Shown: positions 1 through 64,000 of the stretch, in pieces | How the letters are laid out: every line of letters begins with the position of its first letter | How positions within the stretch are numbered: the first letter of the stretch is position 1 | IMG/VR virus record: IMGVR_UViG_3300028888_000051 | Location: 163,384-227,383 of that record | Source: a virus | Lineage: Duplodnaviria > Heunggongvirae > Uroviricota > Caudoviricetes | DNA length: 64,000 nucleotides | Direction: 5' to 3' (one strand) | Notes under the pieces: generated by a model | Seen by the model: the letters and a program-made list of their open reading frames with translations, nothing else | Told to the model about the DNA's origin: nothing | Databases searched by the model: none | Position numbers and translations under genes: made by a program

Positions 1-14
1 ATAGTATAAATAAA

Positions 15-2039
15 ATGAGTCGTGAACAAGAAAAAGATGCACGTAGAATGAATGATATTAAATTAGTTAAAAATATTTTTGGTGATGGACCTAATATGGT
101 ATATAATGATTTACATTCTTATATGGGTCAATTTGCTAATAATGAAAAAGCATATAAAGATGCTATTGAACAATTAAAACAAAATAAAGCTGAAAAAAAT
201 AAGGAAAATACAGATAAAGAACAAACAAAAACAGAAGCTTTTGATGATAATCAATTAGATAATGATGAAGTATGGTATTTAGAATATCAAACTAATATTC
301 CGGGAGAAACTTCTTATCTAAATAAAGCTTGGAGAGAAGCTGATTTACTTTCTGATAATTTAGATCAAGCTGCTAAATTTATTTCTCGTGATAATGCAAT
401 GACTGAATTACAAGAATTATATGCATCTAAACAAACTTCTTTTCCATTTAAACCGATAATTGGAGGAGCTTTTGAAGAATGTGGAGCATGTGCTACAACA
501 AATGCGAGTTTAGGTTCAGCTGTACAATATGTTAGTAATAAGAAAAAAGAAGAAAGTTTCGATGAAGAAAAATTAACTGAAGATCAAAGACTTGATGTAA
601 AAGATCGCTCAAAATTAAACAAAGAACTAATTAAAATAGCTAATATTAAAGATTTTGCTGGTAACGTTATTGGCAAAGCAGGTAAAACATTCCAAGAATA
701 TGCTGATAATAATGAATTAGGCTTTAATTATGATGAAAACGGTAATATAATATTTAACCAAAATGATAAAACATTAAGAGTTGCGGATGAATTGGCTAAT
801 CGTAGAATAGCTTTAGATTATGTTACTAATCAACCAATAGGTATGATTGACACTATTGGTAAAGTAAGAGATTTACATGGTAAACAAATTGGCTATTCAG
901 ATACTCGTGAAGCTGCAAAAAATCGTGGTATAGATTTAGATAAGCTTGACATAATATCTACTCATGATGATAATTGGCAATATACACAAAAAGCAGGTTC
1001 ACATTGGCGTAATGATGCAAATGCTATAAAATTTATGGATAAAGAAGGTAACATTAGAGATAAATATGCAGATGCTTGGCAAACTATAGCGAAAGATAAT
1101 AAAAAATTAAGAGATAATCCAGAATTATTACAAACAATGTTTGGTGGTTATTTCGAAAAAGGACAAATCTTAGATCCAAAATCATTTAAACAGCGTGTAT
1201 TAGAAATAAATGATACTTTTGGATTAGAATTAAATCCTGATGAACCAATGATTCCAAGTCAAATGAAAGCAGGTGGAAAACAACAGCAGGAATTTTATAA
1301 ATGGCGTGATAATTACTATAAACCTTTATTTAATGCTTCTCGTAGAAAAAATAAAGCTGCTGATAAAATTAATGCTGATAGAGAAAATTTTAGTAAAGAA
1401 CAAGATGAGTGGAGAGCTTCAGCTAATGATCGTGCTGAACAAGAACAAAGTATTCAGTATTTTATAAATGATATGCAAGATGCTAATAAACAATTTATGG
1501 ATGGTAAAATAAGTGGAAAAGATTTAAAAAATAAATTTATGTCCATTGCCTCAAATGATGCTATTCCAACATATATTAAAAGTAAATTAGCTAAAGATAC
1601 TTATAATGCATTCGCTTCTTATGATGAAGATATGGCTGATATGTGGAAAGAATTGAATAATCAATATTTTACTCAACAAGAATCTGTATTAACTGAAGAT
1701 GATTCTCCTGCTGATTTTGCAGATGGTCCTATATCATCAAATATGACTGGAACTATATCAACTACAGATCAAACAATAGATCAAACAGATACAATTTCAG
1801 ATGGAATAGATGATTATGGATTAGAAGAACCTAATATGAGTGGAGGAGCCAGTTTCGGTGATATAAATATTAATGCTGGGCCAGGAGAAAATGATGAAGC
1901 TCCTATTCAATCTACTGAAAACAAAAGAATTATAGATGTATTAGTAAATGAAAATGATCCATCTCAAATTAAATTAAAAATAAAAGATATGGATACAAAT
2001 AAAATTGAATTAAAAGATTTATCTGAAATTGATGTTTAA
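15..2039 (+). CDS. hypothetical protein (674 aa), D/N/K-rich
   Basis: long ATG ORF; no family motif recognised by eye. Confidence 0.5.
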   Translation: MSREQEKDARRMNDIKLVKNIFGDGPNMVYNDLHSYMGQFANNEKAYKDAIEQLKQNKAEKNKENTDKEQTKTEAFDDNQLDNDEVWYLEYQTNIPGETSYLNKAWREADLLSDNLDQAAKFISRDNAMTELQELYASKQTSFPFKPIIGGAFEECGACATTNASLGSAVQYVSNKKKEESFDEEKLTEDQRLDVKDRSKLNKELIKIANIKDFAGNVIGKAGKTFQEYADNNELGFNYDENGNIIFNQNDKTLRVADELANRRIALDYVTNQPIGMIDTIGKVRDLHGKQIGYSDTREAAKNRGIDLDKLDIISTHDDNWQYTQKAGSHWRNDANAIKFMDKEGNIRDKYADAWQTIAKDNKKLRDNPELLQTMFGGYFEKGQILDPKSFKQRVLEINDTFGLELNPDEPMIPSQMKAGGKQQQEFYKWRDNYYKPLFNASRRKNKAADKINADRENFSKEQDEWRASANDRAEQEQSIQYFINDMQDANKQFMDGKISGKDLKNKFMSIASNDAIPTYIKSKLAKDTYNAFASYDEDMADMWKELNNQYFTQQESVLTEDDSPADFADGPISSNMTGTISTTDQTIDQTDTISDGIDDYGLEEPNMSGGASFGDININAGPGENDEAPIQSTENKRIIDVLVNENDPSQIKLKIKDMDTNKIELKDLSEIDV

Positions 2040-2410
2040 TCTTTTTTAGCTAATTTTTTATTTTCAATCATTTTAGTAAAAATAAATTTACCTATGTCTG
2101 CTGATAATCGGCAGACATATTCTTTCTGTAAACCAATCGTACTATTTGTTTTTAAATTTTTTATATAAAAATATCTAGAATTATAACTTAAATTAAACAC
2201 ATCTTTTTTATCATTTTTAATAAAATTAAATTCTAAAAGATCTTTTAACTTTTTATGTAAAATTAATAAATTTGTATAATTACCTATATGAAGTGTATAG
2301 TCTTTTTTACGTAAAGCGTAAGTATCGAATTTAACTATACTGTGTTTAGATTTATCAGCTTTAGTTTCAACTATACTAATATCATAATCTTTAGCTGCAG
2401 CCATTGTCAT
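2036..2410 (-). CDS. hypothetical protein (124 aa)
   Basis: ORF with RBS-like aaaaaggag upstream on minus strand; TTCTATA motif (2436-2446, minus) 25 nt upstream. Confidence 0.45.
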   Translation of the reverse strand: MTMAAAKDYDISIVETKADKSKHSIVKFDTYALRKKDYTLHIGNYTNLLILHKKLKDLLEFNFIKNDKKDVFNLSYNSRYFYIKNLKTNSTIGLQKEYVCRLSADIGKFIFTKMIENKKLAKKD

Positions 2411-2563
2411 ATTAAAATCTCCTTTTTAATTTCATCATATAGAATATAAGTTTTAATAAAAAAGTAAATAATAATTTTTCCAAAGTTAAGAAATCGCCTA
2501 ACTACAAAGAATTTAGCTCGGCTAATCTTAGCTATACATTTTTTATTTTTAACAAAACAAAAA

Positions 2564-2614
2564 ATATAATATAATAATATATAATTAATAATATAATATA
2601 ATATAATATAATAA
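2564..2614. repeat. (ATAAT/ATATA)n microsatellite in intergenic region
   Basis: aatataatataataatatataattaataatataatataatataatataat read directly. Confidence 0.7.
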
Positions 2615-2740
2615 AAAAAAACAAAAAATTATTTTAACTTTTGCATTAACACTAACTTTGGCTTTTTATTTTTAAAATTTTTTAAATTTAAATATTTATG
2701 TTTTTTTGAAATAAGTTCTAAATTCTAAAAGGAGAAAATT

Positions 2741-3298
2741 ATGCAAATTTATGGTAATCCTAATTTATCTGATAAATTTTTTGTTTATTTAGAAGATAAT
2801 AGTATTAATTATGTAAGAGATTTTGAAACAGCTAAGGGTTATATTCAAAATCCAAATTATAAAAAATGGTTTGGAAAAACTTTATATTGTACAAATGAAG
2901 ATATAGTAAAAGCTTATGATGGTAAATTGTACTTAAAAAGCAAAGTTCCAGAAAATCCAAATGAAATAAAAATATATGATAATAAATCTTTTTTTATTAA
3001 TAATTGTAAAAAATATATTGAAAATACATTAAATGATTTGAGTATTGAATATGGTTATGTATCTTTTTATCAATTAATATCTTGGAAAGATTCAAAAATA
3101 TTAAAAAACAAACAATTAGCTGAAAAAATGTTAAATTATCGTGATAAATTATATAATTTCTATTCAAAAATATACAATAAACATAAAAAACAACTAGAAA
3201 ATACATCAGAATTATTAGATTTATCAAATATTTACACAGAATTTTTAGAAAATATTCCAAAATTTAAAAAAGTTAAAGAAAATGAAACAAACAATTAG
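2741..3298 (+). CDS. hypothetical protein (185 aa)
   Basis: ATG ORF with aaaaggag RBS; AGTTCTAAAT motif 18 nt upstream. Confidence 0.55.
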   Translation: MQIYGNPNLSDKFFVYLEDNSINYVRDFETAKGYIQNPNYKKWFGKTLYCTNEDIVKAYDGKLYLKSKVPENPNEIKIYDNKSFFINNCKKYIENTLNDLSIEYGYVSFYQLISWKDSKILKNKQLAEKMLNYRDKLYNFYSKIYNKHKKQLENTSELLDLSNIYTEFLENIPKFKKVKENETNN

Positions 3299-4184
3299 AT
3301 TATATATAATACCTACTTATAAAAATCCTTATGTAGATGAATATTATCTATTTGATCAAAATAATAAAAATACACTAGATGTAGTATGGTTAGATAATGC
3401 TTTAATTGAATTAAAAAATAATTATAATATTTTACAAACAGAAATTTGTGGGGGAGAAATAACAGTATTATCTGATTTTTATTTTAATATTTTGTTTCAA
3501 TTAATAAAAATGAATTGTAATAAAATTATTGTATCTACAAATTTTATAGATTTTAATAAATCTATAATAAATCTTTGTGATATAATTAATGTAAAATATA
3601 ATTTTAATGGTTATAGTAAATATAAAACTATTGTTTATAACAATATAAAGGCAGCAATAGCTGAAAATAAAATTATTAATTTAAAATCACTAGATATATC
3701 TTGTAAAAACAATCATAAATTAATTATTGAAGACTTAAATAGATTAAAAATAAAATCTTGGGAAATTATTCCATATCATCAATCTATTTATTCAAAAGCT
3801 ATTCCATTAAATTATACTGAATATGAAGAATTAATAAGAAAATATTTATTTTCAGCAAAAGATATGAAGTTTGCTTTTCAAAATAAACTTCAATTAGATG
3901 AAATCTTACCAATAGATAACTATAATATTAAAAATATTTATATTACACCGAATAATAAATTTGCCATAACAGAATTTAACAAAAACAATAAATTTAAATT
4001 CGTTGAATATGATAATTTATCTAATTTACAGAAAAAAATAGAAGAAATGGAAAATTTACGTGATAATTTTTGTTATAATTGTGATTCTAAATTACGATGT
4101 CTAGCAAATAGATTAATAAATTTAAATTATACTGGTAAAAGTTGTAGTGGTTTTAAAGATTTAATAAAATATTATAACAAATAA
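3282..4184 (+). CDS. hypothetical protein (300 aa); possible degenerate paralog of the radical-SAM family at 21.7-25.5 kb (CGGE motif, C-terminal Cys cluster, no CxxxCxxC)
   Basis: EICGGEITVLSDFYFNILFQLI resembles GGE[IF]F...LF segment of ORFs 21696-25451; C-terminal CYNCDSKLRC...CSGF; no N-terminal Cys triad. Confidence 0.4.
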   Translation: MKQTIRLYIIPTYKNPYVDEYYLFDQNNKNTLDVVWLDNALIELKNNYNILQTEICGGEITVLSDFYFNILFQLIKMNCNKIIVSTNFIDFNKSIINLCDIINVKYNFNGYSKYKTIVYNNIKAAIAENKIINLKSLDISCKNNHKLIIEDLNRLKIKSWEIIPYHQSIYSKAIPLNYTEYEELIRKYLFSAKDMKFAFQNKLQLDEILPIDNYNIKNIYITPNNKFAITEFNKNNKFKFVEYDNLSNLQKKIEEMENLRDNFCYNCDSKLRCLANRLINLNYTGKSCSGFKDLIKYYNK

Positions 4185-4205
4185 ATATCCTTATGGAGTA
4201 GATAG

Positions 4206-4772
4206 ATGAATTTTATGTCAGTAATTTTAGAAGAGCGGAAATTAACAGCAAAAGATACTAAAAAGTTTGGTTCAACTATAGAAAATTTAAAAAACATAAT
4301 AAAAAAAGAAAAAGTTAAAATTAGCAAAAATATTAAAAAAGTAGGTAATTCAATGTATTGTGTAAATGCTTTACCTTATATTGCAAGTACTAGAGATGTA
4401 TTAAAAAAACCAGATATTGTATGTTCTATACGTGTAAATTGGAAACAAAAATCATATATTGGTATGTCTACAAATGATATTATTAATGAATTAAAAGAAC
4501 AATGGTGTTGGTATACTTCTATTGTTGATGAAGAGCATAGTCGTAATAAATTTAAAAATAAAGATATTATTTGTGTTGTATTTGATTCAAAAGAACAAGC
4601 TGAAAAAAATATGGAAATTTTTAAAAAATTGTTTATGACAGCTATTGAACAAGATTGTGTAGAAGAATACAAAAAGTTTAAACAAAATCCAGATAAAAGA
4701 GTTCTTAGTTTTGATAAACTTGTAGATAATGCATATGAATTATACGAAAAAGTTGATAAAGGTGAATTATAA
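4206..4772 (+). CDS. hypothetical protein (188 aa)
   Basis: ATG ORF in same-strand array. Confidence 0.5.
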   Translation: MNFMSVILEERKLTAKDTKKFGSTIENLKNIIKKEKVKISKNIKKVGNSMYCVNALPYIASTRDVLKKPDIVCSIRVNWKQKSYIGMSTNDIINELKEQWCWYTSIVDEEHSRNKFKNKDIICVVFDSKEQAEKNMEIFKKLFMTAIEQDCVEEYKKFKQNPDKRVLSFDKLVDNAYELYEKVDKGEL

Positions 4773-4793
4773 TTTTAATTCAAGGAGATACTA

Positions 4794-5114
4794 ATGACAA
4801 AAGAAATTAAAATTTTAGTTAAAGGTAAATATGGTATTGGTAAAACTACATTTATAAATACTATACGAGATATTTTAAAAAAGAATAAAAAATTTAAAGA
4901 ATTATTTGAAGGTTATGAATTTGATGTTTATGAATTTACTACAGATGAAGAAAAAGAAAGTCAAGCGGCTACAAGTAAAAAATGGACCATTACAGAAGGT
5001 AAATTTGAAGAACAAGAATTTATGGTTGTAGCTTATAAAAAATCTTTTTTCAAAGGAATTTGGTTAGCTATAATTAAGATGTTTAAAGCAATTTTTAAAC
5101 TATTTATAAGATAA
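4794..5114 (+). CDS. small P-loop NTPase-like protein (106 aa)
   Basis: Walker A-like GKYGIGKTT near N-terminus; aaggag RBS. Confidence 0.45.
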   Translation: MTKEIKILVKGKYGIGKTTFINTIRDILKKNKKFKELFEGYEFDVYEFTTDEEKESQAATSKKWTITEGKFEEQEFMVVAYKKSFFKGIWLAIIKMFKAIFKLFIR

Positions 5115-5195
5115 ATTGGAAATTTAAATAATATTTTTTGTTTATTTTAAGACTTCTATATTTGTGATAGTACAATTTAGAGGTCTTTTTATATT

Positions 5196-7061
5196 ATGAA
5201 ATTTAATATACGCCGGATAGAAATTGAAAATTTTAGAAGTATACAATCTAAGGTTACAATTAATATTAAACCTGGTCTATATTCTATTGAAGGTATAAAT
5301 AATGATGAAAAAACCAGTACGAATGGAGCGGGAAAATCTTCATTAATTTCAGCTTTATATTGGTGTTTAACTGGCAATGCTTTAACAAATGAAGCATTAG
5401 CCGATGATGTCATAAACGCTAAGGTTGGTAAGAATTGTAAAGTAAGTGTTTTTATTGAATCATTACAAGGTGATATAAAAATCACTAGGACAAGAGGAGA
5501 TTCTGAATTTGGTAATAATTTATTTCTTGAAATAGCAGATCAAGATTTAACTTGTCATAAAGTTGCGGATACTCAAACAAGAATTAATCAATTGTTTAAG
5601 ATTCCGTTTGATTTATTACATAGTACTATCATGATGACTCACGACATTAAGTCTGCTTTTTCTGAACTTACTCCACAACAACGTGTACAAACTTTAGAAA
5701 GTATACGTGATTATTCTATTTGGGATAAAGTTAGAGATGAAGCAAATAAAGATATCAAAATATATAACAAAGAAATACAGGAGCTTAATTTGAAATTAAG
5801 TAACATGAATGGTAGTAAGCAAACATATGAAAAAATGATTGCTGCTGCGGGAGAAAACTATAAAGTAGTTGTTAAATCTTTTGATAAAATCGAAATTGAT
5901 AATAAAATTAATAGTCTAATAGAAGAAAATAAAAACTATGCTATTGAAATAGCAAATTTAGAATCTGATATTAAGGAATTTAATAATTTTATTGAAAAAA
6001 ATACAGATAATTCTTTACAAAAAAGACTTAATGAGATTACTGATACTGCTAGCAATATTAAACTTTCACTTCAGAGTGCGGAATACGAACGGAAAGAGAA
6101 AGTAAAGGATATTGATATTATCAATGCTTGGTTTAAAAATGATAAATGTCCTACCTGCGGTCATTTATTGGATAGAACAGAAGAAGAAAAAGCTGTAAAA
6201 TCTAGCCATCGTGATGAATTAAATAAACAGCTCAATCTAATTGATGAAAAAGTAAAAAAATTAAATAATGATATTGCTTTAAAGCGAGAAGAGTGGGCAC
6301 AAGTAAATACTCAATTGAAGGTTAGTGAAAAAACTTTAACAGATTTTAGAGCTAAATTGAGTGAAAGTAATAATAAGATAAATATTCTTAAGAGTAAAGA
6401 GCTTGCAAATACGCGAGAGTTAGCTAAGCTTGAGTTAGAAAAAAATACTCACTCTTCTCAAGTAGATAAGTTAGACAAAGATATTATCTCTTATAAAAAA
6501 GAAATAGAGTCAATCTCAGCTGGCGAAGCTATCATCAATGAACAACTTAAGTTACTTGAAAATAAAAAAGAGTTATCTGATTACTTTTTTAAGTTACTTG
6601 GTAGTAAAGGTGAGTTAAGGCCTTATCTTTTAAAACAAGATATTTGTTATTTAAATAACTGTATGCAAACATATATACATCAATTTTTTGAAAATACTGA
6701 AGTTGAATTACGTTTAGAAGGTCCAAATATAGAGATTTTAATAAATAGTAATGGTATTAAGAAAAAAGTAACAAGCTTATCGGGTGGTGAAAAAAAGCGC
6801 CTTAATATTGCTATTCAACTTGGTCTATATGATTTAATACAAGCTACTTCACAAGTATGTTTTAATGTACTTTGGTTAGATGAAATTGAATCAGAATTAG
6901 ATCAAGCAGGTGTAAATCAATTAATTAATATAATTGAAGATAAATCTAATGATGCTGAAACTGTATTTTGGATTACAAATCATCCAAACGTTAAGGAAAG
7001 TATTACAAATAAAATTATATGTACTAAATCTTTAGGTGTAACAACTATTGAGGAGAGATAA
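5196..7061 (+). CDS. recombination endonuclease ATPase subunit, SbcC/Rad50-like (T4 gp46-like)
   Basis: N-terminal Walker A GAGKSS, central coiled-coil with CPTCG zinc hook-like motif, C-terminal LSGGEKKR signature and LWLDEIE Walker B. Confidence 0.8.
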   Translation: MKFNIRRIEIENFRSIQSKVTINIKPGLYSIEGINNDEKTSTNGAGKSSLISALYWCLTGNALTNEALADDVINAKVGKNCKVSVFIESLQGDIKITRTRGDSEFGNNLFLEIADQDLTCHKVADTQTRINQLFKIPFDLLHSTIMMTHDIKSAFSELTPQQRVQTLESIRDYSIWDKVRDEANKDIKIYNKEIQELNLKLSNMNGSKQTYEKMIAAAGENYKVVVKSFDKIEIDNKINSLIEENKNYAIEIANLESDIKEFNNFIEKNTDNSLQKRLNEITDTASNIKLSLQSAEYERKEKVKDIDIINAWFKNDKCPTCGHLLDRTEEEKAVKSSHRDELNKQLNLIDEKVKKLNNDIALKREEWAQVNTQLKVSEKTLTDFRAKLSESNNKINILKSKELANTRELAKLELEKNTHSSQVDKLDKDIISYKKEIESISAGEAIINEQLKLLENKKELSDYFFKLLGSKGELRPYLLKQDICYLNNCMQTYIHQFFENTEVELRLEGPNIEILINSNGIKKKVTSLSGGEKKRLNIAIQLGLYDLIQATSQVCFNVLWLDEIESELDQAGVNQLINIIEDKSNDAETVFWITNHPNVKESITNKIICTKSLGVTTIEER

Positions 7062-7064
7062 TTA

Positions 7065-8099
7065 ATGAAAATAATGGTTTTTGGAGATATACATTTTCAT
7101 AATTCACATCGTTTTTCAAATATTGAACCTCAAGGATATACAACTAGAGAAATTGAACAATATAATTGTGCAAATACATTAATTAAAATAGCCAAAGAAG
7201 AAAATATTGATAAAGTTGTATTTTTAGGTGATGCTTGGCAAGCTGTTGGAGATACAATTTCTGCTGAAACGCAATCAATTATGATTGAATTTTTTGCTCA
7301 ATTGAGAAGATATTTACCAAATTTAGCAGTAATTCTTGGTAATCATGATTTAATTAATAATGATCCAACTATAAATAAACTTAATTTTCTTAAATATATG
7401 CCTCCAATTGAATTTTTTTCAAAACCTGAGGTAAAAAATGAGTTTGTTTATATGCCTTATTGTTTAAATGACGATGAAGCTATTCGTTTTTTAGAAAATA
7501 TTTCAGAAAAACAAAATAAAATAGTTTTTTCACATTTAGAATTAGGAGGAATAAATTTGGGTAATGGTATTTTTACTCAAAAAGGCGTTCCATTAGATTT
7601 ACTTAAACAATTTAAAATGACTTTACAAGGACACTATCATTCAGGTGGAAGTTATGGTCATAAAATTCAAATAGCTGGTTCTACACAAAGGCTTTCTTTT
7701 AAAGATAAAGGTATTTCACGTAATAATATTATTATTTATAATACTGATACTGATAAAATTATTAGAAAAAGTTTTGAAAGTCCAGATTGGTTAGTATTTG
7801 ATGATGATAACATAGAGAATATTCTTAAAATAGACAATAATAATTACGTTAAGGTTGATTTAACCAGTGATATTTTATTAACATCTGAAATAAAAACTAA
7901 ATTAGAACAAGTAAAAAATAAAACAGTACATATAGATTTAACACGTATATCTATAAATAAACAAATTACAGAAGAAATATCAGAAAAAGAAGATAATTTA
8001 GATGTAATAAGAAAATTTATTATTAAATCTAATAATACAGATGATAAAAAAGAACAATTAATACAAGAAGGAGTAAGATTATTAAATAAAATTAGTTAA
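7065..8099 (+). CDS. recombination endonuclease nuclease subunit, SbcD/Mre11-like (T4 gp47-like)
   Basis: calcineurin-like phosphoesterase motifs GDIHFH, LGDAWQ, GNHDL, GHYH; directly follows gp46-like gene. Confidence 0.8.
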   Translation: MKIMVFGDIHFHNSHRFSNIEPQGYTTREIEQYNCANTLIKIAKEENIDKVVFLGDAWQAVGDTISAETQSIMIEFFAQLRRYLPNLAVILGNHDLINNDPTINKLNFLKYMPPIEFFSKPEVKNEFVYMPYCLNDDEAIRFLENISEKQNKIVFSHLELGGINLGNGIFTQKGVPLDLLKQFKMTLQGHYHSGGSYGHKIQIAGSTQRLSFKDKGISRNNIIIYNTDTDKIIRKSFESPDWLVFDDDNIENILKIDNNNYVKVDLTSDILLTSEIKTKLEQVKNKTVHIDLTRISINKQITEEISEKEDNLDVIRKFIIKSNNTDDKKEQLIQEGVRLLNKIS

Positions 8100-8202
8100 A
8101 TTGGAAAATTTATTTAAATATTTTATGGATTATTTAACTTCTATAAAATGTAAAGTTTAATTTTTTGAATATAAACATGTTTATTTAAAAGGAAAATGTA
8201 AA

Positions 8203-9027
8203 ATGGAAAAAAGTTATAATGAAGAATGGATGAAAGATATTTTAAGTAGGAGTAAAGAAGCAATGGATGATTCATCTGGTTCATATCCTTCAACTGAATG
8301 GGTACAATATAAAAAAGGTTTCAAAAAGAGTATTACTTTTAAATTGATGCCTGCAAATAGTAAAGAAAACAATGTTTTTAGTCATATAGTTGCTCAACAT
8401 TGGATTCAAACATCAGATGGTAAAACAAAAAGATTCGTTTGTCCAGAAGAAACTGTACATTTGAAAGGTCAACATGTAAAATGCCCAGTTTGTGAAGCTA
8501 AACGTAAATTAAAAGCATTAGGTTTTACTGATGAGCAATTGAGTGTTGAAGGTAAATTTGGTTTAGTACCTGTATTTGATCCTAAATTTACTTCTAATGC
8601 AAAAGTTGTAGTTCTTCAGTCTGATGAAAAACAAGATTGGGATAGAGCTCATATTTCTGTATTACAACAGAATGGTACTTTCATGACTGTTTGGTTAGCT
8701 CAAAAATATGCTAGTAACGAAATTCCTAATTTTACTGAATTAGCATCTAGTAATCCTATTAAATTTTCTCGTCCAACAGATTCAGGTAAATGGGAACGTG
8801 AATTTAGTTTTAATGTATTTAATCCTTCTAGTGATGTTTTAGCAAAATTAAAAGAAGAAAATGAAGCATTAACTTTACCTGATTTGTGGAAAATGCCTTC
8901 AGATCAAGAGTTTATTGAAATTAGTCAATTGATGGAAGATATGCAAAAAAATTATCTTGCTGCTAGAGATACAATGACTAATACTTCTACTGATACTTCT
9001 ACTGTAGAGGATGACATTCCATTCTAA
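8203..9027 (+). CDS. single-stranded DNA-binding protein, T4 gp32-like (tentative)
   Basis: segment FKLMPAN...FSHIVAQHW...KRFVCPEE...KCPVCEAKRK resembles gp32 LP...FAILVNHG...IETCSS zinc region; acidic C-terminal tail TDTSTVEDDIPF. Confidence 0.5.
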   Translation: MEKSYNEEWMKDILSRSKEAMDDSSGSYPSTEWVQYKKGFKKSITFKLMPANSKENNVFSHIVAQHWIQTSDGKTKRFVCPEETVHLKGQHVKCPVCEAKRKLKALGFTDEQLSVEGKFGLVPVFDPKFTSNAKVVVLQSDEKQDWDRAHISVLQQNGTFMTVWLAQKYASNEIPNFTELASSNPIKFSRPTDSGKWEREFSFNVFNPSSDVLAKLKEENEALTLPDLWKMPSDQEFIEISQLMEDMQKNYLAARDTMTNTSTDTSTVEDDIPF

Positions 9028-9037
9028 GTCATCCTAA

Positions 9038-9091
9038 TTGTGGTGGTGTGGCTGGTTTTTTACATGAGAGTTTCCTTCCAGCCACACCAGA
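9038..9091 (+). promoter_or_regulatory. GC-rich perfect 12-bp stem-loop (TGGTGTGGCTGG ... CCAGCCACACCA) immediately upstream of the HNH gene RBS
   Basis: inverted repeat read directly; 29-nt T-rich loop; followed by GAGGAA RBS of ORF 9101. Confidence 0.6.
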
Positions 9092-9100
9092 GGAATTTAA

Positions 9101-9538
9101 ATGTTAAAAAAAGTACCTTTAAAAAATAAAAATAATCAATTGAAAAAAACACCTTTAAAATCTAATTCAAAAGGATTAAAGGTGAATTCTTTTTTAAAGA
9201 AAAATAAGGAAACAACACTTAATAATAATTCAGAATTAAATAAACAAAACGAAAAAGCAAAAAAGAAATGGGAAAAGGTTCGCAATCAAGTATTAGAACG
9301 AGATAATTATAAATGTGTGGTTTGTGGAAAACCTGCAACTCAAGTACATCATATTCATCTTAGAAGTAAACGTAAAGATTTATTATATGAAATGAATAAT
9401 TTAATAAGTTTATGTGATAGACATCATTTTCATAAAAGTAATGAAAAATATGAAGAACAAAATGAAGTTATTGCTAAAGCTAAACATATAACTATTGAAG
9501 AATTGTTAAAATTTGCAGAAACAAGAAGTGAGGAATAA
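9101..9538 (+). CDS. HNH endonuclease (free-standing, homing-endonuclease-like)
   Basis: CVVCG...VHHIHLRSKRKD...NLISLCDRHHFHKSN HNH/zinc motif; Lys-rich N-terminus. Confidence 0.75.
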   Translation: MLKKVPLKNKNNQLKKTPLKSNSKGLKVNSFLKKNKETTLNNNSELNKQNEKAKKKWEKVRNQVLERDNYKCVVCGKPATQVHHIHLRSKRKDLLYEMNNLISLCDRHHFHKSNEKYEEQNEVIAKAKHITIEELLKFAETRSEE

Positions 9539-9541
9539 GTT

Positions 9542-9952
9542 ATGAAAGAAGTGATTGTTTGGAAAGATTTTCAAGAAAATCATAAATGTCAATTGAGATT
9601 GGTAGACAGTCATTATGGTTTAGGTACTTATTTCAAAACTTGGAAAGAAGGATATTACAGTACAATTAAAGGTATAAATGTAGATTTTATAGTCTATGTA
9701 TATACTGGATATCCTTGTGGAGCTTCAGAAAAACATTATTGTAAAGAAAAAGAAACTTATGAAAAATATTTAGGTAAATGTTACAGTATTGAAGAATTGT
9801 ATGAAGATGCTGAATCTTTCGGATTCAATAGAGAACAAGTAGATGCTTTTATAAGTCAAGAAGAAAAAAGATGGGTTTATGATGATAATGGTCGTTTAAT
9901 AGAATTTAATGATGGCTGGAGTTGGAATGCTAATCAATTAGAAAAGGAATAG
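9542..9952 (+). CDS. hypothetical protein (136 aa)
   Basis: ATG ORF, gaggaa RBS. Confidence 0.5.
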   Translation: MKEVIVWKDFQENHKCQLRLVDSHYGLGTYFKTWKEGYYSTIKGINVDFIVYVYTGYPCGASEKHYCKEKETYEKYLGKCYSIEELYEDAESFGFNREQVDAFISQEEKRWVYDDNGRLIEFNDGWSWNANQLEKE

Positions 9953-9955
9953 ATT

Positions 9956-10408
9956 ATGGAAGAGTTTGATATTGAAAAGGTAGAAGCTTTAGATTATGAA
10001 GCCATTAAACAACAATTATATCTTATTTTTAAAGAAGAGAAGGATGTAGTTGCTTTTGTAAATTTTTTACAAAATGTTCAAAAATTTGCTAGTTTATCTA
10101 CAGATAAGCGTCATATGAATCTTGTTAATCTTGCATATTTTCGTTCTCAAATTCAACTTTATGAAAAAAAGATTCAGTCTCTGATAGATAAAAAAAAGAA
10201 TGAACAAACACGAGCTGCTATTAAAAAAGCTAAAGGTATTGGTGAAAAATTAACAGAAAGTGTTATTTTATATCATACTGAAGAAAATGAAATATTAGAT
10301 AGTTTAAATGAATTACATAATCTTGTATATGCTTGGTCTTTATATATGAGTGATTTATACTTTATTTGTGGTCAAACTAATAAAAATTTGGGAGATTTAA
10401 ATATATAA
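9956..10408 (+). CDS. hypothetical protein (150 aa)
   Basis: ATG ORF, aaggaa RBS. Confidence 0.5.
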   Translation: MEEFDIEKVEALDYEAIKQQLYLIFKEEKDVVAFVNFLQNVQKFASLSTDKRHMNLVNLAYFRSQIQLYEKKIQSLIDKKKNEQTRAAIKKAKGIGEKLTESVILYHTEENEILDSLNELHNLVYAWSLYMSDLYFICGQTNKNLGDLNI

Positions 10409-10516
10409 GATTATTTACTATTTGGAAATTTAATTTCTCAATGATTTTACAAATTAAAGTTTTTAAATTAATTTATTATTCATAAGTGTATTTTAATAAA
10501 AAGGGAATTATCATAG

Positions 10517-11551
10517 ATGCTAAATGGAATTAAAAAAGCTAAAATTTCTAAGCGCACAAATAGAAAGCAAAATTTTAAAAAGTTTATAGAATCTAATTAT
10601 ACTGATATTCAAGCTTTTTTAAATGCATGTCATAATGATGAAGATTTGCTTATTTATACATGTCTTAAGCCAAATGAATTACAAGAAATTATTGAAAAAA
10701 TTAAACCATTAAAAACATTAGAAGAAAAGATAGATTATTTAGTTAATAATCAGCCAATTATGAATTCTGATCCAGAACGATTTGATAGATGTGTACAATC
10801 ACTTGTAATGTATCTTAAAGGATATATTGAATATAATGGATATAAATTAGCTAATTCTAATGGTAATTATGAAGACCAGGCAGCTGAATTTTATCTTAAA
10901 TATGTAAAAATTTGTAATTTTTATCGTACTCGTTGGTTTTATCCAGAAACATTAAAAAAAGCATCAACTGTACAATATAATCCAATGCTTTATAAAGAGT
11001 TTTTATATATTATAAGACTTTCTATTTCTGGTGATAGAAAGCATAAAGCTTTTTTAGCAACACAAGATGAAAATGCTTCAATTTTTAAATTATCACTTGA
11101 TTCTAAGATAGATGATGGTAAAGGTGAAAAAAGATTAGGAGATGTTGTTCCAGATACACAGCATAGTATTGAATATACTCAAAATATAACAGAAGTGAAT
11201 AATATTTTAACAAAAGCATTAAGATTAATTAAAGAATATCCAGATGCTGTAAAAAACTATAGTAAAATAAAAGAGTTTTACGAAAAACAAGATCCAATAG
11301 GATTTGATAAAAAAACAGTATTACTCGGAAAAATATTTTTATATAAAGCTGGTTTAGTCAGTCCAAAAATTTTACAATTTATAAAATCATTATCTTCAAC
11401 ATATAAATTAAGATATAATATTTCACAAGCACGTATTAATGCACAGATTCAAGAACAAAAGAAGATAATGACAGGAAAACCAATAAAAAAAGTAAAGACT
11501 GAAGATTTGACTTATAAAGAATTAATTTTTAAGAAAAGAGGAGAGCTATAA
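10517..11551 (+). CDS. hypothetical protein (344 aa)
   Basis: ATG ORF with aaagggaa RBS; no family recognised. Confidence 0.5.
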   Translation: MLNGIKKAKISKRTNRKQNFKKFIESNYTDIQAFLNACHNDEDLLIYTCLKPNELQEIIEKIKPLKTLEEKIDYLVNNQPIMNSDPERFDRCVQSLVMYLKGYIEYNGYKLANSNGNYEDQAAEFYLKYVKICNFYRTRWFYPETLKKASTVQYNPMLYKEFLYIIRLSISGDRKHKAFLATQDENASIFKLSLDSKIDDGKGEKRLGDVVPDTQHSIEYTQNITEVNNILTKALRLIKEYPDAVKNYSKIKEFYEKQDPIGFDKKTVLLGKIFLYKAGLVSPKILQFIKSLSSTYKLRYNISQARINAQIQEQKKIMTGKPIKKVKTEDLTYKELIFKKRGEL

Positions 11552-11552
11552 T

Positions 11553-12092
11553 ATGACTAAAGTAAATATGATTGTTGCTATTGGTCCAGATAATATAATT
11601 GGATATAGTAATAAATTAGCTTGGCATTCAAAAAAAGATCTTGAGCATTTTAAAAATATAACTTTAAATAGACCAGTAATATTTGGAACAACAACTTTTT
11701 TTGGTTTACCTAAATATCCATTACCAAATAGATTAAATATTGTATTAGATAATAGTGAATATAAAGTATTTAATATCAATGCCATAAATGATAATAAAGG
11801 TGGTTGGATTGAAGCAACTTCAGTTGAAAGTGCCTTAGAATTTTGTAAAAATTTTGATAATATATTTATTTGTGGAGGAGCATCTATTTATAAATATTGT
11901 TTAGAAAAAAATTTAATAGATTGTGCATATATAACAAAAGTGAATTGTAAATTAGAAAATAGAGATGATTATATAAAATTTCCATTTGATATTAATAGAT
12001 ATTTAAATTATGAAAAATGGGATGCTAAATTAGAAGAAACAGTTTTTGATGAAGAAATTCAATTAGAATTCTGGAAATATATTAAAAAATAA
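11553..12092 (+). CDS. folA: dihydrofolate reductase
   Basis: IVAIGPDNIIGYSNKLAWHSKKDLEHFKNITLNRPVIFGTTTF matches DHFR N-terminal fingerprint (LPW..DL..FK..T..PV[IV]MGR.T). Confidence 0.85.
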   Translation: MTKVNMIVAIGPDNIIGYSNKLAWHSKKDLEHFKNITLNRPVIFGTTTFFGLPKYPLPNRLNIVLDNSEYKVFNINAINDNKGGWIEATSVESALEFCKNFDNIFICGGASIYKYCLEKNLIDCAYITKVNCKLENRDDYIKFPFDINRYLNYEKWDAKLEETVFDEEIQLEFWKYIKK

Positions 12093-12133
12093 TCTATAAG
12101 TTCTAAATAATGTCAATTGTTTTATAATTGATA

Positions 12134-12184
12134 GAAGAGTAATTAAGGTTTCCCCCTCCTTTCCCTGATTACTCTTCTTTTTTA
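12134..12184 (+). terminator. rho-independent terminator after folA
   Basis: GAAGAGTAAT ... ATTACTCTTC stem with C-rich loop, followed by TTTTTTATATT. Confidence 0.65.
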
Positions 12185-12299
12185 TATTATTATAGTCTTA
12201 TATACAGTTATTTTTGCATAGTTTTCTTATTTAATCTAAAAATAATCTTCTAAGTTCTAAATAAACAAGTAACATTTATAAAATTTTAAGTATGTTAAA

Positions 12300-13250
12300 A
12301 TGATAGTTGGACAAAAAAGAATAATACATCGTTTTATACGACCAATAGCTGATTATGAAGAAGGTGGAATTTATTATAATCAAGTTATACCTATTGATAC
12401 ACAAGCTTATGCACATTATCCTAAAGAATATGGTAGAGATTATAATTTATGGTATGTATTTGGCGATGGTGTTCATACCTATACTGAAATTAGAGACGGT
12501 AAAGGTCTTGTTGATACAGCTAAAGAATATCCAATCTTTACACAAGAATATATAGAATCATTTGTTACGTTTGATAAATTATATGAAATACTAGATGAAG
12601 AACTCGTTGCCGAAAATATAAAATATCAAAATGAATATGATGATTATAAAAACGTTAAAGAAGGTTTAGATGCACTTCTTTATAAAGAGCCTATTGTTAC
12701 ATTATCTGGTGGTAACATATATGAAAAAGGAACTGTAGTAGATACAGTTAATTTAACTTGGGAAATAACAAAACCAGTTCGTTCACAAATATTGTTACCA
12801 GATATTGGAGATATAGATAGTAATTTAAGAGAATATACAATTGAAAATGCAAATATTTCTGAAGATACAACATTTAGTTTAATCGTAAACGATGGACAAA
12901 CAGCAACAATTGGTGAAACATCAATTATTTTTAAAAAATATATTTATTATGGTAGTTCAGCTACATTAAATTTAACGAATGAAGAAATATTAACTTTTTC
13001 AAAAAGTTTTGAAACAATTACAGAAAATTTAATAACTTTTGATTGTTCTGGTGGAAAGTATTTATATATAGTTATTCCAACAGAATATTTGAATAATATT
13101 ATACTTAAAATAAATGGATTTATTTTCAATGATGTTACAAAATCTGAAATAAATCTTATAAATGAAAGTGGATATGAATCAAGCTATGTGATTTTAAAAT
13201 CGAATAATATTCAAACATATAGTAATCTTAAAATGGAGTATTGTATATGA
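12300..13250 (+). CDS. hypothetical protein (316 aa), possibly virion/tail-associated (precedes tail fiber gene)
   Basis: ATG ORF; position only. Confidence 0.5.
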   Translation: MIVGQKRIIHRFIRPIADYEEGGIYYNQVIPIDTQAYAHYPKEYGRDYNLWYVFGDGVHTYTEIRDGKGLVDTAKEYPIFTQEYIESFVTFDKLYEILDEELVAENIKYQNEYDDYKNVKEGLDALLYKEPIVTLSGGNIYEKGTVVDTVNLTWEITKPVRSQILLPDIGDIDSNLREYTIENANISEDTTFSLIVNDGQTATIGETSIIFKKYIYYGSSATLNLTNEEILTFSKSFETITENLITFDCSGGKYLYIVIPTEYLNNIILKINGFIFNDVTKSEINLINESGYESSYVILKSNNIQTYSNLKMEYCI

Positions 13251-13696
13251 GTGATCTTTTGGGAACAAATATAGCAACCGGCATAGTTCCTTTTACTACA
13301 GAAGATGTATACCCTACACATTACTCTGAATATGGAAAAGGTGGCTGGAAACAAGTAGCTACAATAGTAGAACGAGATGCAATTTCATTAGAAAGACGTG
13401 AACTTGGAATGGTAGTATATGTTTTAGAGGAAAATAAAACTTATACACTAAAAGAAGGTCTATCAAATGAATATTGGGTTTTAATGATGCCAGTAAACAG
13501 CGGTGGTACATATATTCATACACAAGGTATTGCTTCTGCAACATGGGTTATTGAACACAATCTAGAAAAGTATCCTAGTATTACAGTAGTTACATCTTCT
13601 GGAACAATTGTTGAAGGAGATGTAGCATATAATAGTAAAAATGTTATCACCGTAACATTTAATGGAGCTTTTAAAGGAAAAGCCTACTTAAACTAA
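13247..13696 (+). CDS. hypothetical protein (about 149 aa; track start 13241 is TTG, ATG at 13247 more likely)
   Basis: ATGA overlap with upstream ORF stop. Confidence 0.5.
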   Translation: MSDLLGTNIATGIVPFTTEDVYPTHYSEYGKGGWKQVATIVERDAISLERRELGMVVYVLEENKTYTLKEGLSNEYWVLMMPVNSGGTYIHTQGIASATWVIEHNLEKYPSITVVTSSGTIVEGDVAYNSKNVITVTFNGAFKGKAYLN

Positions 13697-13755
13697 TTTA
13701 TTAATATTGTATGTGCAATATTAATTAAACTTAAACAAAATGGAGAAAAAGACAA

Positions 13756-15501
13756 ATGTCTAAAAAGTTTTTAGTTGATATTGACCTTAACGGTAATGAA
13801 TTGCAAAATGCCGTAATACAAAATCTGGCTTCTGCTCCTGAAAATCCAAAAGAAGGTCAACATTATTTTAATACTGTAGATGAGGTAGAATATTATTGGA
13901 ATGGCACACAGTGGATTAATGTTGCTGGTGATTATACATTTAAAAATGGTATTGAACAAGTTTCTGGCACACGTGATGTTCAGATTAAAGTAGCCACTGG
14001 TAATGCTGCTGGTAATATTGCAATTACTGCTAATACAGATGGTTTAGCGGCAACAGTTGCAGATGCTTCAACTACTACAAAGGGTATTATTGAAATAGCA
14101 ACTGATCAAGAAGCTGCTACAGGTACTAGTGAAGTTTTAGCAGTTAATCCAAAACAATTGGCAACAAAAGTTGATAAATTGACTTCTGGACCAACTGCCG
14201 GTACATATACTAAAGTAACAGTTAATAGTGAAGGTCAGGTTACTGCTGGTACAACTATTACCTTATCTGATGTTACTGATATCACTGCAACTGCTGCTGA
14301 AGTTAATATTTTAGATGGTATTACAGCAAATACATCTGAATTAAATATTTTAGATGGGGCCACTTTAACTACAACTGAATTAAACTATGTTGATGGTGTT
14401 ACTTCATCAATTCAAGATCAATTAGATAGCAAAGTTGCAAAAAATGCTGATATTACAGCTTCTACGACTGGTAAAACAATAATTACATATGATGCAAAAG
14501 GTCTTGTTACTGGTGGATCAGAAATTAGTATTGATAGCAATTCAACAAATTATTTAGAATTTGATACAATAAATCATAATATTAAAGCTAAAGTTGATAC
14601 TACAGTTACAGATCAATCAACCAAATTAGTAACATCTGGAGCAGTTTATACGGCTATTACAAATGCTTTAGTCGGTGGTGTTATTTATCAAGGTACTTGG
14701 GATATTACATCAGCTACTGATTTTTCTGGTATTACTCTTCCTGTTAAAAAAGGATATTTATATTATGTAATTGGTACAGGTCCTAAAACTATTGGTGGAA
14801 TCGAATGGAATGCTGGTGACTATTTATTAGTTAATGATGATGTTGATGTAGGTGGATCATTAAGTGGAAAAATTGAAAAAATTGATAACTCTGAAGCCGC
14901 TGATATTGTAAGATTAAATGCCATTCAAACTTTAACTAATAAAACAATTGATGCTGATGATAATATAATTTCTGATTTAACGACTACTAATTTAAAATCT
15001 GGTGTATTACAAACAAGTATTCGTGATGCTTTGACTGCAACTGATACTTCTTTGGCTTCAGAAAAAGCAATTCGCACAGAATTGGATACAAAACAAGATA
15101 AAGTTACTACAGCTGTTGAAAATAATTTAGCCATATGGAATGCTTCGGGTAATACAAAAGATTCAGGTAAAGCATTTGTAACAAGTATTGGTCCTTCTAG
15201 TGGAACTGGAGCAGCTACTGATAATCAAATTCCAACAGCTTTAGCTACTAGATCTGCAGTTGATACAGCGATAAGTAATAGTAAAACAACAATTAGTTGT
15301 CCAACATTAACTGCTTCTTCTGGTGTTGCTACATGGTCAATAACAGGTTTAGCAAGTGATCCTTATGCAATTACTATATTAGATTCATTAAATAATGAAG
15401 TTATTGCAGATATAACTTATGGAACTAAAGCAGCTACTATTATGTTTAATACAACAACAAATATTGAAGCTGATAGTTTTGTTGCAAAAATACTCATGTA
15501 A
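13756..15501 (+). CDS. tail fiber protein
   Basis: N-terminus MSKKFLVDIDLNGNELQNAVIQNLASAPENPKEGQHYFNT is the conserved phage tail-fibre N-terminal motif; T/G/A-rich repeats (EVNILDGITANTSELNILDGATLTTTELNYVDG). Confidence 0.7.
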   Translation: MSKKFLVDIDLNGNELQNAVIQNLASAPENPKEGQHYFNTVDEVEYYWNGTQWINVAGDYTFKNGIEQVSGTRDVQIKVATGNAAGNIAITANTDGLAATVADASTTTKGIIEIATDQEAATGTSEVLAVNPKQLATKVDKLTSGPTAGTYTKVTVNSEGQVTAGTTITLSDVTDITATAAEVNILDGITANTSELNILDGATLTTTELNYVDGVTSSIQDQLDSKVAKNADITASTTGKTIITYDAKGLVTGGSEISIDSNSTNYLEFDTINHNIKAKVDTTVTDQSTKLVTSGAVYTAITNALVGGVIYQGTWDITSATDFSGITLPVKKGYLYYVIGTGPKTIGGIEWNAGDYLLVNDDVDVGGSLSGKIEKIDNSEAADIVRLNAIQTLTNKTIDADDNIISDLTTTNLKSGVLQTSIRDALTATDTSLASEKAIRTELDTKQDKVTTAVENNLAIWNASGNTKDSGKAFVTSIGPSSGTGAATDNQIPTALATRSAVDTAISNSKTTISCPTLTASSGVATWSITGLASDPYAITILDSLNNEVIADITYGTKAATIMFNTTTNIEADSFVAKILM

Positions 15502-15528
15502 GAGTAATCTTTGTTTTTGTTATTTCAA

Positions 15529-15560
15529 GAGAGTCATATTTCAGACTCTCTTTTTATTAT
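15529..15560 (+). terminator. rho-independent terminator after tail fiber gene
   Basis: AGAGAGTC atatttca GACTCTCT followed by TTTTTATTAT. Confidence 0.7.
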
Positions 15561-15626
15561 AATATAAAAGTTCTATAAAATAAATATGTTTAAACAGTTT
15601 TTAATTAATAAAATTAGGATCCTATA

Positions 15627-18611
15627 ATGTCAGAAAAACAATTACTTATCGAATCTTCTGATTTTAATCTTACTTGTAATTTATCAGAAAAAGACAGAGA
15701 AAATTTAACTGAATCTTTAAAAATTTCTGCAGGTAAACATGGTAATTTGATTGTCAAAAATATTCCATGTACAATACTTGATAGACGTAATCAAAATGGA
15801 CGTATATATCCTACAGCTTTAATGCAAAAAGCAATTAATGAAGCTATGCCAAAAATGAAAGCTAAAATGTTAGTGTGTTCTGCTTCTGAGCATCCTTCTG
15901 GAAGTTTTTGTGAACCAGCTAATATTTCACACGCTGTTATTAATGCATATATAAAAAATGTTGAAATTGAAGTTGAAGGTAAAAAAGAAAGACATAATGT
16001 ACTTTTTAATGATTGGGAAGTATTAAATGAAAAAAGTCAAGTTGCAGCTCATGTTCAGCAATTAATTTTATCTGGATTTGGTATAGGTACATCTATTCGT
16101 TCACTAGGTTCTTGTGATCCAGATGGTACAGTAACAGAATTAGAATATTTAGGAACTGATATTGTAGGACAACCTTCATCTTCTACTTATGTTAATATGC
16201 CAATTAATGAATCAGTAGAAGTAACAACAATTCCTTTAACAGAAACTTATGTTGTATCAGCTTCTGCTACAAATGTTGTAAGAGATTTAGATTCTGCATT
16301 AGCATTATCTCAACAAATTGATTCTGCTAATTTTGGTACTGTAAAAAAGACTTCTACAAAACTTGATTCTGAGGTTGATCCTAAAACGGGTGCAGAAACA
16401 ACAATGGTTACATTAGAAACTGAAACAGAAGATGAAGTATCAGAATTAGATCAAGCATTAATGATGGCTAAACAAGCCATGTTAAATGGAAAAGCTGATA
16501 TTGATTCTGTTACAATAGAAAATATTAAAGAAGAACAACCAAAAGAATCTGTTGAAAACAAAGATGATGAAAAAGCATTAAATGAAGAGAATAAAATAAC
16601 AGAAAATCATTTTGCTCCTTTACCTCATATTACTTCAATTACAAATCATATTTTATTGAATTATCCAAAAGAAAGCGAAGCTTATAAAGTAGCTTTACAT
16701 ATTCAAAATGATTTAATTACTAATAGATTAAAAGATAGACAAGCAGCTTTAGAAGAATTAAAAAAATATGTAGATATAACTAAAGACGAATATGTACCTG
16801 AATCTGTTATGAATGAAGTAGGTGTTGATAAGTTAATGGATGAAATTCGTAACATTATGTATAATGAAGGTTTGTCTCTTGAACAGGCTTGTCGTAAATA
16901 TTGTGAACATCATGAAAATATTCCATATGAATATGTATTGGAATATATGAGAACAAATCCAGTTACTGAATCAATTACAGAAGCTAAAGAAGAAAAGCAA
17001 GAAGATCCAAATGAAGGTAAGCAATATGTTTTGAAAACTTCTCAGGGTTTTGTTGCTATGGATGGTAATGCTATTTCATTTGTAGATAATCCTAAAGAAG
17101 CTATTCATTTTATTAAGGGTAAAGAAGAATCAGGAGTTGTTCATTTATCTGGAATTAATAAAATTCTTGAAACAATGGGTATATATGATGTACAAAAATA
17201 TTTTAAAAAAGGTACAACAGATATTTCCGCACCAAATGATATAAATATACAAAATGCCAAAAATGCAGGCATCGAAGTTAAAGAGTGTGGTAATATAGAT
17301 ATGCCAATGACTGAAGATAATGGCTCAAATACACGTTTTAAAGCTACTGTAAAAATTACTGATGAAAATGGAGAGTCTTCTGAAGATATTCCTGTTTCAG
17401 CAATTGATATGGAAGGTATTAATGCTGAAATTTCTAATCTTTATGATATGAAAAAACAAAAAGGTAATCCAGTTATCACTGTTACAGATACTACTTCTGG
17501 TCAACAATTTACATATAATCCAGAGTCTCGTCAAATTGAATTAATGAATATACAAACTGAAGCGAGTGGTGATTTAGAGCAAGATGGAAATAAACTTTCT
17601 ATGGAAATTGATGATAACAATAAAGTAGAAAAAGAATTTAATTCACCGGTACAAGCCGCAGTTGCAAAAGCAGGTATTGAAGCAGGCAAACTTGGTGGTG
17701 ATGTTCTTTTGAGTGAAGATGATGAAGATTCAGATACAGCTAAATGTGCATGGTGTGGTGAAGAATTTGAAAAATCTGCATTACGTAAAGAGAAAGATTT
17801 AGGTTATCTTTGTAACACTTGTGCAAAAGGAATTCAATCAAGAGAAGGTTCATTAACATTTGAAGAAGATTTAGCAAATGATCCACATATTTATAATCAA
17901 GGAAAAGATGAAATAGATAATGGTCAAGAACCTAATATGAATAAAATTGCGGATTCTATTCGCTATATTGCTAAAAAAACTGATTGCTCACTAAAAGATG
18001 CAATGGATATCTATGAAAAGATTACAGGTTTTAAATTTGATGAAAAAGATTCTATTTCAGAAGAAGTTCATAGACCAAATTATGAAGATATAGAACCAGG
18101 ATGGTATGCAGGAGCTCAAAATATTGGTGTTACTGGACCTTATGAATCAAAAGAAACATTGCTTGCAGATTTAGGTGAAGTAGCAGATAAAATTGATATT
18201 GAATATATTTCACCAGAAGATTTAGGGCTTGCTGCTGAATCATCTAAAATAGATGAAGTATTATATAATAAACCTAGTAAGGCTTCTGATCCATTAATTA
18301 AAACACCATTAGAAGAAGATGATGATGAATCTCCAGCGGTAAATATTTTATTTAAAAATATTGATTGGAATACTAAAGACTTTATGAATTCTATGATGGC
18401 TAATATGGAAAATGATGATCCTGTTAATATAGAAGATATAAAGTCAAAAGTAAAAGATTTACCAGATGAAGCAACTATTACTGTTAAAGTTAATGAAATA
18501 CCTTTATCTGATGATAGTTTACTTGAAAAATTTTTATTTGATAAACTTGGTAAAAAGTATGCCATGAAAGTAAATAATGCAGAAATGGCAAATATAAGTT
18601 GGGCAGTATAA
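15627..18611 (+). CDS. large acidic hypothetical protein (994 aa) with internal Cys4 zinc-ribbon (CAWCG...CNTC)
   Basis: long ATG ORF; AGTTCTATAAAATAAATA motif 41 nt upstream. Confidence 0.55.
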   Translation: MSEKQLLIESSDFNLTCNLSEKDRENLTESLKISAGKHGNLIVKNIPCTILDRRNQNGRIYPTALMQKAINEAMPKMKAKMLVCSASEHPSGSFCEPANISHAVINAYIKNVEIEVEGKKERHNVLFNDWEVLNEKSQVAAHVQQLILSGFGIGTSIRSLGSCDPDGTVTELEYLGTDIVGQPSSSTYVNMPINESVEVTTIPLTETYVVSASATNVVRDLDSALALSQQIDSANFGTVKKTSTKLDSEVDPKTGAETTMVTLETETEDEVSELDQALMMAKQAMLNGKADIDSVTIENIKEEQPKESVENKDDEKALNEENKITENHFAPLPHITSITNHILLNYPKESEAYKVALHIQNDLITNRLKDRQAALEELKKYVDITKDEYVPESVMNEVGVDKLMDEIRNIMYNEGLSLEQACRKYCEHHENIPYEYVLEYMRTNPVTESITEAKEEKQEDPNEGKQYVLKTSQGFVAMDGNAISFVDNPKEAIHFIKGKEESGVVHLSGINKILETMGIYDVQKYFKKGTTDISAPNDINIQNAKNAGIEVKECGNIDMPMTEDNGSNTRFKATVKITDENGESSEDIPVSAIDMEGINAEISNLYDMKKQKGNPVITVTDTTSGQQFTYNPESRQIELMNIQTEASGDLEQDGNKLSMEIDDNNKVEKEFNSPVQAAVAKAGIEAGKLGGDVLLSEDDEDSDTAKCAWCGEEFEKSALRKEKDLGYLCNTCAKGIQSREGSLTFEEDLANDPHIYNQGKDEIDNGQEPNMNKIADSIRYIAKKTDCSLKDAMDIYEKITGFKFDEKDSISEEVHRPNYEDIEPGWYAGAQNIGVTGPYESKETLLADLGEVADKIDIEYISPEDLGLAAESSKIDEVLYNKPSKASDPLIKTPLEEDDDESPAVNILFKNIDWNTKDFMNSMMANMENDDPVNIEDIKSKVKDLPDEATITVKVNEIPLSDDSLLEKFLFDKLGKKYAMKVNNAEMANISWAV

Positions 18612-18672
18612 AACAGTTCTAATTTAATAGTAAATAATTTTTATTAATCTAGATTTTAAGGAAAAACATATT

Positions 18673-19386
18673 ATGACAAAAGAAGAATTTTTACGTCTTT
18701 TAAGTGAATCTGAAGTTAAAAATGCTGAAGATACGCTTTCTAATATTGAAACAAAAGAAGTTAAAGATGTTGAGCCTGCTGAAGGTATTAAAGGTTTAGA
18801 TTCTGAATTACCTACACAGAAAGATATCGAAAAAGAAGTAGCAAAAGATGAGGGTCCGGTTGTTCCAGCTGATAAAGATGGTGTTTCTAAAAACGGTGGT
18901 GAATGTGACTGTTTAGAAGCTGGTAAAATTGAAGCAGAACGCAAAAAAGAAGATAATAGCATGAAAGATGTTATTAACGTTTCTAGTCGTAAAGTTGAAG
19001 AAAATAGTGAAGTAAGTAATGAATTGTTAGCTCAACTGAAAGAAGCTGCTGCTCGTGAAGAAGCTATGAAAAATCAAATTACTGAAATGAAAAAACTTTG
19101 TGAAGAAGCTTTATTAGCTCAAGAAGCAGACTTAGTAAAGACTCACGCAAAAGAAATGAAAAAAGTATTTGAAGCAGTAATTGCTGAAGGCGAAAAATTT
19201 GAAAAAACTTTAACTGAATCTTCTGCTAAAAATGAAAAATTATATAAGAAAGCTCAAAAGATGTATGAAAGCTCTGCAAAATTAAATAAAATTTTGTTAG
19301 AAGCAGTAAAGAAATCTCAACCTGAACAAAAAATGGTTCGTTATCAATCTGCTACTGCAAGAGCTATGGCTTCTTTGCGTAAGTAA
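18673..19386 (+). CDS. acidic coiled-coil protein (237 aa), possibly scaffold/internal protein
   Basis: E/K-rich heptad-like sequence; motif AGTTCTAATTTAATAG upstream. Confidence 0.45.
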   Translation: MTKEEFLRLLSESEVKNAEDTLSNIETKEVKDVEPAEGIKGLDSELPTQKDIEKEVAKDEGPVVPADKDGVSKNGGECDCLEAGKIEAERKKEDNSMKDVINVSSRKVEENSEVSNELLAQLKEAAAREEAMKNQITEMKKLCEEALLAQEADLVKTHAKEMKKVFEAVIAEGEKFEKTLTESSAKNEKLYKKAQKMYESSAKLNKILLEAVKKSQPEQKMVRYQSATARAMASLRK

Positions 19387-19416
19387 TATATTAAATATAT
19401 TGCATTTTATTTTCTT

Positions 19417-19451
19417 AAAAAAGGATCGGTTATTTTATCGATCCTTTTTTA
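19417..19451 (+). terminator. rho-independent terminator
   Basis: AAAAAAGGATCG gttattttat CGATCCTTTTTT. Confidence 0.8.
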
Positions 19452-19472
19452 AACTAATTTAAGGTATAATGT

Positions 19473-20246
19473 ATGTTTATAAAAATAATTAAATTCATGT
19501 TTAGTTGGTTTAATAAAAAAGAAAAGATCGAAGAATCAAAACCTGTTGAAGTACAAGAAAAACAGGAATCAAAACCAATTACAGTATCAATTGAAAAAGA
19601 AAATGAAAAAATTAAATTAACATGGTTATTTTTACGTGAAACATTATATAAAGTTAATAATAATCTTAATAAGAATGATTGTGATTATTATTATGAAGCT
19701 TTAAATAAAATACTTCCTCAATATGAAATTAATACTAAACTCAGAGTTTGTCATTTTTTGGCACAAATTTTACATGAAAGTGGGCATTTAAAATATAAAT
19801 CTGAAAATTTAAATTATTCTGCGAAAGCTTTACGTTCTGTTTTTGGCAAATATTTTAAAACAGATGAAATCGCAAAAGCATATGAAAGAAAGCCAGAAAA
19901 AATTGCTAATAGAGTATATGCTAATCGCATGGGTAATCGTAATGAAGCGAGTGGTGATGGGTATAAATTTCGTGGGCGTGGACTTATTCAACTCACTGGA
20001 GCTAACAATTATAAGATTTGTGGACAAGATTTAGGTTTAGACTTAGTAAAAAATCCAGATTTAATTATATCTGATCCAGAAATTTGTGTAAAAACAGCTT
20101 GTTGGTTCTGGAATAAGAACAAATTAAATGAATTAGCAGATAAAGATGATATAAATGCTATAACAAAATGTATTAATGGTGGCTTAAATGGAATCGATGA
20201 TCGCCGTAAAATATTAAATTTAGCTAAAGATAAAATAAATATATAA
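19473..20246 (+). CDS. glycoside hydrolase family 19 (chitinase-like) endolysin with about 75-aa N-terminal extension
   Basis: HFLAQILHESG and GRGLIQLTGANNY catalytic-region motifs of GH19; N-terminal hydrophobic MFIKIIKFMFSWF. Confidence 0.75.
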   Translation: MFIKIIKFMFSWFNKKEKIEESKPVEVQEKQESKPITVSIEKENEKIKLTWLFLRETLYKVNNNLNKNDCDYYYEALNKILPQYEINTKLRVCHFLAQILHESGHLKYKSENLNYSAKALRSVFGKYFKTDEIAKAYERKPEKIANRVYANRMGNRNEASGDGYKFRGRGLIQLTGANNYKICGQDLGLDLVKNPDLIISDPEICVKTACWFWNKNKLNELADKDDINAITKCINGGLNGIDDRRKILNLAKDKINI

Positions 20247-20336
20247 AAATGGAAAAATTTTGAGCTATTTTTTTAAAATATATAAATTCTAATATAGAGA
20301 AATAGTTTATGTATAATAAAGGAAATAATTATAACT

Positions 20337-20813
20337 ATGGCGAATAGATTTATACCAGATGATTATGATCATAATTTAGAAAACGAACTATTTGATGAAG
20401 AATGGTACACTAAAGTTTCTAATGCTATAAATTATACTTTTGACATATTAGAAAATAATAATAAAAGAATTGTTATCAATAAAGAAACTATTGCAAAAGC
20501 TATTATTGATTATAATATAGAAAAAAAACTCAGTGAAAATATTGATAATTTACCAATTCCTACTTTATTAGATTGGTCTAAAGCAAATAGTGTACAAATA
20601 TTTGATGAATTTGCTTCTATAGTATGTCTTTGTAATAAAAATGATAAATTTAAAAGACATGTTGTTAAAATAATATGTAATAATAATAAATCAGCTATCG
20701 AACAATTTAAATTTTGGGAAAAAGTTAATAATGAAGAAAAAAATAATACAATAATTTTAGATAAAATTCAAAAAAATAATACAATAATTTGTATTATCAA
20801 AAGAAGGACTTAA
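20337..20813 (+). CDS. hypothetical protein (158 aa)
   Basis: ATG ORF; AATTCTAATATAG motif upstream. Confidence 0.5.
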   Translation: MANRFIPDDYDHNLENELFDEEWYTKVSNAINYTFDILENNNKRIVINKETIAKAIIDYNIEKKLSENIDNLPIPTLLDWSKANSVQIFDEFASIVCLCNKNDKFKRHVVKIICNNNKSAIEQFKFWEKVNNEEKNNTIILDKIQKNNTIICIIKRRT

Positions 20814-20818
20814 ATTTT

Positions 20819-21715
20819 ATGTCAAATGAATTAGTATTAAATTCAGAATGGACGCCTTTTTTAATAGAAAACAGAGCTTCTATTACATTTGATAAATTTT
20901 TAGATTTAATTAAACAATTAGATAACAATAGTTCACCAAATTTATGGACAAAATGGAAAAATTATGCTAATCAAGTAGTTATAGAAACACCAAATTACTA
21001 TTTTAAGTTATATGAAGATGATTATTTATGTGGTTCATTTTGGTCATTAATTCGCTCTACTTTAGGAGAGATATATACAAAATATTTTAATATTTTGTGG
21101 GATGTTAATATTATAAAGCAAAATAGTAAAATATATACACTCGAAAGACGTCAAAAATTAAATGTATGTATACCGAATTCAATTTTATATACTGATTTAC
21201 TTCTTAATTGGTCAAATACACTTAAAAAACTAGAAAATGAACTTTTATTATCAGAAATATGTCAACAACTTAAACCATATATTCCAGAATTAGCAGAACT
21301 TAAGTTGATACGTAATTGTATAAATAAATATGCAGATTATGCTATTACTGAAGATAATAATATTGTACTTTTAGATGATTCCGATTGGTTTATAGCTATG
21401 GTTGATAAAAACGGTAAATGGTTAAATTCAAAATTTAAAGGTTATAATATAATTTCTAGTTTAGGAGAAACAATTTTTGCTCCAGAGGGTTATTTTGATA
21501 AAGGAAATATAACTAAACATGAAGAATTTACAAATAAATGGCAAATTTATATGGAAAATATTAAAACTACAGAAATAGAAGGAATTTTATTTGATCAACG
21601 TGAACAAATGCTCAAAGATAATATATCTTTGATATTTAATCAAAAACTTTTGCCTAATCAAAATATAAAATCTTTTGATTCAGTAGGTGATTTACTTAAA
21701 ATTGGTTTTGAATAA
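20819..21715 (+). CDS. hypothetical protein (about 298 aa; track start 20789 is TTG, ATG at 20819 more likely)
   Basis: ORF; 3' end overlaps convergent radical-SAM gene by 20 nt. Confidence 0.5.
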   Translation: MSNELVLNSEWTPFLIENRASITFDKFLDLIKQLDNNSSPNLWTKWKNYANQVVIETPNYYFKLYEDDYLCGSFWSLIRSTLGEIYTKYFNILWDVNIIKQNSKIYTLERRQKLNVCIPNSILYTDLLLNWSNTLKKLENELLLSEICQQLKPYIPELAELKLIRNCINKYADYAITEDNNIVLLDDSDWFIAMVDKNGKWLNSKFKGYNIISSLGETIFAPEGYFDKGNITKHEEFTNKWQIYMENIKTTEIEGILFDQREQMLKDNISLIFNQKLLPNQNIKSFDSVGDLLKIGFE

Positions 21716-22742
21716 ATTCTCTATCACAGATAACACATTCATCAGAATCTATATAGGCGCAATAATTTAGTTGATGTCCACATTTAGCTGTAAGAAATTC
21801 TAAGCAATTACCTTCTTTTTCATTTAATTCATTTCGTGTATGTTTATTTCTATGATTTAATTGCATACGATGATTATCATCTGATTCATTGAAATTTCTA
21901 TACAAATCATCTGCACGATAAATTATATTAAAAAGTTTATCATATAAACCTGGGCAATCTTCTTTAAATTTAATTAAAAATTTTAAAAAATCTTCTCTTT
22001 TTGGAAAAAAACCCGGTAATCTTTTTTCCATTAATTGTTTAGCTTCCATGTATTGTTCAATTTTTGATAAGTTTTCATGAATAGGTTTAATTCCACCTGG
22101 AGAAGGTTGTTTAAAAAACATAGAAGTATGATATTTATTCATAAAATCATTAAAAGAAAATTCACCATTCAGATATTTGGTAATTATATCTTGAGTTAAA
22201 ATGGTACAAGTGTTAAAATTTAATGTTGGATATTTTTCATGTAAATTTAACATGTTATTTGACCAATTTTCTTGCATTTTTGGTAAATGAAAACGACCGA
22301 TCGTATCATAAGATGTAACAAGCCATACTTGATTTATTAATTCTGGTTTTCCGGCTTGAATATACATTTTTTTCATAATATCCAAAGAAGTATATAAATC
22401 TTTTTGTGAACCTATTGTAAGGGTACACATAATCCATACTTCACGTATTTTACCTGAAATTTGTAATTCTGCAGTTTTTTGCATAAGATTAAAAAATTTA
22501 TTTTTGACTTCATCTACATCAAGTTGACCTTGAAAAAATTCTCCACCTATATAAGATACTGTGTTATATGGAATCATTTTTTTGTTATCAGATAAAAAAT
22601 TATAAGCATCATCAAGTGCCTTAATTTTTAATTCTGTTGGTGTAAAGCTATTACTGTTTGCATTATAACAAAATACACATTTTTGATTACATTGATGCCA
22701 TAATTCAAACTGTAAACTCTTTTTTTCATTTATATCCATCAT
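21696..22742 (-). CDS. radical SAM protein, paralog 1 of 4 (348 aa), C-terminal 4-Cys cluster
   Basis: WHQCNQKCVFCYN (CxxxCxxC), YIGGEFF SAM-binding GGE motif, ILTQ and FFPKREDFLKF family motifs, C-terminal CGHQLNYCAYIDSDECVIC. Confidence 0.8.
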   Translation of the reverse strand: MMDINEKKSLQFELWHQCNQKCVFCYNANSNSFTPTELKIKALDDAYNFLSDNKKMIPYNTVSYIGGEFFQGQLDVDEVKNKFFNLMQKTAELQISGKIREVWIMCTLTIGSQKDLYTSLDIMKKMYIQAGKPELINQVWLVTSYDTIGRFHLPKMQENWSNNMLNLHEKYPTLNFNTCTILTQDIITKYLNGEFSFNDFMNKYHTSMFFKQPSPGGIKPIHENLSKIEQYMEAKQLMEKRLPGFFPKREDFLKFLIKFKEDCPGLYDKLFNIIYRADDLYRNFNESDDNHRMQLNHRNKHTRNELNEKEGNCLEFLTAKCGHQLNYCAYIDSDECVICDREFIQNQF

Positions 22743-23659
22743 TAGTCTCCTATCATTTCTAAAAAGTTTTCAACATCACTTCTTGGATGTATGTTAGAAT
22801 CAAAATATCCATAATTGTTTTCATCACAATAGGTATTCTTTTTATTTTCTGAATTATGTCTATCATTCATAATATAAAAATCTTTATCGTCAAATGAAGA
22901 ATAACATGTATCACTATGATTTACAATATTTATAAAATTTTCTAAATCATCTTTTGTAAACATTTTTGTTTCATAAGTATATTGTAAAAATTTAAGAAAG
23001 GTTTCTCTTCTCGGAAAAAAATTAGATAAAATTTTATTTTCGAAATCTTCAACATTTTTACATAGATGACCATAACCAGTCATTGGTAGCATATAATTTG
23101 TAAAGCAATTATAATTTTCATTGAATTCTTTTAAATTTAAACGATTAGACAACACTGCTTCTAACATAGCTTGAGTAACAATCATTTCAACATGAAGTTT
23201 TAAATTTGGATAATTTTTATGTAAAAATAACATATTATTTTGCCAATTTTTTAAAGTGTTATTATTAAATCTACCAATTATATCCCAAGAAGTACAAATC
23301 ATAAATTGATTCTGAAAGTTCTTTATATATTCACAAAATTCTAATAATTCAGAATTATCATCAAACATTAAAGCTGTTGTAATAAGACAGCGTTTAGCTA
23401 TTCCCATTTTAATTTTATTTATAAAACAGTCTATAATTTTATAAAAGTATTTTTTAACTTCAGCTGTATCTATTTCACCATTAAAAAATTCTCCACCGAT
23501 TATACCAAAATCAGAATATTTATCAGCTTCTTTTGTATTAAGAATATCTAAAACTTTTTTCATACATTTAACTTTATCTCTATGTCTAGGTATACCGTTA
23601 TTATAGCAAAATTTACATCCAAATGAACATTGTTTCCATAATTCAAATTGTAAAAACAT
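22742..23659 (-). CDS. radical SAM protein, paralog 2 of 4 (305 aa), lacks C-terminal Cys cluster
   Basis: WKQCSFGCKFCYN, IIGGEFF, MIVTQ, FFPRRETFLKF. Confidence 0.8.
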   Translation of the reverse strand: MFLQFELWKQCSFGCKFCYNNGIPRHRDKVKCMKKVLDILNTKEADKYSDFGIIGGEFFNGEIDTAEVKKYFYKIIDCFINKIKMGIAKRCLITTALMFDDNSELLEFCEYIKNFQNQFMICTSWDIIGRFNNNTLKNWQNNMLFLHKNYPNLKLHVEMIVTQAMLEAVLSNRLNLKEFNENYNCFTNYMLPMTGYGHLCKNVEDFENKILSNFFPRRETFLKFLQYTYETKMFTKDDLENFINIVNHSDTCYSSFDDKDFYIMNDRHNSENKKNTYCDENNYGYFDSNIHPRSDVENFLEMIGD

Positions 23660-23660
23660 A

Positions 23661-24584
23661 TTACTCTCCTAGTATAAGTAAATCACAAAGCATACATTCA
23701 TCTGAATCTGCATAACATCTATATAATTCACTATGACCACATTCGGTAATATTTTCTTTACCATCAGATAAAATTGGTTGTTGAGTTATATCATTATTTT
23801 TATTACGTAAACCAGTATATTTATAAATCGCCGAAGCGTTAGTTGAACTATACATATTAGTATATATCTGTGGAAAGTTTTCTTTCAAATATATACAAAA
23901 ATTAAGAAAATCTTCACGTTTGAAGAAAAAGTCATTTAATTTAAAACCAGAATGTATTGGATGAGGATATAAAAAACAAAAATTACATCCTTTTAGTTCT
24001 TCTTCTAAAAAATATTTAAAATCAAATTTGTTAGACATAATATCATCAATAAGATATTGAGTTAAAATCATTTGAACTCCAACTGCATAATTATATCTAT
24101 CTCTAAATTTTTTGATATTTTCTAAAGCTAATAATCTTTTTTCTTCTGAAGGATATCTATATTTTATATCATAAGAAAAATTTACATCTATAAATCGCAT
24201 GTCTCCTGTTTTTTCTTTGATTCTGTCTATAACACGAAATAAAAATGCTGGATCATACATTCCATTAGTTACAGTTGAATAGCGACATCTATAAGAAGTA
24301 CTAACTAATAATATTTTATTTATGATGTCATCTATTAAAAGCATAAATTCATCTTGTATATCTTTATCGGTTATAAAATACAATTCACCACCTAAAAGAG
24401 ATATACCATCAGCAAATTTATCTTTCCAATCAATATAATCCAAATTTTTTCTTATTTTATGTATTTCTTCAATAAGTCTAGATTTATCCCAAACTTCACG
24501 ATTTTTTCGTAAACAGAATTTACAGTTATTGTTACAATTTGGCCAAAGTGAATATTGATTCATATAATGTTTAATTTCTAACAT
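23661..24584 (-). CDS. radical SAM protein, paralog 3 of 4 (307 aa), C-terminal 4-Cys cluster
   Basis: WPNCNNNCKFC, LLGGELY, MILTQ, FFKREDFLNF, C-terminal CGHSELYRCYADSDECMLC. Confidence 0.8.
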   Translation of the reverse strand: MLEIKHYMNQYSLWPNCNNNCKFCLRKNREVWDKSRLIEEIHKIRKNLDYIDWKDKFADGISLLGGELYFITDKDIQDEFMLLIDDIINKILLVSTSYRCRYSTVTNGMYDPAFLFRVIDRIKEKTGDMRFIDVNFSYDIKYRYPSEEKRLLALENIKKFRDRYNYAVGVQMILTQYLIDDIMSNKFDFKYFLEEELKGCNFCFLYPHPIHSGFKLNDFFFKREDFLNFCIYLKENFPQIYTNMYSSTNASAIYKYTGLRNKNNDITQQPILSDGKENITECGHSELYRCYADSDECMLCDLLILGE

Positions 24585-25451
24585 TTACATTTTCTCCATT
24601 ATTTCTTTTAGCACTTTACAATCACAAACAAAACATTCATTTGAATCAGAATAACATTTTTTAAAATTTTCTGAATGACCACATTTACTTTTATTTGATG
24701 AGATATCAACTAGTTTTCCATTTTCAGATTTTTGTAAAATAATATTTTGATTTAAAAGAAAATTATTACAATATTCTGTACCATAACCTGGAAGTTGTTC
24801 ATTAAGTTTTAGAATAGTTTTAAAAACAGTTTCTCTTGTTGGAGCTTTTATGTCTTTTCCAAATTTTATATAGGGTATTGTATTTACTTTAACGTTATAG
24901 TTATTTTCATACTCAGCTATGTTAAATTTTTCAGATAATACATCATTACAAAAACTTCTGGTTAAAATAATATTGACATATATAAGTAACTCAGGAAATA
25001 AATTTCTAATTTCAGTGAGATTAAAATAAAATTGTTTCATAGAAAAAGAATTAGAAAATCTTCCATCTCCATCACCAGAAGTAGTAAAATGTATTCTATT
25101 TTCTAATTTATAATCTTTTATCATATTTAATATTGGTAAAAGAAGTTCATGAATATCATATAAAATATTTGTATTAATATAACATAATTCAATTTCATTT
25201 TTTAACATTTTTTCACAAGTTAATTTGAATAATTTAAATAATTGTGAATTTATTATTGTATTTTTTTCTGCAAATATTTCACCACCAACGAATAGTATAT
25301 GTGTATCAGTTAAGTCTTTTACTGCATTATATATTAATTTTATCGATTCAAGTTGTTCTTCATGAGTTTGTTGTTTTTCTCTTTTTTGCCAGCAAAATTT
25401 ACAATTATTTGGACAATTATTCCAAAGAATGAATTCATGTATAGGTAACAT
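24585..25451 (-). CDS. radical SAM protein, paralog 4 of 4 (288 aa), C-terminal Cys cluster
   Basis: WNNCPNNCKFC, FVGGEIF, IILTR, C-terminal CGHSENFKKCYSDSNECFVCDC; first gene of the operon. Confidence 0.8.
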   Translation of the reverse strand: MLPIHEFILWNNCPNNCKFCWQKREKQQTHEEQLESIKLIYNAVKDLTDTHILFVGGEIFAEKNTIINSQLFKLFKLTCEKMLKNEIELCYINTNILYDIHELLLPILNMIKDYKLENRIHFTTSGDGDGRFSNSFSMKQFYFNLTEIRNLFPELLIYVNIILTRSFCNDVLSEKFNIAEYENNYNVKVNTIPYIKFGKDIKAPTRETVFKTILKLNEQLPGYGTEYCNNFLLNQNIILQKSENGKLVDISSNKSKCGHSENFKKCYSDSNECFVCDCKVLKEIMEKM

Positions 25452-25464
25452 TTTAACTCCTCTT

Positions 25465-25503
25465 TAATTTATATTTTAGAACTGAAATGAGTTCTATATA
25501 TCA
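25465..25503. promoter_or_regulatory. divergent promoter-like region: back-to-back copies of the GTTCTA motif forming palindrome TAGAACT gaaatg AGTTCTA
   Basis: read directly; minus-strand copy faces radical-SAM operon, plus-strand copy faces ORF 25526. Confidence 0.55.
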
Positions 25504-25525
25504 TATAAAAAATAAAGGAGAAGTT

Positions 25526-26029
25526 ATGGAAAATATTAAACAATTAACTAAAGATGAAAAAATAGAAAAATTACGTGCTTATATGAAAGGTGAAATTTTA
25601 GATAATGATTTAGCCTTTAATGTATTTTTATTATTGTGTCCACCAAAAAATTTTGGTCAAGATTTTTTTGAACATGAAAAAGTAATGTATTCATCTATTA
25701 TTGAAATATGCTCTATAACAGGTTTATTAAAACAAGATATGATTGATTTTTGTAGTCAATTATTAGGTATATATGAAGCTTGTTTTAGATATTGTGTACC
25801 AATTAAAACAGAAAAACAAGAAACTAATGTACCAGAACAATATTTAAAAATTTTTGCATTATTAGATTTTCAAAGAATAGCCAAATTGTATGAAAAATAT
25901 GAGGCAGCTAATATAAATTGTAAGTATGGAGATGCTTATAAAGTAATTTATCCGTTTATGAGACAGTTTAATTTCTATGAAGATTTAATGTGTGAAAACG
26001 GATTTGAATTTGGAGATAATTGTGACTAA
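25526..26029 (+). CDS. hypothetical protein (about 167 aa; track start 25487 lies inside promoter motif, ATG 25526 with aaaggag RBS preferred)
   Basis: RBS aaaggagaag 7 nt before ATG 25526. Confidence 0.5.
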   Translation: MENIKQLTKDEKIEKLRAYMKGEILDNDLAFNVFLLLCPPKNFGQDFFEHEKVMYSSIIEICSITGLLKQDMIDFCSQLLGIYEACFRYCVPIKTEKQETNVPEQYLKIFALLDFQRIAKLYEKYEAANINCKYGDAYKVIYPFMRQFNFYEDLMCENGFEFGDNCD

Positions 26030-26816
26030 TAGTACAACAAATATTGATTCTAATGAAAAAATAACTTATGCTGTATTAACAACAAAATTTTTAGAATGGT
26101 TAAAAGCAAGTTGTAAAAATATAGGTACAGCATATGCATCAGATGTACCAGATGCAATGAAAAGTACAACATATCATAAAGATTATACCGGTACTATATC
26201 TGTTCCAGCTGATTGTAAGCCAAAATCAGCAAGTAGAAACACAAATTATAAAATGAGTATGAATATAAATAATACTTCATTACCAAATAGTTTTCCATTA
26301 GTTACTATCTCTGATATTGAAACAGATTTCAATAATTTTATGCAAGCTAGAGGTATATATACTAAATCAGATACTCCAGTTATAGCAACTGGTTTATTGG
26401 CTTTTTGGAATAATGTTGCATCATTTTGTTCAGCACGTATATATAATGTAGCTGGATTAAATGCTACAAAGGCATTACGTATGTATAAAAAATTAGGAAA
26501 AACAGTAGCTGAAATACAAGCTGCAGATAGTGGAAATAATCCATATTATAAAAAAGTTTCTACTATGACTCAAGGGTTTGTTCCAAATTCTTCACAAGGT
26601 AATTGTTTTAATAAAAATGATGTTACAAAATTATTAGATGAATTAGAAACAATTATTGGAGAGACAAATAGATTATATACTGTCACGTATGTTTTTTCAA
26701 ATAGTTTATGGTCATCATCTTGCTGTTCAAGTTCTTGTTCTTCTAGTTCATCATCTAGCTCAAGTAGTAGTTCATCATCTAGTTCAATGTTTATAGGATA
26801 TATGAAATTATATTAA
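25992..26816 (+). CDS. hypothetical protein, paralog of ORF 27969-28670, with poly-Ser/Cys C-terminal tail (start is GTG; GTG 26022 with ggag RBS also possible)
   Basis: shared motifs ETDFNNF, TGLLAFWNNV, ITY..L.T..L.W.K with ORF 27969; tail SSSCCSSSCSSSSSSSSSSSSSSSS. Confidence 0.55.
   Translation: MKTDLNLEIIVTNSTTNIDSNEKITYAVLTTKFLEWLKASCKNIGTAYASDVPDAMKSTTYHKDYTGTISVPADCKPKSASRNTNYKMSMNINNTSLPNSFPLVTISDIETDFNNFMQARGIYTKSDTPVIATGLLAFWNNVASFCSARIYNVAGLNATKALRMYKKLGKTVAEIQAADSGNNPYYKKVSTMTQGFVPNSSQGNCFNKNDVTKLLDELETIIGETNRLYTVTYVFSNSLWSSSCCSSSCSSSSSSSSSSSSSSSSMFIGYMKLY
26703..26790 (+). repeat. coding Ser-codon repeat (TCA/TCT/AGT/AGC) encoding poly-Ser/Cys tail
   Basis: tcatcatcttgctgttcaagttcttgttcttctagttcatcatctagctcaagtagtagttcatcatctagttca. 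Confidence 0.7.
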
Positions 26817-26879
26817 AAATATTCTTTAATTGCTATATATAAATTAAGTTCAATAATATAAATCATTGGAGTTTATATT

Positions 26880-27920
26880 ATGAAAGACAAAAATTTAATA
26901 ATTAAAGAATGGTTTGATATAGATGGTTTTTCAGTTAATGAATTACAAATATTAAAAGCTCATCGTCCAGAAGTAATAAAAAATTATAATATCGATTTAG
27001 AAAAATCAATGATAGATAGATTTTCTAAATTATTACCTTATAGTCATATAAATTATGGCACACATGAAATTTCTTTTTTTGAACATGCTACAGATATAAT
27101 AAATTGTTTATTTTCACAAAAAGTTGATGATAATACTTTAGTTATTGTATCTAATAATGAGCATGAAAATGTAATAAAAAATTATACACAATGCAAGAAT
27201 ATTTATGTTTTAGATTTTGATACTGAAATAATACCATGTAAATTAGATAATTTATATGCAGAATGCAGTAAATATAGAAAAGTATTTGTATATATAATAG
27301 GCACACAAGTTTCAAATGGAATAATTACACCACAATTATTTTTTGAAACATTAAAAACTTGGCTAGTATCAAATCAAAAAGAGCATGTAATGATAATTGA
27401 TGATGTGCATGGCTTATTTATAGTACCTAGAGATTATACTATATTTGATTACATCATTTATACATGTCATGCTTTAATTACACAATTTGATATGGGAATT
27501 TTAATTGCAAAGAGACCTTCTGAATTAGTAGGATATCATTATTTAAATTGGGGAATGGCTTATTTAGATGCTATAGAAATAATATTTAATCATTTAATAA
27601 AATTTTATAATTTCAAAAATATAATGTGCCAATATTTTGAAGAAGAAATTGCTGAAAAAAAGTTGACATTAAATTCTAATACAGCTCCACATATTTTTGC
27701 ACCAGAAATTCATAGACTTAGATTAAATAAAAATGATTTTGATGAGATATTTTATGAATTAAAAAAGTATGATATGCGTATTGAGGGAGGATTTGATGAA
27801 AATGGTAAATGTAATTCTAGATTATATCTTCGAATAAGAGAAGGGCAATACTTTACACATCCAGAAAGATTAATTCCAGGTTTAGAAATAGCTAAGTCAA
27901 TTTTTAGTACAATAGAATAA
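26880..27920 (+). CDS. hypothetical protein (346 aa) with weak resemblance to PLP-dependent aminotransferase class-V fold; catalytic Lys not evident
   Basis: IIDDVHGLFIVP...DYIIYTCHALITQFDMGILIAKR resembles DA.Q..G...D..SgHK..GP.G.G.L..R pattern of NifS/IscS-like enzymes but HK replaced by HA. Confidence 0.3.
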   Translation: MKDKNLIIKEWFDIDGFSVNELQILKAHRPEVIKNYNIDLEKSMIDRFSKLLPYSHINYGTHEISFFEHATDIINCLFSQKVDDNTLVIVSNNEHENVIKNYTQCKNIYVLDFDTEIIPCKLDNLYAECSKYRKVFVYIIGTQVSNGIITPQLFFETLKTWLVSNQKEHVMIIDDVHGLFIVPRDYTIFDYIIYTCHALITQFDMGILIAKRPSELVGYHYLNWGMAYLDAIEIIFNHLIKFYNFKNIMCQYFEEEIAEKKLTLNSNTAPHIFAPEIHRLRLNKNDFDEIFYELKKYDMRIEGGFDENGKCNSRLYLRIREGQYFTHPERLIPGLEIAKSIFSTIE

Positions 27921-27968
27921 AGTTCTAAATTTATATTAATATAAACAAATAATTTTAATGGTAATATT

Positions 27969-28670
27969 ATGGCAATTGATCCTACAAATACACTTACATA
28001 TAATGAATTAAAAACTGATACTTTAAATTGGATAAAAACTATTCCACAAAATGTTGGTTCATATAAAAGTACTGTACATGCATCTTTAAGAGATCCAAAT
28101 TGGAGTAAAACATTAACTCAATATAATTATAATTGGGAATATAGATATACATATAATAAACAAGGAAATCCAACAAAAGCTGATAGATATCGTACACATA
28201 TTGATTTGATTGCCAAAATAAATACAGCTACAATTATTCCAGTAGTAACAGCAACACAAATTGAAACAGATTTTAATAATTTTTTAACTACAGCTAATAT
28301 TAATTCACGTTTAAATGGAATAGTTACAACATCTGGACTTTTAAATTTTTGGGATAATGTAGTATGTTTTTTATATAAACATTTGGTTAGTGTTTCTAGT
28401 AATGATGCACCAAATGGTGTTTTAATGTATTGGTCAACTTCAACATATAATTATAAATATGTTACTAAATTATCAGATAACTATACTACAGTACCAAGTG
28501 AAACAAAAATTACAGCACAAGATATGTTAGATATGTTAACCACATTAGAAGAAACTTATAATTTTGCACATCGAACACATATTGTTACTTATTCGATAAC
28601 AAAAACGACAACTGTTACAAAATTAGCTACTGGTGTTGCACCTGGTACTTATGAATCACCTGAATCATAA
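27969..28670 (+). CDS. hypothetical protein (233 aa), paralog of ORF 25992-26816
   Basis: IETDFNNFLTTANINSRLNGIVTTSGLLNFWDNVV matches paralog; AGTTCTAAAT motif upstream. Confidence 0.55.
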   Translation: MAIDPTNTLTYNELKTDTLNWIKTIPQNVGSYKSTVHASLRDPNWSKTLTQYNYNWEYRYTYNKQGNPTKADRYRTHIDLIAKINTATIIPVVTATQIETDFNNFLTTANINSRLNGIVTTSGLLNFWDNVVCFLYKHLVSVSSNDAPNGVLMYWSTSTYNYKYVTKLSDNYTTVPSETKITAQDMLDMLTTLEETYNFAHRTHIVTYSITKTTTVTKLATGVAPGTYESPES

Positions 28671-28674
28671 AATT

Positions 28675-29259
28675 TTAAAATTCTTTTGTTTGTAACCAGT
28701 GTTTTCTACAAACAGATTTATACACTATATTATCTTTTTCGATTCCTATAACTTTATTTGAAGTATCTGGTTTTCTATTTACATAACGTAAATGATGTGT
28801 TGCTTTATTTGTACAATCTGGTTTTTCACATAACATTTCTATTTCTTGTATTTCATCTGCAAATTCAATAAAAGCTTTTGTACCTTCAAAAAGATTTCCA
28901 TTAATATCATTTTTTAGACCATATGCAATAATATTTATATTTTGTTGTTCAATTAACTTTGAAATAAAAATTACATCATCACGAGTAAAAAATTGTGCTT
29001 CATCAATAATAATTATTTTATCATAATTTATATTGTTTAATTCATTTTCAAAATTTTCAATATAATAAGCAGGTATTTTTTCTTTAATCAGTCTAGAAGT
29101 AGTATATCCCCAACCTTTTTGATTTCCATCTCGTGTATCTATAACTGGTTTTATTATAATAGGATTCATGTTTTTATATTTGTACATTTGATATGTTTTT
29201 ATTGCATTTACTGATTTACCTGCATTCATACATCCATAATAAAACTTTAATTTTGTCAT
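28675..29259 (-). CDS. tdk: thymidine kinase
   Basis: P-loop GCMNAGKS, DEAQFF, C-terminal zinc ribbon CEKPDC...CRKHW typical of type II TK. Confidence 0.85.
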   Translation of the reverse strand: MTKLKFYYGCMNAGKSVNAIKTYQMYKYKNMNPIIIKPVIDTRDGNQKGWGYTTSRLIKEKIPAYYIENFENELNNINYDKIIIIDEAQFFTRDDVIFISKLIEQQNINIIAYGLKNDINGNLFEGTKAFIEFADEIQEIEMLCEKPDCTNKATHHLRYVNRKPDTSNKVIGIEKDNIVYKSVCRKHWLQTKEF

Positions 29260-29280
29260 TTTAAAATTATCCTAATAAAA

Positions 29281-29330
29281 AATAAACACGCATATATAGA
29301 ATTCCTATAATACACGTGTTTATTAAAAAA
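29281..29330 (-). terminator. minus-strand rho-independent terminator (AATAAACACG/CGTGTTTATT stem) with tk promoter-like motif in loop
   Basis: perfect 10-bp inverted repeat flanked by A-run (T-run on minus strand); loop contains TATATAGAATT = minus-strand AATTCTATATA. Confidence 0.6.
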
Positions 29331-29362
29331 TTAAAAGTCAAGAGACAAGTTTTGTTTAACAC

Positions 29363-30163
29363 CTAAGAAAATAACTTTACAAGCTTTTGCCAGAATGTAT
29401 CTGGATTTTTAACTTTTGCAACTATTACCTCTTCTTTTTTATTTTTAATAATAGATTGGCCAGAGAGTAAATAGTTTTTAAGATCATCATACTCAGCATT
29501 ATACCTCGCTTTATATTCTGGATACTTGATCTTTCTATATGTATATAATTTTTCTAAAAATTTTTCTTTCGTAAGAATATTTTTATTAAAACATATACTT
29601 TGGAAGATTTTATAAGCACCACCTTGTCCATGTTGTATAATAGTAGACTTAACTGCTGCTTGAATAGCATTATCTTCAGAAGCCCAAGATGTTAATTTAT
29701 TAAAATTACTATTGCCGTTTTTATCCATACGAATATAAACAGGAATTATTTCTTTTTTTAATAAAAAATTATCATATGAATTTCTAAAAGATTTTTCAGT
29801 AGCTATTTTCTTCCATATATTTATAAAATTTTTATTACCAGCATATGCAGCTCTATAACCACCTGCTTGTATTAATATATCATAATACTTATAATTATTA
29901 TCTTTTAAATATGTTAAAAAGAAATCAAAAGTAGATGGTAAATTGTTCTTTCTCCAAGTAGATATTTGCCACTTTCCATAAGAATAACCACCATATCCAT
30001 CCTTACTTATTGCTTGATACCCTAATTTACCACATTCATATTTTGCTACAATATCATGCTTTGTATGAAGAGCATCATAATTTGTTTTGGCTTGAACTGT
30101 TACTATATTTCCAAAAATAACTAAAGTTATATAATAACTTAACCAAAAGATTTGTTTAATCAT
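29363..30163 (-). CDS. secreted protein with signal peptide; weak lysozyme-like (GH108-type E.G...D.GG..YG) motif
   Basis: N-terminal MIKQIFWLSYYITLVIFGNIVTVQA signal; YECGKLGYQAISKDGYGGYSYGKWQIS. Confidence 0.35.
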   Translation of the reverse strand: MIKQIFWLSYYITLVIFGNIVTVQAKTNYDALHTKHDIVAKYECGKLGYQAISKDGYGGYSYGKWQISTWRKNNLPSTFDFFLTYLKDNNYKYYDILIQAGGYRAAYAGNKNFINIWKKIATEKSFRNSYDNFLLKKEIIPVYIRMDKNGNSNFNKLTSWASEDNAIQAAVKSTIIQHGQGGAYKIFQSICFNKNILTKEKFLEKLYTYRKIKYPEYKARYNAEYDDLKNYLLSGQSIIKNKKEEVIVAKVKNPDTFWQKLVKLFS

Positions 30164-30453
30164 ATCTTAAATCCTAGTATCACTTGCCTCTTAGTTTGCT
30201 TGTTCAACTATTTTCATCAATAAAGATTAACTTTATATAGAACTATTTAAAATTAATGTAAAGCCTTAAGTTAAAAAAACTATATTTTGTAAATAGTTAT
30301 CTAGAAACAAACTCTTATATATTTCTAAATAAAAATAAGTTCTATAAATCAATGATTAATTTATTTAATTTCAATTTATTCATAGCTAAAAATTTATTTA
30401 TTATAAAATAATTAGTTAAATATAACTTTAACTTAAAGGATAAAATAATTACC

Positions 30454-31914
30454 ATGAGTACTACTGATACAGATGTTCAAAATTTAGTTGTTAATAAACT
30501 TACTCTTTCAAAATATACAGAATTAAAAAAAGCGGGTACAGTAAGTGCAACTGAATCTTATGAAATTACAGATATTGATTCAAAGATTTTAGATTTTTAT
30601 GGTACGTGTACTACAGCCGCAGGAACACAAGCTAAGGTAGTTACTTGTCCCGGATTTATTTTACAAGAAGGTATATCAATAAGAGTTAAATTTACAAATA
30701 ATCAAGATTATAATGGTGTACCTACTTTAAACGTTAATGGAACAGGAGCAAAAAATATTGTATCAAAGTCTGGTACAAATGCATTTAGATATTGTTGGAT
30801 GGCAGGTGAAGTTGTTGCTTTTACTTATGATGGTACAAATTGGATTATGCAAGATGGTGGAATTGCAACAACTACATATTATGGTACAACAAGATTACAA
30901 ACTTCTACAACTTCTACTAGTACAAGTTTAGCAGCAACTCCAGCTTCAATAAACAATTTAGTTCAAAATATGATTGAACCATATGATATTTATTCTACTT
31001 CAAGTACTTATGCTATTGGTGATAGAGTAAGATATAATAACAATGCTTGGGAATGTAATACAGCTATTAGTACAGCAGAAGCCTGGACTCAAGCTCATTG
31101 GACAATGTTAGATCCTATCCAAATACAATTGGATGATAAACAAGAAACACTTACTTCTGGTACAAATATAAAAACAATTAATGGTAATTCAATATTAGGT
31201 TCTGGAAATTTAATTATTGAAGGAACTGGAGGTAATGCTACTTGGGGTAGTATTAATGGTACTATTTCTAATCAAACGGACTTAGTTCATTCTGTTGCTG
31301 GAGCAATAAATAGTTATTGTGCAACAAATGGATCAACAAATGATAAACCATACAAAAAAATTGCTGAATGGATATTAACTGGAACATATCAATCAGTTAT
31401 TGTACCTTTTTTATATTGTTTTACAAATGTCGATGCAGCAAGTGCTTTATATTTAGGAAAAATAAATTCAAGGGTTGATGCAACTGCTGGTACTTCAAGT
31501 CAAGCAACTTCGAATATTGTATTGGAAACTTTTCCAATTGATATTCAAAATGAAAAAATTACTTTTTATTTATTATCTAAAAATAATACACCAAGTGCAG
31601 ATAGTGTTACCTATCAATTATGGATTTACATTAATAATACATATAGAGGTGTAGCAATTTTACCATTACGACAAGGAACAGGAGGATCAGGATATAATAT
31701 TTCTAATATTACATGGGGTAATAATTTAGTAGAAGCTAGTGCTTTACCTAGTGAATATGTTGCAAAAAGTCAAACATTAGCTTCTTTACATGCTTTAACT
31801 CCTACCACCAGTGATAATTCTACTAACGTGGCAACAACAGCTTTTGTAAAAAATCAAGGGTATTTATCTACGATGACATATGATTCATCTACAGAAACTT
31901 TAGCTTGGAGTTAA
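30454..31914 (+). CDS. tail fiber protein (T/S/G-rich, 486 aa)
   Basis: composition; C-terminal DNSTNVATTAFVKNQGYL motif shared with downstream fibre genes. Confidence 0.6.
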   Translation: MSTTDTDVQNLVVNKLTLSKYTELKKAGTVSATESYEITDIDSKILDFYGTCTTAAGTQAKVVTCPGFILQEGISIRVKFTNNQDYNGVPTLNVNGTGAKNIVSKSGTNAFRYCWMAGEVVAFTYDGTNWIMQDGGIATTTYYGTTRLQTSTTSTSTSLAATPASINNLVQNMIEPYDIYSTSSTYAIGDRVRYNNNAWECNTAISTAEAWTQAHWTMLDPIQIQLDDKQETLTSGTNIKTINGNSILGSGNLIIEGTGGNATWGSINGTISNQTDLVHSVAGAINSYCATNGSTNDKPYKKIAEWILTGTYQSVIVPFLYCFTNVDAASALYLGKINSRVDATAGTSSQATSNIVLETFPIDIQNEKITFYLLSKNNTPSADSVTYQLWIYINNTYRGVAILPLRQGTGGSGYNISNITWGNNLVEASALPSEYVAKSQTLASLHALTPTTSDNSTNVATTAFVKNQGYLSTMTYDSSTETLAWS

Positions 31915-31921
31915 AATATGA

Positions 31922-33181
31922 ATGTATAAATCAAGTTTTATTGGTATTTTAAGAAATTTACCACAGAATTTTACTCCAAATATCATTTGTGAATCTGCTA
32001 GTACAGAAGTACCTTATATTTTTGATTATACTGCAAATTATACAGATAATAATTGTTGGGATATTACATTAAATGTAAGACAAGATACTACTAATGCTAT
32101 TAATACCTCAACACCAATCTGGGGGCCGTTTACATTTATTATTACTGCAACAAATTATGCTCCCGCAATTTTAACTAGTTCAACGTATGAAGGAGTTTTT
32201 GATATTAAAATGGAACAATATGTTACAAGAATTTTAAATGAAAAAACTAATACTGGATATGTAATAAAAGACACAGAAGCTAGAAATAATATTACTACAT
32301 TAGATAGTAATGCAGTACATAAAACTGGTAATGAAACCATTAGTGGGACTAAGACATTTACCGATTCTATAGCGTCCCACAGTGGAGTTGATGAAACAAG
32401 CAGTTCTGCACAAGAAAAAGACTTTATTAAATTATACGATAATCAAACCAATACCGGATTTATTAGACAATATTGGTCGACAACACAAAACCAATTAAGA
32501 ATTAGAAATTTAGCAAGACACGGTGAAGCTGCAGGGGCTTGGGGAGATATACAGCAGATAATTGATGCTAACGGGAATTATAGAGTAAATATTGATTGTG
32601 CCGGAACATTAACCAATATGGCTCTCACAAGTGCTACAGGTAGCTCAACCGCCACTGATGTACCTACAAAAGGATGGGTAAATAACCCTGCTACAAGTAC
32701 GAATGTCGTGCATAGAACTGGTAATGAAACTATTGGCGGACAAAAAACTTTTACAGCTCAAGTTACTAAAACAAATAGCTCGACTGGAGCAGATACAATT
32801 TTTGTAAATAAAAATACAGCAATAACAAAAGGAACAGCTCCTAGTACAAATGTTGAATCAAGATGGAGATTAACAGATTCTTCTTCTGGAGATAGTAATT
32901 CTGCTTTGATAGCAGGTGTAGATTTTCAATATGATACAAGTAATAGAACATCTGCTTTTTTACAAGTAGGTAAACCAGAAGCAGGTTCAACAAGTACTGC
33001 CCGTATGGGTATTTTTTATCCAGCTACAGGTAATCCATATACAGAAGCTCCAACTCCTGCAACTTCTGATAACTCAACAAAAATAGCAACAACAGCATTT
33101 GTAAATAGTCACATACAGCAAGTAAGTGCACTTCCTGCTTCTCCGCTTTCTAATGTTTTATATGTAATACCAGAGGAATAG
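31922..33181 (+). CDS. tail fiber protein (distal fibre-like)
   Basis: repeated HKTGNETISGTKTFT / HRTGNETIGGQKTFT and APTPATSDNSTKIATTAFVNS motifs. Confidence 0.6.
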   Translation: MYKSSFIGILRNLPQNFTPNIICESASTEVPYIFDYTANYTDNNCWDITLNVRQDTTNAINTSTPIWGPFTFIITATNYAPAILTSSTYEGVFDIKMEQYVTRILNEKTNTGYVIKDTEARNNITTLDSNAVHKTGNETISGTKTFTDSIASHSGVDETSSSAQEKDFIKLYDNQTNTGFIRQYWSTTQNQLRIRNLARHGEAAGAWGDIQQIIDANGNYRVNIDCAGTLTNMALTSATGSSTATDVPTKGWVNNPATSTNVVHRTGNETIGGQKTFTAQVTKTNSSTGADTIFVNKNTAITKGTAPSTNVESRWRLTDSSSGDSNSALIAGVDFQYDTSNRTSAFLQVGKPEAGSTSTARMGIFYPATGNPYTEAPTPATSDNSTKIATTAFVNSHIQQVSALPASPLSNVLYVIPEE

Positions 33182-33184
33182 AAG

Positions 33185-33847
33185 ATGCCAGTATATTTCG
33201 GAAACAGTAATAAAATAAAAGAAATGTATTATGGAAGGACTAAGATAAAAGAAGCTTATTATGGTTCTACGTTAGTTTATAAGAGTACACATTATAAACC
33301 AAATGAGGTAATCTATGAATCATCAACAGCTGGAAGCACTACACTTAATTTATTAGATAATGGTAAATATGAAGTCATTTGTATTGCAGGCGGAGGTGGT
33401 GGTAAGCAATTTAAATATGGTTCTGATATTACTGATCCAATAATTAATTACGGTGGTGGTTCAGGTTCTGGATTTGATTGTATTTTACAATTAACAAGTG
33501 GAAGTTATACAGTGACTGTAGGTGCAGCAGGTGTTAGAAATACGGATCACTCAACAACTTCATCTGGTTCTGGTGGCAATTCACGATTTGGAACATCTTA
33601 TGCTTATGGTGGAGGTGGTGGTAAATATAATGCAGTTGGACCAAAAGGAGAGGCTCCAAGTATAACTTACACAATAATATCTACTACTTTTAATAAAGCC
33701 GGTAATAACGGAACTAGAGATGTTGGTTCGACTGCCGCAGGTGGTGCTTCTGTTTATGATAATACAGCAACCGGCTATGGTGCAGGTGGTAGAAGCAATC
33801 AAAATGGCCATGCAGGTTATGTAAAAGTTATTTATAAAGGAAGTTAA
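33185..33847 (+). CDS. glycine-rich tail-fiber adhesin, gp38-like (tentative)
   Basis: multiple GGGGG/GSGSG glycine-rich motifs separating variable segments; position immediately after distal fibre gene. Confidence 0.45.
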   Translation: MPVYFGNSNKIKEMYYGRTKIKEAYYGSTLVYKSTHYKPNEVIYESSTAGSTTLNLLDNGKYEVICIAGGGGGKQFKYGSDITDPIINYGGGSGSGFDCILQLTSGSYTVTVGAAGVRNTDHSTTSSGSGGNSRFGTSYAYGGGGGKYNAVGPKGEAPSITYTIISTTFNKAGNNGTRDVGSTAAGGASVYDNTATGYGAGGRSNQNGHAGYVKVIYKGS

Positions 33848-33936
33848 ACAATTGTAAAAAAGTATATCAAAAGATTGTGTTTAATATACAAAAAACAGTG
33901 GATAGAAAACTAAAAAGTTTTAAGGATTTTTAATAA

Positions 33937-34911
33937 ATGGCCAATTATGTTAGTAAATTTTTAAATAATGATATAGAATATACATTAAAAGATTCGAACG
34001 CCGTTCATAAAACAGGTGATGAAAGTATTGCAGGTGATAAAACTTTTACTGGGTATATTAAAGGTCAAGCAGCTAATTATACAAACCATGCGATGAAACT
34101 CGGCACTAATGGTGTCGATTATATGGATTTCTATGAGTATGGCGGTTTATGGAATTTCTACAAGTCGAGAAGCGGAACTAATACCCTAGTGGCTAAGATT
34201 GCAGAATTGACAACTTCTACAAATGATGAAACGCTTGCTACCACAAATTGGGTTAATAGTAAAGGCTATGCATTAGATAGCGATGTTGTTAAAACTAGTG
34301 GTAGTCAGACCGTTGACGGGATTAAGAATTTTACAAGTGGTATTAATATAGGTGATTCAACAGAATACAGAGCACAACTTTACAAATTATCTGGAGGTTC
34401 TGGCAACCTTGCACTTGCAATTAATAAACAAGATAATTCTGGTTGGTTATCAAGCATAGTGTTGAATAAAGATGGAACAATCAATATCAATCCAAGCACT
34501 AGCGTAACCGCTCCAACACCTGCAACAAGCGACAACTCTACTAAAATTGCAACAACAGCATTTGTAAATAGTAGAGTACAAAATCTTTCTTGTGATTTTT
34601 CCTCTACTGGAAAAACGACACTATCTTTAGCTCTTAATACCCCATACGCCTTTGCTGTAAGTGGTTATCTAGTTATTACCATAAACGTAAAAGGGCAAAC
34701 AGACCCTACTGTTACTGTGTTAATGTCAAACACCAGTAATGCTTCTTCATCTTCATTTAAAGTGTGTAGTATAAGTAGTAATGGTGGAACGGCAGAACAC
34801 AATAATATACCGTTTTCAATATATGTAGAAAAAGGGCAGAGTATATATCTACATAAAACTGGTGGTGGTTCTGCTACTGTGGAAGACGCTTTTATTTTCG
34901 CAACAAGATAG
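33937..34911 (+). CDS. tail fiber-like protein carrying same repeat motifs
   Basis: AVHKTGDESIAGDKTFTG and APTPATSDNSTKIATTAFVNSR identical to motifs in ORF 31922. Confidence 0.55.
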   Translation: MANYVSKFLNNDIEYTLKDSNAVHKTGDESIAGDKTFTGYIKGQAANYTNHAMKLGTNGVDYMDFYEYGGLWNFYKSRSGTNTLVAKIAELTTSTNDETLATTNWVNSKGYALDSDVVKTSGSQTVDGIKNFTSGINIGDSTEYRAQLYKLSGGSGNLALAINKQDNSGWLSSIVLNKDGTININPSTSVTAPTPATSDNSTKIATTAFVNSRVQNLSCDFSSTGKTTLSLALNTPYAFAVSGYLVITINVKGQTDPTVTVLMSNTSNASSSSFKVCSISSNGGTAEHNNIPFSIYVEKGQSIYLHKTGGGSATVEDAFIFATR

Positions 34912-34921
34912 GAGATTTTAA

Positions 34922-35536
34922 ATGATAGAAGAAATTTTAGAAGAAAAATCACCAAAAGAGCAAGGGGAAGAAAAGCTTGCTAAAATGCTTGAACAACACC
35001 CCGAACTTAAAAACTATGCAAAGTTTATGGTGAATGATGAAGGCGAAATTGTATATAAAGTAATCATAGAGCCTAGTAAATTTGACATCGCCTTTGATGA
35101 TTATTTCTTTTTGAAAAATCACCCAGAAGATGAAAATGCTAAGTTTATTGATGACTTTTATGAATACGTTTACAACCTTGTATCTAAGTGGTGTGAAGAG
35201 AATAAGGATTATACTATTGACTGTTGGCAAAACCACTACACTGTTCGCAAGAGTGATGAGGTTGAAAAAATCCATTATGAGTCTATGAGTGAAGATGAGA
35301 AAAAATCATATGATGAAAGAAAACTACAAGAAAAGATAGATTCTAAACGTGCTGAACGTGATAATTTACTCACTATGGTTGTTGACCCAATTGTTACAAA
35401 TCCACTACGTTGGGAAGAACTTTCAGACGCTGAGAAGTCAAAATATCGTGCTTATCGGTTGTATTTATTAGATATTCCACAGCAAGAGGAATTTCCTGAT
35501 ATTGAGATTAAGTCTTTCGAGGAGTTTAACGCATGA
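34922..35536 (+). CDS. acidic hypothetical protein (204 aa)
   Basis: ATG ORF, ggagat RBS. Confidence 0.5.
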   Translation: MIEEILEEKSPKEQGEEKLAKMLEQHPELKNYAKFMVNDEGEIVYKVIIEPSKFDIAFDDYFFLKNHPEDENAKFIDDFYEYVYNLVSKWCEENKDYTIDCWQNHYTVRKSDEVEKIHYESMSEDEKKSYDERKLQEKIDSKRAERDNLLTMVVDPIVTNPLRWEELSDAEKSKYRAYRLYLLDIPQQEEFPDIEIKSFEEFNA

Positions 35537-36171
35537 TTTGGTTATACAGTATTATAAGTGCACTTACTTTTAGAATAAGAGGCGGGTTAAGAATACTATT
35601 TACAGATAAGAAATTTCCTCTATGCAAATGGTGGTTTGCAACAGCTTTTGCTACATTAGCTTGGTTTTTGAAATATAATAATTTTACTTTTGAAAGTTTT
35701 AATTATTGGTTAGTGTTATTAATAGCAAGTAGATTATCTACACAAATGGCTGGTTGGGGTGAATATTGTGGTTGTGTACTTGGTATAGGCAAACCTAATC
35801 CAGAAAGAAAAGACTTCCCTAAAGTAGATGATTTTCTAGACAATCTTAAATGGGATGCTCATGATATTAAAATATGGAAATGGACAATTCATATTCCAGC
35901 TTTTAATTTATTAGATCATCCTATTTTATTCGGATGGTTAGGCTTATCAGCTAGAGGTTTATATTTATCATTTATTATTGGATTAGCCTTAAATTCTGTA
36001 ATATTTATGCTTTGTGGAATTATGATGGGTACAATTTATTGGTTATGTGGATTATTTGCACGCAAAGTACTAAAGAAAATGGATAAAACAGGATGGAATA
36101 TTTCTGAATGGGTATTTGGAGGTTATCTTGGCTTATTCTTATATATTTGTATTAAAATAACTATATTTTAA
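35533..36171 (+). CDS. integral membrane protein (212 aa, multiple predicted TM segments)
   Basis: hydrophobic W/F/L-rich segments throughout. Confidence 0.5.
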   Translation: MIWLYSIISALTFRIRGGLRILFTDKKFPLCKWWFATAFATLAWFLKYNNFTFESFNYWLVLLIASRLSTQMAGWGEYCGCVLGIGKPNPERKDFPKVDDFLDNLKWDAHDIKIWKWTIHIPAFNLLDHPILFGWLGLSARGLYLSFIIGLALNSVIFMLCGIMMGTIYWLCGLFARKVLKKMDKTGWNISEWVFGGYLGLFLYICIKITIF

Positions 36172-36199
36172 ATCTGTTAGTATTAATTATATATAAAAT

Positions 36200-36236
36200 A
36201 AAAGGTACTCATAGTAAGTACCTTTTATTATTTTTA
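36200..36236. terminator. bidirectional terminator between convergent genes
   Basis: AAAAGGTACT catagta AGTACCTTTT with T-runs on both strands. Confidence 0.75.
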
Positions 36237-36250
36237 TCTATTAAAATTTT

Positions 36251-37018
36251 TTATTTTACACTGTTTATAAATGGAATTGGAGCTGAGCCATAAATATTTA
36301 CTGGTAATTTTCCATCCCATTTTTGTACAGCTTCATAAGCAACTAAATTTTGATTTTTACTTAGGGCTTCAGAACGAATAGCCATTGACTTAGCCTCTGC
36401 TTCAGCAGCAAGAACTTTTTGTTTAGCTTCTTCTTGGACTTCAGCTGTTCTATTCCTTGCTTCTTCAGCCTTTTGTGTTGCTACAACTTTAGCTTCAATT
36501 GCTCTTTCAAAAGCATCTGTATATTCAATATTATTTAAAGAAACTGAACTTATTTTTATATAAAAAGCTGTCAAAGTTGTATTTAAATCTCTTTTAATTT
36601 CATCTGTAGCTTTTTCACGATTAGCAACAAGATTTGCAGCATCCCATTTACCAATCACATCTTTAACAACAGCCTCAGCATTAGGACGTAATACTTTTTC
36701 TTCATAATTTTTACCAATTTCACGATGTAAATTAATAATATTATCTAAATCAAGACGATAATTGAGAGTAATTTTCATATTAGCCGTTTGAATATCTTTT
36801 GTATAGGTCTCTATTTCCATTGTATATTTTTGAGTTTTACCTTCATATTCAATTACATTACCACCAAATGGCATATAAAAATATAAACCTTCTTCTAATG
36901 GCTTTTCTGAAGTAATTTCACCCCACATTGTCTTCAAACCACGATTACCTGTATCAATTTGCTCACCACATCCAGTTAATGAGCAAACAATAAATAAAAC
37001 AGTAAAAATTTTTTTCAT
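36251..37018 (-). CDS. SPFH/band-7 (prohibitin/stomatin-like) lipoprotein
   Basis: lipobox LTGC after signal peptide; SPFH-like core and C-terminal A/E/K-rich helix (ERAIEAKVVATQKAEEARNRTAEVQEEAKQK). Confidence 0.7.
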   Translation of the reverse strand: MKKIFTVLFIVCSLTGCGEQIDTGNRGLKTMWGEITSEKPLEEGLYFYMPFGGNVIEYEGKTQKYTMEIETYTKDIQTANMKITLNYRLDLDNIINLHREIGKNYEEKVLRPNAEAVVKDVIGKWDAANLVANREKATDEIKRDLNTTLTAFYIKISSVSLNNIEYTDAFERAIEAKVVATQKAEEARNRTAEVQEEAKQKVLAAEAEAKSMAIRSEALSKNQNLVAYEAVQKWDGKLPVNIYGSAPIPFINSVK

Positions 37019-37034
37019 TTGTATCCCCTTTAAT

Positions 37035-37229
37035 TTATTTATCTTTTTGTGAATAAAGTTTATTTATTATCTTTTTTCTACCATTACTAGTTAAAAATAA
37101 TATTGGTGAAAAAAGAATAATAAGTAATTTTGTTTTTGGTTTAAACATTCGATTAAATTGCATAATAATTATAAATGCCCATATTGTAATAAAATAAGCA
37201 CATAAAATACGTAAAATTAAAATACTCAT
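37035..37229 (-). CDS. small membrane protein (64 aa, 2 TM)
   Basis: hydrophobic composition; 16 nt downstream of SPFH gene. Confidence 0.4.
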   Translation of the reverse strand: MSILILRILCAYFITIWAFIIIMQFNRMFKPKTKLLIILFSPILFLTSNGRKKIINKLYSQKDK

Positions 37230-37244
37230 TTATTATTTTCTCCT

Positions 37245-37871
37245 TTAAAATCCAGTAGCAACTAAAACTAAAGCATTTTCTTTAACTTCAACTGGTATTT
37301 CACCAATTGTATGATATTTAAGTGTATGTAATTCATAATAAGCATTAAATTTTCTTTCAGCAATTACATGATAACCGTTAATTGTTTCAAATGTTGCTTT
37401 ATAATATTTATCACAAAGATTAATAACTTTATCTAATAAAGCTTTACTTTTACTATCTATATCAAATAACCAATATCTACTCTTTTTATCAGAAGAAGTA
37501 TCTTTCATACAATTACTTGTTAATAATTTTGCATAATTTTTTGCTGAAAATTCAATTCTTTGATTACATAAAGCTGGATCTAATAATTTAGTTATATCAT
37601 CACGTAAAGTAACCATAGATTTAATATATGATTTTCTATCAGTACACATATAAAGTCTACATTTATTATCTTCTATTACTTTTTTCATTTCAGGTATGTA
37701 CCAATATAAATCTTTAATACTAGATATTACCCAAGTTTGTATGATTTTACTTTCTTTTTCTAAATAAATTTTTGGATCATCTTTTCTACGCTTTAAAGCA
37801 ATAAAAAAGTAATAAGAATGACCAATATTGTATTTCATTATGAAATCTAATTTATCAAAGTTATTAATCAT
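37245..37871 (-). CDS. hypothetical protein (208 aa)
   Basis: ORF in tight minus-strand array. Confidence 0.5.
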   Translation of the reverse strand: MINNFDKLDFIMKYNIGHSYYFFIALKRRKDDPKIYLEKESKIIQTWVISSIKDLYWYIPEMKKVIEDNKCRLYMCTDRKSYIKSMVTLRDDITKLLDPALCNQRIEFSAKNYAKLLTSNCMKDTSSDKKSRYWLFDIDSKSKALLDKVINLCDKYYKATFETINGYHVIAERKFNAYYELHTLKYHTIGEIPVEVKENALVLVATGF

Positions 37872-37882
37872 TAAAGGTCTCT

Positions 37883-38470
37883 TTATTGATGGTTTTTAAC
37901 TATTTCATCAGTAACACCATAATCAATTGCTTCTTCTGCTGACATCCAAAAATCACGTTCACAATCTTTTTTAACTTGATTAATATCTTTATTTGTAGCA
38001 TTAGCGATCATTTGCATTAACATATCTTGTAATCTGCTAACTTCTTCTAATGTAATTTTCATATCATGAACATTTGCTTGCATACCACTACTAACAGAAT
38101 GAAGCATATATCTAGCATGAGGCATTATTTTACGCATACCTTTTGTACCAGATAATGCAATCATAGCATCCATAGAGGCAACTTCACCTGATACAATAGT
38201 TGATACAGGACATGAAATCATATTCATAGTATCAATAATCTGTAAACCAGCTGTTACACTTCCACCTGGTCCACTAACAATCATTGTAATAGGTTTATCT
38301 TTATCTTCTGCTTCTAAATATAAAAGTTGAGCAACAACACTTTCGGCTAATTCATCATCAACTTTACCACAACATAAAATTAATCTATCACGAATTAATC
38401 TTGAAGTAATATCAACTTGACGTTCGTTACCATTAGAATCTTTATAAATAACTGATGGAATTCCTATCAT
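37883..38470 (-). CDS. clpP: ATP-dependent Clp protease proteolytic subunit-like serine protease
   Basis: GGSVTAGLQIIDTM, active-site Ser context GEVASMDAMI, His region RYMLHS, ERDFWMSAEEAIDYG. Confidence 0.8.
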   Translation of the reverse strand: MIGIPSVIYKDSNGNERQVDITSRLIRDRLILCCGKVDDELAESVVAQLLYLEAEDKDKPITMIVSGPGGSVTAGLQIIDTMNMISCPVSTIVSGEVASMDAMIALSGTKGMRKIMPHARYMLHSVSSGMQANVHDMKITLEEVSRLQDMLMQMIANATNKDINQVKKDCERDFWMSAEEAIDYGVTDEIVKNHQ

Positions 38471-38491
38471 TTTATATATTTTCCTTTCTTT

Positions 38492-39310
38492 TTAATTTGC
38501 TTTGAAACATCTTTTATTAAAACCTTTAGGCATAAGACCTTTATAAAAATTTTCACCTATGTGAGTTTTTTTACCATGTTTTACTATAGAATCAATTGTA
38601 CCATTTGATATATAATATTCACAAGGTGTTTGTTCATGTGTAACATACATCTTAACTAATTTATGAGTTAAAAATTGCATAGTACTCCAAAGAGATACAC
38701 ATTTATAAACACTTCCGCCGCCTTTACCGGCTTCACGACGAGCTCTGTTTTTAACTCCTCCTGATTCACAAAAGTATTGTACTTTAATTTTCCATTCGCC
38801 TTTTTCATTTAAACTAAATACTTCACCGTCTTCTCGTATTACATATTTAGTTTTTTTACCAACATAGGCTAAAATCGTGTGTTTTAAACCATTTATTGTA
38901 AAGCAATCCACTACACTAATATTATTATATTTTGTAGTTTGATGTCCAGTATATTTATTCAATTTAACGGTTTCTATTTCACCTGTTTCTTTATCAGTTA
39001 TTTTTTTGTTAATAACATATTTAATATCTAATGTATCATGTTCAGTGTTATTAATATCTTTTTTATCTTTTTGATAAATAAGACATGCATATACACCGTT
39101 ATCTATTTCTATATATGAAAAATTAATACGTTTATCCCAAGATGTAATAATTTTTCTTAAATCTTCTAAAAATTGTTCTCGCTCAATCTGAGAAAAAGTT
39201 ATAAAAGATATACCAGGAACTAACCAATCTTTGGAATTAATTTTAATTTCATGAGCAAAAGTATCTTTACCTAAATTAGTTAAAATTAAGTCTCTCAAAT
39301 CTCGTTGCAT
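38492..39310 (-). CDS. hypothetical protein (272 aa)
   Basis: ORF. Confidence 0.5.
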   Translation of the reverse strand: MQRDLRDLILTNLGKDTFAHEIKINSKDWLVPGISFITFSQIEREQFLEDLRKIITSWDKRINFSYIEIDNGVYACLIYQKDKKDINNTEHDTLDIKYVINKKITDKETGEIETVKLNKYTGHQTTKYNNISVVDCFTINGLKHTILAYVGKKTKYVIREDGEVFSLNEKGEWKIKVQYFCESGGVKNRARREAGKGGGSVYKCVSLWSTMQFLTHKLVKMYVTHEQTPCEYYISNGTIDSIVKHGKKTHIGENFYKGLMPKGFNKRCFKAN

Positions 39311-39365
39311 TTAAAATTCCTTTCTTAATTAAATTAAACTATGTATTTAATATAGTATTTAATTT

Positions 39366-39782
39366 TTATTTTGTAAAGCCGTTAAATGTTATTTTATCAT
39401 TTTTATATAGCATTAAATATTGTTGTTTAGCTAATAAAAGATTTTCATTGTCTTCTTCAGTTGCTTGTTTAGTAGAAAGATTAATATTTAATAATTTTTT
39501 AATATTTCTAATATATCTATCTTCTTCCAATCGTAAATTTATCCATCTTTCTTCATCTGTAGAAAAAATACAAACAATTTCATTATCTGTCTTATTATTA
39601 AATCTAACATTTTTTATAAAGCTTAAAGCTCTTTTTATACCAAATATATGTCCTTCAGATTCTTCCGTATTTACTACTCTAAAAGCTGATTGAAAACATA
39701 TTTCATTATTTTCATTAAGCATTACTATACCAACATCATTACTCGTATAATGTTTATTTATTGCTGTATATATTTTTAACAT
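39366..39782 (-). CDS. hypothetical protein (138 aa)
   Basis: ORF. Confidence 0.45.
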   Translation of the reverse strand: MLKIYTAINKHYTSNDVGIVMLNENNEICFQSAFRVVNTEESEGHIFGIKRALSFIKNVRFNNKTDNEIVCIFSTDEERWINLRLEEDRYIRNIKKLLNINLSTKQATEEDNENLLLAKQQYLMLYKNDKITFNGFTK

Positions 39783-39849
39783 ATGATTAATTCCTATAAT
39801 TAATTGATATAATTAATATAAATATATACTTTAGATAGTAAAGCCATTT

Positions 39850-40407
39850 TTAAATATTATTTTCTTGTAATTTAAATAATGTGTAATATTCTATTGGATT
39901 ATCATGACCATAAAAATATAATATATTAAAAGATTTATCTTTTCTTATTCCTTTTAGTCCTTCGTATTTATAGCCATAATAATCTGTTAACTTTTTATCT
40001 ATTTCAGAGGTCATAAGATCATCAGTTAAAACTAAAAAATTTTTTATTATTTTGGCATCAGATAAGTATTCTTTATCTTTAACATAAGAGCTTAAACATA
40101 TCATATAAGCTTCTACTGGAATTTGCATTTGTTGTATTTCTTTTATAATTATTGGATCATTGATTATAAAACTATCAAAATTAACAAATTCTATAGATTC
40201 TTTTAATTTTTTATATGAAGAAGATTCTGCGAGGGCAGTGTCTATCCATGGTTCAGTATCTCCTTTCACACAATTAAACATTTGAAAAGCTACAGAATTT
40301 TTGTAATAACCAACGTCAATCCATTCATAGTCTTTTTGTAAAGGAAAATGTTCTTTTAACCATTTAATGCCATTTAAACCAAAAGTTTTTTCATTTAGAG
40401 AATACAT
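39850..40407 (-). CDS. hypothetical protein (185 aa)
   Basis: ORF. Confidence 0.45.
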   Translation of the reverse strand: MYSLNEKTFGLNGIKWLKEHFPLQKDYEWIDVGYYKNSVAFQMFNCVKGDTEPWIDTALAESSSYKKLKESIEFVNFDSFIINDPIIIKEIQQMQIPVEAYMICLSSYVKDKEYLSDAKIIKNFLVLTDDLMTSEIDKKLTDYYGYKYEGLKGIRKDKSFNILYFYGHDNPIEYYTLFKLQENNI

Positions 40408-40981
40408 CTATTTCTCCAGCTAATTTGAGATAAGTATATATTTCTTTAGCGTTATCTGTAAAATTGAAATGAGTATATTTTGAATTTTTTGTAAAACTTA
40501 TACCTGCTTTTGATAATTTATCAATTATAATATCATTTAAAATATTATTTTTAATACAAATTTTTTTAAATGCTACTTGTGGAAGTTTTAAATTACCTAT
40601 TTTATTATCAGGTGTTTTATATGTATAAATTAAATATACTATATAATTAAGTATAATATGTTTATAAGTGTCTGTATCTATTTTACGTTTTCTAAAATAA
40701 TTTATTAAAGAAGGTTTAAATTCATAATATTGTTCATTTATATTACTAAAAGTTTCAATTTTTAGTTGTTTATAATACTTTTTATTTATTGTTTGAAATA
40801 ATTTTTCATTAAAAATTCTAAAATAAAATCTATTATACTTATTATCTATTGTTTCAAATGATGATATTTCAAAAAATTCATTTTTCTGTAATAAATATTT
40901 ATATTTTCGCTCTAAATATTTCAGAGCTAATACATATATATTTGATATTTCTAAATTTACGTGTAACATTTTTACTCTCAT
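40391..40981 (-). CDS. hypothetical protein (196 aa)
   Basis: ORF. Confidence 0.45.
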   Translation of the reverse strand: MRVKMLHVNLEISNIYVLALKYLERKYKYLLQKNEFFEISSFETIDNKYNRFYFRIFNEKLFQTINKKYYKQLKIETFSNINEQYYEFKPSLINYFRKRKIDTDTYKHIILNYIVYLIYTYKTPDNKIGNLKLPQVAFKKICIKNNILNDIIIDKLSKAGISFTKNSKYTHFNFTDNAKEIYTYLKLAGEIDVFSK

Positions 40982-41027
40982 TAATTAAATGTATTATAAC
41001 AAAATAATCAATGAGAGTAAAACCTTT

Positions 41028-42377
41028 TTAAGCTATAATATTATCTGGTCCATTATTAATTGATAAATCATATTTTTGTTTATAAAAAGGACCTACTTTA
41101 TTTAGCATTTTTTTAACCGTAGAGTGAATACTTTCATTTTCTAAATCAATTATGCCTTCAGGAACCTCTTGCTTACCACGAAGTAAAATACGAGCAATAA
41201 GTTGACCTAATTCAAAGCACATAGATTCATCAAAACCCCGAGTTGTAATCGCTGGAGTACCAATTCTAATTGCAGAAGATTCAGATGGTTTAGTATCACC
41301 CGGCATCATGTTTTTATTACAAATAATATGATATGATGTTAATAAGTCTTCAGCCTGTTTACCATTTATACCAGAATTTCTAAGGTCTACTAATACCATA
41401 TGATTTTCTGAGCCATTACTAATGAATCCTATTTTATTTTCTTTATCGAAATCTCTTATACCATTGATAAGTGCTTGCATATTACAATATACTTGTTCTA
41501 TATAATCTTTAAATTCTGGTTTGAGAGCTTCAATAAAACATTGTGCTTTAGCAGCAACAAGTGCTTCATTTGGACCACCTTGAATTTTTGGAAAACACCC
41601 ACTGTTAATTTTACTACAAAGTTTTTGGTCATTCCAAAGAATTATACCACCACGAGGTCCTCTTAAAGTTTTGTGTGTTGTAGAAGTGATCACATCACAC
41701 CATTTAGTTGGATCATATTTATCTTTCCATAAATGAGCAGCAATAAATCCCATTACATGAGCTGAATCAGACATAAGATAACATTTTGTTTCTTCATCCC
41801 TACCAAGATTATATACATCTACCAATTTCCTTATATATTCATAATTAATTCGTTTAGAATAAGCTGAAGCTCCAACAACTAACATTCTTGGATGATATTG
41901 AAGTAATTTTTGTTTAATTTCTTCATAATTCAATTCACCATTTTCATCAAGACCATAATATACAGGATTATATATATGACCTGTTAATGAAGCTTTAGAG
42001 TAGTGTGTCAAATGTCCGCCATATTCTATGCCCATTCCAAGTACTGTATCACCTGGTTTTAAAAGACCTGCATATACAGCTTGATTAGCCTGAGAGCCAG
42101 AATGAGGTTGAACACAAGCAAAATTTACATTAAATAATTCTTTAGCTTTTTCTATAGCATAATTTTCTACTTCATTTATTACTTCACATCCAGCATAATG
42201 ACGTCCCTGTTTAGAAACTTCATTTGGAAATCCTTCTGCATACTTTACAGATAAATGACTTCCCAAAAGATCAAGAATATCTTGACTTGGATAGTTTTCT
42301 GAAGCTATTAATTCAATACCATCATTAAGACGATTTGTCTCTTTGCTTTCTAATTGTTGTAATTTTTGATCAATCAT
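41028..42377 (-). CDS. glyA: serine hydroxymethyltransferase
   Basis: PLP-lysine motif TSTTHKTLRGPRGG, GSQANQAVY, overall SHMT length and motif order. Confidence 0.9.
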   Translation of the reverse strand: MIDQKLQQLESKETNRLNDGIELIASENYPSQDILDLLGSHLSVKYAEGFPNEVSKQGRHYAGCEVINEVENYAIEKAKELFNVNFACVQPHSGSQANQAVYAGLLKPGDTVLGMGIEYGGHLTHYSKASLTGHIYNPVYYGLDENGELNYEEIKQKLLQYHPRMLVVGASAYSKRINYEYIRKLVDVYNLGRDEETKCYLMSDSAHVMGFIAAHLWKDKYDPTKWCDVITSTTHKTLRGPRGGIILWNDQKLCSKINSGCFPKIQGGPNEALVAAKAQCFIEALKPEFKDYIEQVYCNMQALINGIRDFDKENKIGFISNGSENHMVLVDLRNSGINGKQAEDLLTSYHIICNKNMMPGDTKPSESSAIRIGTPAITTRGFDESMCFELGQLIARILLRGKQEVPEGIIDLENESIHSTVKKMLNKVGPFYKQKYDLSINNGPDNIIA

Positions 42378-42489
42378 TTATATCTCCTTTTCTATTTTCT
42401 TAAATACGTATACCATAACAATAATCCACAAGCACATGATAAACATAATGCTAGAACAAATATTCCTAAGTTATTTGTTATATCTTCTA

Positions 42490-42618
42490 TCATTCTTCTT
42501 TTATATTTAAATCAATATCATCATTTTCAATTAACTCTTTAATACGTCTGGCAATAGTATATCTACCATATCCTAATACTCTATCTATAATAATATTTAT
42601 GTTATATCTTTTAGTCAT
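42490..42618 (-). CDS. possible small HTH-like protein (42 aa)
   Basis: own translation: MTKRYNINIIIDRVLGYGRYTIARRIKELIENDDIDLNIKEE; below ORF-track size cutoff. Confidence 0.25.
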   Translation of the reverse strand: MTKRYNINIIIDRVLGYGRYTIARRIKELIENDDIDLNIKEE

Positions 42619-42826
42619 TTAGAACTCTATCTTCTATTAGAGTATTTTTTAATTTATTAAGCTCTTGTTTTAGTTCATCTAAAGTCAAATTTTTATCATT
42701 AGTCATATTAATTCTACCAAGATGCTTATACCAAGTGATTAACAAACCTGTTTCAGTGTCTAAAATGTAAAAATCATCCTCATATCTAGTTAAAATAAAC
42801 TCATAACTATTATACCCAGATGTCAA
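42611..42826 (-). CDS. hypothetical protein (71 aa)
   Basis: ORF. Confidence 0.4.
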   Translation of the reverse strand: MTSGYNSYEFILTRYEDDFYILDTETGLLITWYKHLGRINMTNDKNLTLDELKQELNKLKNTLIEDRVLND

Positions 42827-42943
42827 TAAATCAAAAGTTTACCATATTGTTCATTTGTAAATACTTCATTAAAAGTATTACAAAAATCTTCTCTTTCAAA
42901 ATGATACTGTTCCATGCTATCAAACATTATTTTCTTCCTTTCA

Positions 42944-43663
42944 TCATAAAGCGAAAAATTCCCACTTCTTCTTTTTACAATACTCTAATGCACTATTATG
43001 TAAATTGCAAGAAGAACAATTGTTACATGGTTTTTTATCAACACAACCTGGAGATTGACAATATGAACAATATTTTAATATTTTATGCTCATGTAAATAC
43101 CACAAAATATATTTCTTTTCAACCCACTCAAATGGTAAATATAAACTAGCATTAGCTTTACTCATTGAGTTTATAGTTTCAAAAAGATTATTAAATTTAT
43201 CTATAAAGTGCCATATATCATCATTTTTTATATATCCACATGAGATTAAACGGTTATTACCCCTAATTAAATTCGATATCATACTTAAAAACAATTGTGG
43301 CTGACTAATACCTCCTCCATTACAATAATCATCACAATCACCATTTTCTTTAATTTCAAATGTAATGTGATTAACTAATATTTTTTGCTTTTTAAATATC
43401 TTAAGTAATTGTTTTTGAGCAATTATATCAGCAGGATAACTTCCGAATCGGTCATAATTTATAGAAACAAGATTGATAGTTTTATGGAACTTTTCCCACA
43501 AATATAATACTAAAGCTGTAGAATCACATCCACCACTCCATAAAACAAAAATGTCTGAAATATTTTCTGGTATTTTTATATAATTACTATACAAATCATT
43601 TACCCAATTAAAAAATTCTGAACCGATTATATCTTCTCGTATATCCATGACTTTCCTATTCAA
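42944..43663 (-). CDS. PP-loop ATP pyrophosphatase, QueC-like (7-cyano-7-deazaguanine synthase family)
   Basis: N-terminal PP-loop VLWSGGCDSTALVLYL; C-terminal zinc motif CQSPGC...CNNCSSCNLH matching QueC CxxCxxCNL[RH]. Confidence 0.6.
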   Translation of the reverse strand: MNRKVMDIREDIIGSEFFNWVNDLYSNYIKIPENISDIFVLWSGGCDSTALVLYLWEKFHKTINLVSINYDRFGSYPADIIAQKQLLKIFKKQKILVNHITFEIKENGDCDDYCNGGGISQPQLFLSMISNLIRGNNRLISCGYIKNDDIWHFIDKFNNLFETINSMSKANASLYLPFEWVEKKYILWYLHEHKILKYCSYCQSPGCVDKKPCNNCSSCNLHNSALEYCKKKKWEFFAL

Positions 43664-43750
43664 TATTAATCTTTTTCTTTTGTTTCAAATCAACCGTGTT
43701 TTAAAGCAAATTTACTAAAAGTAATTAGAATATTTTGTGTTAGTATTTCT

Positions 43751-43996
43751 TCATTCTCTATCTTTATGGACTGCTTTTATTGCTTGGTTATATAACCACT
43801 CTTTATAGCCATCTATACTCATCGAATAAAAGTTTCCTAGACGAGTATTTATAGAGTATTGTTTATTGTTATACTTAAAAGATACATCTATTCCTTTATT
43901 TAAATCTTCCCAAGTTGCATTATCAGGAATAGCATCCCAAAAACTATCAATGATGTTGTAGATTTGAAAGTGTTCATCTTCGTAGTCTTTAGTCAT
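43751..43996 (-). CDS. hypothetical protein (81 aa)
   Basis: ORF. Confidence 0.4.
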   Translation of the reverse strand: MTKDYEDEHFQIYNIIDSFWDAIPDNATWEDLNKGIDVSFKYNNKQYSINTRLGNFYSMSIDGYKEWLYNQAIKAVHKDRE

Positions 43997-44199
43997 TTCA
44001 ATACCTCATCTATTTTGGTTAAAAGTTCTGCTTTGTTTTTAAAAATATCTACATACCAACAAACTGGTCTTCTACACTCTTTCAGAAGTTCTTTGAGCTG
44101 TTTGTTTTCTAAAATAATTTTATCAATATCCTTTATAATAATAGTTCGTTTAAGTTGTGATTCTTTAAGTATTGCCATATAATCATCTACATCAGTCAT
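43993..44199 (-). CDS. hypothetical protein (68 aa)
   Basis: ORF, ATGA overlap. Confidence 0.4.
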   Translation of the reverse strand: MTDVDDYMAILKESQLKRTIIIKDIDKIILENKQLKELLKECRRPVCWYVDIFKNKAELLTKIDEVLK

Positions 44200-44230
44200 T
44201 CTTCATTCTCCAAACGTGCTTTTAAAATAT

Positions 44231-44533
44231 TTAATCCTTATCTAAAAATTTCTTTTCTGTTTGCATTCTTTCTGGAATTATTTTCCATAATTTATTAATC
44301 GCATACGAAGTAAATGCATCAATAACTTTAGCAGTTTGCTTTTTAGTATCAATGACATAAATATCATCTTTTATTTTTACGTATAAAATATTTTCATTAG
44401 TCATTTCATATATAAAGTATCCTTTTTTAAGATATCCTAAAGCTTCTTCAAAATTTACGGTAAAATTAAAATCTATTTTTAGATCATTACCCCAAATAAG
44501 AACTTTAAATAACCACCAAAATAATTTAATCAT
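44231..44533 (-). CDS. hypothetical protein (100 aa)
   Basis: ORF. Confidence 0.4.
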   Translation of the reverse strand: MIKLFWWLFKVLIWGNDLKIDFNFTVNFEEALGYLKKGYFIYEMTNENILYVKIKDDIYVIDTKKQTAKVIDAFTSYAINKLWKIIPERMQTEKKFLDKD

Positions 44534-44951
44534 CTTGTTTGTCCTTTATATGTGTGATTGATATGCTCCAACCTTTATTTTCTAATTCGACATGATAACT
44601 TTCCCAATATTCTCTATCTGTTTCACGAGTCGATTTATCAGTAATTTTTCCTTTTAATACATTATCATTAATAAGTATTTCTATATTATCATTCAGATTC
44701 ATTTGTTTTAACTCCAACATTACTTCATTTTGAATATTATTAACATCAGTCTCGTTTTCAAAGATTTCGGTAGATTGATTTATTTTTTCTTTTAACTCAT
44801 TATTTTCTTCTTTTAATTCTTTTATTTCATTTTTCTCTTTTGTACAAGAACAATTACTATGACCAATTGTATATCCTAAAAGGAAACCTGCATTTGCATT
44901 AAAAGAAATTGTCATCAAAACTGTTAAAGTTATTAATAGTTTAATCATCAT
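44526..44951 (-). CDS. secreted protein with signal peptide and coiled-coil (141 aa)
   Basis: MMIKLLITLTVLMTISFNANA signal-like N-terminus. Confidence 0.45.
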   Translation of the reverse strand: MMIKLLITLTVLMTISFNANAGFLLGYTIGHSNCSCTKEKNEIKELKEENNELKEKINQSTEIFENETDVNNIQNEVMLELKQMNLNDNIEILINDNVLKGKITDKSTRETDREYWESYHVELENKGWSISITHIKDKQDD

Positions 44952-45325
44952 CTATTTCTTTCAATCCTATTAGCTAGCTTCTTGATTTCTTTGCATACAT
45001 CATCATAATTTATACTTTTACTTTTTAAACACAAAATCAAGTAGTCTTGATTTCTATTAATATTGTTTTCTATTTCGAAACGCCAATTATAAAAGGGATT
45101 TAAGTAATTAAAACAAAAATCACGTATAATATCTAAATTCTTAACAGCCATATAGATTTCACATGGTGTTTTTCCATGTCCACAACAACACGAAAGTGTT
45201 TTTATACCACTCAATGTATTTAAAATAAAAATTAAATTATGTAATTCTTTATCTATTTCTTTATAAGGAATATTTATATTATCTATTTTATCAAATTCTA
45301 TTTTTTGCATAATATTAATCCTCAA
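44948..45325 (-). CDS. hypothetical Cys-rich protein (125 aa, CCCGHGKTPC)
   Basis: ORF. Confidence 0.4.
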   Translation of the reverse strand: MRINIMQKIEFDKIDNINIPYKEIDKELHNLIFILNTLSGIKTLSCCCGHGKTPCEIYMAVKNLDIIRDFCFNYLNPFYNWRFEIENNINRNQDYLILCLKSKSINYDDVCKEIKKLANRIERNR

Positions 45326-45551
45326 ACCAACAACCTGTTTCTTCAGCTAATTCTAAAAATCTTTTTGTTATTTTTAAAGCTTTTTTCACTTCTAATACAT
45401 CATATTCATTAGCTAGAATTTCCTCAGGATGTAAGGATTCTTCTGTTTGATATATCATTTGCTCAACACTACAAACTTTAAATGGAATAATTTGGCCAAG
45501 CTCTTCATTATATCCAATATTTTCTTTTAACTTATATTCATCTTCTAACAT
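45315..45551 (-). CDS. hypothetical protein (78 aa)
   Basis: ORF. Confidence 0.4.
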   Translation of the reverse strand: MLEDEYKLKENIGYNEELGQIIPFKVCSVEQMIYQTEESLHPEEILANEYDVLEVKKALKITKRFLELAEETGCWFED

Positions 45552-45832
45552 TATTTCACCTCACAAGAAATCGGTTTGCCATTAAAATCCAAATTATTCG
45601 CTAATCTTGAAGCCCCTTCTATATATTCTTTTCCATCAATACAAACTATTTTATATTGATACATAGAATTTGTTTTAAGATATTCTATTTTTTCTTGACA
45701 TTTAGAATCATTTGTATGAGCACATGGATTATCACAACCTGTTATCAATAAACATATAAATAATATTCCGATAAAAATATTATCGAACCATCCATATTTT
45801 AGTCTTTTTCTTAAATATTCTTCATTGAACAT
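45551..45832 (-). CDS. putative lipoprotein (93 aa)
   Basis: lipobox LITGC after hydrophobic segment. Confidence 0.45.
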   Translation of the reverse strand: MFNEEYLRKRLKYGWFDNIFIGILFICLLITGCDNPCAHTNDSKCQEKIEYLKTNSMYQYKIVCIDGKEYIEGASRLANNLDFNGKPISCEVK

Positions 45833-46049
45833 TTTCTAATTCCTTTTCAATAAATTCGTCACAAGCTCTTTTCATATGAAACTGACTTCTTTTATTAGTT
45901 GGTAAATATACAATTTCATCGTCTTTTATAACAAACATTATTGTTTTATTTATACCTATATCTAATTTATGCTTAGGAATAGTATAGTATATCTTATAAC
46001 CTTCTTTTTCACTTAATAGATCAAATATTAGCTTTTGTTGAAGATTCAT
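45822..46049 (-). CDS. hypothetical protein (75 aa)
   Basis: ORF. Confidence 0.4.
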   Translation of the reverse strand: MNLQQKLIFDLLSEKEGYKIYYTIPKHKLDIGINKTIMFVIKDDEIVYLPTNKRSQFHMKRACDEFIEKELENVQ

Positions 46050-46262
46050 TTATTCATCCCTATATCTTAAACGGTTATAATCAATCCATTTACTGTTTTC
46101 TTGTTTAACCATACAGCCTTGAATCGGTCCATATGACCATTCCATTTCTTGCATAATAGCTTTAGATTTACATTTATAGGCATTAAACCCTACGGTAAAA
46201 GCAGAAAATATTATTAAACATATTATTGTAACAATTACTACTATCCATTCATCTTTATCCAT
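46050..46262 (-). CDS. small membrane protein (70 aa)
   Basis: TM segment WIVVIVTIICLIIFSAFTVGF. Confidence 0.4.
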   Translation of the reverse strand: MDKDEWIVVIVTIICLIIFSAFTVGFNAYKCKSKAIMQEMEWSYGPIQGCMVKQENSKWIDYNRLRYRDE

Positions 46263-46272
46263 TTTATTTCTC

Positions 46273-46800
46273 CTAAGTTATATTTAAGTGATCTATAAAT
46301 GGCCAATCTTCATTATCGTATGTGATAACAAATGGCCAATTTAAAAGCATACCAATACGTTTTATTGGAAATTCTTTTTGTAATTCATCAAAAATTAATT
46401 GATTCTTTTTGTGTACTTTATTTAAATAATACCACCATTCTTGTGGCAACCACATTCTAGCATTAGGCATTGTAACTCTTGTATCATCTTCAAACAAATA
46501 ATGATCTCTATCAAAATACAAACCCATTTTATCATAGGATGTATGTCCTTTAGTATCTGTATAAGGTAAATGTATACAAAGTTCTGGTCTAATATTAGAA
46601 TATTCTTTTATAATAACAATATGACCTTTTACTTTTAAATTATCTAAAAATCTTTTTATTTGTTCGATTAAAAGATGACAAGCTATTTTACGAGCATCTA
46701 TAATATGATGTTCTTCCCAGTCCCAATCTTTTTGTTTACCAGCATATTTTAAAGCATTTTCATATATTTCTTTTGCTGCTATTTCATTATATTGACTCAT
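46273..46800 (-). CDS. hypothetical protein (175 aa)
   Basis: ORF. Confidence 0.45.
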   Translation of the reverse strand: MSQYNEIAAKEIYENALKYAGKQKDWDWEEHHIIDARKIACHLLIEQIKRFLDNLKVKGHIVIIKEYSNIRPELCIHLPYTDTKGHTSYDKMGLYFDRDHYLFEDDTRVTMPNARMWLPQEWWYYLNKVHKKNQLIFDELQKEFPIKRIGMLLNWPFVITYDNEDWPFIDHLNIT

Positions 46801-46803
46801 ATC

Positions 46804-47268
46804 TTAAAATCCTCTTTCATTAAAATATGTTATCAGCTTTTCCCACACTTCATCAGATTCCGTATTGTCATCATTTAAATCAAATGTTATTTTTCTTATT
46901 TCCTCTATATCCAAAGCGTTTATATCACAAGGATTATATGAACAAATACCATAATTGATTTCTTCTTTTCTTGTATATGCTTGTCTTATTGGTTTAAATT
47001 CTTCATAAGTAAGAAATTTTAATTTAAATCCATTTCTATCTACAAAACAATCCTTTTCAGCACTCCACTCAGCTTTCTTTGTTTCATACCTTGTAAACCA
47101 ACTTTCACTTCTAAATCCATTCCATTTATGAGAAAAATCAAATGTTTCATAATATTCATGATCTATTAATAGACTTTTAGGCATAACTGGAATTACAAAA
47201 CATTCTTCTTTAGTAATATGATTTTTCTTTTTATATTCAATATATTTGTTTTTTAACCATTTAAACAT
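46804..47268 (-). CDS. hypothetical protein (154 aa)
   Basis: ORF. Confidence 0.45.
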   Translation of the reverse strand: MFKWLKNKYIEYKKKNHITKEECFVIPVMPKSLLIDHEYYETFDFSHKWNGFRSESWFTRYETKKAEWSAEKDCFVDRNGFKLKFLTYEEFKPIRQAYTRKEEINYGICSYNPCDINALDIEEIRKITFDLNDDNTESDEVWEKLITYFNERGF

Positions 47269-47684
47269 TATTCTTTATCCTTGTTTTCTTTAATGTTCAT
47301 GTCTTTTTCGGTTAAAATGATCATTTTTCCATTTTCTGGACTAATTTGCAATACAGCTTGTCTGATGATACAATCGTTACCTAAACTTTGCGGAATATTA
47401 TACCACCAGTCAATAACGCTTTGACAATCTTCTTCATCAAAATCTCTCAAATCACCAAATAAAGCAATAGTTCGCATATAATCAGAAGCGTCATCATCAG
47501 CTCTATCTATGAACTCTATATCAATACTTCCTTCTGATCCTGTTGGTAAATTACCATTATCATTTGGATGATACCAAGTATTTCTCACAAAGATTTTAGA
47601 GAAATCAGTTTTGCTGTTTGGTTGTAAAATCATTTTCATATCGTCTACTCTGATACAGCCTGTAATATGTGTCCAAATGCTCAT
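47268..47684 (-). CDS. hypothetical protein (138 aa)
   Basis: ORF. Confidence 0.45.
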   Translation of the reverse strand: MSIWTHITGCIRVDDMKMILQPNSKTDFSKIFVRNTWYHPNDNGNLPTGSEGSIDIEFIDRADDDASDYMRTIALFGDLRDFDEEDCQSVIDWWYNIPQSLGNDCIIRQAVLQISPENGKMIILTEKDMNIKENKDKE

Positions 47685-48028
47685 TATTTTGTTTCCTTAT
47701 ATCCTTCAAAATTCCAAAAATCTATCATATTTTCACCATGTAAATATTCAATAGCAAATTTAGGAAAGTGACACCAAGTATTGTCATCAAGCATAATGGC
47801 TATGTCATTCTCATCACTTCTTTTTCTTGCAAACAATTTTGAAGATTCACACCAACCAATTATTTTGCTCTTTATAAATTCCTTGTTTTCGTACATATCA
47901 TAAAAATTTGTACAAAATTCACGATTCCAATTTTCAAAAAGAAATTTATTACTTGATAATTTCGGAATACTATTACTCATACTTTTACTTTCAAATGTGA
48001 TAAAATATACATAACATGTATAATTCAA
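47684..48028 (-). CDS. hypothetical protein (114 aa), first gene of minus-strand accessory array
   Basis: ORF; faces 350-nt divergent intergenic region. Confidence 0.45.
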   Translation of the reverse strand: MNYTCYVYFITFESKSMSNSIPKLSSNKFLFENWNREFCTNFYDMYENKEFIKSKIIGWCESSKLFARKRSDENDIAIMLDDNTWCHFPKFAIEYLHGENMIDFWNFEGYKETK

Positions 48029-48380
48029 ACATACTTTCTATAAGTCCAGCCATACATAAAGCTCCTGAATCTTTTATGATTTCTTTAAATCCAAAAGATT
48101 TTAGCCATAAATTTACCATTAAAACTAAAAATCCAATCATTAAAAACCTTACAAATGTGAATAATTTACTTTTAAATACAAAATATAATAAACATTTTGA
48201 ATTGTAAAACCATATTTTAATAAAAGTTTTATTTATGATATGAATATATTAAGAGGTCAAAAATAATACTTAAAATTTTTTAAAATATTATTATAATTAA
48301 CTGGTTCTAATTAATAGTTATCAAGTTCCACTAATTTAATATTTCTATTTTATTTAACATTTAACTATTAAGATATAAAA

Positions 48381-48791
48381 ATGGATATAACAAATAAACC
48401 AAAATTAGATCCAGAGATAAAAGTAGAATTATTAATAAAATTAGCTTTTGGTATATCAATGGATGAATTAGCAAAAGAATATGATTTAACTCGTGCTAAA
48501 ATAATAAATTTACGTAAAAACAATTATTTAATGTATAATGATTTTTTAGAGCATTGGAAAATTGATAAAGAGGTAGCAGTATTAGGTCTAGTGCCAAAAT
48601 ATGAAAGAGCTTTATCTATTGTCAAAAAATTTTATAAAAATAAAATAAAAATAATATCTATTAATGATATTCTATATAATAATAAACCTTGTACTATGAA
48701 TAATATTATAGATATGGCTGATGAAATTCTTAAAAAAGATGATATTAATAATTTTAAATCAATGTCTATAAATTTAAAAAACAATTATTAA
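48381..48791 (+). CDS. hypothetical protein (136 aa)
   Basis: ORF; GGTTCTAATTAATAG motif upstream. Confidence 0.45.
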   Translation: MDITNKPKLDPEIKVELLIKLAFGISMDELAKEYDLTRAKIINLRKNNYLMYNDFLEHWKIDKEVAVLGLVPKYERALSIVKKFYKNKIKIISINDILYNNKPCTMNNIIDMADEILKKDDINNFKSMSINLKNNY

Positions 48792-48815
48792 AAATTAAAA
48801 AAGGAGAAAACTATA

Positions 48816-49232
48816 ATGTCTATTTCAGTAAAAAATGTAGACTTAACAGAAACAGAATATAATTCAGAATTAGACTGGGCAGCAGATAAAGGATATTGGA
48901 TGAATATGCTTGGTGGTATTCGTTATGATTATATTAGACACAAATATATCATGGCACCAATTAAATATTCTGATGTATCTCTTGAAGGAGAATCTATTAA
49001 ATTTGCTTCTGGACAGGAATTTCAAGTAATTTATGCATGTTTAGCAGCTGAATATAAAAATAAAAAAGAAGTAAGAGATGCTTGGTGGGAAAGGGCTCAA
49101 AAAGTTGTTGAAGATTTTAAAGAACAACAAAAAATTCAATCACATATTGATTCAACTAATACTGATTTGAAAAAATTACGTAAAGAAGGGGCTCTTTTAG
49201 ATAAAGAAGATATAACTGACGGAATGGAATAA
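48816..49232 (+). CDS. hypothetical protein (138 aa)
   Basis: ORF, aaaaggag RBS. Confidence 0.5.
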   Translation: MSISVKNVDLTETEYNSELDWAADKGYWMNMLGGIRYDYIRHKYIMAPIKYSDVSLEGESIKFASGQEFQVIYACLAAEYKNKKEVRDAWWERAQKVVEDFKEQQKIQSHIDSTNTDLKKLRKEGALLDKEDITDGME

Positions 49233-49234
49233 TA

Positions 49235-49522
49235 ATGGTGGCAACAGCAGGTAAAGTAAAATCGATATCAGAAGATACAGGTTTATCAGAAGCCAATGTT
49301 GCTGCTGTATTATATTTATATCTTACATATTGTCTTCAGGAAGCTTTGATTGATGGACAAACAAGAACATTATTTGGTACACTTAAAATTAATCAAAATA
49401 ATCGTTTTGAATTAGAAACCGATAAGCAAGGTCTTATTGATTTAATAGATAAACGAGATATCAAATTAATTTATAAAATAGCTGAAAATGGACCAGATGC
49501 TTCAATATTTGGAAATTTATAA
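49235..49522 (+). CDS. hypothetical protein (95 aa)
   Basis: ORF. Confidence 0.45.
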   Translation: MVATAGKVKSISEDTGLSEANVAAVLYLYLTYCLQEALIDGQTRTLFGTLKINQNNRFELETDKQGLIDLIDKRDIKLIYKIAENGPDASIFGNL

Positions 49523-49761
49523 TGCCAAAAGTATATTCAAATAAGCATATTGAAGAAGATATTAAAAATTTAATTGAAGAAACATTTAATACTTGCTTAT
49601 CTAATAGAGAAGAAATATACTGGTTAATTACTTTATTGCGTGGATTTATGAAAGTACCAAACAAAAATACAAAATTAACTCCAGATAATATGCAATTAAA
49701 TAAATGGCAATATGAAATGACTCCAATTATTGAGAGTTTCATGAAAAAGTGGAAGTTGTAA
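49522..49761 (+). CDS. hypothetical protein (79 aa)
   Basis: ORF, ATGA-type overlap. Confidence 0.45.
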   Translation: MPKVYSNKHIEEDIKNLIEETFNTCLSNREEIYWLITLLRGFMKVPNKNTKLTPDNMQLNKWQYEMTPIIESFMKKWKL

Positions 49762-50253
49762 ATGGCTGAGCATAAAAAAAGAGGCACATATGAATTAACA
49801 TCTGAAGAATTAGCATCATCTGAAATGGTATTTATTGCCTGTACTTTATTAGAAAGTCGTGGTTATCCAGGATTTATGGAAATGCTAAATGTTTTGGACA
49901 ATCCTTCACTTGTAATAAAATTAATTCGTCTTTTTTATGGTATGACTATAAAATTTCCATCGATACAAGAATTTCAAGATTGTCTAAAAGCTTCAGAATA
50001 TATATTTACAGATTTTCATAAAAAAGTAAATGACATGCTTGTTGTAAAACCACTAGATATACGTAATCATATGCATATAACAGAGGAAGAAGAAGATAAA
50101 TTACTAAAATTATTTGATGAATGGGTACTTTATATGCATAAAGCTGGTTATCCAATTGAAAAATTGATGCATATTAATAGAAATATAACAAAAAAACGTA
50201 TTGAATCAGTTGTAACAGGTAAAAGAGCAAAAAAGAGTAAAAAGATTAGCTAG
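49762..50253 (+). CDS. hypothetical protein (163 aa)
   Basis: ORF. Confidence 0.45.
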   Translation: MAEHKKRGTYELTSEELASSEMVFIACTLLESRGYPGFMEMLNVLDNPSLVIKLIRLFYGMTIKFPSIQEFQDCLKASEYIFTDFHKKVNDMLVVKPLDIRNHMHITEEEEDKLLKLFDEWVLYMHKAGYPIEKLMHINRNITKKRIESVVTGKRAKKSKKIS

Positions 50254-50289
50254 TTCTATAATATAGTTTAAAATTTAAGGATATATACA

Positions 50290-50967
50290 ATGGATTTTAA
50301 AGATACTCCTAAGATTTGGGTTGAAGATACAAATGAAAATGAAATATATGATAATACAACTCAACTTATGCCAATAGAAGAGACTATTCCTTTGCCCACT
50401 ATTCAAGAACAGCATGATATGTTAGCAGAAAGTACATTATCTGAAGAAGATAAGGGAATTTTAGGTGGTATAATTGAGGTTAATAAAGTTTGTCAATTGT
50501 TAGACCAAATTAAAATGGCTGAAACCGCTGATAAACGTCAAGCAGTATTAAATGTATATGCTGAAAATTTTATAATGTCTCATTTACGTAATAATATAAG
50601 AGCAGAAACACTTAAAGATAAATTATTACAAAGATTAGCAGATCATATTGATGATTTAGATTTAGAATTAACTTCTAGAATTTTCTTAGATCTACAACAA
50701 ACTATGGCTCCAGATGTTGCAATTATGAATGCTCGTTCACAAGGAGACAGTGGTATGAATGCTGCAATGGGTAATGGACCGAGTATTAATTTAACAGTTA
50801 ATAATGCAACTACTGAAGGTGCTAGTATAACTAATAATACATTAGCTGTAAATAATAATCCACAACAATTAAAAGACGTTACATCATTAAATTATGCTAT
50901 GAAAAATATGCAAAAAATTCAAATGCCTAGACAAAAATCTGAGCTTATAATAAATCAAAATGAATAA
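50290..50967 (+). CDS. hypothetical protein (225 aa)
   Basis: ORF; AGTTCTATAATATAG motif upstream. Confidence 0.5.
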   Translation: MDFKDTPKIWVEDTNENEIYDNTTQLMPIEETIPLPTIQEQHDMLAESTLSEEDKGILGGIIEVNKVCQLLDQIKMAETADKRQAVLNVYAENFIMSHLRNNIRAETLKDKLLQRLADHIDDLDLELTSRIFLDLQQTMAPDVAIMNARSQGDSGMNAAMGNGPSINLTVNNATTEGASITNNTLAVNNNPQQLKDVTSLNYAMKNMQKIQMPRQKSELIINQNE

Positions 50968-50991
50968 ATTTGTTAACGAAAGGAAAATATT

Positions 50992-51210
50992 ATGTATGAA
51001 AAATTAATAGATCTTAAAGATAATTTTTTATTTTGTATTGCAACTACATTTGTTGGAATTTTAATTATGATAATAGCTAGTGTTATTATAATTATAACAC
51101 TTCCAATGTATTATTTATTTTGGATAAATCCAGTATTTGAAATTTATCAAAATTTAATTTGGAAAATATATGATATATTATTTCAAATTGGATCAGATGA
51201 TGAAATTTAA
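50992..51210 (+). CDS. small membrane protein (72 aa)
   Basis: TM segments. Confidence 0.4.
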   Translation: MYEKLIDLKDNFLFCIATTFVGILIMIIASVIIIITLPMYYLFWINPVFEIYQNLIWKIYDILFQIGSDDEI

Positions 51211-54200
51211 ATTAAGTCTTGCAATTCTTCAGAAGATTGATCTATAAAATTTGAATAATCATTTACTTTTTCTTTTATTTGATTAGAAGAAATATATTCA
51301 TATTGCGGAAAATCTGAATAATTAAGCTGTGCATTATATATAAAACCAACAATTACATCAGCTAAATCTTTTAATTCAGTAGTTCGAGTTACTTTTCCTC
51401 TATCAAAAACAAGAGCCGATAATTCTTTTCTGAGTTTTGGACATATTCCTACTTTTACCTGTCCTAATTCCATTAAAGTAGATGCATTAACATAAGGTTC
51501 AAGTTTTATATCGACTGAAACTTTATTTACTACTTCGAAACATCCCGATTTAGCTAAATTTTGTTGAAAAATTTCTCCATTCCATTGATCGCTTGATACT
51601 GTATGAATTAGCATATTACGTTCAATTACTAAATTTATTAAAAAAGTTTCTATTGCATGTATATCTATTTTATTTCTTGCATTCACAGCTATAAGTAAAT
51701 CAACTACATATATTGTTTCATTTTCTTTTTTATTTTCATTATAACGCCATTCTTTATGACCAATACATATACCAGCATCACATTGTCCAGAATCACCACC
51801 TCCTGCTAAATCTACATGACAATAACGTTTTGCAAAAGGAGCTCTTTTAAATATCCATCTACCATCTGTTAATTGTTCCCATAAATTATATTCATCTAGT
51901 AAAGCTAATATATCATTATTATCACTTATATCAGCTTTAATATTAAATTCTGGAGGCAATTCAGCATCTTCAATTTTTGATATATCTTTAAAGACTGTAC
52001 TGTTATCTACAGTTGTCATTCCTGCAATATCTTGAATAGACTGATCTAATTGTAATTCAAATTTTTCTTTATATACAGTTGGAACATTTATTACTTCACA
52101 TCCAATGGGTGGTATATAATTTCCATCTTCTAAAGCTTTCAATTCACCAGGATCGGTAAATATTTTAGAAGGAATTGAGCCATTACCAACAAGAACAGGA
52201 AATGTAGAGCCATCACCTAAAAACTCAGGATCTTCTTTAACTTCCCAAAGCCGAGGCATAAGAATAAGAATAGATGGATCATTTTTTGGCAATCGACGTA
52301 TGTATTCACCAATAGGACTATTTGTTGTACGAGCTGATGATACAACTGACTGAAATACTAAAGGACTTCCTTGAAAACGTGAACTAAAACGATTATCAAC
52401 TGAATTAAGAAGTGCCAAAGCTTCATCTACACCTTTTTCATTGATCTCATCCATAAAGCTATTTACTATATTCAAACCTATAGTATGAGTTATACCTGAA
52501 CCAGATGTAATAATAATATTGTCTGGAAAATATATCGTGCCTGTCGATTTTTCCACATTAAATGGTATTGGACAATGTGGATCCGATAAATCAAAATTTT
52601 CAAAAGATTGCATTCGCATAACTCTTTGAAAACACGGCATTGTTTCCATAAGTTTAACAAATGGTAATAAATTTGTTTCATAAACTTGTTTTAAAGTCAT
52701 AGAAATAATAACATTTGCTATTGTTGCATCACTATCTATATTAAATACTGCTCTAGGATAACGTAAACATAATATACGATATAAAACATATAAAAAAGCT
52801 TTACGAGCAATTGTTGACTTACCACAATTATGTGCAATTATACCAGCCTTTAAAGCAAAATTATGATTTTTTTCTGTAGTTATATCATAAACTTGTTGTT
52901 TACCTATATATTCTATAGAAATTATTTTATGATTGTATATTTTTTTACGCTTGTAATTTTCTTTAGCCCCTAAAGTAGGATCATACCAAGGCTCTCTTGT
53001 ATGAATAAATGCTAATAATTCAATGTATTTTTGATTTTCTTTTCCATGGAATCTTGCAATAGTAGCTAATACTTGTTTAGCCAATATAATTGCTTTTTCT
53101 TCAGGACTTTTGTTGGCTTTTAAATTACGCATATTTTCAGCCATTTTTTTAGAAATATTTCTAGCCTTTTCTGTTTTATTTCTTTCTATTAAAGTTTTAC
53201 TTGCTCTTTGTCTATATTCTTCACTATGTGGACCATTCCAACCGGCAAGCGAAGCTTTTCTTTGGTGTTCTGAATCTTGATGTAGTTTATTCCATCCAAT
53301 TTTTCTTTTTGCTTCTATCTCTTCATAATCTAAGCGAGCTTTATAGGTAATATGACTTTTTATTCCTTTTTGTCTTCTGTATTCTTTAAATTCATCACCT
53401 CTAATTGAAGCATTATATTCTTTCCATCTTCTACCTCCAACTTTAGCGTGATATTCCCAATGATATTTGTGAGGTATAATAGCTAAATTTTGAGGTCTAT
53501 CATCTAATTTATTAAAATTTTTATGGTGAACAACTTGTCCAGTTTTATATAAAGTTTTCCATTTACCTACTATTTGATATCTTTTTTCCCATTTTTCAGT
53601 AGTATTATTTTTTATTTGAATATATCCTTTATCACTAATTTTTGAATAATAAGGCATCATAGATTCACCAGATTTTAATCCAGTATCTATACTTTTCCAT
53701 TTATTTTTTCTTGTTAAAAATCTATGATCTGATGTACATTTAATTATTTCACCATTGTCTAAAGTTATTTTATACACATCTTTTATACCACTACAAAATA
53801 CATTAATTATCTTATCTGGTTCCCAAGTTTTATTAAATGTATTAAATGATAATACCCATTCATTATTATAATTATTAAGTAATTCATAAATTGTTTTATT
53901 ACCATTTAAAGTAGCTACTATCGTATCACCGGTTAAGCAACCAATACTTCCACCAAATATAGTTTTTCTTACTGGTGAGCCTTCCCTAAACATATATTCA
54001 AGTTGTTGTCGCCAATAAGGATATAATGTAGCATTACTATTATACATATAAAATTTACCAGATAAAAATTCTTCAATATTAGGCATAGGTCGTCTATATA
54101 AAAGATTATCAATTTGATCTGTTAAATCAGAATCCTGATTTGTTAATGTCAAATATAAAGCAATACGTTTTTGTATTTCTTGTTGCTTTTTAAATTCATC

Positions 54201-54344
54201 TGGCATATAATGCTCTTCATAATATGCTAAAATGTCTATAAAATCTTGTGACATAATAACATTTTGAAGTTCATTTGCATTATTAAATGAAACTATTGGA
54301 AGATTTTCTAATTTTTTTGCAATATCAGTAGGAAGTTGTTCCAT
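51207..54344 (-). CDS. terminase large subunit (T4 gp17-like) interrupted by an intein in the Walker A P-loop; extein about 674 aa
   Basis: extein junction restores GGSIG|CGKST Walker A; C-terminal nuclease motifs CHVDLAGGGDSGQCDAG; intein blocks CLTGDTIV ... VYDITTEKNHNFALKAGIIAHN|C. Confidence 0.85.
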   Translation of the reverse strand: MEQLPTDIAKKLENLPIVSFNNANELQNVIMSQDFIDILAYYEEHYMPDEFKKQQEIQKRIALYLTLTNQDSDLTDQIDNLLYRRPMPNIEEFLSGKFYMYNSNATLYPYWRQQLEYMFREGSPVRKTIFGGSIGCLTGDTIVATLNGNKTIYELLNNYNNEWVLSFNTFNKTWEPDKIINVFCSGIKDVYKITLDNGEIIKCTSDHRFLTRKNKWKSIDTGLKSGESMMPYYSKISDKGYIQIKNNTTEKWEKRYQIVGKWKTLYKTGQVVHHKNFNKLDDRPQNLAIIPHKYHWEYHAKVGGRRWKEYNASIRGDEFKEYRRQKGIKSHITYKARLDYEEIEAKRKIGWNKLHQDSEHQRKASLAGWNGPHSEEYRQRASKTLIERNKTEKARNISKKMAENMRNLKANKSPEEKAIILAKQVLATIARFHGKENQKYIELLAFIHTREPWYDPTLGAKENYKRKKIYNHKIISIEYIGKQQVYDITTEKNHNFALKAGIIAHNCGKSTIARKAFLYVLYRILCLRYPRAVFNIDSDATIANVIISMTLKQVYETNLLPFVKLMETMPCFQRVMRMQSFENFDLSDPHCPIPFNVEKSTGTIYFPDNIIITSGSGITHTIGLNIVNSFMDEINEKGVDEALALLNSVDNRFSSRFQGSPLVFQSVVSSARTTNSPIGEYIRRLPKNDPSILILMPRLWEVKEDPEFLGDGSTFPVLVGNGSIPSKIFTDPGELKALEDGNYIPPIGCEVINVPTVYKEKFELQLDQSIQDIAGMTTVDNSTVFKDISKIEDAELPPEFNIKADISDNNDILALLDEYNLWEQLTDGRWIFKRAPFAKRYCHVDLAGGGDSGQCDAGICIGHKEWRYNENKKENETIYVVDLLIAVNARNKIDIHAIETFLINLVIERNMLIHTVSSDQWNGEIFQQNLAKSGCFEVVNKVSVDIKLEPYVNASTLMELGQVKVGICPKLRKELSALVFDRGKVTRTTELKDLADVIVGFIYNAQLNYSDFPQYEYISSNQIKEKVNDYSNFIDQSSEELQDLI
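52827..53939 (-). mobile_element. intein (371 aa) with HNH homing endonuclease domain, inserted in TerL P-loop
   Basis: N-terminal Cys codon TGC at 53937-53939, block B TSDHRFLT, HNH VVHHKNFNKLDDRPQNLAIIPHKYHWEYH, terminal HN followed by +1 Cys (TGT 52824-52826); boundaries verified by codon counting. Confidence 0.85.
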
Positions 54345-54376
54345 TAATGTAATTATCCCTCTAAACTTTTTTAGAT

Positions 54377-54427
54377 ATTATATAGAACATAATCAAAAGT
54401 AAATATATAAAGTTCTATTTAAAATAG
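54377..54427. promoter_or_regulatory. divergent promoter-like region between terminase (minus) and tail-tube (plus) genes with GTTCTA motif on each strand
   Basis: TATAGAAC (54381-54388, minus-strand GTTCTATA) and AGTTCTATTTAAAATAG (54411-54427). Confidence 0.5.
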
Positions 54428-54526
54428 AAAAGTATTAACAGAAAAAAGAACTTAAAATAGCATTGTTCTAATTTATAAAGAATTAATCCCCTATTAAGAC
54501 ATTATATTTATAAGGAATAATAACAC

Positions 54527-55084
54527 ATGTTAAAGCCATTAAGTGCCGTTAGAAATCTTAAAGACCCATTAAAACAATTTGTATGTAACTTTAGTTTAGC
54601 ATTTCCGGCAAATAGCCCATTAAATCAATATATTGATACAGAAGATCTTATTTTACGTGCAACTAGTTATGGTTTACCAGGTTTTAAAGCTGATGAAACA
54701 GTAGTTACTTGGTCTGGTTTTGAAAGACATTATGGTGGTAAACAAACACGTCAAGGTAGTTGGCAATGTACAATTGTTGAAGTATGGGATGCTCGTATTA
54801 CAGAAATATTTAAACAATGGTTTAATGCATACCATCGTTATAAAGAAGGTACAATCGCATTATTAGAATCATATACAGGTACAGTTAATTTAGCATTAGT
54901 TGATCCTGATGTATATGATCCAAAACCAGATGGAATTGGTAAATATGATTTACGTTTATATGACGTATTTCCTGTATCTTGTGATATGCCAACTATTGAC
55001 GCTTCTAGTTCAGAGACTATTAATATTAATATTAATTTGAATTACAACTACTTCTTAGCAGGCAGTGAAATAGATGGTCAATAA
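54527..55084 (+). CDS. tail tube protein, T4 gp19-like (tentative)
   Basis: ATSYGLPGF...TWSGFERHYGGKQTRQGSWQCTIVEVWDARITEIFKQWF resembles gp19 ATALPAG...VGFMNRKINVAGDRTFDDWTVTVMNDEAHDARQKFVDWQ. Confidence 0.45.
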   Translation: MLKPLSAVRNLKDPLKQFVCNFSLAFPANSPLNQYIDTEDLILRATSYGLPGFKADETVVTWSGFERHYGGKQTRQGSWQCTIVEVWDARITEIFKQWFNAYHRYKEGTIALLESYTGTVNLALVDPDVYDPKPDGIGKYDLRLYDVFPVSCDMPTIDASSSETINININLNYNYFLAGSEIDGQ

Positions 55085-55114
55085 TTAGACTTTTACATTT
55101 TGTTATTCTTTTTG

Positions 55115-55146
55115 AGGGACTTGAAATATAGTCCCTTATTTATTTT
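55115..55146 (+). terminator. rho-independent terminator after tube-like gene
   Basis: AGGGACT tgaaatat AGTCCCT followed by TATTTATTTTT. Confidence 0.6.
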
Positions 55147-55217
55147 TACGGTTTTACATTTTTTATATTTAGTTCTATTATATATAAAGTTTAAATTAAT
55201 ATTGATAAAGTGAGAAT

Positions 55218-57167
55218 ATGAAAAATATTTGTAAAAATTGCGGCAAAGAATATGAATTTGAACCAAAGCATGGAACCTATAAATTTAAGTATTGTTCTCA
55301 AGAATGTAAACATGCCTTTGCGAAAAAAGATGAAGAACCACAATATAGGATTTGTGAATATTGTGGTAAAGAATATTGGTGGAGTAATTCGTTTAAAAAT
55401 TATAAAGAATATGTACATATAGATACAAAACGTTTTTGTTCTGCTGAGTGTAGTAAAAATTATAAAAAAGAAAAAATTAAACAAACATGTTTAAAAAAAT
55501 ATGGTGTTGAATATATTTCACAAACTGCAGATGTTAAAGAAAAAATGAAAAATGCATGGAAAAATAAATCAGAAAAAGAATTAAAATTGCGTCAAGAAAG
55601 TAGAAAGCAAACTAATTTAAAAAAATATGGTGTTGAACATGTATCTAAATTATCTGAAATTAAAGAAAAAGTAAAGCAAACAAATTTAAAAAAATTTGGT
55701 GCTGAATTTTATACACAAACAGATGAATATAAAGAAAAATATAAACAAACCAATCTTAAAAAGTATGGTGTAGAGCATTGTTCACAAGTACCAAAAATAG
55801 CAGAAAAAATAAAAAATAGTCTATTAAATAAATCTAAAGAAGAATGGGTTAAAATTATAGATAAGAGAAAGCATACTAATTTAGAGAAGTATGGTACAGA
55901 AAGTGCTTCTCAGAATAATGATATAAAACAAAAAGTAAAACAAACTAATTTAAAAAAATTTGGAAACGAAATAGCAATTCAATCAGATATTATACAATCT
56001 AAAATTAAACAAAATAATCTTGAAAAATATGGTGTAAAATATAGTATAGCATCTAATGAAGTACAAGAAAAAATTCGTACTACAAATTTGAAAAGATATA
56101 ATTATGAATATCCATTTCAATCTGAAGAATTAAGAAAAATTATGGAAGAAAATAGAAAAAAGACGAATCTTAAAAAATATGGTACAGAAAACATTAGTCA
56201 AGTTAAAGAATTTAAAGAAAAAGCAAAAAATACATGTTTGAAGAAATATGGTGTACCATATAATTGTATGACTGAAAATTGTTTAGAAGTAGGACATAGT
56301 ACTATATCTAAAATAAATTTGGCTTTTAAAAATAAATTAGATAAATTAAATATTCAAAATAAACTAGAATTTCATATTGATAAATGGAGTTATGATTTTT
56401 TATGTAATGATAAGTTTTTAATTGAAATTAATCCTAGCTATACACATAATTCATCTAATACTAAAAAACGATTGGAATTTATGAAGCCAAAAGATAAATA
56501 CTATCATTTTAACAAAACTAAATTAGCTTATGAAAATGGTTATCAGTGTATTCATATATGGGATTGGGATGATAAAGAAAAAATTTTAAATATACTTGTT
56601 GATAAAAAGAAAATATATGCTAGAAAATTAATATTAAAAAATGTATCAAATGAAGAATGTAATGAGTTTTTAAATTCATATCATTTACAAAATACATGTA
56701 AAGGACAAACTATTAGATTAGGTTTATATAAAGATAATGAATTGATACAATTAATGACATTTGGAAAAGCGAGATATACAAAAAATTATGAATATGAATT
56801 ATTAAGATTATGTACAAAAGCAGAATATAAAGTTATCGGAGGAGCAGAAAAATTATTTAAACATTTTTTAATTATATATAATCCAAAATCTATAATTTCT
56901 TATTGTGATAATTCAAAATTTTCAGGAGAAGTATACAAAAGATTAAATATGAATTTGAAAGATTATGGAACACCAAGAAAGCATTGGTATCATATAGAAA
57001 AAAATAAACATATTACAGAAGCACTTTTACTTCAAAGAGGTTATTCACAATTACACGGTGATAAAGAACATATAAAAGGTGAAAATAATGAAAAACTGAT
57101 GTTAGAAGCAGGATATGTAGAAATATATGATTCTGGTCAAAGTACATATGTTTGGCATAAAAACTAA
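55218..57167 (+). CDS. homing-endonuclease-like protein: N-terminal Cys4 zinc ribbons, about 10 tandem NUMOD3-like 23-aa repeats, C-terminal Vsr/DUF559-like nuclease domain
   Basis: CKNCG...CSQEC and CEYCG...CSAEC; repeats TNLKKYGVEHVSKLSEIKEKVKQ; C-terminal YDFLCNDKFLIEINPSYTHN ... NGYQCIHIWDWDD matches vDF...IE.DG..H...Gw.vlRf pattern. Confidence 0.55.
   Translation: MKNICKNCGKEYEFEPKHGTYKFKYCSQECKHAFAKKDEEPQYRICEYCGKEYWWSNSFKNYKEYVHIDTKRFCSAECSKNYKKEKIKQTCLKKYGVEYISQTADVKEKMKNAWKNKSEKELKLRQESRKQTNLKKYGVEHVSKLSEIKEKVKQTNLKKFGAEFYTQTDEYKEKYKQTNLKKYGVEHCSQVPKIAEKIKNSLLNKSKEEWVKIIDKRKHTNLEKYGTESASQNNDIKQKVKQTNLKKFGNEIAIQSDIIQSKIKQNNLEKYGVKYSIASNEVQEKIRTTNLKRYNYEYPFQSEELRKIMEENRKKTNLKKYGTENISQVKEFKEKAKNTCLKKYGVPYNCMTENCLEVGHSTISKINLAFKNKLDKLNIQNKLEFHIDKWSYDFLCNDKFLIEINPSYTHNSSNTKKRLEFMKPKDKYYHFNKTKLAYENGYQCIHIWDWDDKEKILNILVDKKKIYARKLILKNVSNEECNEFLNSYHLQNTCKGQTIRLGLYKDNELIQLMTFGKARYTKNYEYELLRLCTKAEYKVIGGAEKLFKHFLIIYNPKSIISYCDNSKFSGEVYKRLNMNLKDYGTPRKHWYHIEKNKHITEALLLQRGYSQLHGDKEHIKGENNEKLMLEAGYVEIYDSGQSTYVWHKN
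55482..56274 (+). repeat. in-frame tandem coding repeats (about 69-bp units, about 10 copies, some with insertions)
   Basis: protein-level repeats TNLKKYGVE..SQ..EIKEKVKQ read from translation. Confidence 0.7.
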
Positions 57168-57232
57168 AAGGTTTTACATTTCTATATAAATGATATATAT
57201 TTAATTAAGTATTAAATAGTGGCAAATATAAT

Positions 57233-57601
57233 ATGAATAGAATATATAATCTTGTACGTGATGATTTTAATTTAAATGATAGTAGTATTTTGTGTAGGCA
57301 AAGTACTTTATTTTGTATCTTAGAAGAAATAGCTACTAATGATTATTTTTCTGCTAAAGAATTTTTTATTAAACCTCAGGATGGTTATTATGGAAGTCGT
57401 GTCACATTAAGAAGAGAATCATGGGGTTATAAAATAGCAATAAAGCATAGTACTTTACCAGAAGATCCAACACAAACGTATAGACTTTATATGACTAGAA
57501 AAGAAATCGTAGAATTATATACATATTTTAAGTTATTTAATTTAAAAGTTATTAATCTTATTAATCATATTCATATTAATACTAGAGAGGCATATTTTTA
57601 A
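57233..57601 (+). CDS. hypothetical protein (122 aa)
   Basis: ORF; TTCTATATAAATG motif upstream. Confidence 0.45.
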   Translation: MNRIYNLVRDDFNLNDSSILCRQSTLFCILEEIATNDYFSAKEFFIKPQDGYYGSRVTLRRESWGYKIAIKHSTLPEDPTQTYRLYMTRKEIVELYTYFKLFNLKVINLINHIHINTREAYF

Positions 57602-58440
57602 TGAAAAATTTAAGAGAAATTGCTAATGATATAGCTGATAATCTAGGCATTTTAAGACCGACAGATAAACTTTTAAACAAAAATAGTTTATGGTATGATG
57701 TTTTATATAATACTTTAAAAACTTTAAATAAAGAATTTTCTGAAGAACTTGAATATTCTGAAACTATTGTTTTTGATAGTGAAACTTTTGAAGAAAAATG
57801 TATATTAGAAAAAGAAACAGATTATCCAGTTTTTGATGAATATTTATGTTTTTTATGTGGAATATATTTTTATTTACGTTATACAGCTCAGCCTTATGCT
57901 AAAGCTTGGGCTGAATATAATAATGAATTAGAAAAAAGAAAAGGTCCAAAAAAGCTTTGCTTGCAAGAAAATCATCTCTATAAGCATGGTACTAAACTTT
58001 ATTATGTTTCAGAATGGACATCTGGTAATGAAAAGGAGCTTGATGTTGAGGTATTTGAACAATGTAAGAAACCAAATGAAAATATTTATGAAGATACATT
58101 GTTTGATGATGATGTACAAATTAAAAGTGTTGAAGATTTTGAAAAATATATTGGAGACAGAAAGCTTGTTGATTTAGGTTTACTTGAAAATACAGTATAT
58201 AAATTCAAAGAGGTTCCAGGATTTGGACGTTGTACAAATAAAGTGCTTGTATATACATGTAGTTATGATAAAGATGATCTATGGAGAGCAAAATTAGAAA
58301 AACAAGAAATGCTTGAAATATTAGAAAAATGTAAACCTTTAATTACATCATATATTCAAGAGCTTTATTCAAAAAATGATGTGAATTATAAAGATTGGGA
58401 AAACGTACTTAAGGAGATAAATAAATGGATAAAAAAATAA
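57601..58440 (+). CDS. hypothetical protein (279 aa)
   Basis: ORF, TAATG overlap. Confidence 0.5.
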   Translation: MKNLREIANDIADNLGILRPTDKLLNKNSLWYDVLYNTLKTLNKEFSEELEYSETIVFDSETFEEKCILEKETDYPVFDEYLCFLCGIYFYLRYTAQPYAKAWAEYNNELEKRKGPKKLCLQENHLYKHGTKLYYVSEWTSGNEKELDVEVFEQCKKPNENIYEDTLFDDDVQIKSVEDFEKYIGDRKLVDLGLLENTVYKFKEVPGFGRCTNKVLVYTCSYDKDDLWRAKLEKQEMLEILEKCKPLITSYIQELYSKNDVNYKDWENVLKEINKWIKK

Positions 58441-58856
58441 ATGTATGGATGTCTCCAAAGTGTGGTGAAAATTGTTCAATATCAATTAATAATAGTATAT
58501 TGTTTACATTATATGATCCTAAAGAAATGTTTTTAATTAATTTAGCTAATATAATTGAAATGAAAAATAATAATAAAGAACAAGAAATTAAAGATAATAC
58601 AATAATTACTCTTCAAAATATTAAAGATGATATACAAATAAAATATTGGTTATTAAATGAAGATAACAATATAGCAACAGCTTTTGTTGAAATGGTAATT
58701 AAACAAAAAAATTATAATGAACTTTATGATATGTATAGTTTATTTAAAATGAATAAAAATTATATAAATAAATATATAAATATTATAGAATCTGATAATT
58801 TTAAATATAATGAATTAAGACGGTTATTTCAAAATGGATGTCTTATTTTAAATTGA
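58425..58856 (+). CDS. hypothetical protein (143 aa)
   Basis: ORF. Confidence 0.45.
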   Translation: MDKKINVWMSPKCGENCSISINNSILFTLYDPKEMFLINLANIIEMKNNNKEQEIKDNTIITLQNIKDDIQIKYWLLNEDNNIATAFVEMVIKQKNYNELYDMYSLFKMNKNYINKYINIIESDNFKYNELRRLFQNGCLILN

Positions 58857-58892
58857 GTTCTATGAAAAGTTAGTTAAGTTAAGGGTGATAAA

Positions 58893-59129
58893 ATGACAGA
58901 ACAAGAAGAAATTGAAGAAAAAATTAAACAAACAGCTATTAGAAATAATTTTGATTTATCTGATAATTTACATAAAATTGCTAAAGGTAAATTAATGTTT
59001 TTTGGAACAAAAATGTGGATGAAATGTCCATGTGATCCAGATAGTGATAGAGCTTGTATAAGTAAACATTGTAAACAAGATATTGAAAATGATGGTATTT
59101 GTCATTGTCAGTTATATAAAAAAAGATAA
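58893..59129 (+). CDS. small Cys-rich protein (78 aa)
   Basis: CPCDPDSDRACISKHCKQDIENDGICHCQ; GAGTTCTATG motif upstream. Confidence 0.45.
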   Translation: MTEQEEIEEKIKQTAIRNNFDLSDNLHKIAKGKLMFFGTKMWMKCPCDPDSDRACISKHCKQDIENDGICHCQLYKKR

Positions 59130-59231
59130 CTGATTAGAGTGTTATTTTTTATAAATGGAAAAATAATTCAGTAGAATATTTTTATTACTTTTATTCTATA
59201 TAATACTTTTAATTATAAAAAGGAAATTAAA

Positions 59232-60326
59232 ATGGCTAAAAAAATAGAAAAAAAAGTTCAAAAGGAAAATTCTCGTGTAACTTCAGCATTATCATTACTT
59301 CGTAAAAAATTTGGTGATGATGCAGCAATGACTTTTAATGACATAGGTGTTACAAAAGTAGATGTAATTCCTTCTGGTTCTTTAAAATTAGACAAGATAT
59401 TAGGAATTGGTGGATGGCCACGTGGCAGAGTTACGCTTTTATGGGGTGATTATAGTTCTGGTAAATCAACGATATGTTTACAAGCCGTAGCTAATGCACA
59501 AAAAGAAAATTTAGTTTGTGCTTATGTTGATATGGAACATGCTTTAGATCCTATTTATGCTGAAGCACTAGGTTGTGATATGTCTGAATTAATTTTACTT
59601 CAACCAGATGGTGGTGAACAAGCACTAGAAGCTATTAAATTATTAGCACAAGAAAAAGCAGCTGATTTAATTATTCTTGATTCAATTGTTGCATGTGTAC
59701 CAGCAAGTGAATTAGATGGTGAATTATCTGATATGAATATTGGACGTCAAGCAAAGTTATTTAGTTCATTTTTTAAACAAGTTACTCCAGCACTTGAAAT
59801 AGCAAATTGTGCTTTAATTTGTACAAATCAAGTTCGCCAAGCTCCAGGTAAATATGGAGATGCATCTGTTTTACCTTGTGGAGAAGCTCAAAAATTCTTT
59901 GCTTCTATTATTTGCCGTACTCGTAGACAACAATCTCAAAAAGAAGAAAGTAAAGAAGGTGATATTATTGCAAATCAAATTAGTGTAACTACAGAAAAGA
60001 ATAAATTGGCCCCTCCATTCAGAAAAGCAGAATTAATGATTTATTATGGTAAAGGTTTTTCAGCAGATAATGAAATGTTAGATTTAGCTGTAGAATTTGG
60101 TATATTAACAAAAGCTGGAGCATTTTATAAATATAAAGGAGAAACTATTGGACAAGGATCTGCTAAAACTAAAATTTGGTTAGAAGAACATAAAGATATT
60201 AAAAATAATATAATGGAACAAGTTAAAGAAATTCTTATGAAGCCTAATAATGAAAAAATGATTTTAGAAAAAGAAGCAGAGTCAGAGTTAAATTATGATC
60301 CGGATACAGGTGAAATAATAGAATAA
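59232..60326 (+). CDS. recA: RecA-family recombinase (bacterial RecA-like; functional analogue of T4 UvsX)
   Basis: Walker A GDYSSGKST, LLQPDGGEQALE, ILDSIVA Walker B, CTNQVRQAPG loop-2-like region. Confidence 0.85.
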   Translation: MAKKIEKKVQKENSRVTSALSLLRKKFGDDAAMTFNDIGVTKVDVIPSGSLKLDKILGIGGWPRGRVTLLWGDYSSGKSTICLQAVANAQKENLVCAYVDMEHALDPIYAEALGCDMSELILLQPDGGEQALEAIKLLAQEKAADLIILDSIVACVPASELDGELSDMNIGRQAKLFSSFFKQVTPALEIANCALICTNQVRQAPGKYGDASVLPCGEAQKFFASIICRTRRQQSQKEESKEGDIIANQISVTTEKNKLAPPFRKAELMIYYGKGFSADNEMLDLAVEFGILTKAGAFYKYKGETIGQGSAKTKIWLEEHKDIKNNIMEQVKEILMKPNNEKMILEKEAESELNYDPDTGEIIE

Positions 60327-60337
60327 GGAGAAATAAA

Positions 60338-60706
60338 ATGCTAGAATTTTTAAAAAAATTGTTAAGAATTGGCGAAAAATGTTATTGTGAAGGTATATGT
60401 CATTGTAAAAAGATTACATGTGATGGTCCAGATTTAGAAGAAGATTTTGATGAAACAATTACACGTAAAGATTATAAAATTACTATACCTTATAGTATAA
60501 ATGCAGAATTAAAAAAAGAAGGTATTTCGATTTCAGCTACAAAATATAATGGAAAACCTTCGTGTGTACAAATGTTTAAAGTAGTTGATGGAAAAGTAAA
60601 ATACATCGGTACATTAAAAACATATATGAACGTTAAATCTTTTAAAGATAACAACGTTTGTAATTTTAGTCGTGAAAACTTAATTTATAAAGAAAAGGAA
60701 AATTAA
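60338..60706 (+). CDS. small Cys-rich protein (122 aa)
   Basis: CYCEGICHCKKITCDGPD. Confidence 0.45.
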   Translation: MLEFLKKLLRIGEKCYCEGICHCKKITCDGPDLEEDFDETITRKDYKITIPYSINAELKKEGISISATKYNGKPSCVQMFKVVDGKVKYIGTLKTYMNVKSFKDNNVCNFSRENLIYKEKEN

Positions 60707-60707
60707 A

Positions 60708-60965
60708 ATGACAGAACAAGTAGATGTTGAAGTCGGTGGTTTAAATACTGAAAGATTAAAATCTATTATTGAACGTATAGAAAATGTAGATAATGAGATT
60801 AATGCATTAAAAGAAGATAGAAAAGGTATAATGCTTGAAGCAAAATCTGCAGGTTTTGATACAAAAGCTATTACCCATGTTATTAAACAAAGAAAAAAGA
60901 ATAAAGCACAGCGAGATGAAGAGGAATTAGTTTTCGAAACCTATGAAAGAGCTGTTGGTTTATAA
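60708..60965 (+). CDS. gapR: GapR-like nucleoid-associated DNA-binding protein (DUF2312 family)
   Basis: LKSIIERIENVDNEINALKEDRKGIMLEAKSAGFDTKAITHVIKQRKKNKAQRDEEELVFETYERAVG closely parallels Caulobacter GapR LKSIIDRVERLE...AEAKGNGFDVKVLKKVVRIRKQD...EEDAILDLY..AIG. Confidence 0.8.
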   Translation: MTEQVDVEVGGLNTERLKSIIERIENVDNEINALKEDRKGIMLEAKSAGFDTKAITHVIKQRKKNKAQRDEEELVFETYERAVGL

Positions 60966-61003
60966 TACATTATAAATGGAAAAATAATTTAAATAATTTA
61001 GTA

Positions 61004-61036
61004 GAATCCATATAAAGTATGGATTCTATTTTTATA
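61004..61036 (+). terminator. rho-independent terminator overlapping promoter-like motif
   Basis: GAATCCATA taaag TATGGATTC followed by TATTTTTATATTT. Confidence 0.7.
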
Positions 61037-61059
61037 TTTAAGTTAAAGGAGTCAATTTA

Positions 61060-64000
61060 ATGGAAAATATTATAAAGAATAGAAGTAAAGATGAATATAT
61101 TTGTACACTTGGTCCAAAATTATTATTAATTGCACTTAAACCTTTAGATAATGATAAAAAAGAAATATTTGATTCAATACAAGGTATTGAATATTTGAGT
61201 AATTGTTTCAAAAGTAAGTTTAAATCCGCAGAAACTCATGTTACATATTTATTAGATACTGATTCTAATTCTAATTTATTTCAAAATGGTTTTTATGATA
61301 TATTCAATTATTACAATAAAAAAGGTACTTTTGATCCTAAACAATTTATGATAGGATTTATAGGTCAAAAGTCTTTTGATGAATTCAAATATAAGTCTGA
61401 CTCCCTTGTATTTGATGGGGTATATAGTGTAGGGCTTCGTGAAATTACTTCAAGCATAAGAATTTATATATCTGGAATTAATGGAAATAAAGATTTTTAT
61501 GCTCCCTACATTATATTACCTGATGTAACTGAAGATTTTTCTAAAACTAATGTTTTATTAGATAATACAAAAATAGCCCAATCTATAACTACTTCACCAT
61601 ATAGTACAACAAAAGAAGTAATTGATCATTTTAAATTATTAATTGAAAAATATAATGCAGGTGATATAAAAGGGTTTAGATTTAATTCAAAAATAAATTT
61701 TGATTTACCTAAACCGAAAACCGAATATTTCAAAGTATATGATTATGGTACAACACATGAATTAGTTTATTGTCCTTCTGATATTATTTGTGAAAATGAT
61801 ACTTTAGAATTAAAAAATGAATTTAAAAAAAGTTTAATTGAATTATTTAAAACTGTACCAATTTGTGGAGATGATATAGAAAAAACACTTAGTTTATATA
61901 AATTTCCTGGACATGAACAAATAAAAATTGTTGAAGAAAAAGATATTATTCCTGATCCATATGAAATTATATTAGATAGACCTTATTTTAAAATCGTAGG
62001 AAGCAGAAATGGTACTCCTTCTAATTGGTATACTAAATGGAGAAATGAAGTATTCTATGGCTTAAATTTAGACAAAAAAACAATAAAGCGCGAAGGATAT
62101 GACGATAGTTTAAAATATGAATGGATTTATGATATAGAGGTTTTTAAAAATGATTGGCTGTTTGTTGCAAAATCAATAGATGGCGAAAGTAAAGTTGTTT
62201 GCTGGAATGATCCTATAAATTTAGCTAAATGGATTAAAAATAAAATTTTGATTGGTTTTAATAATGCTGGATATGATGATGCTGTTATTCATCATGCATT
62301 AGTTTATCCATATGCTGTAAAGGGTGCTTTAACAGTTAAAGAATTTTCTGATTTAATGATTTATGATGAATTAGATAATGTAAAAAGACGTCCTGAAATA
62401 AGAGAAGAATTTAAAAATCAAAGATTAGTTTTTGATCCTCCATTTTTGTCATGGGATTTAAGTTTTCATATGCCATTTGATATTAGACGTAATTCATTAA
62501 AAAAACTTACAATGTCTATACTCAATAAACGGAATTATGATTCAAATGTACCATTTGATACTCCTAGACCACTAACTAAAGAAGAGCGTAAAGAAGTAGA
62601 AAAGTATTGCGAAATGGACGTTGATAACACTCGTGATTTATTTTTACCAGATCCAGAAGATGTTAAGAAAAAAGAAGAAAATCCAAAATATAAAATGAGA
62701 GAATTTGCAAGAGATTCTTATGATATTAAATGGAATTTGATTGTTGAATATAAAATGACTGCAAAAACTCTTATTACAAAATCTTCATCTTTTGCTGGAA
62801 AAGTGTTATGTGGAGAAGACGCTAAACCAAATCTTCAAAATACCTTTAAGCTAGTAGATGGCAAAAGACAATATTATCTTATTCCAGAAATGGCATATAA
62901 AGAATTAGAAGGAACACCTGTTTTAAATTTTTATATTAAACATCAAAGTAATCCAGATTATATAAAAGAAAAATTTGAATATTATATGGGAGGAAATGAT
63001 GAAAGTCATAAATATCAATTTGGTTTTGGTGGACTTCATCAAGCTTTAGTTAATTTTGGATCTACTAATCTTTGTAATTTTGATGTAGCTAGCTTATATC
63101 CATCATTACTTATTCAATATAATCTAATGTCACGAGGTGCAGAAAAAAATCCAGATTCTTATAAAGAAGTGTATCATACACGTATAGCAGCTAAACATGA
63201 AGGTAAAACATTATTAAATCTTGGTTTAAAATTAGTATTAAATGGTGCTATAGGAGCAATGTTAAGTAACTATAATCCATTATATGATACTTGGTCTAAT
63301 TCGAGCATTTGTGTACATGGACAATTACTTTTATTTATTCTTTGCAAGCGTCTTTATGAAGCAGGATTTAATATTGTTCAAACTAATACAGATGGTATTA
63401 TGGTAGAGCGTAGAGAAGATATAGACTTTATGCCAATTTGTAAAAAATGGGAAGAAGAAACAAGACTTGTTCTCGAATATGATGACATTGCGATTTTACA
63501 ACAAAATAATGTTAACAACTATTATTGTCAATTTACAAATGGAAAGGTTAAGTCTAAAGGTTTTTATTTATCAAATGAAAAATATGGTAAAGCAACAAGT
63601 ATTATTCTTTGTAATATGGTAACAGGTAAACCATTATTAGAAGGAACAGAACCTAGAGACTATGTAATTTATAAACGTCATAGTATTGGTGAAATTTATG
63701 ATGGAAAAACTAATCAAAAATTAGAAGGTCGTAGTTTAGCATTTGTTGTTGGTTATCCAGAAGATTCTAGAACACAATCTTATTATAGTCGTAGTCGTAA
63801 TGAAAGAGAAGTAGTTAAAAAAGATGAAAATGGAAAAGCTATAGTAGATGAAAATGGAAATAATGTAATGGAAACAATAAATAGTATTTCTAAAATTAAT
63901 GGTTTTACTGAACATATGCTTTTGGTAGATGATACAAATACATTAACTTTTGATGAAATTAACACAAAAGAATATATAAATTTTGCTAAAAACTTACTTG
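61060..64000 (+). CDS. family B DNA polymerase (T4 gp43-like), 5' partial - ORF continues past window end; about 350-aa region precedes Exo I
   Basis: no in-frame stop from ATG 61060 to 64000 (own translation of first 1.2 kb); Exo I YDIEV (62128), Exo II FNNAGYDD, motif A DVASLYPSLL, motif C QTNTDGIMV. Confidence 0.8.
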   Translation, partial: MENIIKNRSKDEYICTLGPKLLLIALKPLDNDKKEIFDSIQGIEYLSNCFKSKFKSAETHVTYLLDTDSNSNLFQNGFYDIFNYYNKKGTFDPKQFMIGFIGQKSFDEFKYKSDSLVFDGVYSVGLREITSSIRIYISGINGNKDFYAPYIILPDVTEDFSKTNVLLDNTKIAQSITTSPYSTTKEVIDHFKLLIEKYNAGDIKGFRFNSKINFDLPKPKTEYFKVYDYGTTHELVYCPSDIICENDTLELKNEFKKSLIELFKTVPICGDDIEKTLSLYKFPGHEQIKIVEEKDIIPDPYEIILDRPYFKIVGSRNGTPSNWYTKWRNEVFYGLNLDKKTIKREGYDDSLKYEWIYDIEVFKNDWLFVAKSIDGESKVVCWNDPINLAKWIKNKILIGFNNAGYDDAVIHHALVYPYAVKGALTVKEFSDLMIYDELDNVKRRPEIREEFKNQRLVFDPPFLSWDLSFHMPFDIRRNSLKKLTMSILNKRNYDSNVPFDTPRPLTKEERKEVEKYCEMDVDNTRDLFLPDPEDVKKKEENPKYKMREFARDSYDIKWNLIVEYKMTAKTLITKSSSFAGKVLCGEDAKPNLQNTFKLVDGKRQYYLIPEMAYKELEGTPVLNFYIKHQSNPDYIKEKFEYYMGGNDESHKYQFGFGGLHQALVNFGSTNLCNFDVASLYPSLLIQYNLMSRGAEKNPDSYKEVYHTRIAAKHEGKTLLNLGLKLVLNGAIGAMLSNYNPLYDTWSNSSICVHGQLLLFILCKRLYEAGFNIVQTNTDGIMVERREDIDFMPICKKWEEETRLVLEYDDIAILQQNNVNNYYCQFTNGKVKSKGFYLSNEKYGKATSIILCNMVTGKPLLEGTEPRDYVIYKRHSIGEIYDGKTNQKLEGRSLAFVVGYPEDSRTQSYYSRSRNEREVVKKDENGKAIVDENGNNVMETINSISKINGFTEHMLLVDDTNTLTFDEINTKEYINFAKNLL

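Follow-up and report, generated by a model that had tools for sequence, protein, structure and literature searches.

A strict intergenic GTTCTA hexamer is a probable core promoter element in a family of uncultured ~230-kb phages

We analyzed a 64,000-nt stretch of DNA (here, the window), part of a 227-kb metagenomic contig of an uncultured phage, together with ~20 related contigs of uncultured ~230-kb phages (tail-tube identity 49 to 92%). Across this family, the hexamer GTTCTA is enriched between genes, oriented with them, strict in sequence, avoided inside genes, conserved, and held at a constant distance from start codons and from the 5' hairpin of an RNA. From this pattern we infer that GTTCTA, within the consensus A-GTTCTA-WWWWAT-A, is probably the core promoter element of a phage-specific transcription class of this family; promoter function, start-site position, timing, and the nature of the recognizing factor are deduced from sequence. 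Comparison of the DNA and of the tail tube with GenBank phages returned no match for this phage. The best cultured match of its terminase, at 31% identity, was to Pseudomonas and Xanthomonas phages of ~114 kb, on which ground a T4-like affiliation was rejected. Genes in the relatives were crude ORF calls and some loci were near-duplicates; sites were de-duplicated by 40-nt context, and the site profile was built from 117 of them. Intergenic regions were defined as stretches of at least 20 nt (6.3% of the window).

Total GTTCTA occurrence in the window (32 copies) matched chance (33 ± 6); therefore, the overall count is ordinary and only the distribution is abnormal. Intergenic stretches held 17 copies against a Markov expectation of 1.9 (maximum of 8 in 2,000 simulations), whereas coding DNA held 14, where codon shuffling gave 40.4 ± 6.5 (none of 500 shuffles went as low), with depletion on both the sense (4 versus 13.5 expected) and antisense (10 versus 26.8 expected) strands. 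The extended form GTTCTAWAW was found 14 times, compared to 6.7 ± 2.8 in shuffles. All nine copies in co-directional intergenic regions were oriented with the genes (binomial P = 0.004), and in divergent regions copies formed back-to-back pairs (25477 with 25491 and 54383 with 54412), with spacers of 8 and 23 nt, the first pair lying inside a 74-bp region. Two further copies lie shortly 3' of terminators. In all, ~19 exact copies in the window serve ~16 protein-gene units and one small RNA (Table 1).

Table 1. GTTCTA copies in the window and the predicted small RNA
Feature	Position	Strand	Context
GTTCTA	2715..2720	+	Predicted start site 2727, 14 nt before ATG of 185-aa gene at 2741; Shine-Dalgarno (SD) kept
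GTTCTA	12100..12105	+	Adjoins folA stop; candidate promoter of small RNA
GTTCTA	12254..12259	+	Upstream of 316-aa gene at 12300; conserved before L074 ortholog
GTTCTA	15570..15575	+	18 nt after terminator 15527-15552; upstream of prohead-protease fusion gene at 15627
GTTCTA	18616..18621	+	Upstream of 237-aa gene at 18673
GTTCTA	25477..25482	-	For minus-strand four-gene operon 21696-25451; back to back with 25491..25496
GTTCTA	25491..25496	+	Upstream of 167-aa gene at 25526
GTTCTA	27922..27927	+	Upstream of 233-aa gene at 27969
GTTCTA	30238..30243	-	Upstream of gene 29363-30163 (-); overlaps sigma-70-like promoter, -35 box GCTTTACA at 30258-30264
GTTCTA	30339..30344	+	Upstream of tail-fiber-like gene at 30454
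GTTCTA	42452..42457	-	Upstream of SHMT (41028-42377, minus); conserved before SHMT in L008
GTTCTA	42620..42625	-	Second, distal copy on SHMT side; overlaps last codons of doubtful 71-aa ORF
GTTCTA	48304..48309	+	Upstream of 136-aa gene at 48381; conserved in L005
GTTCTA	50253..50258	+	Overlaps stop codon of preceding gene; upstream of 225-aa gene at 50290; conserved in L005
GTTCTA	54383..54388	-	Upstream of intein-containing terminase (51207-54344, minus); conserved in L005 and L007
GTTCTA	54412..54417	+	Distal copy before tail-tube gene; kept only in closest relatives
GTTCTA	54465..54470	+	Proximal copy before tail-tube gene at 54527
GTTCTA	55172..55177	+	After terminator 55113-55138; upstream of DUF7487 homing-endonuclease gene; overlaps sigma-70-like promoter, -35 box GTTTTACA at 55151-55157
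GTTCTA	58857..58862	+	Upstream of 78-aa gene at 58893
Predicted ~70-nt non-coding RNA	12112..12184	+	Two hairpins from predicted start site, conserved C-rich loop UUUCCCCCUCCUUUCCC, T-run terminator

The relatives gave the same picture. GTTCTA was the top intergenic hexamer in the ~20 related contigs (pooled Fisher P = 3 × 10−99) and followed gene orientation in 74 cases against 6 (P = 5 × 10−16). In coding DNA of the relatives it was the most depleted among 120 hexamers of the same composition, and its antisense coding count was again low (47 versus 93 ± 9 expected). The hexamer was kept upstream of the tail tube, terminase, sheath, muramidase, and SHMT genes while the flanks diverged; the proximal tail-tube copy persisted in all relatives, even at 51% protein identity, amid diverging flanks. 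The arrangement of terminator and GTTCTA ahead of the prohead-protease fusion gene recurs in L074. The motif was absent in the more distant phages L075 and L077.

Pooled over the family, GTTCTA was enriched 26-fold intergenically, whereas all 18 single-base variants were at background (for example, ATTCTA 2.5-fold, TTTCTA 0.8-fold, and CTTCTA 0.3-fold) and showed no orientation bias. The hexamer was followed by at least five A/T in six positions in 96% of intergenic but only 40% of coding copies, and preceded by A in 65% versus 17%. In the 117-site profile, positions +6 to +9 accept A or T only (A 44 to 62, T 47 to 70), T occupies position +11 in 60% of sites, and a purine occupies position +12 in 84%. 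Ahead of the hexamer, the only base preferred is an A immediately before the G (-1): in the search for -35 conservation, every column farther upstream stayed at or below 0.11 bit, and the TG at -15/-14 of extended -10 promoters was absent from the profile. A -10-like hexamer 17 bp downstream of GTTCTA was also looked for and none was found; therefore, GTTCTA is not itself a -35 box.

The spacing to downstream features points to a start site. Upstream of nine different, unrelated genes in the relatives, the arrangement is GTTCTA-N6-ATG, which leaves no room for an SD, and the N termini are conserved from that ATG; independent gene calls agree with the SD-less start in L010. No gene starts were found at spacers 7 to 14 after GTTCTA, and those led by an SD all have spacers of at least 15, most copies lying 20 to 115 nt upstream of genes with a strong SD of their own. 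The copy adjoining folA shows the same geometry: in three phages it is followed by exactly N6 and then by a two-hairpin RNA ending in a terminator. In the window this predicted small RNA has a z of -7.3; it is conserved after folA, with changed stems, in L078 and L081, and comparison with Rfam matched no family. The first-pass annotation had cited this copy as one that need not be a promoter. It instead ranks among the strongest promoter candidates, since a conserved small RNA that ends in a terminator starts just after it. Since the N6 spacing is shared by SD-less ATGs and the 5' hairpin of an RNA, we infer that GTTCTA would occupy approximately -12 to -7, with no -35 box, and that transcription would begin 7 nt past the hexamer, at position +12, mostly with A or G.

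Late (virion or lysis) genes carrying GTTCTA include those for the tail tube, terminase, prohead protease, sheath, and muramidase and the fiber-like gene, all of which the element would drive. It may also drive some metabolic genes, one small RNA, and several leaderless mRNAs in relatives; beyond the classic late set, it stands before SHMT, the minus-strand operon, and the homing endonuclease gene. Given these downstream genes, GTTCTA is most likely a late or middle-late promoter. Radical-SAM matches also occur in the window, without assignment to single genes of the minus-strand operon. The hexamer is not TAnnnT, and these phages also have a separate canonical sigma-70-like class, G[C/T]TTTAC[a/t]-N17-TATAAT, which overlaps GTTCTA in a few hybrid promoters; these data therefore suggest that the element is recognized either by an RNA polymerase equipped with a factor that the phage specifies (gp55-like or another sigma-like protein) or by a polymerase of the phage itself. 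A search of 77 kb of the ~227-kb phage and of ~35 loci of relatives and more distant phages turned up no sigma factor, no gp55-like protein, and no phage RNA polymerase. Within the same 77 kb and the relatives' loci, Pfam and PHROGs detected no gp55, gp33, or sliding clamp (gp45), and no DFDGD or NADFD polymerase motif appeared when the window and every locus analyzed were translated in all six frames.

We could not match the GTTCTA sequence to any described promoter class. T4-type late promoters carry TATAAATA at -13 to -6, which gp55 recognizes together with gp33 and the gp45 clamp, and phage Aeh1 has the variant CTAAATA (PMC1524935). Like GTTCTA, they consist of a short, near-invariant -10-region element without a -35 box, used family-wide before virion genes, with a start site 6 to 7 nt downstream. 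In GTTCTA, however, the hexamer is obligatory and then merely A/T follows, which departs from the TATAAATA/CTAAATA consensus. Kinship with T4-type late promoters, raised in the first-pass annotation, is thus not borne out: after CTA only A/T is required, not AATA, and the terminase is not T4-like. Promoters of the sigma-70/sigma-A type share with GTTCTA the distance from the -10 hexamer to the inferred start and an A/T-rich region after it. They differ in that, with the start placed at +12, GTTCTA at -12 to -7 presents T-11 and A-7 where A-11 and T-7 are near-universal and does not fit the TAnnnT hexamer; nor is there a -35 box 16 to 18 bp upstream, a compatible TTTAC being found in only ~6 of 117 sites. 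Extended -10 promoters differ by their TGn. Phage SPO1 promoter classes (gp28, gp33/34) have both -35 and -10 boxes, with sequences other than GTTCTA, and the late motifs of AR9 and phiKZ (AACA-N6-TW and TATG) are also different. What the SPO1 sigma systems and phiKZ/AR9 polymerase promoters share with GTTCTA is a large lytic phage that redirects transcription to promoters with a consensus of their own, unlike that of the host-type early promoters. The LexA/Cheo-box operator (GAAC-N4-GTTC) differs as well, since GTTCTA occurs as single copies and as two inverted pairs with unequal spacers.

That unmodified host RNA polymerase reads these sites, with GTTC extending (-16 to -13) a -10 box that starts at TA, or with GTTCTA as the -10 element of a host alternative sigma factor and no phage factor, appears unlikely to us. 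A TATAAT-like hexamer (at least five of six matches) does begin at the TA of GTTCTA in 39 of 117 sites, and the GT..C core may loosely resemble ECF-type -10 elements. About 6 of the 117 sites have a TTTAC box 17 bp before the TA (in the window, 55151 with 55172 and 30264 with 30243); this is host sigma-70 geometry, with a start ~4 nt further downstream, and part of the set may therefore also be read by a host sigma factor. However, T is present at -7 of the putative TA-starting box in only 40% of sites, and 93% of sites are without a -35-like box. Moreover, placing TA at -12/-11 would shift the start ~4 nt into the coding sequence of the nine SD-less genes (conserved ATG at +12) and into the small RNA's first hairpin, and the same intergenic regions contain a distinct canonical -35/-10 class.

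We consider it very unlikely that GTTCTA binds a phage activator or repressor beside a weak AT-rich core promoter. A motif that is short, strict, and oriented and lies near the starts of transcription units would suit such a site, and distribution alone cannot separate a factor site overlapping the -10 region from a sigma-read element; yet GTTCTA is not palindromic, occurs in single copies, and keeps its N6 spacing to start codons and the RNA 5' end to the nucleotide, as is typical of a core element. The variable back-to-back spacing also argues against a dimeric operator, and no HTH regulator was seen adjoining the motif. An action of GUUCUA in RNA, as a processing site, stability element, or alternative ribosome-binding signal in 5' leaders, would explain the location in 5' regions and the orientation with genes, and in the nine SD-less genes the 6 nt between motif and ATG is also optimal SD spacing. 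We nevertheless judge this highly improbable: genes avoid the hexamer no less on their antisense strand, on which a signal acting in RNA should make no difference; most copies stand well upstream of genes already equipped with a strong SD; one copy stands at the head of a non-coding RNA; and others come right after terminators or back to back in the 74-bp divergent spacer.

Returning to a promoter specificity at the -10 position, its extension to one without described counterpart that also takes part in a translation-level takeover seems rather unlikely. If true, an element that departs from the A-11/T-7 pattern to which known sigma factors conform would call for a sigma-like factor or polymerase of a new kind, and the class would yield leaderless late mRNAs together with a conserved small RNA in which the loop CCCCUCCUUUCCC reproduces the anti-Shine-Dalgarno tail of 16S rRNA. 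Such an RNA could mask SD sites while leaderless phage messages were still translated.

The promoter-like reading proposed in the first-pass annotation is thus well supported and sharpened to a strict hexamer with -10-element geometry. A recurrent, gene-oriented intergenic motif exists for exact GTTCTA and not for the loose definition: TTCTATA, admitted as a member, occurs 43 times in the window against 34 ± 6 expected. Orientation with the downstream gene, the two back-to-back junctions, and the intergenic-versus-coding contrast all held, and the figure of more than 20 genes is to be lowered to the count given above. Among the 24 sites listed, 15 are exact copies; nine (5152, 8136, 20285, 30321, 57177, 59192, 61022, 2436, and 29294) are unsupported because all single-base variants are at background, and four exact copies had been missed (starting at 30238, 42452, 42620, and 54465). 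The virion genes named as targets (fiber-like, tube, and terminase) were retained, but tk, recA, and DNA polymerase were not, their sites being variants or terminator hairpins. Coordinates given there lie 1 to 2 nt upstream of the G. Two of its candidates were rejected as promoters: 61022 is the 3' arm of a terminator hairpin (61000-61030), and 29294 is the loop of a hairpin with a T-run (29284-29321) that is conserved in L074.

The window (26% GC, about 82 genes) is about 6.3% intergenic (4006 bp), and the exact hexamer GTTCTA occurred in it 32 times, as often as in shuffled sequence (33 ± 6); the signal therefore resides wholly in placement. In a de novo comparison of k-mers between upstream intergenic and coding DNA, GTTCTA ranked first, with 17 copies upstream versus 14 in about 60 kb of coding DNA on both strands (P = 1 × 10−16); the corresponding counts for AGTTCTA were 12 and 2. 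Only 1.9 intergenic copies were expected, and the maximum in 2000 simulations was 8. Coding DNA was depleted of the hexamer (14 observed versus 40.4 ± 6.5 in codon-shuffled sequence, with none of 500 shuffles giving so small a count), on the sense strand (4 versus 13.5 expected) as well as the antisense strand (10 versus 26.8 expected). All nine copies in co-directional spacers were oriented with the genes, copies in divergent regions stood back to back, and the one convergent region contained none. GTTCTAWAW was found 14 times versus 6.7 expected from shuffles. The first-pass annotation had proposed an oriented intergenic motif, to be checked by motif discovery against coding DNA and abandoned if equally frequent there or randomly oriented; for exact GTTCTA, that proposal is borne out.

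The motif proved strict. TTCTATA, initially admitted as an alternative core, occurred 43 times versus 34 expected, barely above chance. Pooled over the phage family, GTTCTA was enriched 26-fold upstream of genes, and all 18 of its single-substitution variants lay at the level of composition-matched hexamers without strand bias. The loose form of the motif thus did not hold up; degenerate variants such as TTCTATA and ATTCTA were rejected, and nine of the 24 sites first proposed fall away. Two of these nine are parts of hairpins with T-runs: site 61022 lies within one, and site 29294 in the loop of another, a hairpin that the fetched locus L074 shares upstream of tk. The replication genes said to bear the motif (tk, recA, and DNA polymerase) have no exact copy, and three to four exact copies had been missed (see table). 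At least five of the six bases after the hexamer were A/T in 96% of intergenic versus 40% of coding copies, and A preceded it in 65% versus 17%; residual intragenic copies mostly miss this flanking context.

The window comes from a metagenome contig of 227,378 bp (ENA ERZ27257205, k141_5434835). No nucleotide match was found among 50,697 GenBank phage records, nor any match to the tail-tube protein in GenBank phage records, and the best match of the intein-bearing terminase, at 31% identity, was to ~114-kb Pseudomonas and Xanthomonas phages; the earlier label "T4-like" is thus unjustified beyond generic myovirus modules. Metagenomes yielded 50 tail-tube homologs (49 to 92% identity), several on contigs of 200 to 246 kb, and about 20 loci around them were fetched for comparison. 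The single protein had no match in IMG/VR, where an alignment of homologs was required as query. GTTCTA ranked first or among the first of the intergenic hexamers in each of these related loci. The relatives held 132 intergenic copies versus 117 in coding DNA of roughly 15-fold greater extent (pooled Fisher P = 3 × 10−99), and in co-directional spacers 74 copies followed the gene direction versus 6 against it (P = 5 × 10−16). GTTCTA was also the most depleted of 120 same-composition hexamers in their coding DNA (85 versus 147), most strongly on the antisense strand. All relatives kept a copy (GTTCTAATTTATAA or GTTCTATTATAA) 48 to 62 nt before the start codon of the tail-tube gene, surrounded by sequence that could not be aligned between them. 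The hexamer was likewise conserved upstream of terminase, SHMT, and the ortholog of the gene at 12300, as well as beyond the terminator 3′ of a 581-aa structural gene; in relatives it also preceded sheath and muramidase genes. The motif was absent from L075 and L077, two IMG/VR contigs (38 and 12 kb) of more distant phages whose 581-aa structural protein is 48 to 58% identical, which suggests that the class is confined to the ~230-kb phage family.

The profile of 117 de-duplicated sites was A(68%)-GTTCTA-W-W-W-W-A(69%)-T(60%)-A/G(84% purine), with G and C nearly absent from the six bases 3′ of the hexamer. No position upstream of the leading A was conserved in this profile, indicating that there is no −35 box, and a reading of the sites as T4 CTAAATA elements was rejected by the same profile. 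GTTCTA as itself a −35 box was also rejected, since no −10-like hexamer lies 16 to 18 bp downstream and at 2715 a mere 26 nt separate the copy from the ATG (median distance to the start codon, 51 nt). In relatives, nine unrelated genes, a muramidase gene among them, showed the arrangement GTTCTA-N6-ATG without a Shine-Dalgarno (SD) sequence; the window has no such case. Orthologs of these genes (e.g., MPDIVLNIPENSRFSS, MPNITLHIPENSRFSS, and MPDITLNLPSNSRFSS) show conservation from this start codon on, and the source pipeline called identical starts in L010. Leaderless mRNAs are predicted for the nine genes. No gene started at spacers of 7 to 14 after GTTCTA, and SD-led starts appeared from spacer 15 onward only, as expected if RNA begins at +12 from the G, so that a message is either leaderless or of SD length. 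At 2715, the predicted RNA begins AAAAGGAG..., just before the SD. Predicted start sites in the window include 2727, 12112, 15582, and 54477. From three independent features, namely, the N6-ATG genes, the spacer gap, and the RNA that follows folA, we infer that GTTCTA occupies about −12 to −7, where a −10 box would lie.

In the case of folA, GTTCTA is followed by exactly N6 and then by the G that opens a candidate two-hairpin RNA ending in a T-run, with counterparts in the fetched loci L078 and L081. Stem sequences vary among the three, and the MAFFT-based consensus fold was poor for that reason; folded singly, they agree in a common shape (z = −7.3, −7.0, and −4.8). A 14-nt C-rich loop, GGUUUCCCC(C)UCCUUUCCC, is conserved in all three and contains CCUCCUUU, the anti-SD sequence of 16S rRNA. 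No Rfam family matched the RNA.

Coordinates of predicted promoter elements, terminators, RNAs, and genes
Feature	Locus	Position	Strand	Remark
GTTCTA, newly listed	window	30238-30243	-	
GTTCTA, newly listed	window	42452-42457	-	
GTTCTA, newly listed	window	42620-42625	-	
GTTCTA, newly listed	window	54465-54470	+	
GTTCTA-N6-ATG gene	L010	8906		
GTTCTA-N6-ATG gene	L010	15485	-	
GTTCTA-N6-ATG gene	L020	8965		
GTTCTA-N6-ATG gene	L020	14029		
GTTCTA-N6-ATG gene	L018	6136		
GTTCTA-N6-ATG gene	L019	8701		
GTTCTA-N6-ATG gene	L019	1470	-	
GTTCTA-N6-ATG gene	L026	15591	-	
GTTCTA-N6-ATG gene	L074	3419		
Candidate small RNA, ~70 nt	window	12112-12184	+	directly after folA; 5′ hairpin and terminator hairpin
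Small RNA counterpart	L078	7606-7672		identical N6 arrangement
Small RNA counterpart	L081	7643-7714		identical N6 arrangement
Second motif	window	39838-39844	-	
Second motif	window	41017-41023	-	
Second motif	window	48204-48210	-	precedes cluster of small minus-strand ORFs
Second motif	window	57171-57177	+	
Second motif	window	30258-30264	-	overlaps GTTCTA
Second motif	window	55151-55157	+	overlaps GTTCTA
Terminator-like hairpin, T-run	window	15527-15552	+	
Terminator-like hairpin, T-run	window	about 19420-19452	+	
Terminator-like hairpin, T-run	window	29284-29321	-	
Terminator-like hairpin, T-run	window	36197-36229	both	
Terminator-like hairpin, T-run	window	55113-55138	+	
Terminator-like hairpin, T-run	window	61000-61030	+	
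Prohead-protease fusion	window	15627-18611	+	single 994-aa ORF
Four-gene operon	window	21696-25451	-	GTTCTA promoter predicted upstream
QueC-like gene	window	42944-43648	-	
Large terminase	window	51207-54344	-	intein with HNH endonuclease; split or otherwise arranged in relatives
DUF7487 homing endonuclease	window	55218-57167	+	649 aa; after tail-tube gene

Many spacers without GTTCTA carried a second motif, tttG[C/T]TTTAC[a/t], which is family-wide (many sites in L005 to L026) and is followed 17 bp later by a TATAAT-like box, with a TAnnnT hexamer there at 21 of 43 sites. It is located before small genes without assigned function and homing endonucleases. This class looks like the host sigma-70/sigma-A type and probably represents host-type (early) promoters; a generic sigma-70 consensus scan was uninformative in DNA of this GC content (117 matches versus 144 expected). 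The coexistence of such a class implies that GTTCTA has a distinct specificity. Where the two motifs overlap, the TA of GTTCTA lies 17 bp after TTTACA, which suggests that a few promoters are dual-use (TTTAC box plus GTTCTA). A GTTCTA copy stood directly 3′ of two terminator-like hairpins, and another hairpin, in the sole convergent spacer, would terminate in both directions.

These data are best read as identifying GTTCTA as a putative promoter of the −10-only type that serves a phage-specific, mainly late transcription class and at which a polymerase carrying a phage-specified factor would read the hexamer and start RNA synthesis at +12 from its G. Three features make it less likely that host polymerase alone reads GTTCTA, namely, a would-be −7 position that lacks T, the missing −35 box, and the geometry of the leaderless genes and small RNA. 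Avoidance on the antisense strand makes it unlikely that the hexamer acts at the RNA level, as do the copies just 3′ of terminators, a back-to-back pair within 74 bp, and the folA copy, which heads a noncoding unit. A regulator binding site fits poorly with single, nonpalindromic copies whose spacing is exact to the nucleotide. A Cheo/LexA-like palindrome was rejected, given that copies occur singly and inverted pairs differ in their spacing.

The closest known kind of element is the T4-type late promoter, a short, invariant −10-region element that lacks a −35 box and precedes late genes (PMC1524935), and GTTCTA shares these traits. However, the GTTCTA sites fail its defining consensus, so the kinship for which a comparison had been suggested is not supported; no T4-type late-promoter proteins were seen in the 77 kb of the phage covered here or in the loci of its relatives. 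In a limited full-text search, which is no proof of novelty, GTTCTA did not turn up as a phage promoter. For a large lytic phage, a late promoter specific to its family is ordinary in concept and expected biology; what seems unusual is a hexamer departing from TAnnnT, together with the presumed leaderless transcripts and a small RNA apparently driven by GTTCTA. The outcome is a sequence-only transcription map for a ~230-kb phage family without a cultured member; it covers terminators, leaderless genes, a small RNA, and two promoter classes, one phage-specific and one host-type. The predicted start site of the GTTCTA class is precise to the nucleotide, and the hexamer is strict enough for annotating transcription units in the family's metagenomic contigs. 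It may also serve as bait for its reader protein, expected to be a divergent sigma-like factor or polymerase.

The recognizing factor was not found with Pfam and PHROGs (window proteins and 113 novel proteins of relatives), by tblastn with E. coli RpoD regions 2 to 4 plus a DFDGD regular expression (one weak match, a HAD-like protein), by PDB sequence searches of five proteins without assigned function, or in a walk of about 40 kb on IMG/VR contig 3300028797_000096. No sigma-like or polymerase gene of this kind was seen in 77 kb of this phage (of 227 kb) or in the relatives' loci. A RecA search for the host returned only about 43% matches, to unrelated MAGs; the anaerobic ribonucleotide reductase present in relatives and the strong AAAGGAG SD usage hint at an anaerobic, SD-using bacterium.

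Recognizable genes in the window encode SbcCD, DHFR, thymidine kinase, RecA, a GapR-like protein, DNA polymerase, SHMT, a QueC-like protein, two radical-SAM proteins (individual genes unmapped), a ClpP near a Band-7 protein, a prohead-protease fusion, fiber-like proteins, the tail tube, and homing endonucleases. The QueC-like and radical-SAM genes may be part of a 7-deazaguanine DNA-modification pathway; if so, the G of GTTCTA could be a modified base. In the prohead-protease fusion, the protease domain occupies the first ~250 aa and is followed by about 740 residues without assigned function. Also present in the phage are genes for two ClpP-type proteases, GroEL, GroES, and a glutaredoxin-like protein; they lie just upstream of the window (L003 913-5603) and within it (36251-38470, minus strand), and one ClpP is two genes away from a Band-7/SPFH protein.

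Follow-up and report, generated by a model that had tools for sequence, protein, structure and literature searches.

The large, uncultured phage whose DNA is analysed here (a stretch of 64 kb, henceforth the window) most likely rewrites chemically, after translation, the Ser/Cys tail of one of its own proteins, p274. We understand the genes involved (Table 1) as a phage-encoded, RiPP-like protein-maturation module, and put the probability of this reading at about two in three. The genomic context provides the decisive evidence. In most related loci a quartet of radical-SAM genes adjoins genes for proteins of the p180 and p274 families, and a DNA search anchored on the tail alone returned 11 sites, every one of which (11/11) adjoins these radical-SAM genes. 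This linkage, which holds forward, from the enzymes to the tailed protein, as well as in reverse, is kept across lineages that differ in gene order and strand; in loci L017, L023 and L029 the tailed genes sit between radical-SAM genes, and some arrays have no tail in the available DNA. The two-way co-occurrence places a precursor-like gene, with a potentially modifiable core, beside maturase genes, as in RiPP-type systems, and the module is located among virion genes. The initial annotation had suspected a link between the quartet and the genes at 25526-28670, and had offered maturation of the Ser/Cys-tailed protein as its second hypothesis; the linkage bears out the former and favours the latter.

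Table 1. Features of the radical-SAM region, in coordinates of the window.
Feature	Position	Strand	Remarks
rs1, radical-SAM paralog	21696..22742	-	348 aa; orthogroup rs1
rs2, radical-SAM paralog	22742..23659	-	305 aa; orthogroup rs2
rs3, radical-SAM paralog	23661..24584	-	307 aa; orthogroup rs3
rs4, radical-SAM paralog	24585..25451	-	288 aa; orthogroup rs4; first gene of the operon
Short divergent intergenic region	25452..25525		Separates the radical-SAM operon from the partner genes on the plus strand
p180-family protein	25526..26029	+	167 aa from the ATG at 25526; ORF opens at 25487
p274, tailed protein	26022..26816	+	N-domain of the p274/p233 family and Ser/Cys tail; ORF opens at 25992
Ser/Cys tract of p274	26712..26786	+	25 residues: 21 Ser, 4 Cys
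C-terminal motif MFIGYMKLY	26787..26813	+	Family consensus h-F-I-[AGV]-Y-M-x-[IL]-COOH
p346, fold-type I PLP-enzyme fold	26880..27920	+	Schiff-base lysine absent
p233, tail-less paralog of p274	27969..28670	+	p274 against p233, E 1e-14
Glycine-rich protein	33185..33847	+	Pfam Gly_rich_2; PHROG 'tail fiber assembly'; outside the module proper

The four minus-strand genes have the coordinates and sizes first assigned to them. Their tight coupling was also perceived correctly, but not its extent: in place of overlaps of 1-4 nt, one pair overlaps by 1 nt (TAATG), another is separated by 1 nt and the third abuts directly. Inspection of the sequence reveals a GGAG ribosome-binding site at each junction, and the site of rs4 is strong (AAAGAGGAG). 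The intergenic region may act as a control region common to both directions of transcription; a sigma-70 promoter scan gave 89 sites against 92 expected, that is, no enrichment. All four proteins display the W-x2-C-x3-C-x2-C and GGE motifs originally reported, with W15, C18, C22, C25, G66, G67 and E68 invariant in the four-way alignment (C18/C22/C25 forming the CX3CX2C motif of rs1), and together with a partial TIM-barrel core these features place the quartet in the radical SAM superfamily. Paralogy is established by BLASTP, all pairs aligning over their full length at 20-30% identity with E-values of 1e-11 to 3e-30, far beyond chance. The motifs regarded as private to the family, [IM]ILTQ and FFP[KR]RE[DT]FL[KN]F, are complete in rs1 and rs2 only; rs3 has FFFKREDFLNF, and rs4 is divergent. 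The view that the paralogs diverged in situ had to be dropped because rs1-rs4 are four ancient orthogroups, among which rs3 shows the strongest conservation, its orthologues reaching 55% identity. An ORF at 3282-4184, considered as a fifth, degenerate paralog, was rejected, matching neither the family HMM nor Pfam nor PHROG.

A second cysteine cluster, CGH...C...C-x2-C, ends three of the four proteins (rs1, rs3 and rs4, as first noticed) and is missing from rs2. It reads CGHQLNYCAYIDSDECVIC in rs1 and, with four Cys, CGHSELYRCYADSDECMLC in rs3. The conserved core, C-G-H...Y-x-D...C-x2-C, comprises three invariant Cys and the His, the fourth Cys being found in rs3 and in some members of rs1 and rs4. 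Seven of the eight sequences of the rs2 group do not have the motif, and it is present in a basal one (L005 13061-13963). The cysteines are too few for this cluster to be a complete SPASM domain (a 7-Cys motif with two auxiliary [4Fe-4S] clusters); their number is compatible with one twitch-like auxiliary cluster, in the manner of a truncated SPASM, and a zinc site is equally possible. Beyond the two cluster motifs, alignments of 47 and 53 sequences contain no invariant or nearly invariant Cys. The proteins begin directly at the cluster motif, so that an N-terminal RRE is absent.

The nearest relatives of the quartet modify peptides or proteins. The sole significant PDB match by profile search is EpeE/YydG (8AI1-8AI6), with significant but weak E-values of 9e-6 and 3e-3; the alignment spans the core domain and extends to the FFPKREDFLKF segment. 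The rs4 profile had no match in the PDB. The AF2 model of rs1 has a pLDDT of 93, and the nine best Foldseek matches are all EpeE (E 1.6e-6, TM about 0.4). EpeE, which epimerizes the epipeptide of Bacillus subtilis, is a radical-SAM enzyme of about 320 aa without N-terminal RRE domain; its substrate is a ribosomal peptide, and its SPASM domain, of reduced length ('T-SPASM'), houses a single auxiliary cluster (PMC13012085). The phage enzymes are like it in size and in the absence of an N-terminal RRE, yet the conserved Cys223, from which the C-alpha radical receives its H atom in EpeE, has no counterpart in them. The anSME enzyme (PDB 4K36), to which no significant sequence match was found, combines a complete SPASM domain, housing two auxiliary clusters, with recognition of C/S-x-P/A-x-R, whereas the C-terminal Cys of the phage enzymes number at most four, rs2 having none, and Pro and Arg are both absent from the phage tails; an assignment as anSME was rejected on both counts. 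Likewise, the profiles of the sacti- and ranthipeptide thioether maturases SkfB, CteB and PapB score far below their cut-offs (21.6 bits against 340), and these enzymes carry the full SPASM domain that the phage proteins do not have; two of 79 phage tails, moreover, are devoid of Cys, and the acceptor region is pure Ser.

The C-terminus of the tailed protein p274 reads SSSCCSSSCSSSSSSSSSSSSSSSS-MFIGYMKLY. The protein likely begins with the GTG at 26022, which is preceded by a GGAG and coincides with the start of the homologue P0150. Across the family, a tract of 20±5 residues, 81% of them Ser and 16% Cys, precedes a terminal h-F-I-A-Y-M-x-[IL]-COOH, with the Cys early and the acceptor residues late in the tract. 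An origin as a slippage-generated repeat was rejected because the serine codons are a mixture of TCN and AGY. We propose that the tract is the substrate ('core') of the radical-SAM enzymes and that the terminal motif is a recognition or docking element. The pair of paralogs seen at the outset in the plus-strand cluster consists of p274 and p233. For their N-domain, profile searches found no significant PDB match, and Pfam and PHROGs gave nothing reliable. Elsewhere, this N-domain is fused to a glycine-rich domain of tail-fibre type: so it is in P0199, the orthologue of p233 in a relative (76% identity), and gene fusion thereby ties p233 to the glycine-rich protein encoded further along the window. 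Glycine-rich proteins gave no significant match in PDB profile searches; a link of the domain with T-even gp38-type adhesins is conceivable but not claimed here, the PHROG 'tail fiber assembly' match being the one pointer to it.

Two further partners accompany the tailed protein. The p180 family, present in most modules, matches the 'L1_255' family with hhalign (98.2% probability, E 2.8e-14) and is otherwise without known relative, with no Pfam or PDB match and nothing reliable in PHROGs. The protein p346 is a frequent accessory of the module, its orthologue lying within the radical-SAM arrays of relatives. Its description as PLP-fold-like stands: the AF2 model (pLDDT 95) has an aspartate-aminotransferase-like fold according to Foldseek, with matches to KBL, AEP transaminase, NifS/IscS and AONS (E 1.5e-14 to 1e-12, TM 0.59-0.66), and PDB profile searches gave no significant match. 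The catalytic lysine, however, is missing. Position 198, placed as the Schiff-base site by collinearity of the S/T-x-H motif (T195-x-H197), is never Lys in 47 of 47 homologues (A in 33, S in 7, V in 7), while E94, H95, D174, T195, H197 and R320 do not vary and position 177 alternates between H and Q.

How might such a module operate? Its core would consist of the non-redundant rs1-rs4, a helical p180 and a fibre- or adhesin-like p274. Each enzyme would reductively cleave SAM at its CX3CX2C cluster and abstract a hydrogen atom from Ser or Cys residues of the tail, presented by the terminal motif, by p180 and p346, or by both. In rs1, rs3 and rs4 the C-terminal Cys3-4/His site, possibly holding one twitch-like auxiliary cluster, would assist, and rs2, having no such site, would probably perform a different step. 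Supposing that the tail is the substrate, we tentatively prefer, by analogy, C-beta oxidation of Ser/Cys to aldehydes of the formylglycine type. This is side-chain oxidation as carried out by anSME, and by twitch dehydrogenases on other substrates, and it would explain why the tract contains Ser and Cys only. On the same supposition, thioether cross-links from Cys to carbon come next, as a less probable outcome, and C-alpha epimerization as in EpeE is rather improbable. Some lineages add a GT2 glycosyltransferase, a DegT sugar aminotransferase, an RmlB-like dehydratase, carbamoyltransferases or a MiaB/RimO-like enzyme, and these, with the lysine-less p346, could subsequently tailor the tract or its products. 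A protein associated with the tail fibre would probably end up bearing an appendage of altered chemistry. Going further, it is conceivable, though short of an even chance, that in large phages of gut and rumen the four radical-SAM enzymes and their swappable tailoring partners turn a poly-Ser/Cys adhesin tail into a non-proteinogenic polymer, be it a poly-aldehyde, a cross-linked, a D-residue or a glycosylated/carbamoylated tract.

A different possibility is that the radical-SAM enzymes act on nucleotide-sugars or small molecules, the tail being an acceptor for O-/S-glycosylation or carbamoylation, or the product being destined for the host surface. Freeman and colleagues (2023, Cell Host Microbe) are reported to have described mycobacteriophage virion proteins glycosylated by phage-encoded enzymes. 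Virion proteins would be decorated in both cases, and GT2, DegT and carbamoyltransferase genes do accompany the module in some lineages; but the mycobacteriophage system reportedly involves glycosyltransferases only, whereas here the core is made of four radical-SAM enzymes and most modules have no detectable glycosyltransferase. No such gene, nor any sugar-nucleotide gene, was found in the module of the window, in the L001-type 288 kb phages or in L005, L009, L010 and L035, which leaves the conserved core without identified means of sugar attachment; the sole significant sequence-level PDB relative is, furthermore, a peptide epimerase. We regard this alternative as improbable, if the sturdiest of the set. 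A free Ser/Cys-rich peptide (toxin, signal or lysis factor), cut from a 200-aa 'leader', is less probable still. A large N-terminal part with a C-terminal core beside radical-SAM maturases is indeed the typical RiPP layout, early Cys and late acceptors resemble the order in sactipeptides, and the HHpred-style name given by the submitter to one homologue mentions CteA/SCIFF. Against this, a Pfam scan of module ORFs turned up no protease or exporter/transporter, the supposed 'leader' is folded and, in relatives, makes up the front half of glycine-rich tail-fibre-type proteins, and virion genes surround the module.

Hypermodification of DNA or nucleotides, with radical-SAM and PLP-fold enzymes tailoring a modified base, was the first hypothesis of the initial annotation and is unlikely, more so than a released peptide. 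Radical-SAM and PLP enzymes do occur in phage thymidine-hypermodification clusters, and the window encodes SHMT, TK and a QueC-like protein. The hypothesis gained no support, however: Pfam detected neither a hydroxymethylase nor a base kinase nor an aGPT-Pplase, whether in the module or among 20 further ORFs of the 64-kb window (itself part of a genome probably much larger), where the QueC-like protein, 17 kb away and unlinked, is the only member of a nucleotide-modifying family; QueE scores 12.5 bits against a curated cut-off of 300; p346 does not have its catalytic lysine; and the quartet has a tailed fibre-like protein and p180 as conserved companions rather than nucleotide enzymes, just as its nearest relatives are modifiers of peptides or proteins. 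That the genes merely share a late-gene region, the quartet activating a glycyl-radical enzyme or boosting metabolism, is hardly credible, for the resemblance to NrdG/PflA-type activases, expressed in weak N-terminal profile matches and already described as faint, goes no further than the superfamily (13-18 bits with NrdG models against curated cut-offs of 126-151), and the linkage described above, rearrangements and enclosed tailed genes included, argues against chance even if tail-less arrays speak for it.

Known radical-SAM maturases act on peptides of bacteria and on a small number of cellular proteins. If the tail of p274 is a substrate, it would define a new class of enzyme-substrate pair, with a core unusually simple and repetitive, hence attractive for enzymology; it would offer a route to install aldehydes, cross-links or D-residues in engineered proteins, and give phages a new way to build or diversify host-interaction structures. 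Should a polymer be formed, this would be a protein-anchored natural product for host recognition or virion protection, diversified through chemistry rather than sequence, and the first radical-SAM maturation of a phage structural protein, in a new RiPP-like class. The four radical-SAM subfamilies, the lysine-less PLP-fold family and the p180 and N-domain families, newly defined here, go unnamed by current annotation pipelines. The module appears to be widespread and undescribed, in agreement with the initial suspicion, our literature searches having turned up no account of such a module in phages. The CP220 group of Campylobacter phages, AT-rich and distantly T4-like, is noted for multiple radical-SAM genes (PMC3322345). 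Of the 177 kb of CP220, the first 50 kb were scanned: there these genes are scattered, homologues of the N-domain, p346 and p180 were not found, and membership of the family was rejected, the best score with the family HMM being 21.7 bits against 150-460 for members. The N-domain alignment is too divergent for a peptide-pattern locus search, and a single-sequence locus search with rs3 returned no relatives; an alignment was required to find them. Searches of GenBank phages, by megablast with 8 kb and by tblastn with rs1, rs3 and rs4, gave nothing but one marginal Ralstonia phage match. Homologues were found in neither GenBank phages nor isolate genomes, and number at least 600 in public metagenomes.

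The best-supported reading of this locus, which we hold at a probability of roughly two in three, is a phage-encoded, RiPP-like maturation system with the C-terminal Ser/Cys tail of the protein p274 as its substrate. The four minus-strand radical-SAM genes (rs1 to rs4, names that also serve for their orthogroups) lie exactly where the initial annotation had placed them, and the W-x2-C-x3-C-x2-C and GGE motifs that it had read are carried by all four, with residues invariant in the four-way alignment. That they are paralogs is certain at the sequence level, since every pair aligns over its full length at 20-30% identity (BLASTP E 1e-11 to 3e-30). Each preceded by GGAG, the genes are translationally coupled, their junctions being an overlap (TAATG), a gap of 1 nt and a direct abutment (TAAATG); the overlaps of 1-4 nt given in the initial annotation were slightly overstated. 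The second Cys cluster reported at three of the four C-termini (CGH...C...C-x2-C) is indeed present in rs1, rs3 and rs4 and not in rs2; it is absent from seven of the eight sequences grouped as rs2, the exception being a basal member from L005. The cysteines of this motif are too few to make up a SPASM domain; it could accommodate one twitch-type cluster or zinc. Elsewhere in the window, a 300-aa frame at 3282-4184 looks like a degenerate radical-SAM/SPASM-like protein; it matches neither the radical-SAM family HMM nor Pfam or PHROGs.

Scans of Pfam, NCBIfam and PHROGs show that the quartet is claimed by no curated family: matches to Pfam Radical_SAM and Fer4_12 are all sub-threshold and mostly N-terminal, NCBIfam gives weak N-terminal matches only (PapB, at 21.6 bits where the cut-off is 340, and also viperin), and PHROGs a single generic 'radical SAM' match. 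NrdG, PflA and QueE are therefore ruled out as identities, their profile scores being far below cut-off (in NCBIfam, 13.6-18.1 bits against 126-152 for NrdG models and 12.5 against 300 for QueE). Among GenBank phages, megablast and tblastn found no homologue. YydG/EpeE is the sole PDB match both for the four-paralog profile and for a 47-sequence rs1-group profile (E 9e-6 and 3e-3), in an alignment that spans the core domain and takes in the family segment FFPKREDFLKF, while the AF2 model of rs1 (pLDDT 93) retrieves EpeE for the top nine Foldseek matches (E ~1e-6, TM ~0.4), then HydG and CteB. Profile and predicted fold agree in pointing to the SPASM/twitch group of peptide- and protein-modifying enzymes as the neighbourhood of the quartet; the nearest member differs between methods, and every relationship is distant. 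The H-donor Cys223 is a defining feature of EpeE (PMC13012085), whereas family alignments give it no conserved counterpart in the phage enzymes.

Profile search recovered at least 600 homologues of the radical-SAM family, all metagenomic or without informative name, many of them on contigs of 200-290 kb. A tree of 36 members from diverse loci resolves into four orthogroups, each with at least one member in every lineage, extra copies being lineage-specific (three rs1 genes in L001, for example), and orthologues are 32-63% identical to the window proteins, against 20-30% between paralogs. Divergence in situ, as had been proposed, is contradicted by these two observations, and we can therefore understand the quartet, on the evidence of tree and identities, as an ancestral, non-redundant set retained for a long time. 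That four paralogs were kept, one without the auxiliary site, suggests that they perform several distinct steps or form a hetero-oligomer. Among 185,579 species genomes only 11 loci were found, all on MAG contigs whose taxonomic assignments disagree with one another and none from an isolate, so that the family looks phage-restricted; several of these contigs measure 245-283 kb, water-buffalo rumen is given explicitly as the source of one MAG, and the taxon labels are of gut type. The family is expanded to an extreme on the 69 kb contig CAVAWT010000007.1 (L028 and L030), with about a dozen radical-SAM genes and a BspA-type LRR protein.

The linkage of the quartet to the neighbouring plus-strand genes was found to hold in relatives in both directions. 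In HMM scans of 37 loci, at least three family radical-SAM genes are almost always accompanied by a p180-family gene and by one or two tailed proteins, and in about half of such loci by p346, the PLP-enzyme-fold protein; p180 and the 'L1_255' proteins form one family (hhalign probability 98%, E 3e-14). Departures from this co-occurrence are L026 (on a contig of 10 kb), L032 (no tail in the DNA examined), L024 (which ends at a contig edge) and L030 (which shares its contig with the tailed L028). Conversely, a DNA pattern for F-I-A-Y-M preceded only by six Ser/Cys-type codons and a free one, searched in IMG/VR, returned 11 sites, every one an N-domain-family C-terminus (the N-domain being the front part that p274 shares with its tail-less paralog p233) and every one with radical-SAM genes within 1-2 kb. 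L001-L004, relatives of ~288 kb, carry all components on a single strand, in the order p180-family gene, tailed p274 orthologue, tail-less paralog, rs4, rs2, p346 orthologue, rs3, two rs1, a 158-aa frame and a third rs1, the p346 orthologue being thus embedded in the radical-SAM array. In these phages the tailed protein escaped the gene caller used for the public annotation; in L001 it overlaps a 255-aa gene called in a different frame, and automated surveys will therefore under-count the tailed family. Two modules lie apart on a single 170 kb contig (IMGVR_UViG_3300045988_157480; L015 and L017), each having a tailed/tail-less pair and radical-SAM genes of its own.

With the N-domain as query, an exhaustive profile search gave 221 representatives; of the best 152, about 85 have the tail. 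Across 79 tails that parsed cleanly, the tract measures 20.4±4.7 residues and consists of Ser (81%), Cys (16%), Thr (2%) and Asn (1%); 77 tails have at least one Cys (mean 3.3), and these are enriched in the first fifth of the tract (98/259) and depleted in the last (23/259; permutation p<2e-4). The motif h-F-I-[AGV]-Y-M-[KNDR]-[IL] follows, and in 53 of the 79 the protein ends exactly seven residues past F. Since TCN and AGY codons are mixed, the tract must be selected at the protein level, and a slippage repeat is ruled out as its origin. As Ser and Cys are almost exclusively tolerated, the side chain, through its beta-hydroxyl or beta-thiol, probably takes part in the chemistry. Next in rank after oxidation to formylglycine-type aldehydes would come thioether cross-linking, because of the similarity to SkfB and CteB and of the Cys early in the tract, and third epimerisation, because of the similarity to EpeE.

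The protein described at first as PLP-fold-like deserves that name: the AF2 model of p346 (pLDDT 95) matches KBL, AEP transaminase, NifS/IscS and AONS, of the fold-type I PLP-enzyme fold (E ~1e-14, TM 0.59-0.66). In 47 of 47 homologues the Schiff-base lysine position is Ala, Ser or Val, while pocket residues E94, H95, D174, T195, H197 and R320 never vary and only H or Q occurs at position 177; on these residues p346 would be a non-canonical cofactor enzyme or else a protein for binding and scaffolding. No solved or annotated relative of the N-domain emerged from PDB profile, Pfam or PHROGs searches. In several relatives a glycine-rich domain (Pfam Gly_rich_2 / ALK-LTK) is fused to it, and P0199, a 76%-identical orthologue of p233, carries in fusion a domain 40% identical to a window protein (33185-33847) that scores above the Gly_rich_2 threshold and matches a 'tail fiber assembly' PHROG. 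Module flanks, in the window and in relatives alike, hold endolysin, a prohead-protease-like protein and tail or virion proteins. By our inference, a protein of fibre or adhesin type has the N-domain as its front half, and in p274 the Ser/Cys tail stands in place of the glycine-rich domain.

Coordinates of the features discussed, with further observations on each
Sequence	Positions	Strand	Feature
Window	3282-4184	+	300 aa; GGE-like ICGGEITVL; Cys-rich C-terminus CYNCDSKLRC...CSGF; without CX3CX2C
Window	15627-18611	+	994 aa; first ~250 residues match head-maturation-protease PHROG (E 1e-11); remainder acidic
Window	21696-25451	-	rs1-rs4 (348, 305, 307, 288 aa)
Window	25526-28670	+	Partners, including p274, p233, p180 (167 aa) and p346
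Window	29363-30163	-	266 aa; N-terminal hydrophobic segment; VgrG3-like C-terminal domain (Pfam PF21277, 36.3 bits); adjoins thymidine kinase, just downstream of module
Window	33185-33847		Gly_rich_2 protein
Window	42944-43663	-	QueC-like (Pfam PF06508, 36.8 bits, C-terminal part only)
Window	51207-54344	-	1045 aa, terminase-like; apparent intein interruption (CLTGDTIVAT ... IIAHNC, from translation)
Window	55218-57167	+	649 aa, mostly ~ten tandem repeats like KQTNLKKYGVEH.SQ (from translation)
L001	4027-4686	+	Tailed p274 orthologue
L005	13061-13963		Basal rs2-group member with C-terminal Cys motif
L028	8858-11080		Double-length radical-SAM protein, 740 aa, without Pfam match
L028	14098-16182		Double-length radical-SAM protein, 694 aa, without Pfam match
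L032	12805-14724	-	Fibre-like, adjoining radical-SAM/glycan operon; ends in Hint / PT-HINT (intein-like) domain
L032	14726-16015	-	Second of the pair, likewise ending (judged from translation only); C-terminal halves near-identical
RsoM3USA	6665-19086		Radical-SAM cluster
RsoM3USA	7733-8293		186 aa, beside radical-SAM relative; ends CHSSCHTSCHGS / CHSSCHTSCHGSRGRR

Around this core the operons differ in their tailoring enzymes: a GT2, two carbamoyltransferases, an RmlB-like dehydratase and a DegT aminotransferase in L032; DegT and two GT2 genes in L006, which has two tailed proteins; carbamoyltransferases in L025 and on the L028/L030 contig (two genes in the latter); and a MiaB/RimO-type radical-SAM enzyme in L029 and L023. 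Biosynthetic gene clusters likewise combine a conserved core with swappable tailoring enzymes, and by this analogy the set found here, largely hydroxyl-directed, would suit a Ser-rich substrate. The strongest rival to maturation of the tail is glycan or small-molecule chemistry for which the tail is merely the acceptor; we consider it unlikely, as no glycosyltransferase was found in most modules, that of the window included. DNA hypermodification, as envisaged in the initial annotation, is less likely still: no hallmark enzymes were seen among the window ORFs scanned, none of the conserved partners is a nucleotide enzyme, and the QueC-like gene, a hint that the genome encodes a 7-deazaguanine pathway elsewhere, has no linkage to the module.

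No account of the module turned up in literature searches. As a kind of finding, radical-SAM maturation of a ribosomally made polypeptide is already known; there is a substantial chance that the system is something more unusual. The radical-SAM genes of Campylobacter phage CP220 were rejected as family members for the 50 kb examined. The cultured Ralstonia jumbo phage RsoM3USA (L038, PQ309151.1) has a cluster of five CX3CX2C radical-SAM genes, one of them a distant relative of the family (56.7 bits), together with 2OG-Fe(II) oxygenases and two DHFR genes, and adjoining virion genes; it may, by analogy, be a comparable tail-plus-maturase system.

Follow-up and report, generated by a model that had tools for sequence, protein, structure and literature searches.

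The locus and its surroundings

The window analysed here is a stretch of 64,000 nucleotides from a tailed virus of the Caudoviricetes (IMG/VR record IMGVR_UViG_3300028888_000051) and corresponds to the reverse complement of positions 9508-73507 in the 227,378-bp ENA metagenome contig ERZ27257205 k141_5434835. It has a GC content of about 26% and the gene content of a jumbo phage, with tail/baseplate-like genes, two ClpP genes and genes for a Band 7 protein, serine hydroxymethyltransferase (SHMT), dihydrofolate reductase (DHFR), thymidine kinase, RecA, SbcCD-like proteins and an intein-containing protein. The gene under study lies on the minus strand, and the features that bear on its interpretation are as follows.

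42944-43648, minus strand: coding sequence of a predicted QueC-superfamily PP-loop protein with a zinc-type cysteine cluster, 234 aa plus stop (from the ORF, the contig gene call and homologs)
43651-43657, minus strand: AGGAAAG, a Shine-Dalgarno-like sequence shortly before the ATG at 43648 (read from the sequence)
43520-43537, minus strand: PP-loop SGGCDS, residues 38-43, the pyrophosphate-binding motif, preceded by a family-specific Trp (WSGGCDST) (alignments)
43289-43303, minus strand: QPQLF, residues 116-120, opposite RNxxF of canonical QueC, with Gln in place of the essential R99 (alignments)
43205-43222, minus strand: DDIWHF, residues 143-148, at the start of a helix and opposite the QueC/Cap9 substrate loop (HMMER, hmmalign and hhalign)
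43115-43117, minus strand: K178 in PFEWVEK, the equivalent of QueC K165 and invariant in the family (alignments)
43007-43069, minus strand: cysteine cluster CSYCQSPGCVDKKPCNNCSSC, residues 194-214, followed by NLH to residue 217 (sequence and alignments)

A sequence-only reading of this DNA had described a QueC-like protein of 239 aa at 42944-43663 and had given no strand. Frame statistics and homologs confirm a real gene on the minus strand. The chance of 234 stop-free codons is about 3e-10 (at 26% GC, with a stop probability of 0.09 per codon) and homologs are found at up to E 7e-142, so the ORF is not a chance product. The length of 239 aa holds for the ORF as counted from a TTG at 43663, which is the start in a mechanical, program-made ORF list and probably not the true start. 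Judged from the sequence, translation almost certainly begins at the ATG at 43648 and yields a protein of 234 aa, since AGGAAAG precedes this ATG and since a length of 234 aa is shared by every close homolog and by the gene predicted on the source contig. The 90%-identity cluster of the window protein has 221 members on contigs of up to 244 kb, and copies that are 85-91% identical are present on eight related contigs. Among the related contigs, ERZ27280472 k141_631429, Ga0247609_10000016 and Ga0247610_10000018 measure 244-263 kb.

Other genes in and just beyond the window define its phage setting.

21696-25451, minus strand: four tandem radical-SAM paralogs of 348, 305, 307 and 288 aa, all of which have CxxxCxxC near the N-terminus
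41028-42377, minus strand: serine hydroxymethyltransferase
11553-12092, plus strand: dihydrofolate reductase
28675-29259, minus strand: thymidine kinase
37883-38470 and 36251-37018, minus strand in the window, with positions 913-5603 of flank L004: two ClpP proteases, a Band 7/SPFH protein, GroEL, GroES and glutaredoxin
29363-30163, minus strand, and 19473-20246, plus strand: cell-wall-hydrolase-like proteins, respectively a VgrG3-like C-terminal domain with an Ntox47 match and a glycoside hydrolase family 19 protein
51207-54344, minus strand: 1045-aa protein with an intein splicing domain (PF14890) within an MJ0330_N-domain protein
55218-57167, plus strand: 649-aa DUF7487 protein with many tandem units of about 20 residues (KQTNLKKYGVEH.SQ...)
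17473-18441 of L005, about 3.8-4.8 kb past the window end on the source contig: a second PP-loop protein, 322 aa long and far more divergent (SGSLDS ... CGVCPKC)

The ClpP, Band 7, GroEL, GroES and glutaredoxin genes, of which GroEL and GroES are located just beyond the window, constitute a proteostasis repertoire that is unusually rich for a phage. On a related contig (L003) the homolog of the 1045-aa protein is 674 aa long and apparently has no intein, and on that same contig a related DUF723/DUF7487 gene is inserted beside ClpP, an arrangement suggestive of a mobile element like a homing endonuclease. The window begins with an ORF of 674 aa, a cut gene that reaches 976 aa on the contig. The ORFs at 25487-28670, beside the radical-SAM paralogs, have no family match; the 316-aa ORF after DHFR (12300-13250) has no Pfam match, and none of the window's genes was recognised as a thymidylate synthase. 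The second PP-loop protein gave a weak match to a TtuA model and has no Pfam match on record.

Superfamily placement and predicted active site

Membership of the window protein in the QueC superfamily is supported, at the level of sequence models, by the Pfam QueC family PF06508, which it matches with 36.8 bits against a cutoff of 22 (E 3.8e-9) and which is also matched by 85 of 86 relatives. A single-sequence phmmer search against PDB sequences returned noise only, and the placement came with the family profile. In profile, profile-profile and fold searches the nearest proteins are Cap9 and QueC and not TilS, MnmA or AsnB. These other PP-loop families, named by the sequence-only reading (with AsnB as asparagine synthase) as the placement that would count against a QueC-like assignment, were rejected as a home since the profile and fold searches favour QueC and Cap9, and the QueC superfamily stands.

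A related proposal is that the protein is a nucleic-acid modifier of the TilS/TtuA/ThiI kind that would adenylate a base carbonyl in tRNA or DNA. Weak matches to the TilS N-terminal domain occur in the window protein and in 34 of the 86 relatives, TtuA and TilS are close structural neighbours, and the adjoining genes often belong to replication or nucleotide metabolism. We nevertheless regard this proposal as very improbable: the similarity is limited to the generic PP-loop (about 60 residues, 19 bits against a cutoff of 94), the catalytic core of about 200 aa has no RNA-binding domain, longer family members carry no extra Pfam domain or other recognisable addition, and the C-terminal four-cysteine motif aligns with the QueC zinc site. 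The window also encodes no tRNA genes, and on this ground a role in queuosine for phage tRNAs was likewise rejected.

By its score and its residues, the window protein is not a canonical QueC. The QueC equivalog model TIGR00364, with a cutoff of 150.3, gives it 23.2-23.3 bits over a partial alignment, whereas the controls align over their full length with 295.8 bits for E. coli QueC, 185.2 for the QueC of Arthrobacter phage Sonali and 101.9 for that of Bacillus phage BCD7. Members of the lone-gene family to which the window protein belongs (the window protein, P0029, P0005 and L032) score 17-30 bits, and those of phages SP-15 and DS6A give no score. An experimental study of 2026 defined the canonical QueC signature as SGGxDS, YxQxHxxE, VPxRN, YPDC, K165 and C(x)8CxxCxxC, and reported that the Y35A, R99A, Y131A and Y189A mutants are all inactive. 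Among these elements the window protein retains SGGxDS, Lys165 (as K178) and the four cysteines and has no VPxRN, YPDC, YxQxHxxE or Tyr189.

The elements that are retained are those of the catalytic frame. The sequence-only reading had pointed to an SGGCDS PP-loop near the N-terminus, which is present, and had likened a C-terminal cysteine motif to the CGHCAACNLR of QueC, which is exactly what E. coli QueC reads at the aligned position. The role of SGGxDS in pyrophosphate binding is taken from published work on the QueC family. The cysteines C197-x10-C208-x2-C211-x2-C214 match the four zinc ligands of QueC, with a first spacer of 10 residues in the window protein versus 8 in QueC, and together with the PP-loop and Lys178 they are invariant over 102 sequences that share about 25-30% identity.

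The residues that contact the substrates are, in contrast, replaced. In structures of Cap9 and Bacillus subtilis QueC the Tyr and Asp of a Y-x-D motif hold the deazaguanine, with the Tyr stacking on the base and the Asp reading N1/N2, while structural work has the Arg and Phe of RNxxF holding adenine, as do the equivalent Arg and Phe of QatC. The Sonali and BCD7 QueCs, which come from genuine phage clusters, retain both R-N and Y-x-D. In the window protein Gln116 occupies the position of QueC Arg99 in all three alignments (MAFFT, HMMER and hhalign), where the aligned residues are S-Q-P-Q-L and R-N corresponds to Q116-P117. HMMER and hhalign set I145-W146-H147-F148 opposite Y-P-D-C, so that the base-reading Asp becomes His, and MAFFT sets a gap opposite P-D-C; the base-reading Asp is thus supplied by none of the three. 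The C-Y189 of QueC corresponds to C197-Q198 in all three alignments. After this first zinc cysteine QueC has the essential Tyr189, whereas the window protein has Gln198 and most family members have Glu, a residue also seen in Cap9. The position of YxQxHxxE reads Y-D-R-F-G-S-Y-P, with the Tyr alone kept, and most of the family has a His there. The substitutions specific to the family are therefore Gln116 for Arg, [I/F/Y]-W-H-[Y/F] for Y-P-D-C, and mostly Glu, or Gln in the window protein, for Tyr189.

Loss of several canonical active-site residues might indicate a non-catalytic remnant or a structural decoy, a reading that we find barely credible given that the PP-loop, Lys178 and the four cysteines are invariant in the 102 sequences and that the replacement residues Q116, D143 and W146 are at least 90% conserved across the family, as is the Glu after the first zinc cysteine. 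Conservation of the replacement residues therefore argues for a pocket that works in a different way and not for decay. The AF2 model of the unliganded window protein has a pLDDT of 85.5 and a pTM of 0.86.

Pathway partners and distribution of the family

QueC makes preQ0, and the sequence-only reading had taken the gene as a hint of preQ0-type 7-deazaguanine chemistry, for which FolE (CEHH), QueD (CxxxHGH), QueE and a TGT/DpdA-like protein would be the partners. Gene content was inspected for 34% of the contig (78 kb, record positions 2802-80767), and precomputed Pfam matches for all called genes over this 78 kb include no GTP cyclohydrolase I, PTPS/QueD, TGT/DpdA or QueF. Local phmmer and HMM searches, seeded with FolE, QueD, QueE and Tgt/DpdA from E. 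coli, Sonali and BCD7, covered every stop-to-stop ORF in the window and flanks as well as in 34 further loci, and detected no FolE, QueD or QueE in the window or flanks. There was also no local HMM match to TGT/DpdA in the window and flanks, from a three-sequence HMM that likewise missed the BCD7 DpdA control; a divergent DpdA could therefore escape the local searches, and for the source contig the absence of DpdA is backed by the precomputed Pfam matches only. The QueD motif CxxxHGH does not occur in the window. A single CEHH, the FolE zinc motif, is present at 16902-16913 (plus strand) and was considered as a hidden FolE; it is a chance match in a 994-aa ORF that has no family match, scores -0.7 bits on the FolE HMM and offers a motif context unlike that of FolE. 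The four radical-SAM paralogs, which had been described as not diagnostic of QueE, match no QueE model and were rejected as QueE; they gave weak generic matches to viperin, NrdG and PapB models. Two of them, at 21696-22742 and 23661-24584, additionally have a C-terminal Cx14CxxC. Pfam, phmmer/HMM and motif searches thus bear out the statement that only a QueC-type gene is recognisable in the window. Its immediate neighbours include neither a KAP NTPase nor a TatD protein.

Genuine pathways look different. DpdA, QueC, QueD, QueE and FolE all lie within 5 kb in the Sonali and BCD7 controls, and genuine QueC adjoins queD in 33% and queE in 26% of genomes (2026 study). DpdA is the signature gene of 7-deazaguanine DNA modification in phages (PMC10516641), and a 2023 follow-up concluded that a DpdA is encoded by all phages with known 7-deazaguanine DNA.

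The relatives of the window protein form a family of QueC-like phage proteins, mostly encoded by lone genes, which we define here from alignments (A1 and A4), with the motif set used in the membership test, and which comprises 634 representative clusters at 50% identity. Its signature consists of WSGGCDST, Q-P in place of R-N, G-Y-I-[RK]-x-D-D-x-W-H-[YF], P-[LF]-E-W-x-x-K and four cysteines. The window protein carries all of these elements, and its clade differs from the consensus by R78Q, W120F, W195S and E198Q. A scan of 185,579 species-representative cellular genomes for WSGGCDST identified three relatives, all on MAG contigs; the scan used this exact pattern alone, and the depletion in cellular genomes is therefore sampled and not exhaustive. 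The same pattern identified 63 metagenome loci and 31 loci in a viral collection. The family was thus found almost only in viruses, mostly large phages, and usually as a lone gene.

When the window protein was searched by tblastn against 50,697 phage records, Bacillus phage SP-15 was the sole match, at 27% identity, and megablast of 8 kb around the gene gave no match to deposited phages. Central members of the family also reach Vibrio phage YC and its relatives, the Pseudomonas PA1C group, Noxifer, Erwinia pEa_SNUABM_54, Ralstonia RSL2/RSF1, Burkholderia FLC6, Saccharomonospora PIS 136 and mycobacteriophage DS6A. The hosts of the family include Firmicutes, Proteobacteria and Actinobacteria. 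The best matches among predicted viral structures are those of Noxifer, YC and RSF1. Hutinet et al. (2019) had already set the SP-15 singleton aside as probably functionally unrelated, singletons of this type are unconnected to QueC in published similarity networks, and a 2026 survey of PF06508 delineated ten clusters, none of which has the motif set of the lone-gene family. The window protein is a new member of an earlier noticed, uncharacterised group of lone phage QueC-like proteins. DS6A is a marginal case, as its gp2 scores 44 bits on the family HMM, like the genuine QueC of BCD7; the absence of que genes from its complete genome therefore carries little weight as evidence from a singleton.

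The neighbours of the family do not reveal a common pathway. At 24 viral loci the six genes nearest to the family member serve replication, nucleotide metabolism and DNA modification, and no que family is enriched among them. A further 66 loci (553 kb) yielded no FolE, QueD or TGT, with the same weak detection of TGT. Clustering by BLASTP and phmmer placed no neighbour family in more than 5 of 86 loci; the clusters that span several loci consist of RecA, of AAA proteins of the clamp-loader type, and of genes that members of the window's own clade share. SHMT is one of these shared genes and lies within about 1.3 kb of the QueC-like gene in that clade only. CD-NTase and Cap10 neighbours are absent from the window and from the 86 family loci. 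The sole que partner among about 100 family loci is found in one lineage, where the stop of the QueC-like gene lies in a 13-nt overlap with a QueD/PTPS gene (CKNPHGH, E 9e-16).

L032 9971-11016 and L033 9047-10092: locus of the overlapping QueC-like and QueD/PTPS genes

This lineage has a radical-SAM gene 8.5 kb downstream and no detected FolE or TGT, and the QueC-like protein of L032 is likewise non-canonical. Among other family loci, L031 has two QueC-like ORFs about 1.3 kb apart. Genes of the RNA-repair or ligase type occur in some family phages, for example RtcB (L041 and DS6A) and DUF2201/VWA with DUF2828 (L040 and L041); in L040, L041 and L047 such RNA-repair/RNA-ligase-type genes are not adjacent to the QueC-like gene.

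These observations bear directly on whether the window gene encodes a genuine QueC, a preQ0 synthase that would serve 7-deazaguanine modification of DNA or tRNA with partners elsewhere in the genome or with 7-carboxy-7-deazaguanine (CDG) from the host. Its superfamily membership, its conserved PP-loop, Lys and zinc cysteines, the adjacent QueD of one related lineage and a partner search that covered 34% of the source contig are all compatible with this role. We nonetheless consider it improbable, as the equivalog score is 23 bits compared with 102-296 for genuine QueCs, other residues stand in for the essential R99 and Y189 and there is no Asp to read the base, real phage pathways are tightly clustered while the partners are missing from 78 kb and from about 100 family loci (the QueD of L032/L033 excepted), a lone copy would be useless to a host that already makes CDG and its own QueC, and SP-15-type singletons are separate from QueC in similarity networks. 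The hint of preQ0-type chemistry is hence unsupported, and the sequence-only reading as a whole is partly supported. Given that the canonical pocket residues are replaced and that pathway partners are missing from the 78 kb inspected and from almost all family loci, the gene is not evidence for modified DNA.

Proposed activity and comparison with known systems

We think it likely, on the basis of sequence and model, that the window gene encodes a non-canonical PP-loop ATP pyrophosphatase of the QueC superfamily, predicted to act as an ATP-dependent adenylating enzyme with a remodelled pocket, and is neither a preQ0 synthase nor a marker of 7-deazaguanine DNA. The PP-loop would bind ATP, and Gln116 and Phe120 would make the contacts to adenine that Arg and Phe make in related enzymes. 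By analogy with characterised relatives, the enzyme would then adenylate a small planar substrate on a carboxyl or carbonyl oxygen while the zinc loop and the beginning of the helix (residues 143-148) enclose it, and an amine (ammonia or another nucleophile) may displace AMP to form an amide. CDG is most likely not this substrate because the Asp that reads its 2-amino-4-oxo edge is missing. The substrate may nevertheless be of the deazapurine type because the close relatives with a defined substrate, QueC and Cap9, act on CDG. The substrate is probably a common cellular molecule, as the family has no conserved partner and its hosts are spread over Firmicutes, Proteobacteria and Actinobacteria.

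More specific roles can be proposed with less confidence. Conjugation of host CDG, or of a related base-carboxylate, to a protein or other amine in the manner of Cap9 and QatC is one that we regard as unlikely; such an enzyme could modify phage proteins or could counter immunity that depends on deazaguanylation, as in type IV CBASS and Qat. A phage-specific repurposing of the QueC/Cap9 scaffold for a new substrate is quite doubtful as well. An enzyme repurposed in this way could link proteins or metabolites to a base-like carboxylate, or could divert or neutralise the CDG-dependent immune chemistry of the host (type IV CBASS, Qat); amidation of a pterin or deazapurine carboxylate such as CPH4 is a further possibility, an idea that comes from the QueD-coupled L032/L033 lineage. 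If true, a repurposed scaffold would represent a new enzymatic activity in many large phages.

Irrespective of the substrate, a remodelled adenylating enzyme has consequences for annotation. Phage records routinely label this family as "7-cyano-7-deazaguanine synthase" or "QueC-like queuosine biosynthesis", and such a label readily leads to the conclusion that the DNA is modified. Tests of single residues and of gene context indicate that the QueC label should not be taken as function, and that the marker for 7-deazaguanine DNA is DpdA and not a lone QueC-like gene. The main value of the analysis is thus caution over the QueC label together with a pointer to a large, almost only viral, enzyme family. 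Since QueC-like enzymes were recently shown to perform nucleobase-protein conjugation in bacterial immunity, the phage branch is a reasonable target for biochemistry.

Canonical QueC shares with the window protein its fold, the SGGxDS PP-loop, the Lys and the four-cysteine zinc site, and presumably also the adenylate-forming chemistry, by analogy. In contrast to canonical QueC, the window protein has no YxQxHxxE, VPxRN, YPDC or Y189, is not linked to queD, queE or folE, and belongs to a family that is almost only viral. Cap9 of type IV CBASS (PDB 9NTO chain B) keeps the Y/FxQ, R-N and Y-x-D-C elements for binding CDG and adjoins a CD-NTase and Cap10, whereas the lone-gene family has neither these elements nor such neighbours. 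QatC of the QatABCD system is a QueC-family enzyme in which the Tyr/Asp substrate pair is replaced by Thr/Thr, and it therefore provides a precedent for a remodelled pocket. QatC differs in its length of about 400 aa (versus 234 aa for the window protein), its N- and C-terminal extensions, its other signature motifs and its linkage to qatA, qatB and qatD; QatC models did not match the window protein and matched weakly in 7 of 86 relatives (NCBIfam) and 3 of 86 (PADLOC). The proteins of the same family as the window protein are SP-15 gp114 (YP_009302501) and those of YC, PA1C/PS119XW, Noxifer and RSL2/RSF1. These phage singletons, which are about 25-35% identical to the window protein, share with it WSGGCDST, Gln in place of R99, a W-H/Q-type substrate loop, the four cysteines and the lone-gene state, while the window protein is distinguished from them by a 30-residue N-terminal helix extension and by R78Q, W120F, W195S and E198Q.

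Follow-up and report, generated by a model that had tools for sequence, protein, structure and literature searches.

The large terminase gene (terL) in the 64-kb stretch of a 227-kb phage genome analysed here (the window) carries, with a probability that we put at about 0.88, a true class-1 intein that holds an I-HmuI-like HNH homing endonuclease in frame, interrupts the Walker A motif of TerL (GGSIG^CGKST, with ^ marking the insertion point), would be spliced out of the precursor and would spread by homing. The original prediction had described a 1045-aa TerL ORF with a 371-aa intein, and both are present. The features that bear on this reading are:

51207..54344, minus strand: TerL precursor ORF including the intein, 1045 aa (ORF listing)
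53940..54344, minus strand: N-extein, aa 1-135, ending in ...KTIFGGSIG, the first half of Walker A (aligns with intein-less orthologues)
52827..53939, minus strand: intein, 371 aa, 1113 nt, precursor aa 136-506
53625..53939, minus strand: N-terminal splicing lobe, intein aa 1-105 (phmmer match to the Ssp and Npu DnaB inteins over aa 2-86)
53939-53937, minus strand: block A Cys1, TGC (read from the sequence; invariant in 12 homologues)
53735-53724, minus strand: block B, T69-x-x-H72 (T69 and H72 invariant in the alignment)
53430..53624, minus strand: HNH nuclease domain, intein aa 106-170, motif H138 H139 ... N151 ... H160 ... H164
52935..53429, minus strand: basic all-helical endonuclease region, intein aa 171-335 (secondary structure of the model, composition, dN/dS)
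52827..52934, minus strand: C-terminal splicing lobe, intein aa 336-371 (phmmer match of aa 334-371 to the Npu DnaE intein, E=2.4e-10)
52829-52827, minus strand: terminal Asn371 of the intein, AAT (read from the sequence)
52826-52824, minus strand: +1 Cys, TGT (read from the sequence)
51207..52826, minus strand: C-extein, beginning with the +1 Cys (52826-52824) and then GKST, the second half of Walker A (alignment with intein-less orthologues)

Without the segment, the protein is 674 aa long and its Walker A motif is GGSIG-CGKST, which fits GxxxxGK[ST]. With this spliced form we obtained no match in a local copy of Pfam-A and nothing useful from the PDB by sequence, either with phmmer or with a 33-sequence profile, and for this reason the fold was predicted; the phrog_2 match reached only E=0.005, and the precomputed label on TerL homologues is PF27249 'MJ0330_N'. 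The top Foldseek match of the model is the HK97 TerL (6z6d, E=8e-10, full-length alignment), and PhiV-1 terminase, T4 gp17 (full-length) and the G20c nuclease are further top matches. The model of the C-terminal nuclease matches the terminase nucleases of G20c, P74-26, HSV and HCMV with TMt of up to 0.70, the value obtained against G20c; pLDDT is 85-92 in the nuclease domain and 37-75, which is low confidence, in the ATPase part. The spliced protein contains both the Walker A (GSIGCGKS) and the Walker B motif of an ASCE ATPase, the latter (..SFMDE..) lying in the C-extein together with an RNase-H-like nuclease domain. D261-E262 of Walker B (hhhhDE) are invariant in the 33-44 members of the family alignment, as are the C-extein acidic residues D474, D548, D622 and D625, and distant tblastn homologues are annotated as terminase large subunit. 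By its predicted fold and its conserved Walker A, Walker B and nuclease acidic residues, the host protein is a large terminase, as the original prediction had it. An ORF of exactly 674 aa at 15..2039 was considered as a second, uninterrupted TerL and rejected as unrelated (best BLASTP E=1.4); the analysis covered the 64-kb window, and such a copy may sit elsewhere in the 227-kb genome.

The closest relatives, 11 cluster representatives from metagenomes that are 92-93% identical to TerL, are exactly 674 aa long and read GGSIGVGKST, and the segment is therefore an insertion and not a conserved domain; what these relatives have is a contiguous TerL of 674 aa without the segment, not one of 1045 aa. 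Intein-less 674-aa orthologues read GGSIGVGKST or GGSIGCGKST, and two isolated phages have GGAIGIGKST and TGSIGSGKST at Walker A. The excised product GGSIGCGKST aligns column for column with the intein-less orthologues, which bears out the proposed position within Walker A; orthologues without the in-frame segment, and a host motif made whole by its removal, are what one expects of an intein. At the DNA level the empty site reads ..TTTGGTGGAAGTATTGGT^GTTGGTAAATCTACA.., and in the P0010 or P0016 allele ..TTTGGTGGAAGTATTGGT^GTT or TGC GGTAAATCTACA...

The splicing residues are complete. All of the predicted intein peptides (CLTGDTIV, TSDHRFLT and VYDITTEKNHNFALKAGIIAHN^C) were found, and the boundary codons (TGC at 53937-53939; AAT-TGT at 52824-52829) are correct to the base. 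The Pfam Intein_splicing match is far beyond chance (E=1.6e-23; score 83.6 bits, cut-off 35.8), the N- and C-terminal lobes together make up a HINT fold, and structure prediction groups the insert with mini-inteins and I-HmuI. Each of the class-1 positions (position-1 nucleophile, block B, blocks F and G, and the +1 residue) is occupied as in that class: C1, D5, T6, T69 and H72 are invariant in the homologue alignment, with block B reading T69-S-D-H72 in the context KCTSDHRF. In the C-terminal lobe, block F is VYDITTEKNHNF (D352) and block G ends in ...IIAHN (H370, N371), giving VYD352ITTEKNHNF ... IIAH370N371 ^ C+1, in which V350, Y351, D352, H370 and N371 are nearly invariant. Among solved splicing domains, the closest are Npu and Ssp DnaB, Npu DnaE, gp41-1 and NrdJ-1; Cys1, TxxH, the terminal (H/S)N and the +1 Cys/Ser are common to class-1 mini-inteins and the window's intein, but these solved examples, whether natural or engineered, are mini or split inteins that lack an endonuclease, whereas the window's intein is contiguous and holds a 230-aa endonuclease insert. 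A split intein in a fractured gene, an arrangement reportedly described by Dassa and colleagues in 2009 with the host gene and intein in two ORFs and often a free-standing endonuclease gene between them, was rejected because terL in the window is one continuous ORF. Class 3 inteins have a triad of Trp in block B, Cys in block F and Thr in block G. They are described in PMC2807308 as using an obligate block F nucleophile, usually with no position-1 nucleophile, and this class was also rejected, given that Cys1 is present while Trp is missing from block B (TSDH) and Cys from block F (VYDITTEKNHNF). A BIL or Hint-only domain was ruled out on residues and architecture.

The nuclease domain has the beta-beta-alpha-metal motif (His ... 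Asn ... His/Asn) of the HNH_3, I-HmuI-like type, and the peptide VVHHKNFNKLDDRPQNLAIIPHKYHWEYH, given earlier for an embedded HNH endonuclease, is likewise found: the intein does carry an in-frame I-HmuI-like nuclease. I-HmuI nicks one strand and has the H-N-N variant of the motif. It is free-standing in a group I intron (PDB 1u3e, Bacillus phage SPO1), whereas the HNH domain of the window lies in frame within the intein; in the alignment the HNH core is DHK in I-HmuI and HHK in the intein, whose motif is H-N-H, with H164 as an additional His, and whose helical tail differs and is longer. This helical region (24% K+R, pI about 10, dN/dS 0.029 against the P0017 copy) is presumed to be a DNA-binding module.

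With an intein at hand, the reading that competes best with the one we prefer is that the element splices but no longer homes, as a fixed, immobile passenger on its way to a mini-intein; we regard this as unlikely. In its favour, the HNH_3 score of 22.1 bits is just under the Pfam cut-off of 24.8 for this protein, and endonuclease loss is common: among 120 family representatives, 12 have an intein at the window's site, five of them full-length, one partly deleted and six mini-inteins (these counts rest on cluster representatives, with 157 further hits left out). The window's own species-level lineage also yielded no intein-less allele, and at the DNA level the nearest empty one is about 85% identical. 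The 0 matches of an exact-pattern scan for the empty site TTTGGTGGAAGTATTGGTNNNGGTAARTCNACAAT in JGI metagenome contigs and IMG/VR do not bear on this, as both collections appear to be without this clade. Against immobility, dN/dS relative to the P0017 copy is 0.026-0.029 over the HNH and helical regions (0.029 for aa 106-335), and homologues as distant as 25% identity all retain H138, H139, N151, H160 and H164. By this measure the endonuclease is under purifying selection since its divergence from the P0017 copy, and the intein looks active.

A further argument against an immobile element comes from the comparison with P0017, whose intein occupies the same insertion site. The inteins are 96.0% identical in amino acids and 93.2% in nucleotides, whereas the exteins are only 72.5% and about 73% identical, respectively, and dS is 0.36 for the intein versus 0.90-1.21 for the exteins. 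An intein that is nearly identical in so different a TerL background requires recent transfer, and the pattern points to recent lateral transfer of an endonuclease still under selection. Within the P0016/17/18 lineage, in which exteins are 99% identical, empty, full and endonuclease-deleted alleles coexist. Of 25 resolved informative sites in the 155 nt that follow the insertion on its 3' side, 12 show the P0017-like state in the window, compared with about 1 in 5 far downstream and about 40% in the upstream flank and a mid-gene stretch. This is only suggestive of a co-conversion tract adjoining the insertion, given the strong conservation of the region and that the donor may have been a phage other than P0017. 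Between them, the window and P0017 document a transfer of the intein between diverged phages that is clean and can be dated.

Taken over the family, the distribution of the intein at this site is sporadic, and alleles representing all stages of a homing cycle, as read from the sequences, are visible there: empty, full-length with HNH, partly deleted and mini-intein. Across the 120 cluster representatives, the terL genes of the clade show at least six insertion sites. The nuclease domain accounts for three of these, and the P-loop has three staggered points, at -3, +1 and +4 relative to the first Walker A Gly.

In the homing-intein model, insertion between Gly135 and residue 136 of mature TerL would generate the 1045-aa precursor with its ATP-binding loop physically interrupted. 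Splicing would begin with an N-S acyl shift at Cys1, followed by trans-thioesterification to the +1 Cys, His370-assisted cyclisation of Asn371 and an S-N shift, releasing a free 371-aa intein and a ligated 674-aa TerL with an intact P-loop. We infer autocatalytic splicing from the intact catalytic residues and by analogy with published TerL inteins that splice (PMC5050341). With the P-loop split in the precursor and intact only after splicing, packaging would depend on this reaction. The free intein, or the precursor, would then recognise intein-less terL through its HNH and basic helical regions during co-infection and nick or cut it, and repair from the intein-bearing copy would convert such alleles, which is homing; both the cleavage activity of the HNH domain and its target are predictions from sequence.

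A variant of this model, which we consider somewhat more doubtful still than an immobile passenger, holds that the intein is kept as a post-translational gate on packaging. Through Cys1 and the +1 Cys in the P-loop, splicing would become conditional; redox state, or the binding of DNA or procapsids through the basic HNH module, could for instance be the trigger, and if so the terminase ATPase would be active only at the right stage of infection. An essential regulatory role is opposed by the allelic intein copies, which carry +1 Cys or Ser and in many cases Ser, and by the closest relatives, which are without the intein.

It is very improbable that the segment is a non-splicing structural or regulatory domain (a HINT/HNH insertion that has been exapted), or that the phage is defective and the intein dead. 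Nothing specific favours this; orthologues that are 92-93% identical lack precisely this segment with Walker A restored, and no splicing residue is lost (Cys1, T-x-x-H, block F Asp, His-Asn and +1 Cys). In P-loop NTPases, nucleotide binding is incompatible with a 371-aa insert that separates the glycines from the lysine, so a retained insert would bar it, and the exact 1045-aa protein is present on three metagenomic contigs of more than 200 kb, the longest being the 227-kb contig k141_5434835 of ENA ERZ27257205. Least credible of all is an assembly chimera or frame artefact, for which only the metagenomic source speaks, since the frame of the TerL ORF is open for 3135 nt, G+C is uniform (26.7% in the intein, 26.4% in the window) and the same intein-in-terL architecture was assembled independently in many samples and lineages.

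Upstream of TerL there is a spacer of 182 bp and then a divergent tail-tube gene at 54527, with no same-strand gene directly upstream; the earlier remark that no small-terminase gene lies there is true but uninformative, the lone-gene layout being found in relatives too. Two features lie in this spacer:

54377..54387, minus strand: TTCTATATAAT, recurring promoter-like motif that starts 43 nt before the TerL ATG (recurrence in the window and relatives)
54357..54361, minus strand: GAGGG, Shine-Dalgarno-like, 12 nt before the TerL ATG (read from the sequence)

At 54381, where a promoter-like motif had been placed, the recurrent motif TTCTATATAAT is present, but a sigma-70-type promoter is not supported: there is a TATAAT hexamer at 54382-54377, a promoter scan of the spacer found no sigma-70-type -35/-10 pair, and promoter-like matches around terL showed no excess (25 versus 28.9 +/- 6.0 in shuffles). 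A scan for terminators around terL found none. The form TTCTAWATAW has 18 copies in the window, nine of them within the 10.5% of DNA outside ORFs, an enrichment inflated by AT-rich spacers. Six of these nine start 38-79 nt upstream of a same-strand start codon, and in relatives L004 and L005 the motif precedes terL by 43 and 54 nt, which suggests a promoter-like function.

Inteins in the TerL P-loop (TerL1-a and TerL1-b) are known from mycobacteriophages, where splicing has been shown (Kelley et al. 2016, mBio, PMC5050341), as has endonuclease cleavage of intein-less alleles for TerL1-b and -c (PMC5050341). TerL1-a and -b resemble the window's intein in their position in Walker A, in their sporadic distribution and in that splicing rebuilds the ATPase site. 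The terminase families differ, the TerL of the window having no Terminase_1/6 Pfam match and the precomputed label PF27249, as do the host phages, here with about 26% G+C and metagenome contigs of 160-285 kb. The insertion point in the window, G^xGK[ST], is two residues before the Lys, whereas that of TerL1-a is between Lys and Thr and that of TerL1-b is one residue away. The endonuclease in the window is HNH. In a 2025 survey (bioRxiv 10.1101/2025.01.02.630785), 712 of 784 actinobacteriophage inteins were of the LAGLIDADG type, and the terminase large subunit is one of the four host proteins given there for non-canonical endonuclease architectures. In-frame HNH inteins, for which that survey cites Dalgaard et al. 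1997, have been reported in phages and share the architecture seen here, with a HINT splicing domain and the HNH in frame between blocks B and F. The survey calls this architecture rare, but it is common in metagenomes: while a word-indexed search with the intein by itself found only 14 proteins, P0017 not among them, the exhaustive HMMER search used for the frequency count matched 144 clusters (50% identity) at E<=1e-30 and 1860 at E<=1e-10, many of which cover the N-lobe and HNH.

No close cultured relative was found by megablast of window positions 45-60 kb against 50,697 phage records. The sole isolated-phage match spanning the intein is SP15_022 of Bacillus phage SP-15 (KT624200, 'hypothetical protein'), whose HNH intein is homologous and lies in the P-loop region of TerL, with an insertion point six residues upstream of that in the window (..YFEV^CVTGGIGLGKST). 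In SP-15, terL is further broken up into three or more genes and has a split intein at Walker B, an arrangement that also occurs in relative L007, whereas terL of the window is continuous.

As TerL P-loop inteins and in-frame HNH inteins have both been published, the intein described here is a new example that leaves the current understanding of inteins unchanged. In practical terms, the 1045-aa ORF should be annotated as a TerL precursor with a mature product of 674 aa, inteins need to be masked before terL is used as a phylogenetic marker, and this TerL family escapes the standard terminase Pfam models. The site also provides a defined candidate recognition sequence for a new HNH enzyme, and the splicing domain, which is compact, uses Cys1/Cys+1 and has the fast Npu DnaE and gp41-1 type mini-inteins among its relatives, could be of modest interest for protein engineering. 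The value of the finding lies in its context more than in the single gene, in that it marks terL of a little-known clade of large AT-rich phages as an intein hot-spot.

The TerL gene of the window is a single open reading frame, and the limits of the intein within it were established by reverse-strand reading and translation.

51207..54344, minus strand: TerL precursor ORF, 1045 codons
52827..53939, minus strand: intein, 1113 nt, 371 aa, from residue 136 (CLTGDTIV) to residue 506 (...GIIAHN)
53939-53937, minus strand: Cys1 codon TGC
52829-52827, minus strand: terminal Asn codon AAT
52826-52824, minus strand: +1 Cys codon TGT

These positions match exactly those of the original prediction, which placed an HNH intein in the Walker A P-loop of TerL. 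Joining the flanks yields a 674-aa protein reading ...KTIFGGSIG-CGKSTIARK..., which fits the Walker A pattern GxxxxGK[ST], so the proposal that excision restores GGSIG-CGKST is borne out by translation of the joined exteins. The G+C content is even, at 26.7% in the intein, 29.0% in the exteins and 26.4% in the window.

A search with the spliced TerL returned 277 proteins, encoded on metagenomic contigs as long as 285 kb. Eleven cluster representatives are closest to it (92–93% identity), each exactly 674 aa long and reading GGSIGVGKST; somewhat more distant ones read GGSIGCGKST. A contiguous TerL retaining the segment in relatives would have spoken for a structural domain; the opposite was found, and since the segment is precisely absent from the 674-aa orthologues, it is an insertion. 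The exact window precursor protein was found on three contigs, the longest of 227 kb; the phage itself is uncultured, and its genome measures about 227 kb.

The spliced protein has no Pfam-A match, no match in the PDB by sequence or by profile, and only a marginal one among PHROG families, to phrog_2. Searching phage genomes by tblastn gave distant matches (24–32%), many annotated as terminase large subunit, and two intein-less ones align across the junction as GGAIGIGKST (Pseudomonas phage QdP_Psa3) and TGSIGSGKST (Xanthomonas phage phiXF1). The fold was modelled with 44 sequences on P0001, an intein-less orthologue 93% identical to the window protein (pLDDT 69.9, nuclease domain 85–92). In a Foldseek comparison of this model with the PDB, terminases alone stand at the top, HK97 TerL (6z6d) first with E=8e-10, followed by PhiV-1 terminase, T4 gp17 and the G20c and P74-26 nuclease domains. 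Walker A, the hhhhDE Walker B (D261-E262) and four acidic nuclease residues are invariant in the family alignment.

The segment matches Pfam Intein_splicing over residues 14–371, with a gap at the insert (E=1.6e-23, 83.6 bits, cut-off 35.8). In searches of PDB sequences the N-lobe (aa 2–86) resembles the Ssp and Npu DnaB inteins and the C-lobe (aa 334–371) matches the Npu DnaE intein (E=2.4e-10). In an alignment of the intein with eleven homologues, taken from terminases and from other proteins (25–96% identity), C1, D5, T6, T69 and H72 were invariant and V350, Y351, D352, H370 and N371 nearly so; these residues are assigned to blocks A, B, F and G of a class-1 intein. The class-3 type was ruled out by the presence of Cys1 and the lack of Trp in block B and of Cys in block F. 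An AlphaFold2 model from the same alignment has a mean pLDDT of 82.5.

The embedded nuclease is matched by Pfam HNH_3 at residues 134–160 (E=1.2e-4, 22.1 bits, just under the gathering score of 24.8) and by two PHROG HNH families (2e-6 and 1e-5). All 12 aligned homologues match HNH_3, the best at 7e-8, and H138, H139, N151, H160 and H164 are invariant among them. I-HmuI (1u3e), which nicks DNA, is the only significant PDB match of the nuclease-region profile (E=0.002). The model predicts strands at 135–139 and 152–156 and then a helix, the order seen in the beta-beta-alpha-metal motif. Residues 171–335, all-helical in the model and basic (24% K+R, pI about 10), form a putative DNA-binding module.

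Inteins are present in 23 of the 120 listed family representatives, at six positions, and 12 of the 23 occupy the window's site: five full-length (370–372 aa), one partly deleted (251 aa) and six mini-inteins (135–156 aa) that have lost the endonuclease. At this site the same intein is found in the metagenomic TerL P0017, with 96.0% protein and 93.2% DNA identity, whereas the exteins share 72.5% and about 73%, respectively. The intein shows a synonymous divergence of 0.36, the N-extein 0.90 and the C-extein 1.21, so the intein copies separated well after the host genes, which argues for lateral transfer. With dN/dS against the P0017 copy at 0.026 for the HNH core and 0.029 for the helical region, the endonuclease has been under purifying selection since that transfer. 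The P0017 lineage, whose exteins are 99% identical to one another, contains side by side an empty allele (P0016), a full-length one (P0017) and a mini-intein one (P0018, with 229 aa of the endonuclease deleted), as in the textbook homing cycle. Of the empty alleles, P0010 is nearest to the window and has Val (GTT) in place of the +1 Cys (TGT), and about 150 nt 3' of the insertion in the window are biased to P0017-like states, which is suggestive of co-conversion although not conclusive. No empty allele was found in the window's own species-level lineage, the nearest being at about 85% DNA identity; the JGI and IMG/VR collections appear to be without the clade.

The window carries a well-formed, probably active HNH intein in the TerL P-loop. 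The gene would be translated as a 1045-aa precursor with a split P-loop, from which class-1 splicing by Cys1, T69/H72, D352, H370/N371 and Cys+1 would release the intein and ligate the 674-aa TerL. In co-infection the HNH intein would target an intein-less terL, presumably by a nick or a double-strand break, and then be copied in by recombinational repair. The original observation is confirmed and its interpretation supported.

Upstream of terL lie a 182 bp spacer and a divergent tail-tube gene (phrog_45), a layout shared by relatives; a same-strand gene is absent before terL, in agreement with the statement that no small-terminase gene directly precedes it. A promoter-like motif had also been placed at 54381. 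A sigma-70 scan found no minus-strand promoter in the spacer and no overall excess of promoter-like sites, so a sigma-70 promoter is not supported; a recurrent motif does lie there.

54387..54377, minus strand: TTCTATATAAT, copy of TTCTAWATAW upstream of terL
12255, 29301, 30242, 54387, 57180, 59194: starts of TTCTAWATAW copies before genes

Nine of its 18 copies in the window are outside ORFs, where 10.5% of the window lies, and six of these start 38–79 nt upstream of same-strand start codons, including those of terL and recA. In the loci of two relatives, L004 and L005, it again precedes terL, at distances of 43 and 54 nt, including where the rest of the spacer aligns badly. The motif could plausibly be a phage-specific promoter element; since AT-rich spacers inflate the enrichment, this is treated as a lead only.

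Several further genes of the window were noted.

55218..57167, plus strand: free-standing gene for a homing endonuclease of 649 aa, two genes upstream of terL
41028..42377, minus strand: serine hydroxymethyltransferase (SHMT), auxiliary metabolic gene, Pfam SHMT E=1.5e-111
15..2039, plus strand: 674-aa ORF, no Pfam or PHROG match

The first matches Pfam DUF7487 (E=2.6e-55) and phrog_3339 'homing endonuclease' (E=2.5e-88) and has tandem ...KQTNLKKYGVEH.SQ... repeats. At the same spot L005 has a 113-aa ORF and L004 has neither, so the gene looks like a second, independent mobile element near terL. The 674-aa ORF is unrelated to spliced TerL (BLASTP E=1.4), the equal length being coincidental. 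Together with SHMT, the window also codes for SbcC/SbcD-like nuclease subunits (5196..8099, plus strand) and a bacterial-type RecA (59232..60326, plus strand); in a 994-aa protein (15627..18611, plus strand), a head-maturation protease match is confined to the N-terminal 250 aa.

Five further TerL sites hold inteins (P0021, P0053, P0050/51/55/58/61/63/83, P0048, P0081, P0091, the last with two): one after the GK of Walker A, where a LAGLIDADG-type intein begins with Ala, another at Walker B (F|C..N|CDEIN), and the nuclease domain has three (RY|C..N|CHIDLS, ADQYQ|C..N|S, ELKDx|C..N|CDAL), of HNH type and adjoining invariant acidic residues. Homologous HNH or mini inteins interrupt the P-loop at three staggered points in different TerL clades, ^CVTGGIGLGKST (Bacillus phage SP-15), TG^SIGxGK[ST] (P0125-P0127) and GGSIG^CGKST (window); P0130 was also compared. 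Relatives of the window intein lie in a caspase-like peptidase (P0129), a dUTPase (P0131), a dCTP-deaminase-like protein (P0134) and P0132, possibly radical-SAM-like as judged from its Cys-rich sequence alone. The staggered points and the other host proteins suggest repeated retargeting of related inteins.

In one relative's locus (L007 6001..10155, Logan SRR2329877_9175) terL is a 'fractured gene' in three ORFs: the first has a P-loop mini-intein and, at Walker B, a terminal N-split intein (..NSF|CLSGETEV..), the second encodes a DUF7487 endonuclease, and the third begins with a C-split intein (..IWTKN|CDEINEKG..) followed by the rest of TerL. P0122, P0123, P0125 and P0127 also terminate in an N-split intein at Walker B. 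In SP-15 (KT624200, L002 3923..9477, SP15_022 to SP15_026) the terminase seems to be split into three or more separately encoded pieces, an arrangement that the record does not annotate: SP15_022 has the N-extein together with an HNH intein and a short stretch of extein, SP15_023 is endonuclease-like and possibly intron-borne, SP15_024 has an extein piece and an N-split intein at Walker B, SP15_025 has no assigned function, and SP15_026, the only piece labelled putative terminase, has a C-split intein and the remainder of TerL. Split inteins in fractured terminase genes were reported earlier (Dassa et al. 2009).

TerL is the commonest intein host in mycobacteriophages, with sites in the ATPase domain only and the two most frequent in the Walker A P-loop; splicing was demonstrated, and two inteins, one of them at the P-loop, cleaved intein-less alleles (Kelley et al. 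2016, PMC5050341). Descriptions of in-frame HNH inteins go back to 1997 (Dalgaard et al. 1997, as cited in bioRxiv 10.1101/2025.01.02.630785), and that 2025 survey gives the terminase large subunit as one of four hosts of non-canonical endonuclease architectures in actinobacteriophage inteins. The window intein differs from the published TerL P-loop inteins in terminase family, phage group and insertion point (G^xGK[ST]), and its endonuclease is HNH whereas most surveyed actinobacteriophage inteins are LAGLIDADG. Its type is abundant: in an exhaustive HMMER search 4815 clusters (50% identity) matched at E<=1e-3, of which 1860 reached E<=1e-10 and 144 reached E<=1e-30. Many of the matches span the N-lobe and HNH in large multi-intein proteins. 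The window intein belongs to an ordinary type, and it illustrates clearly both the homing cycle and how inteins pass between phages.
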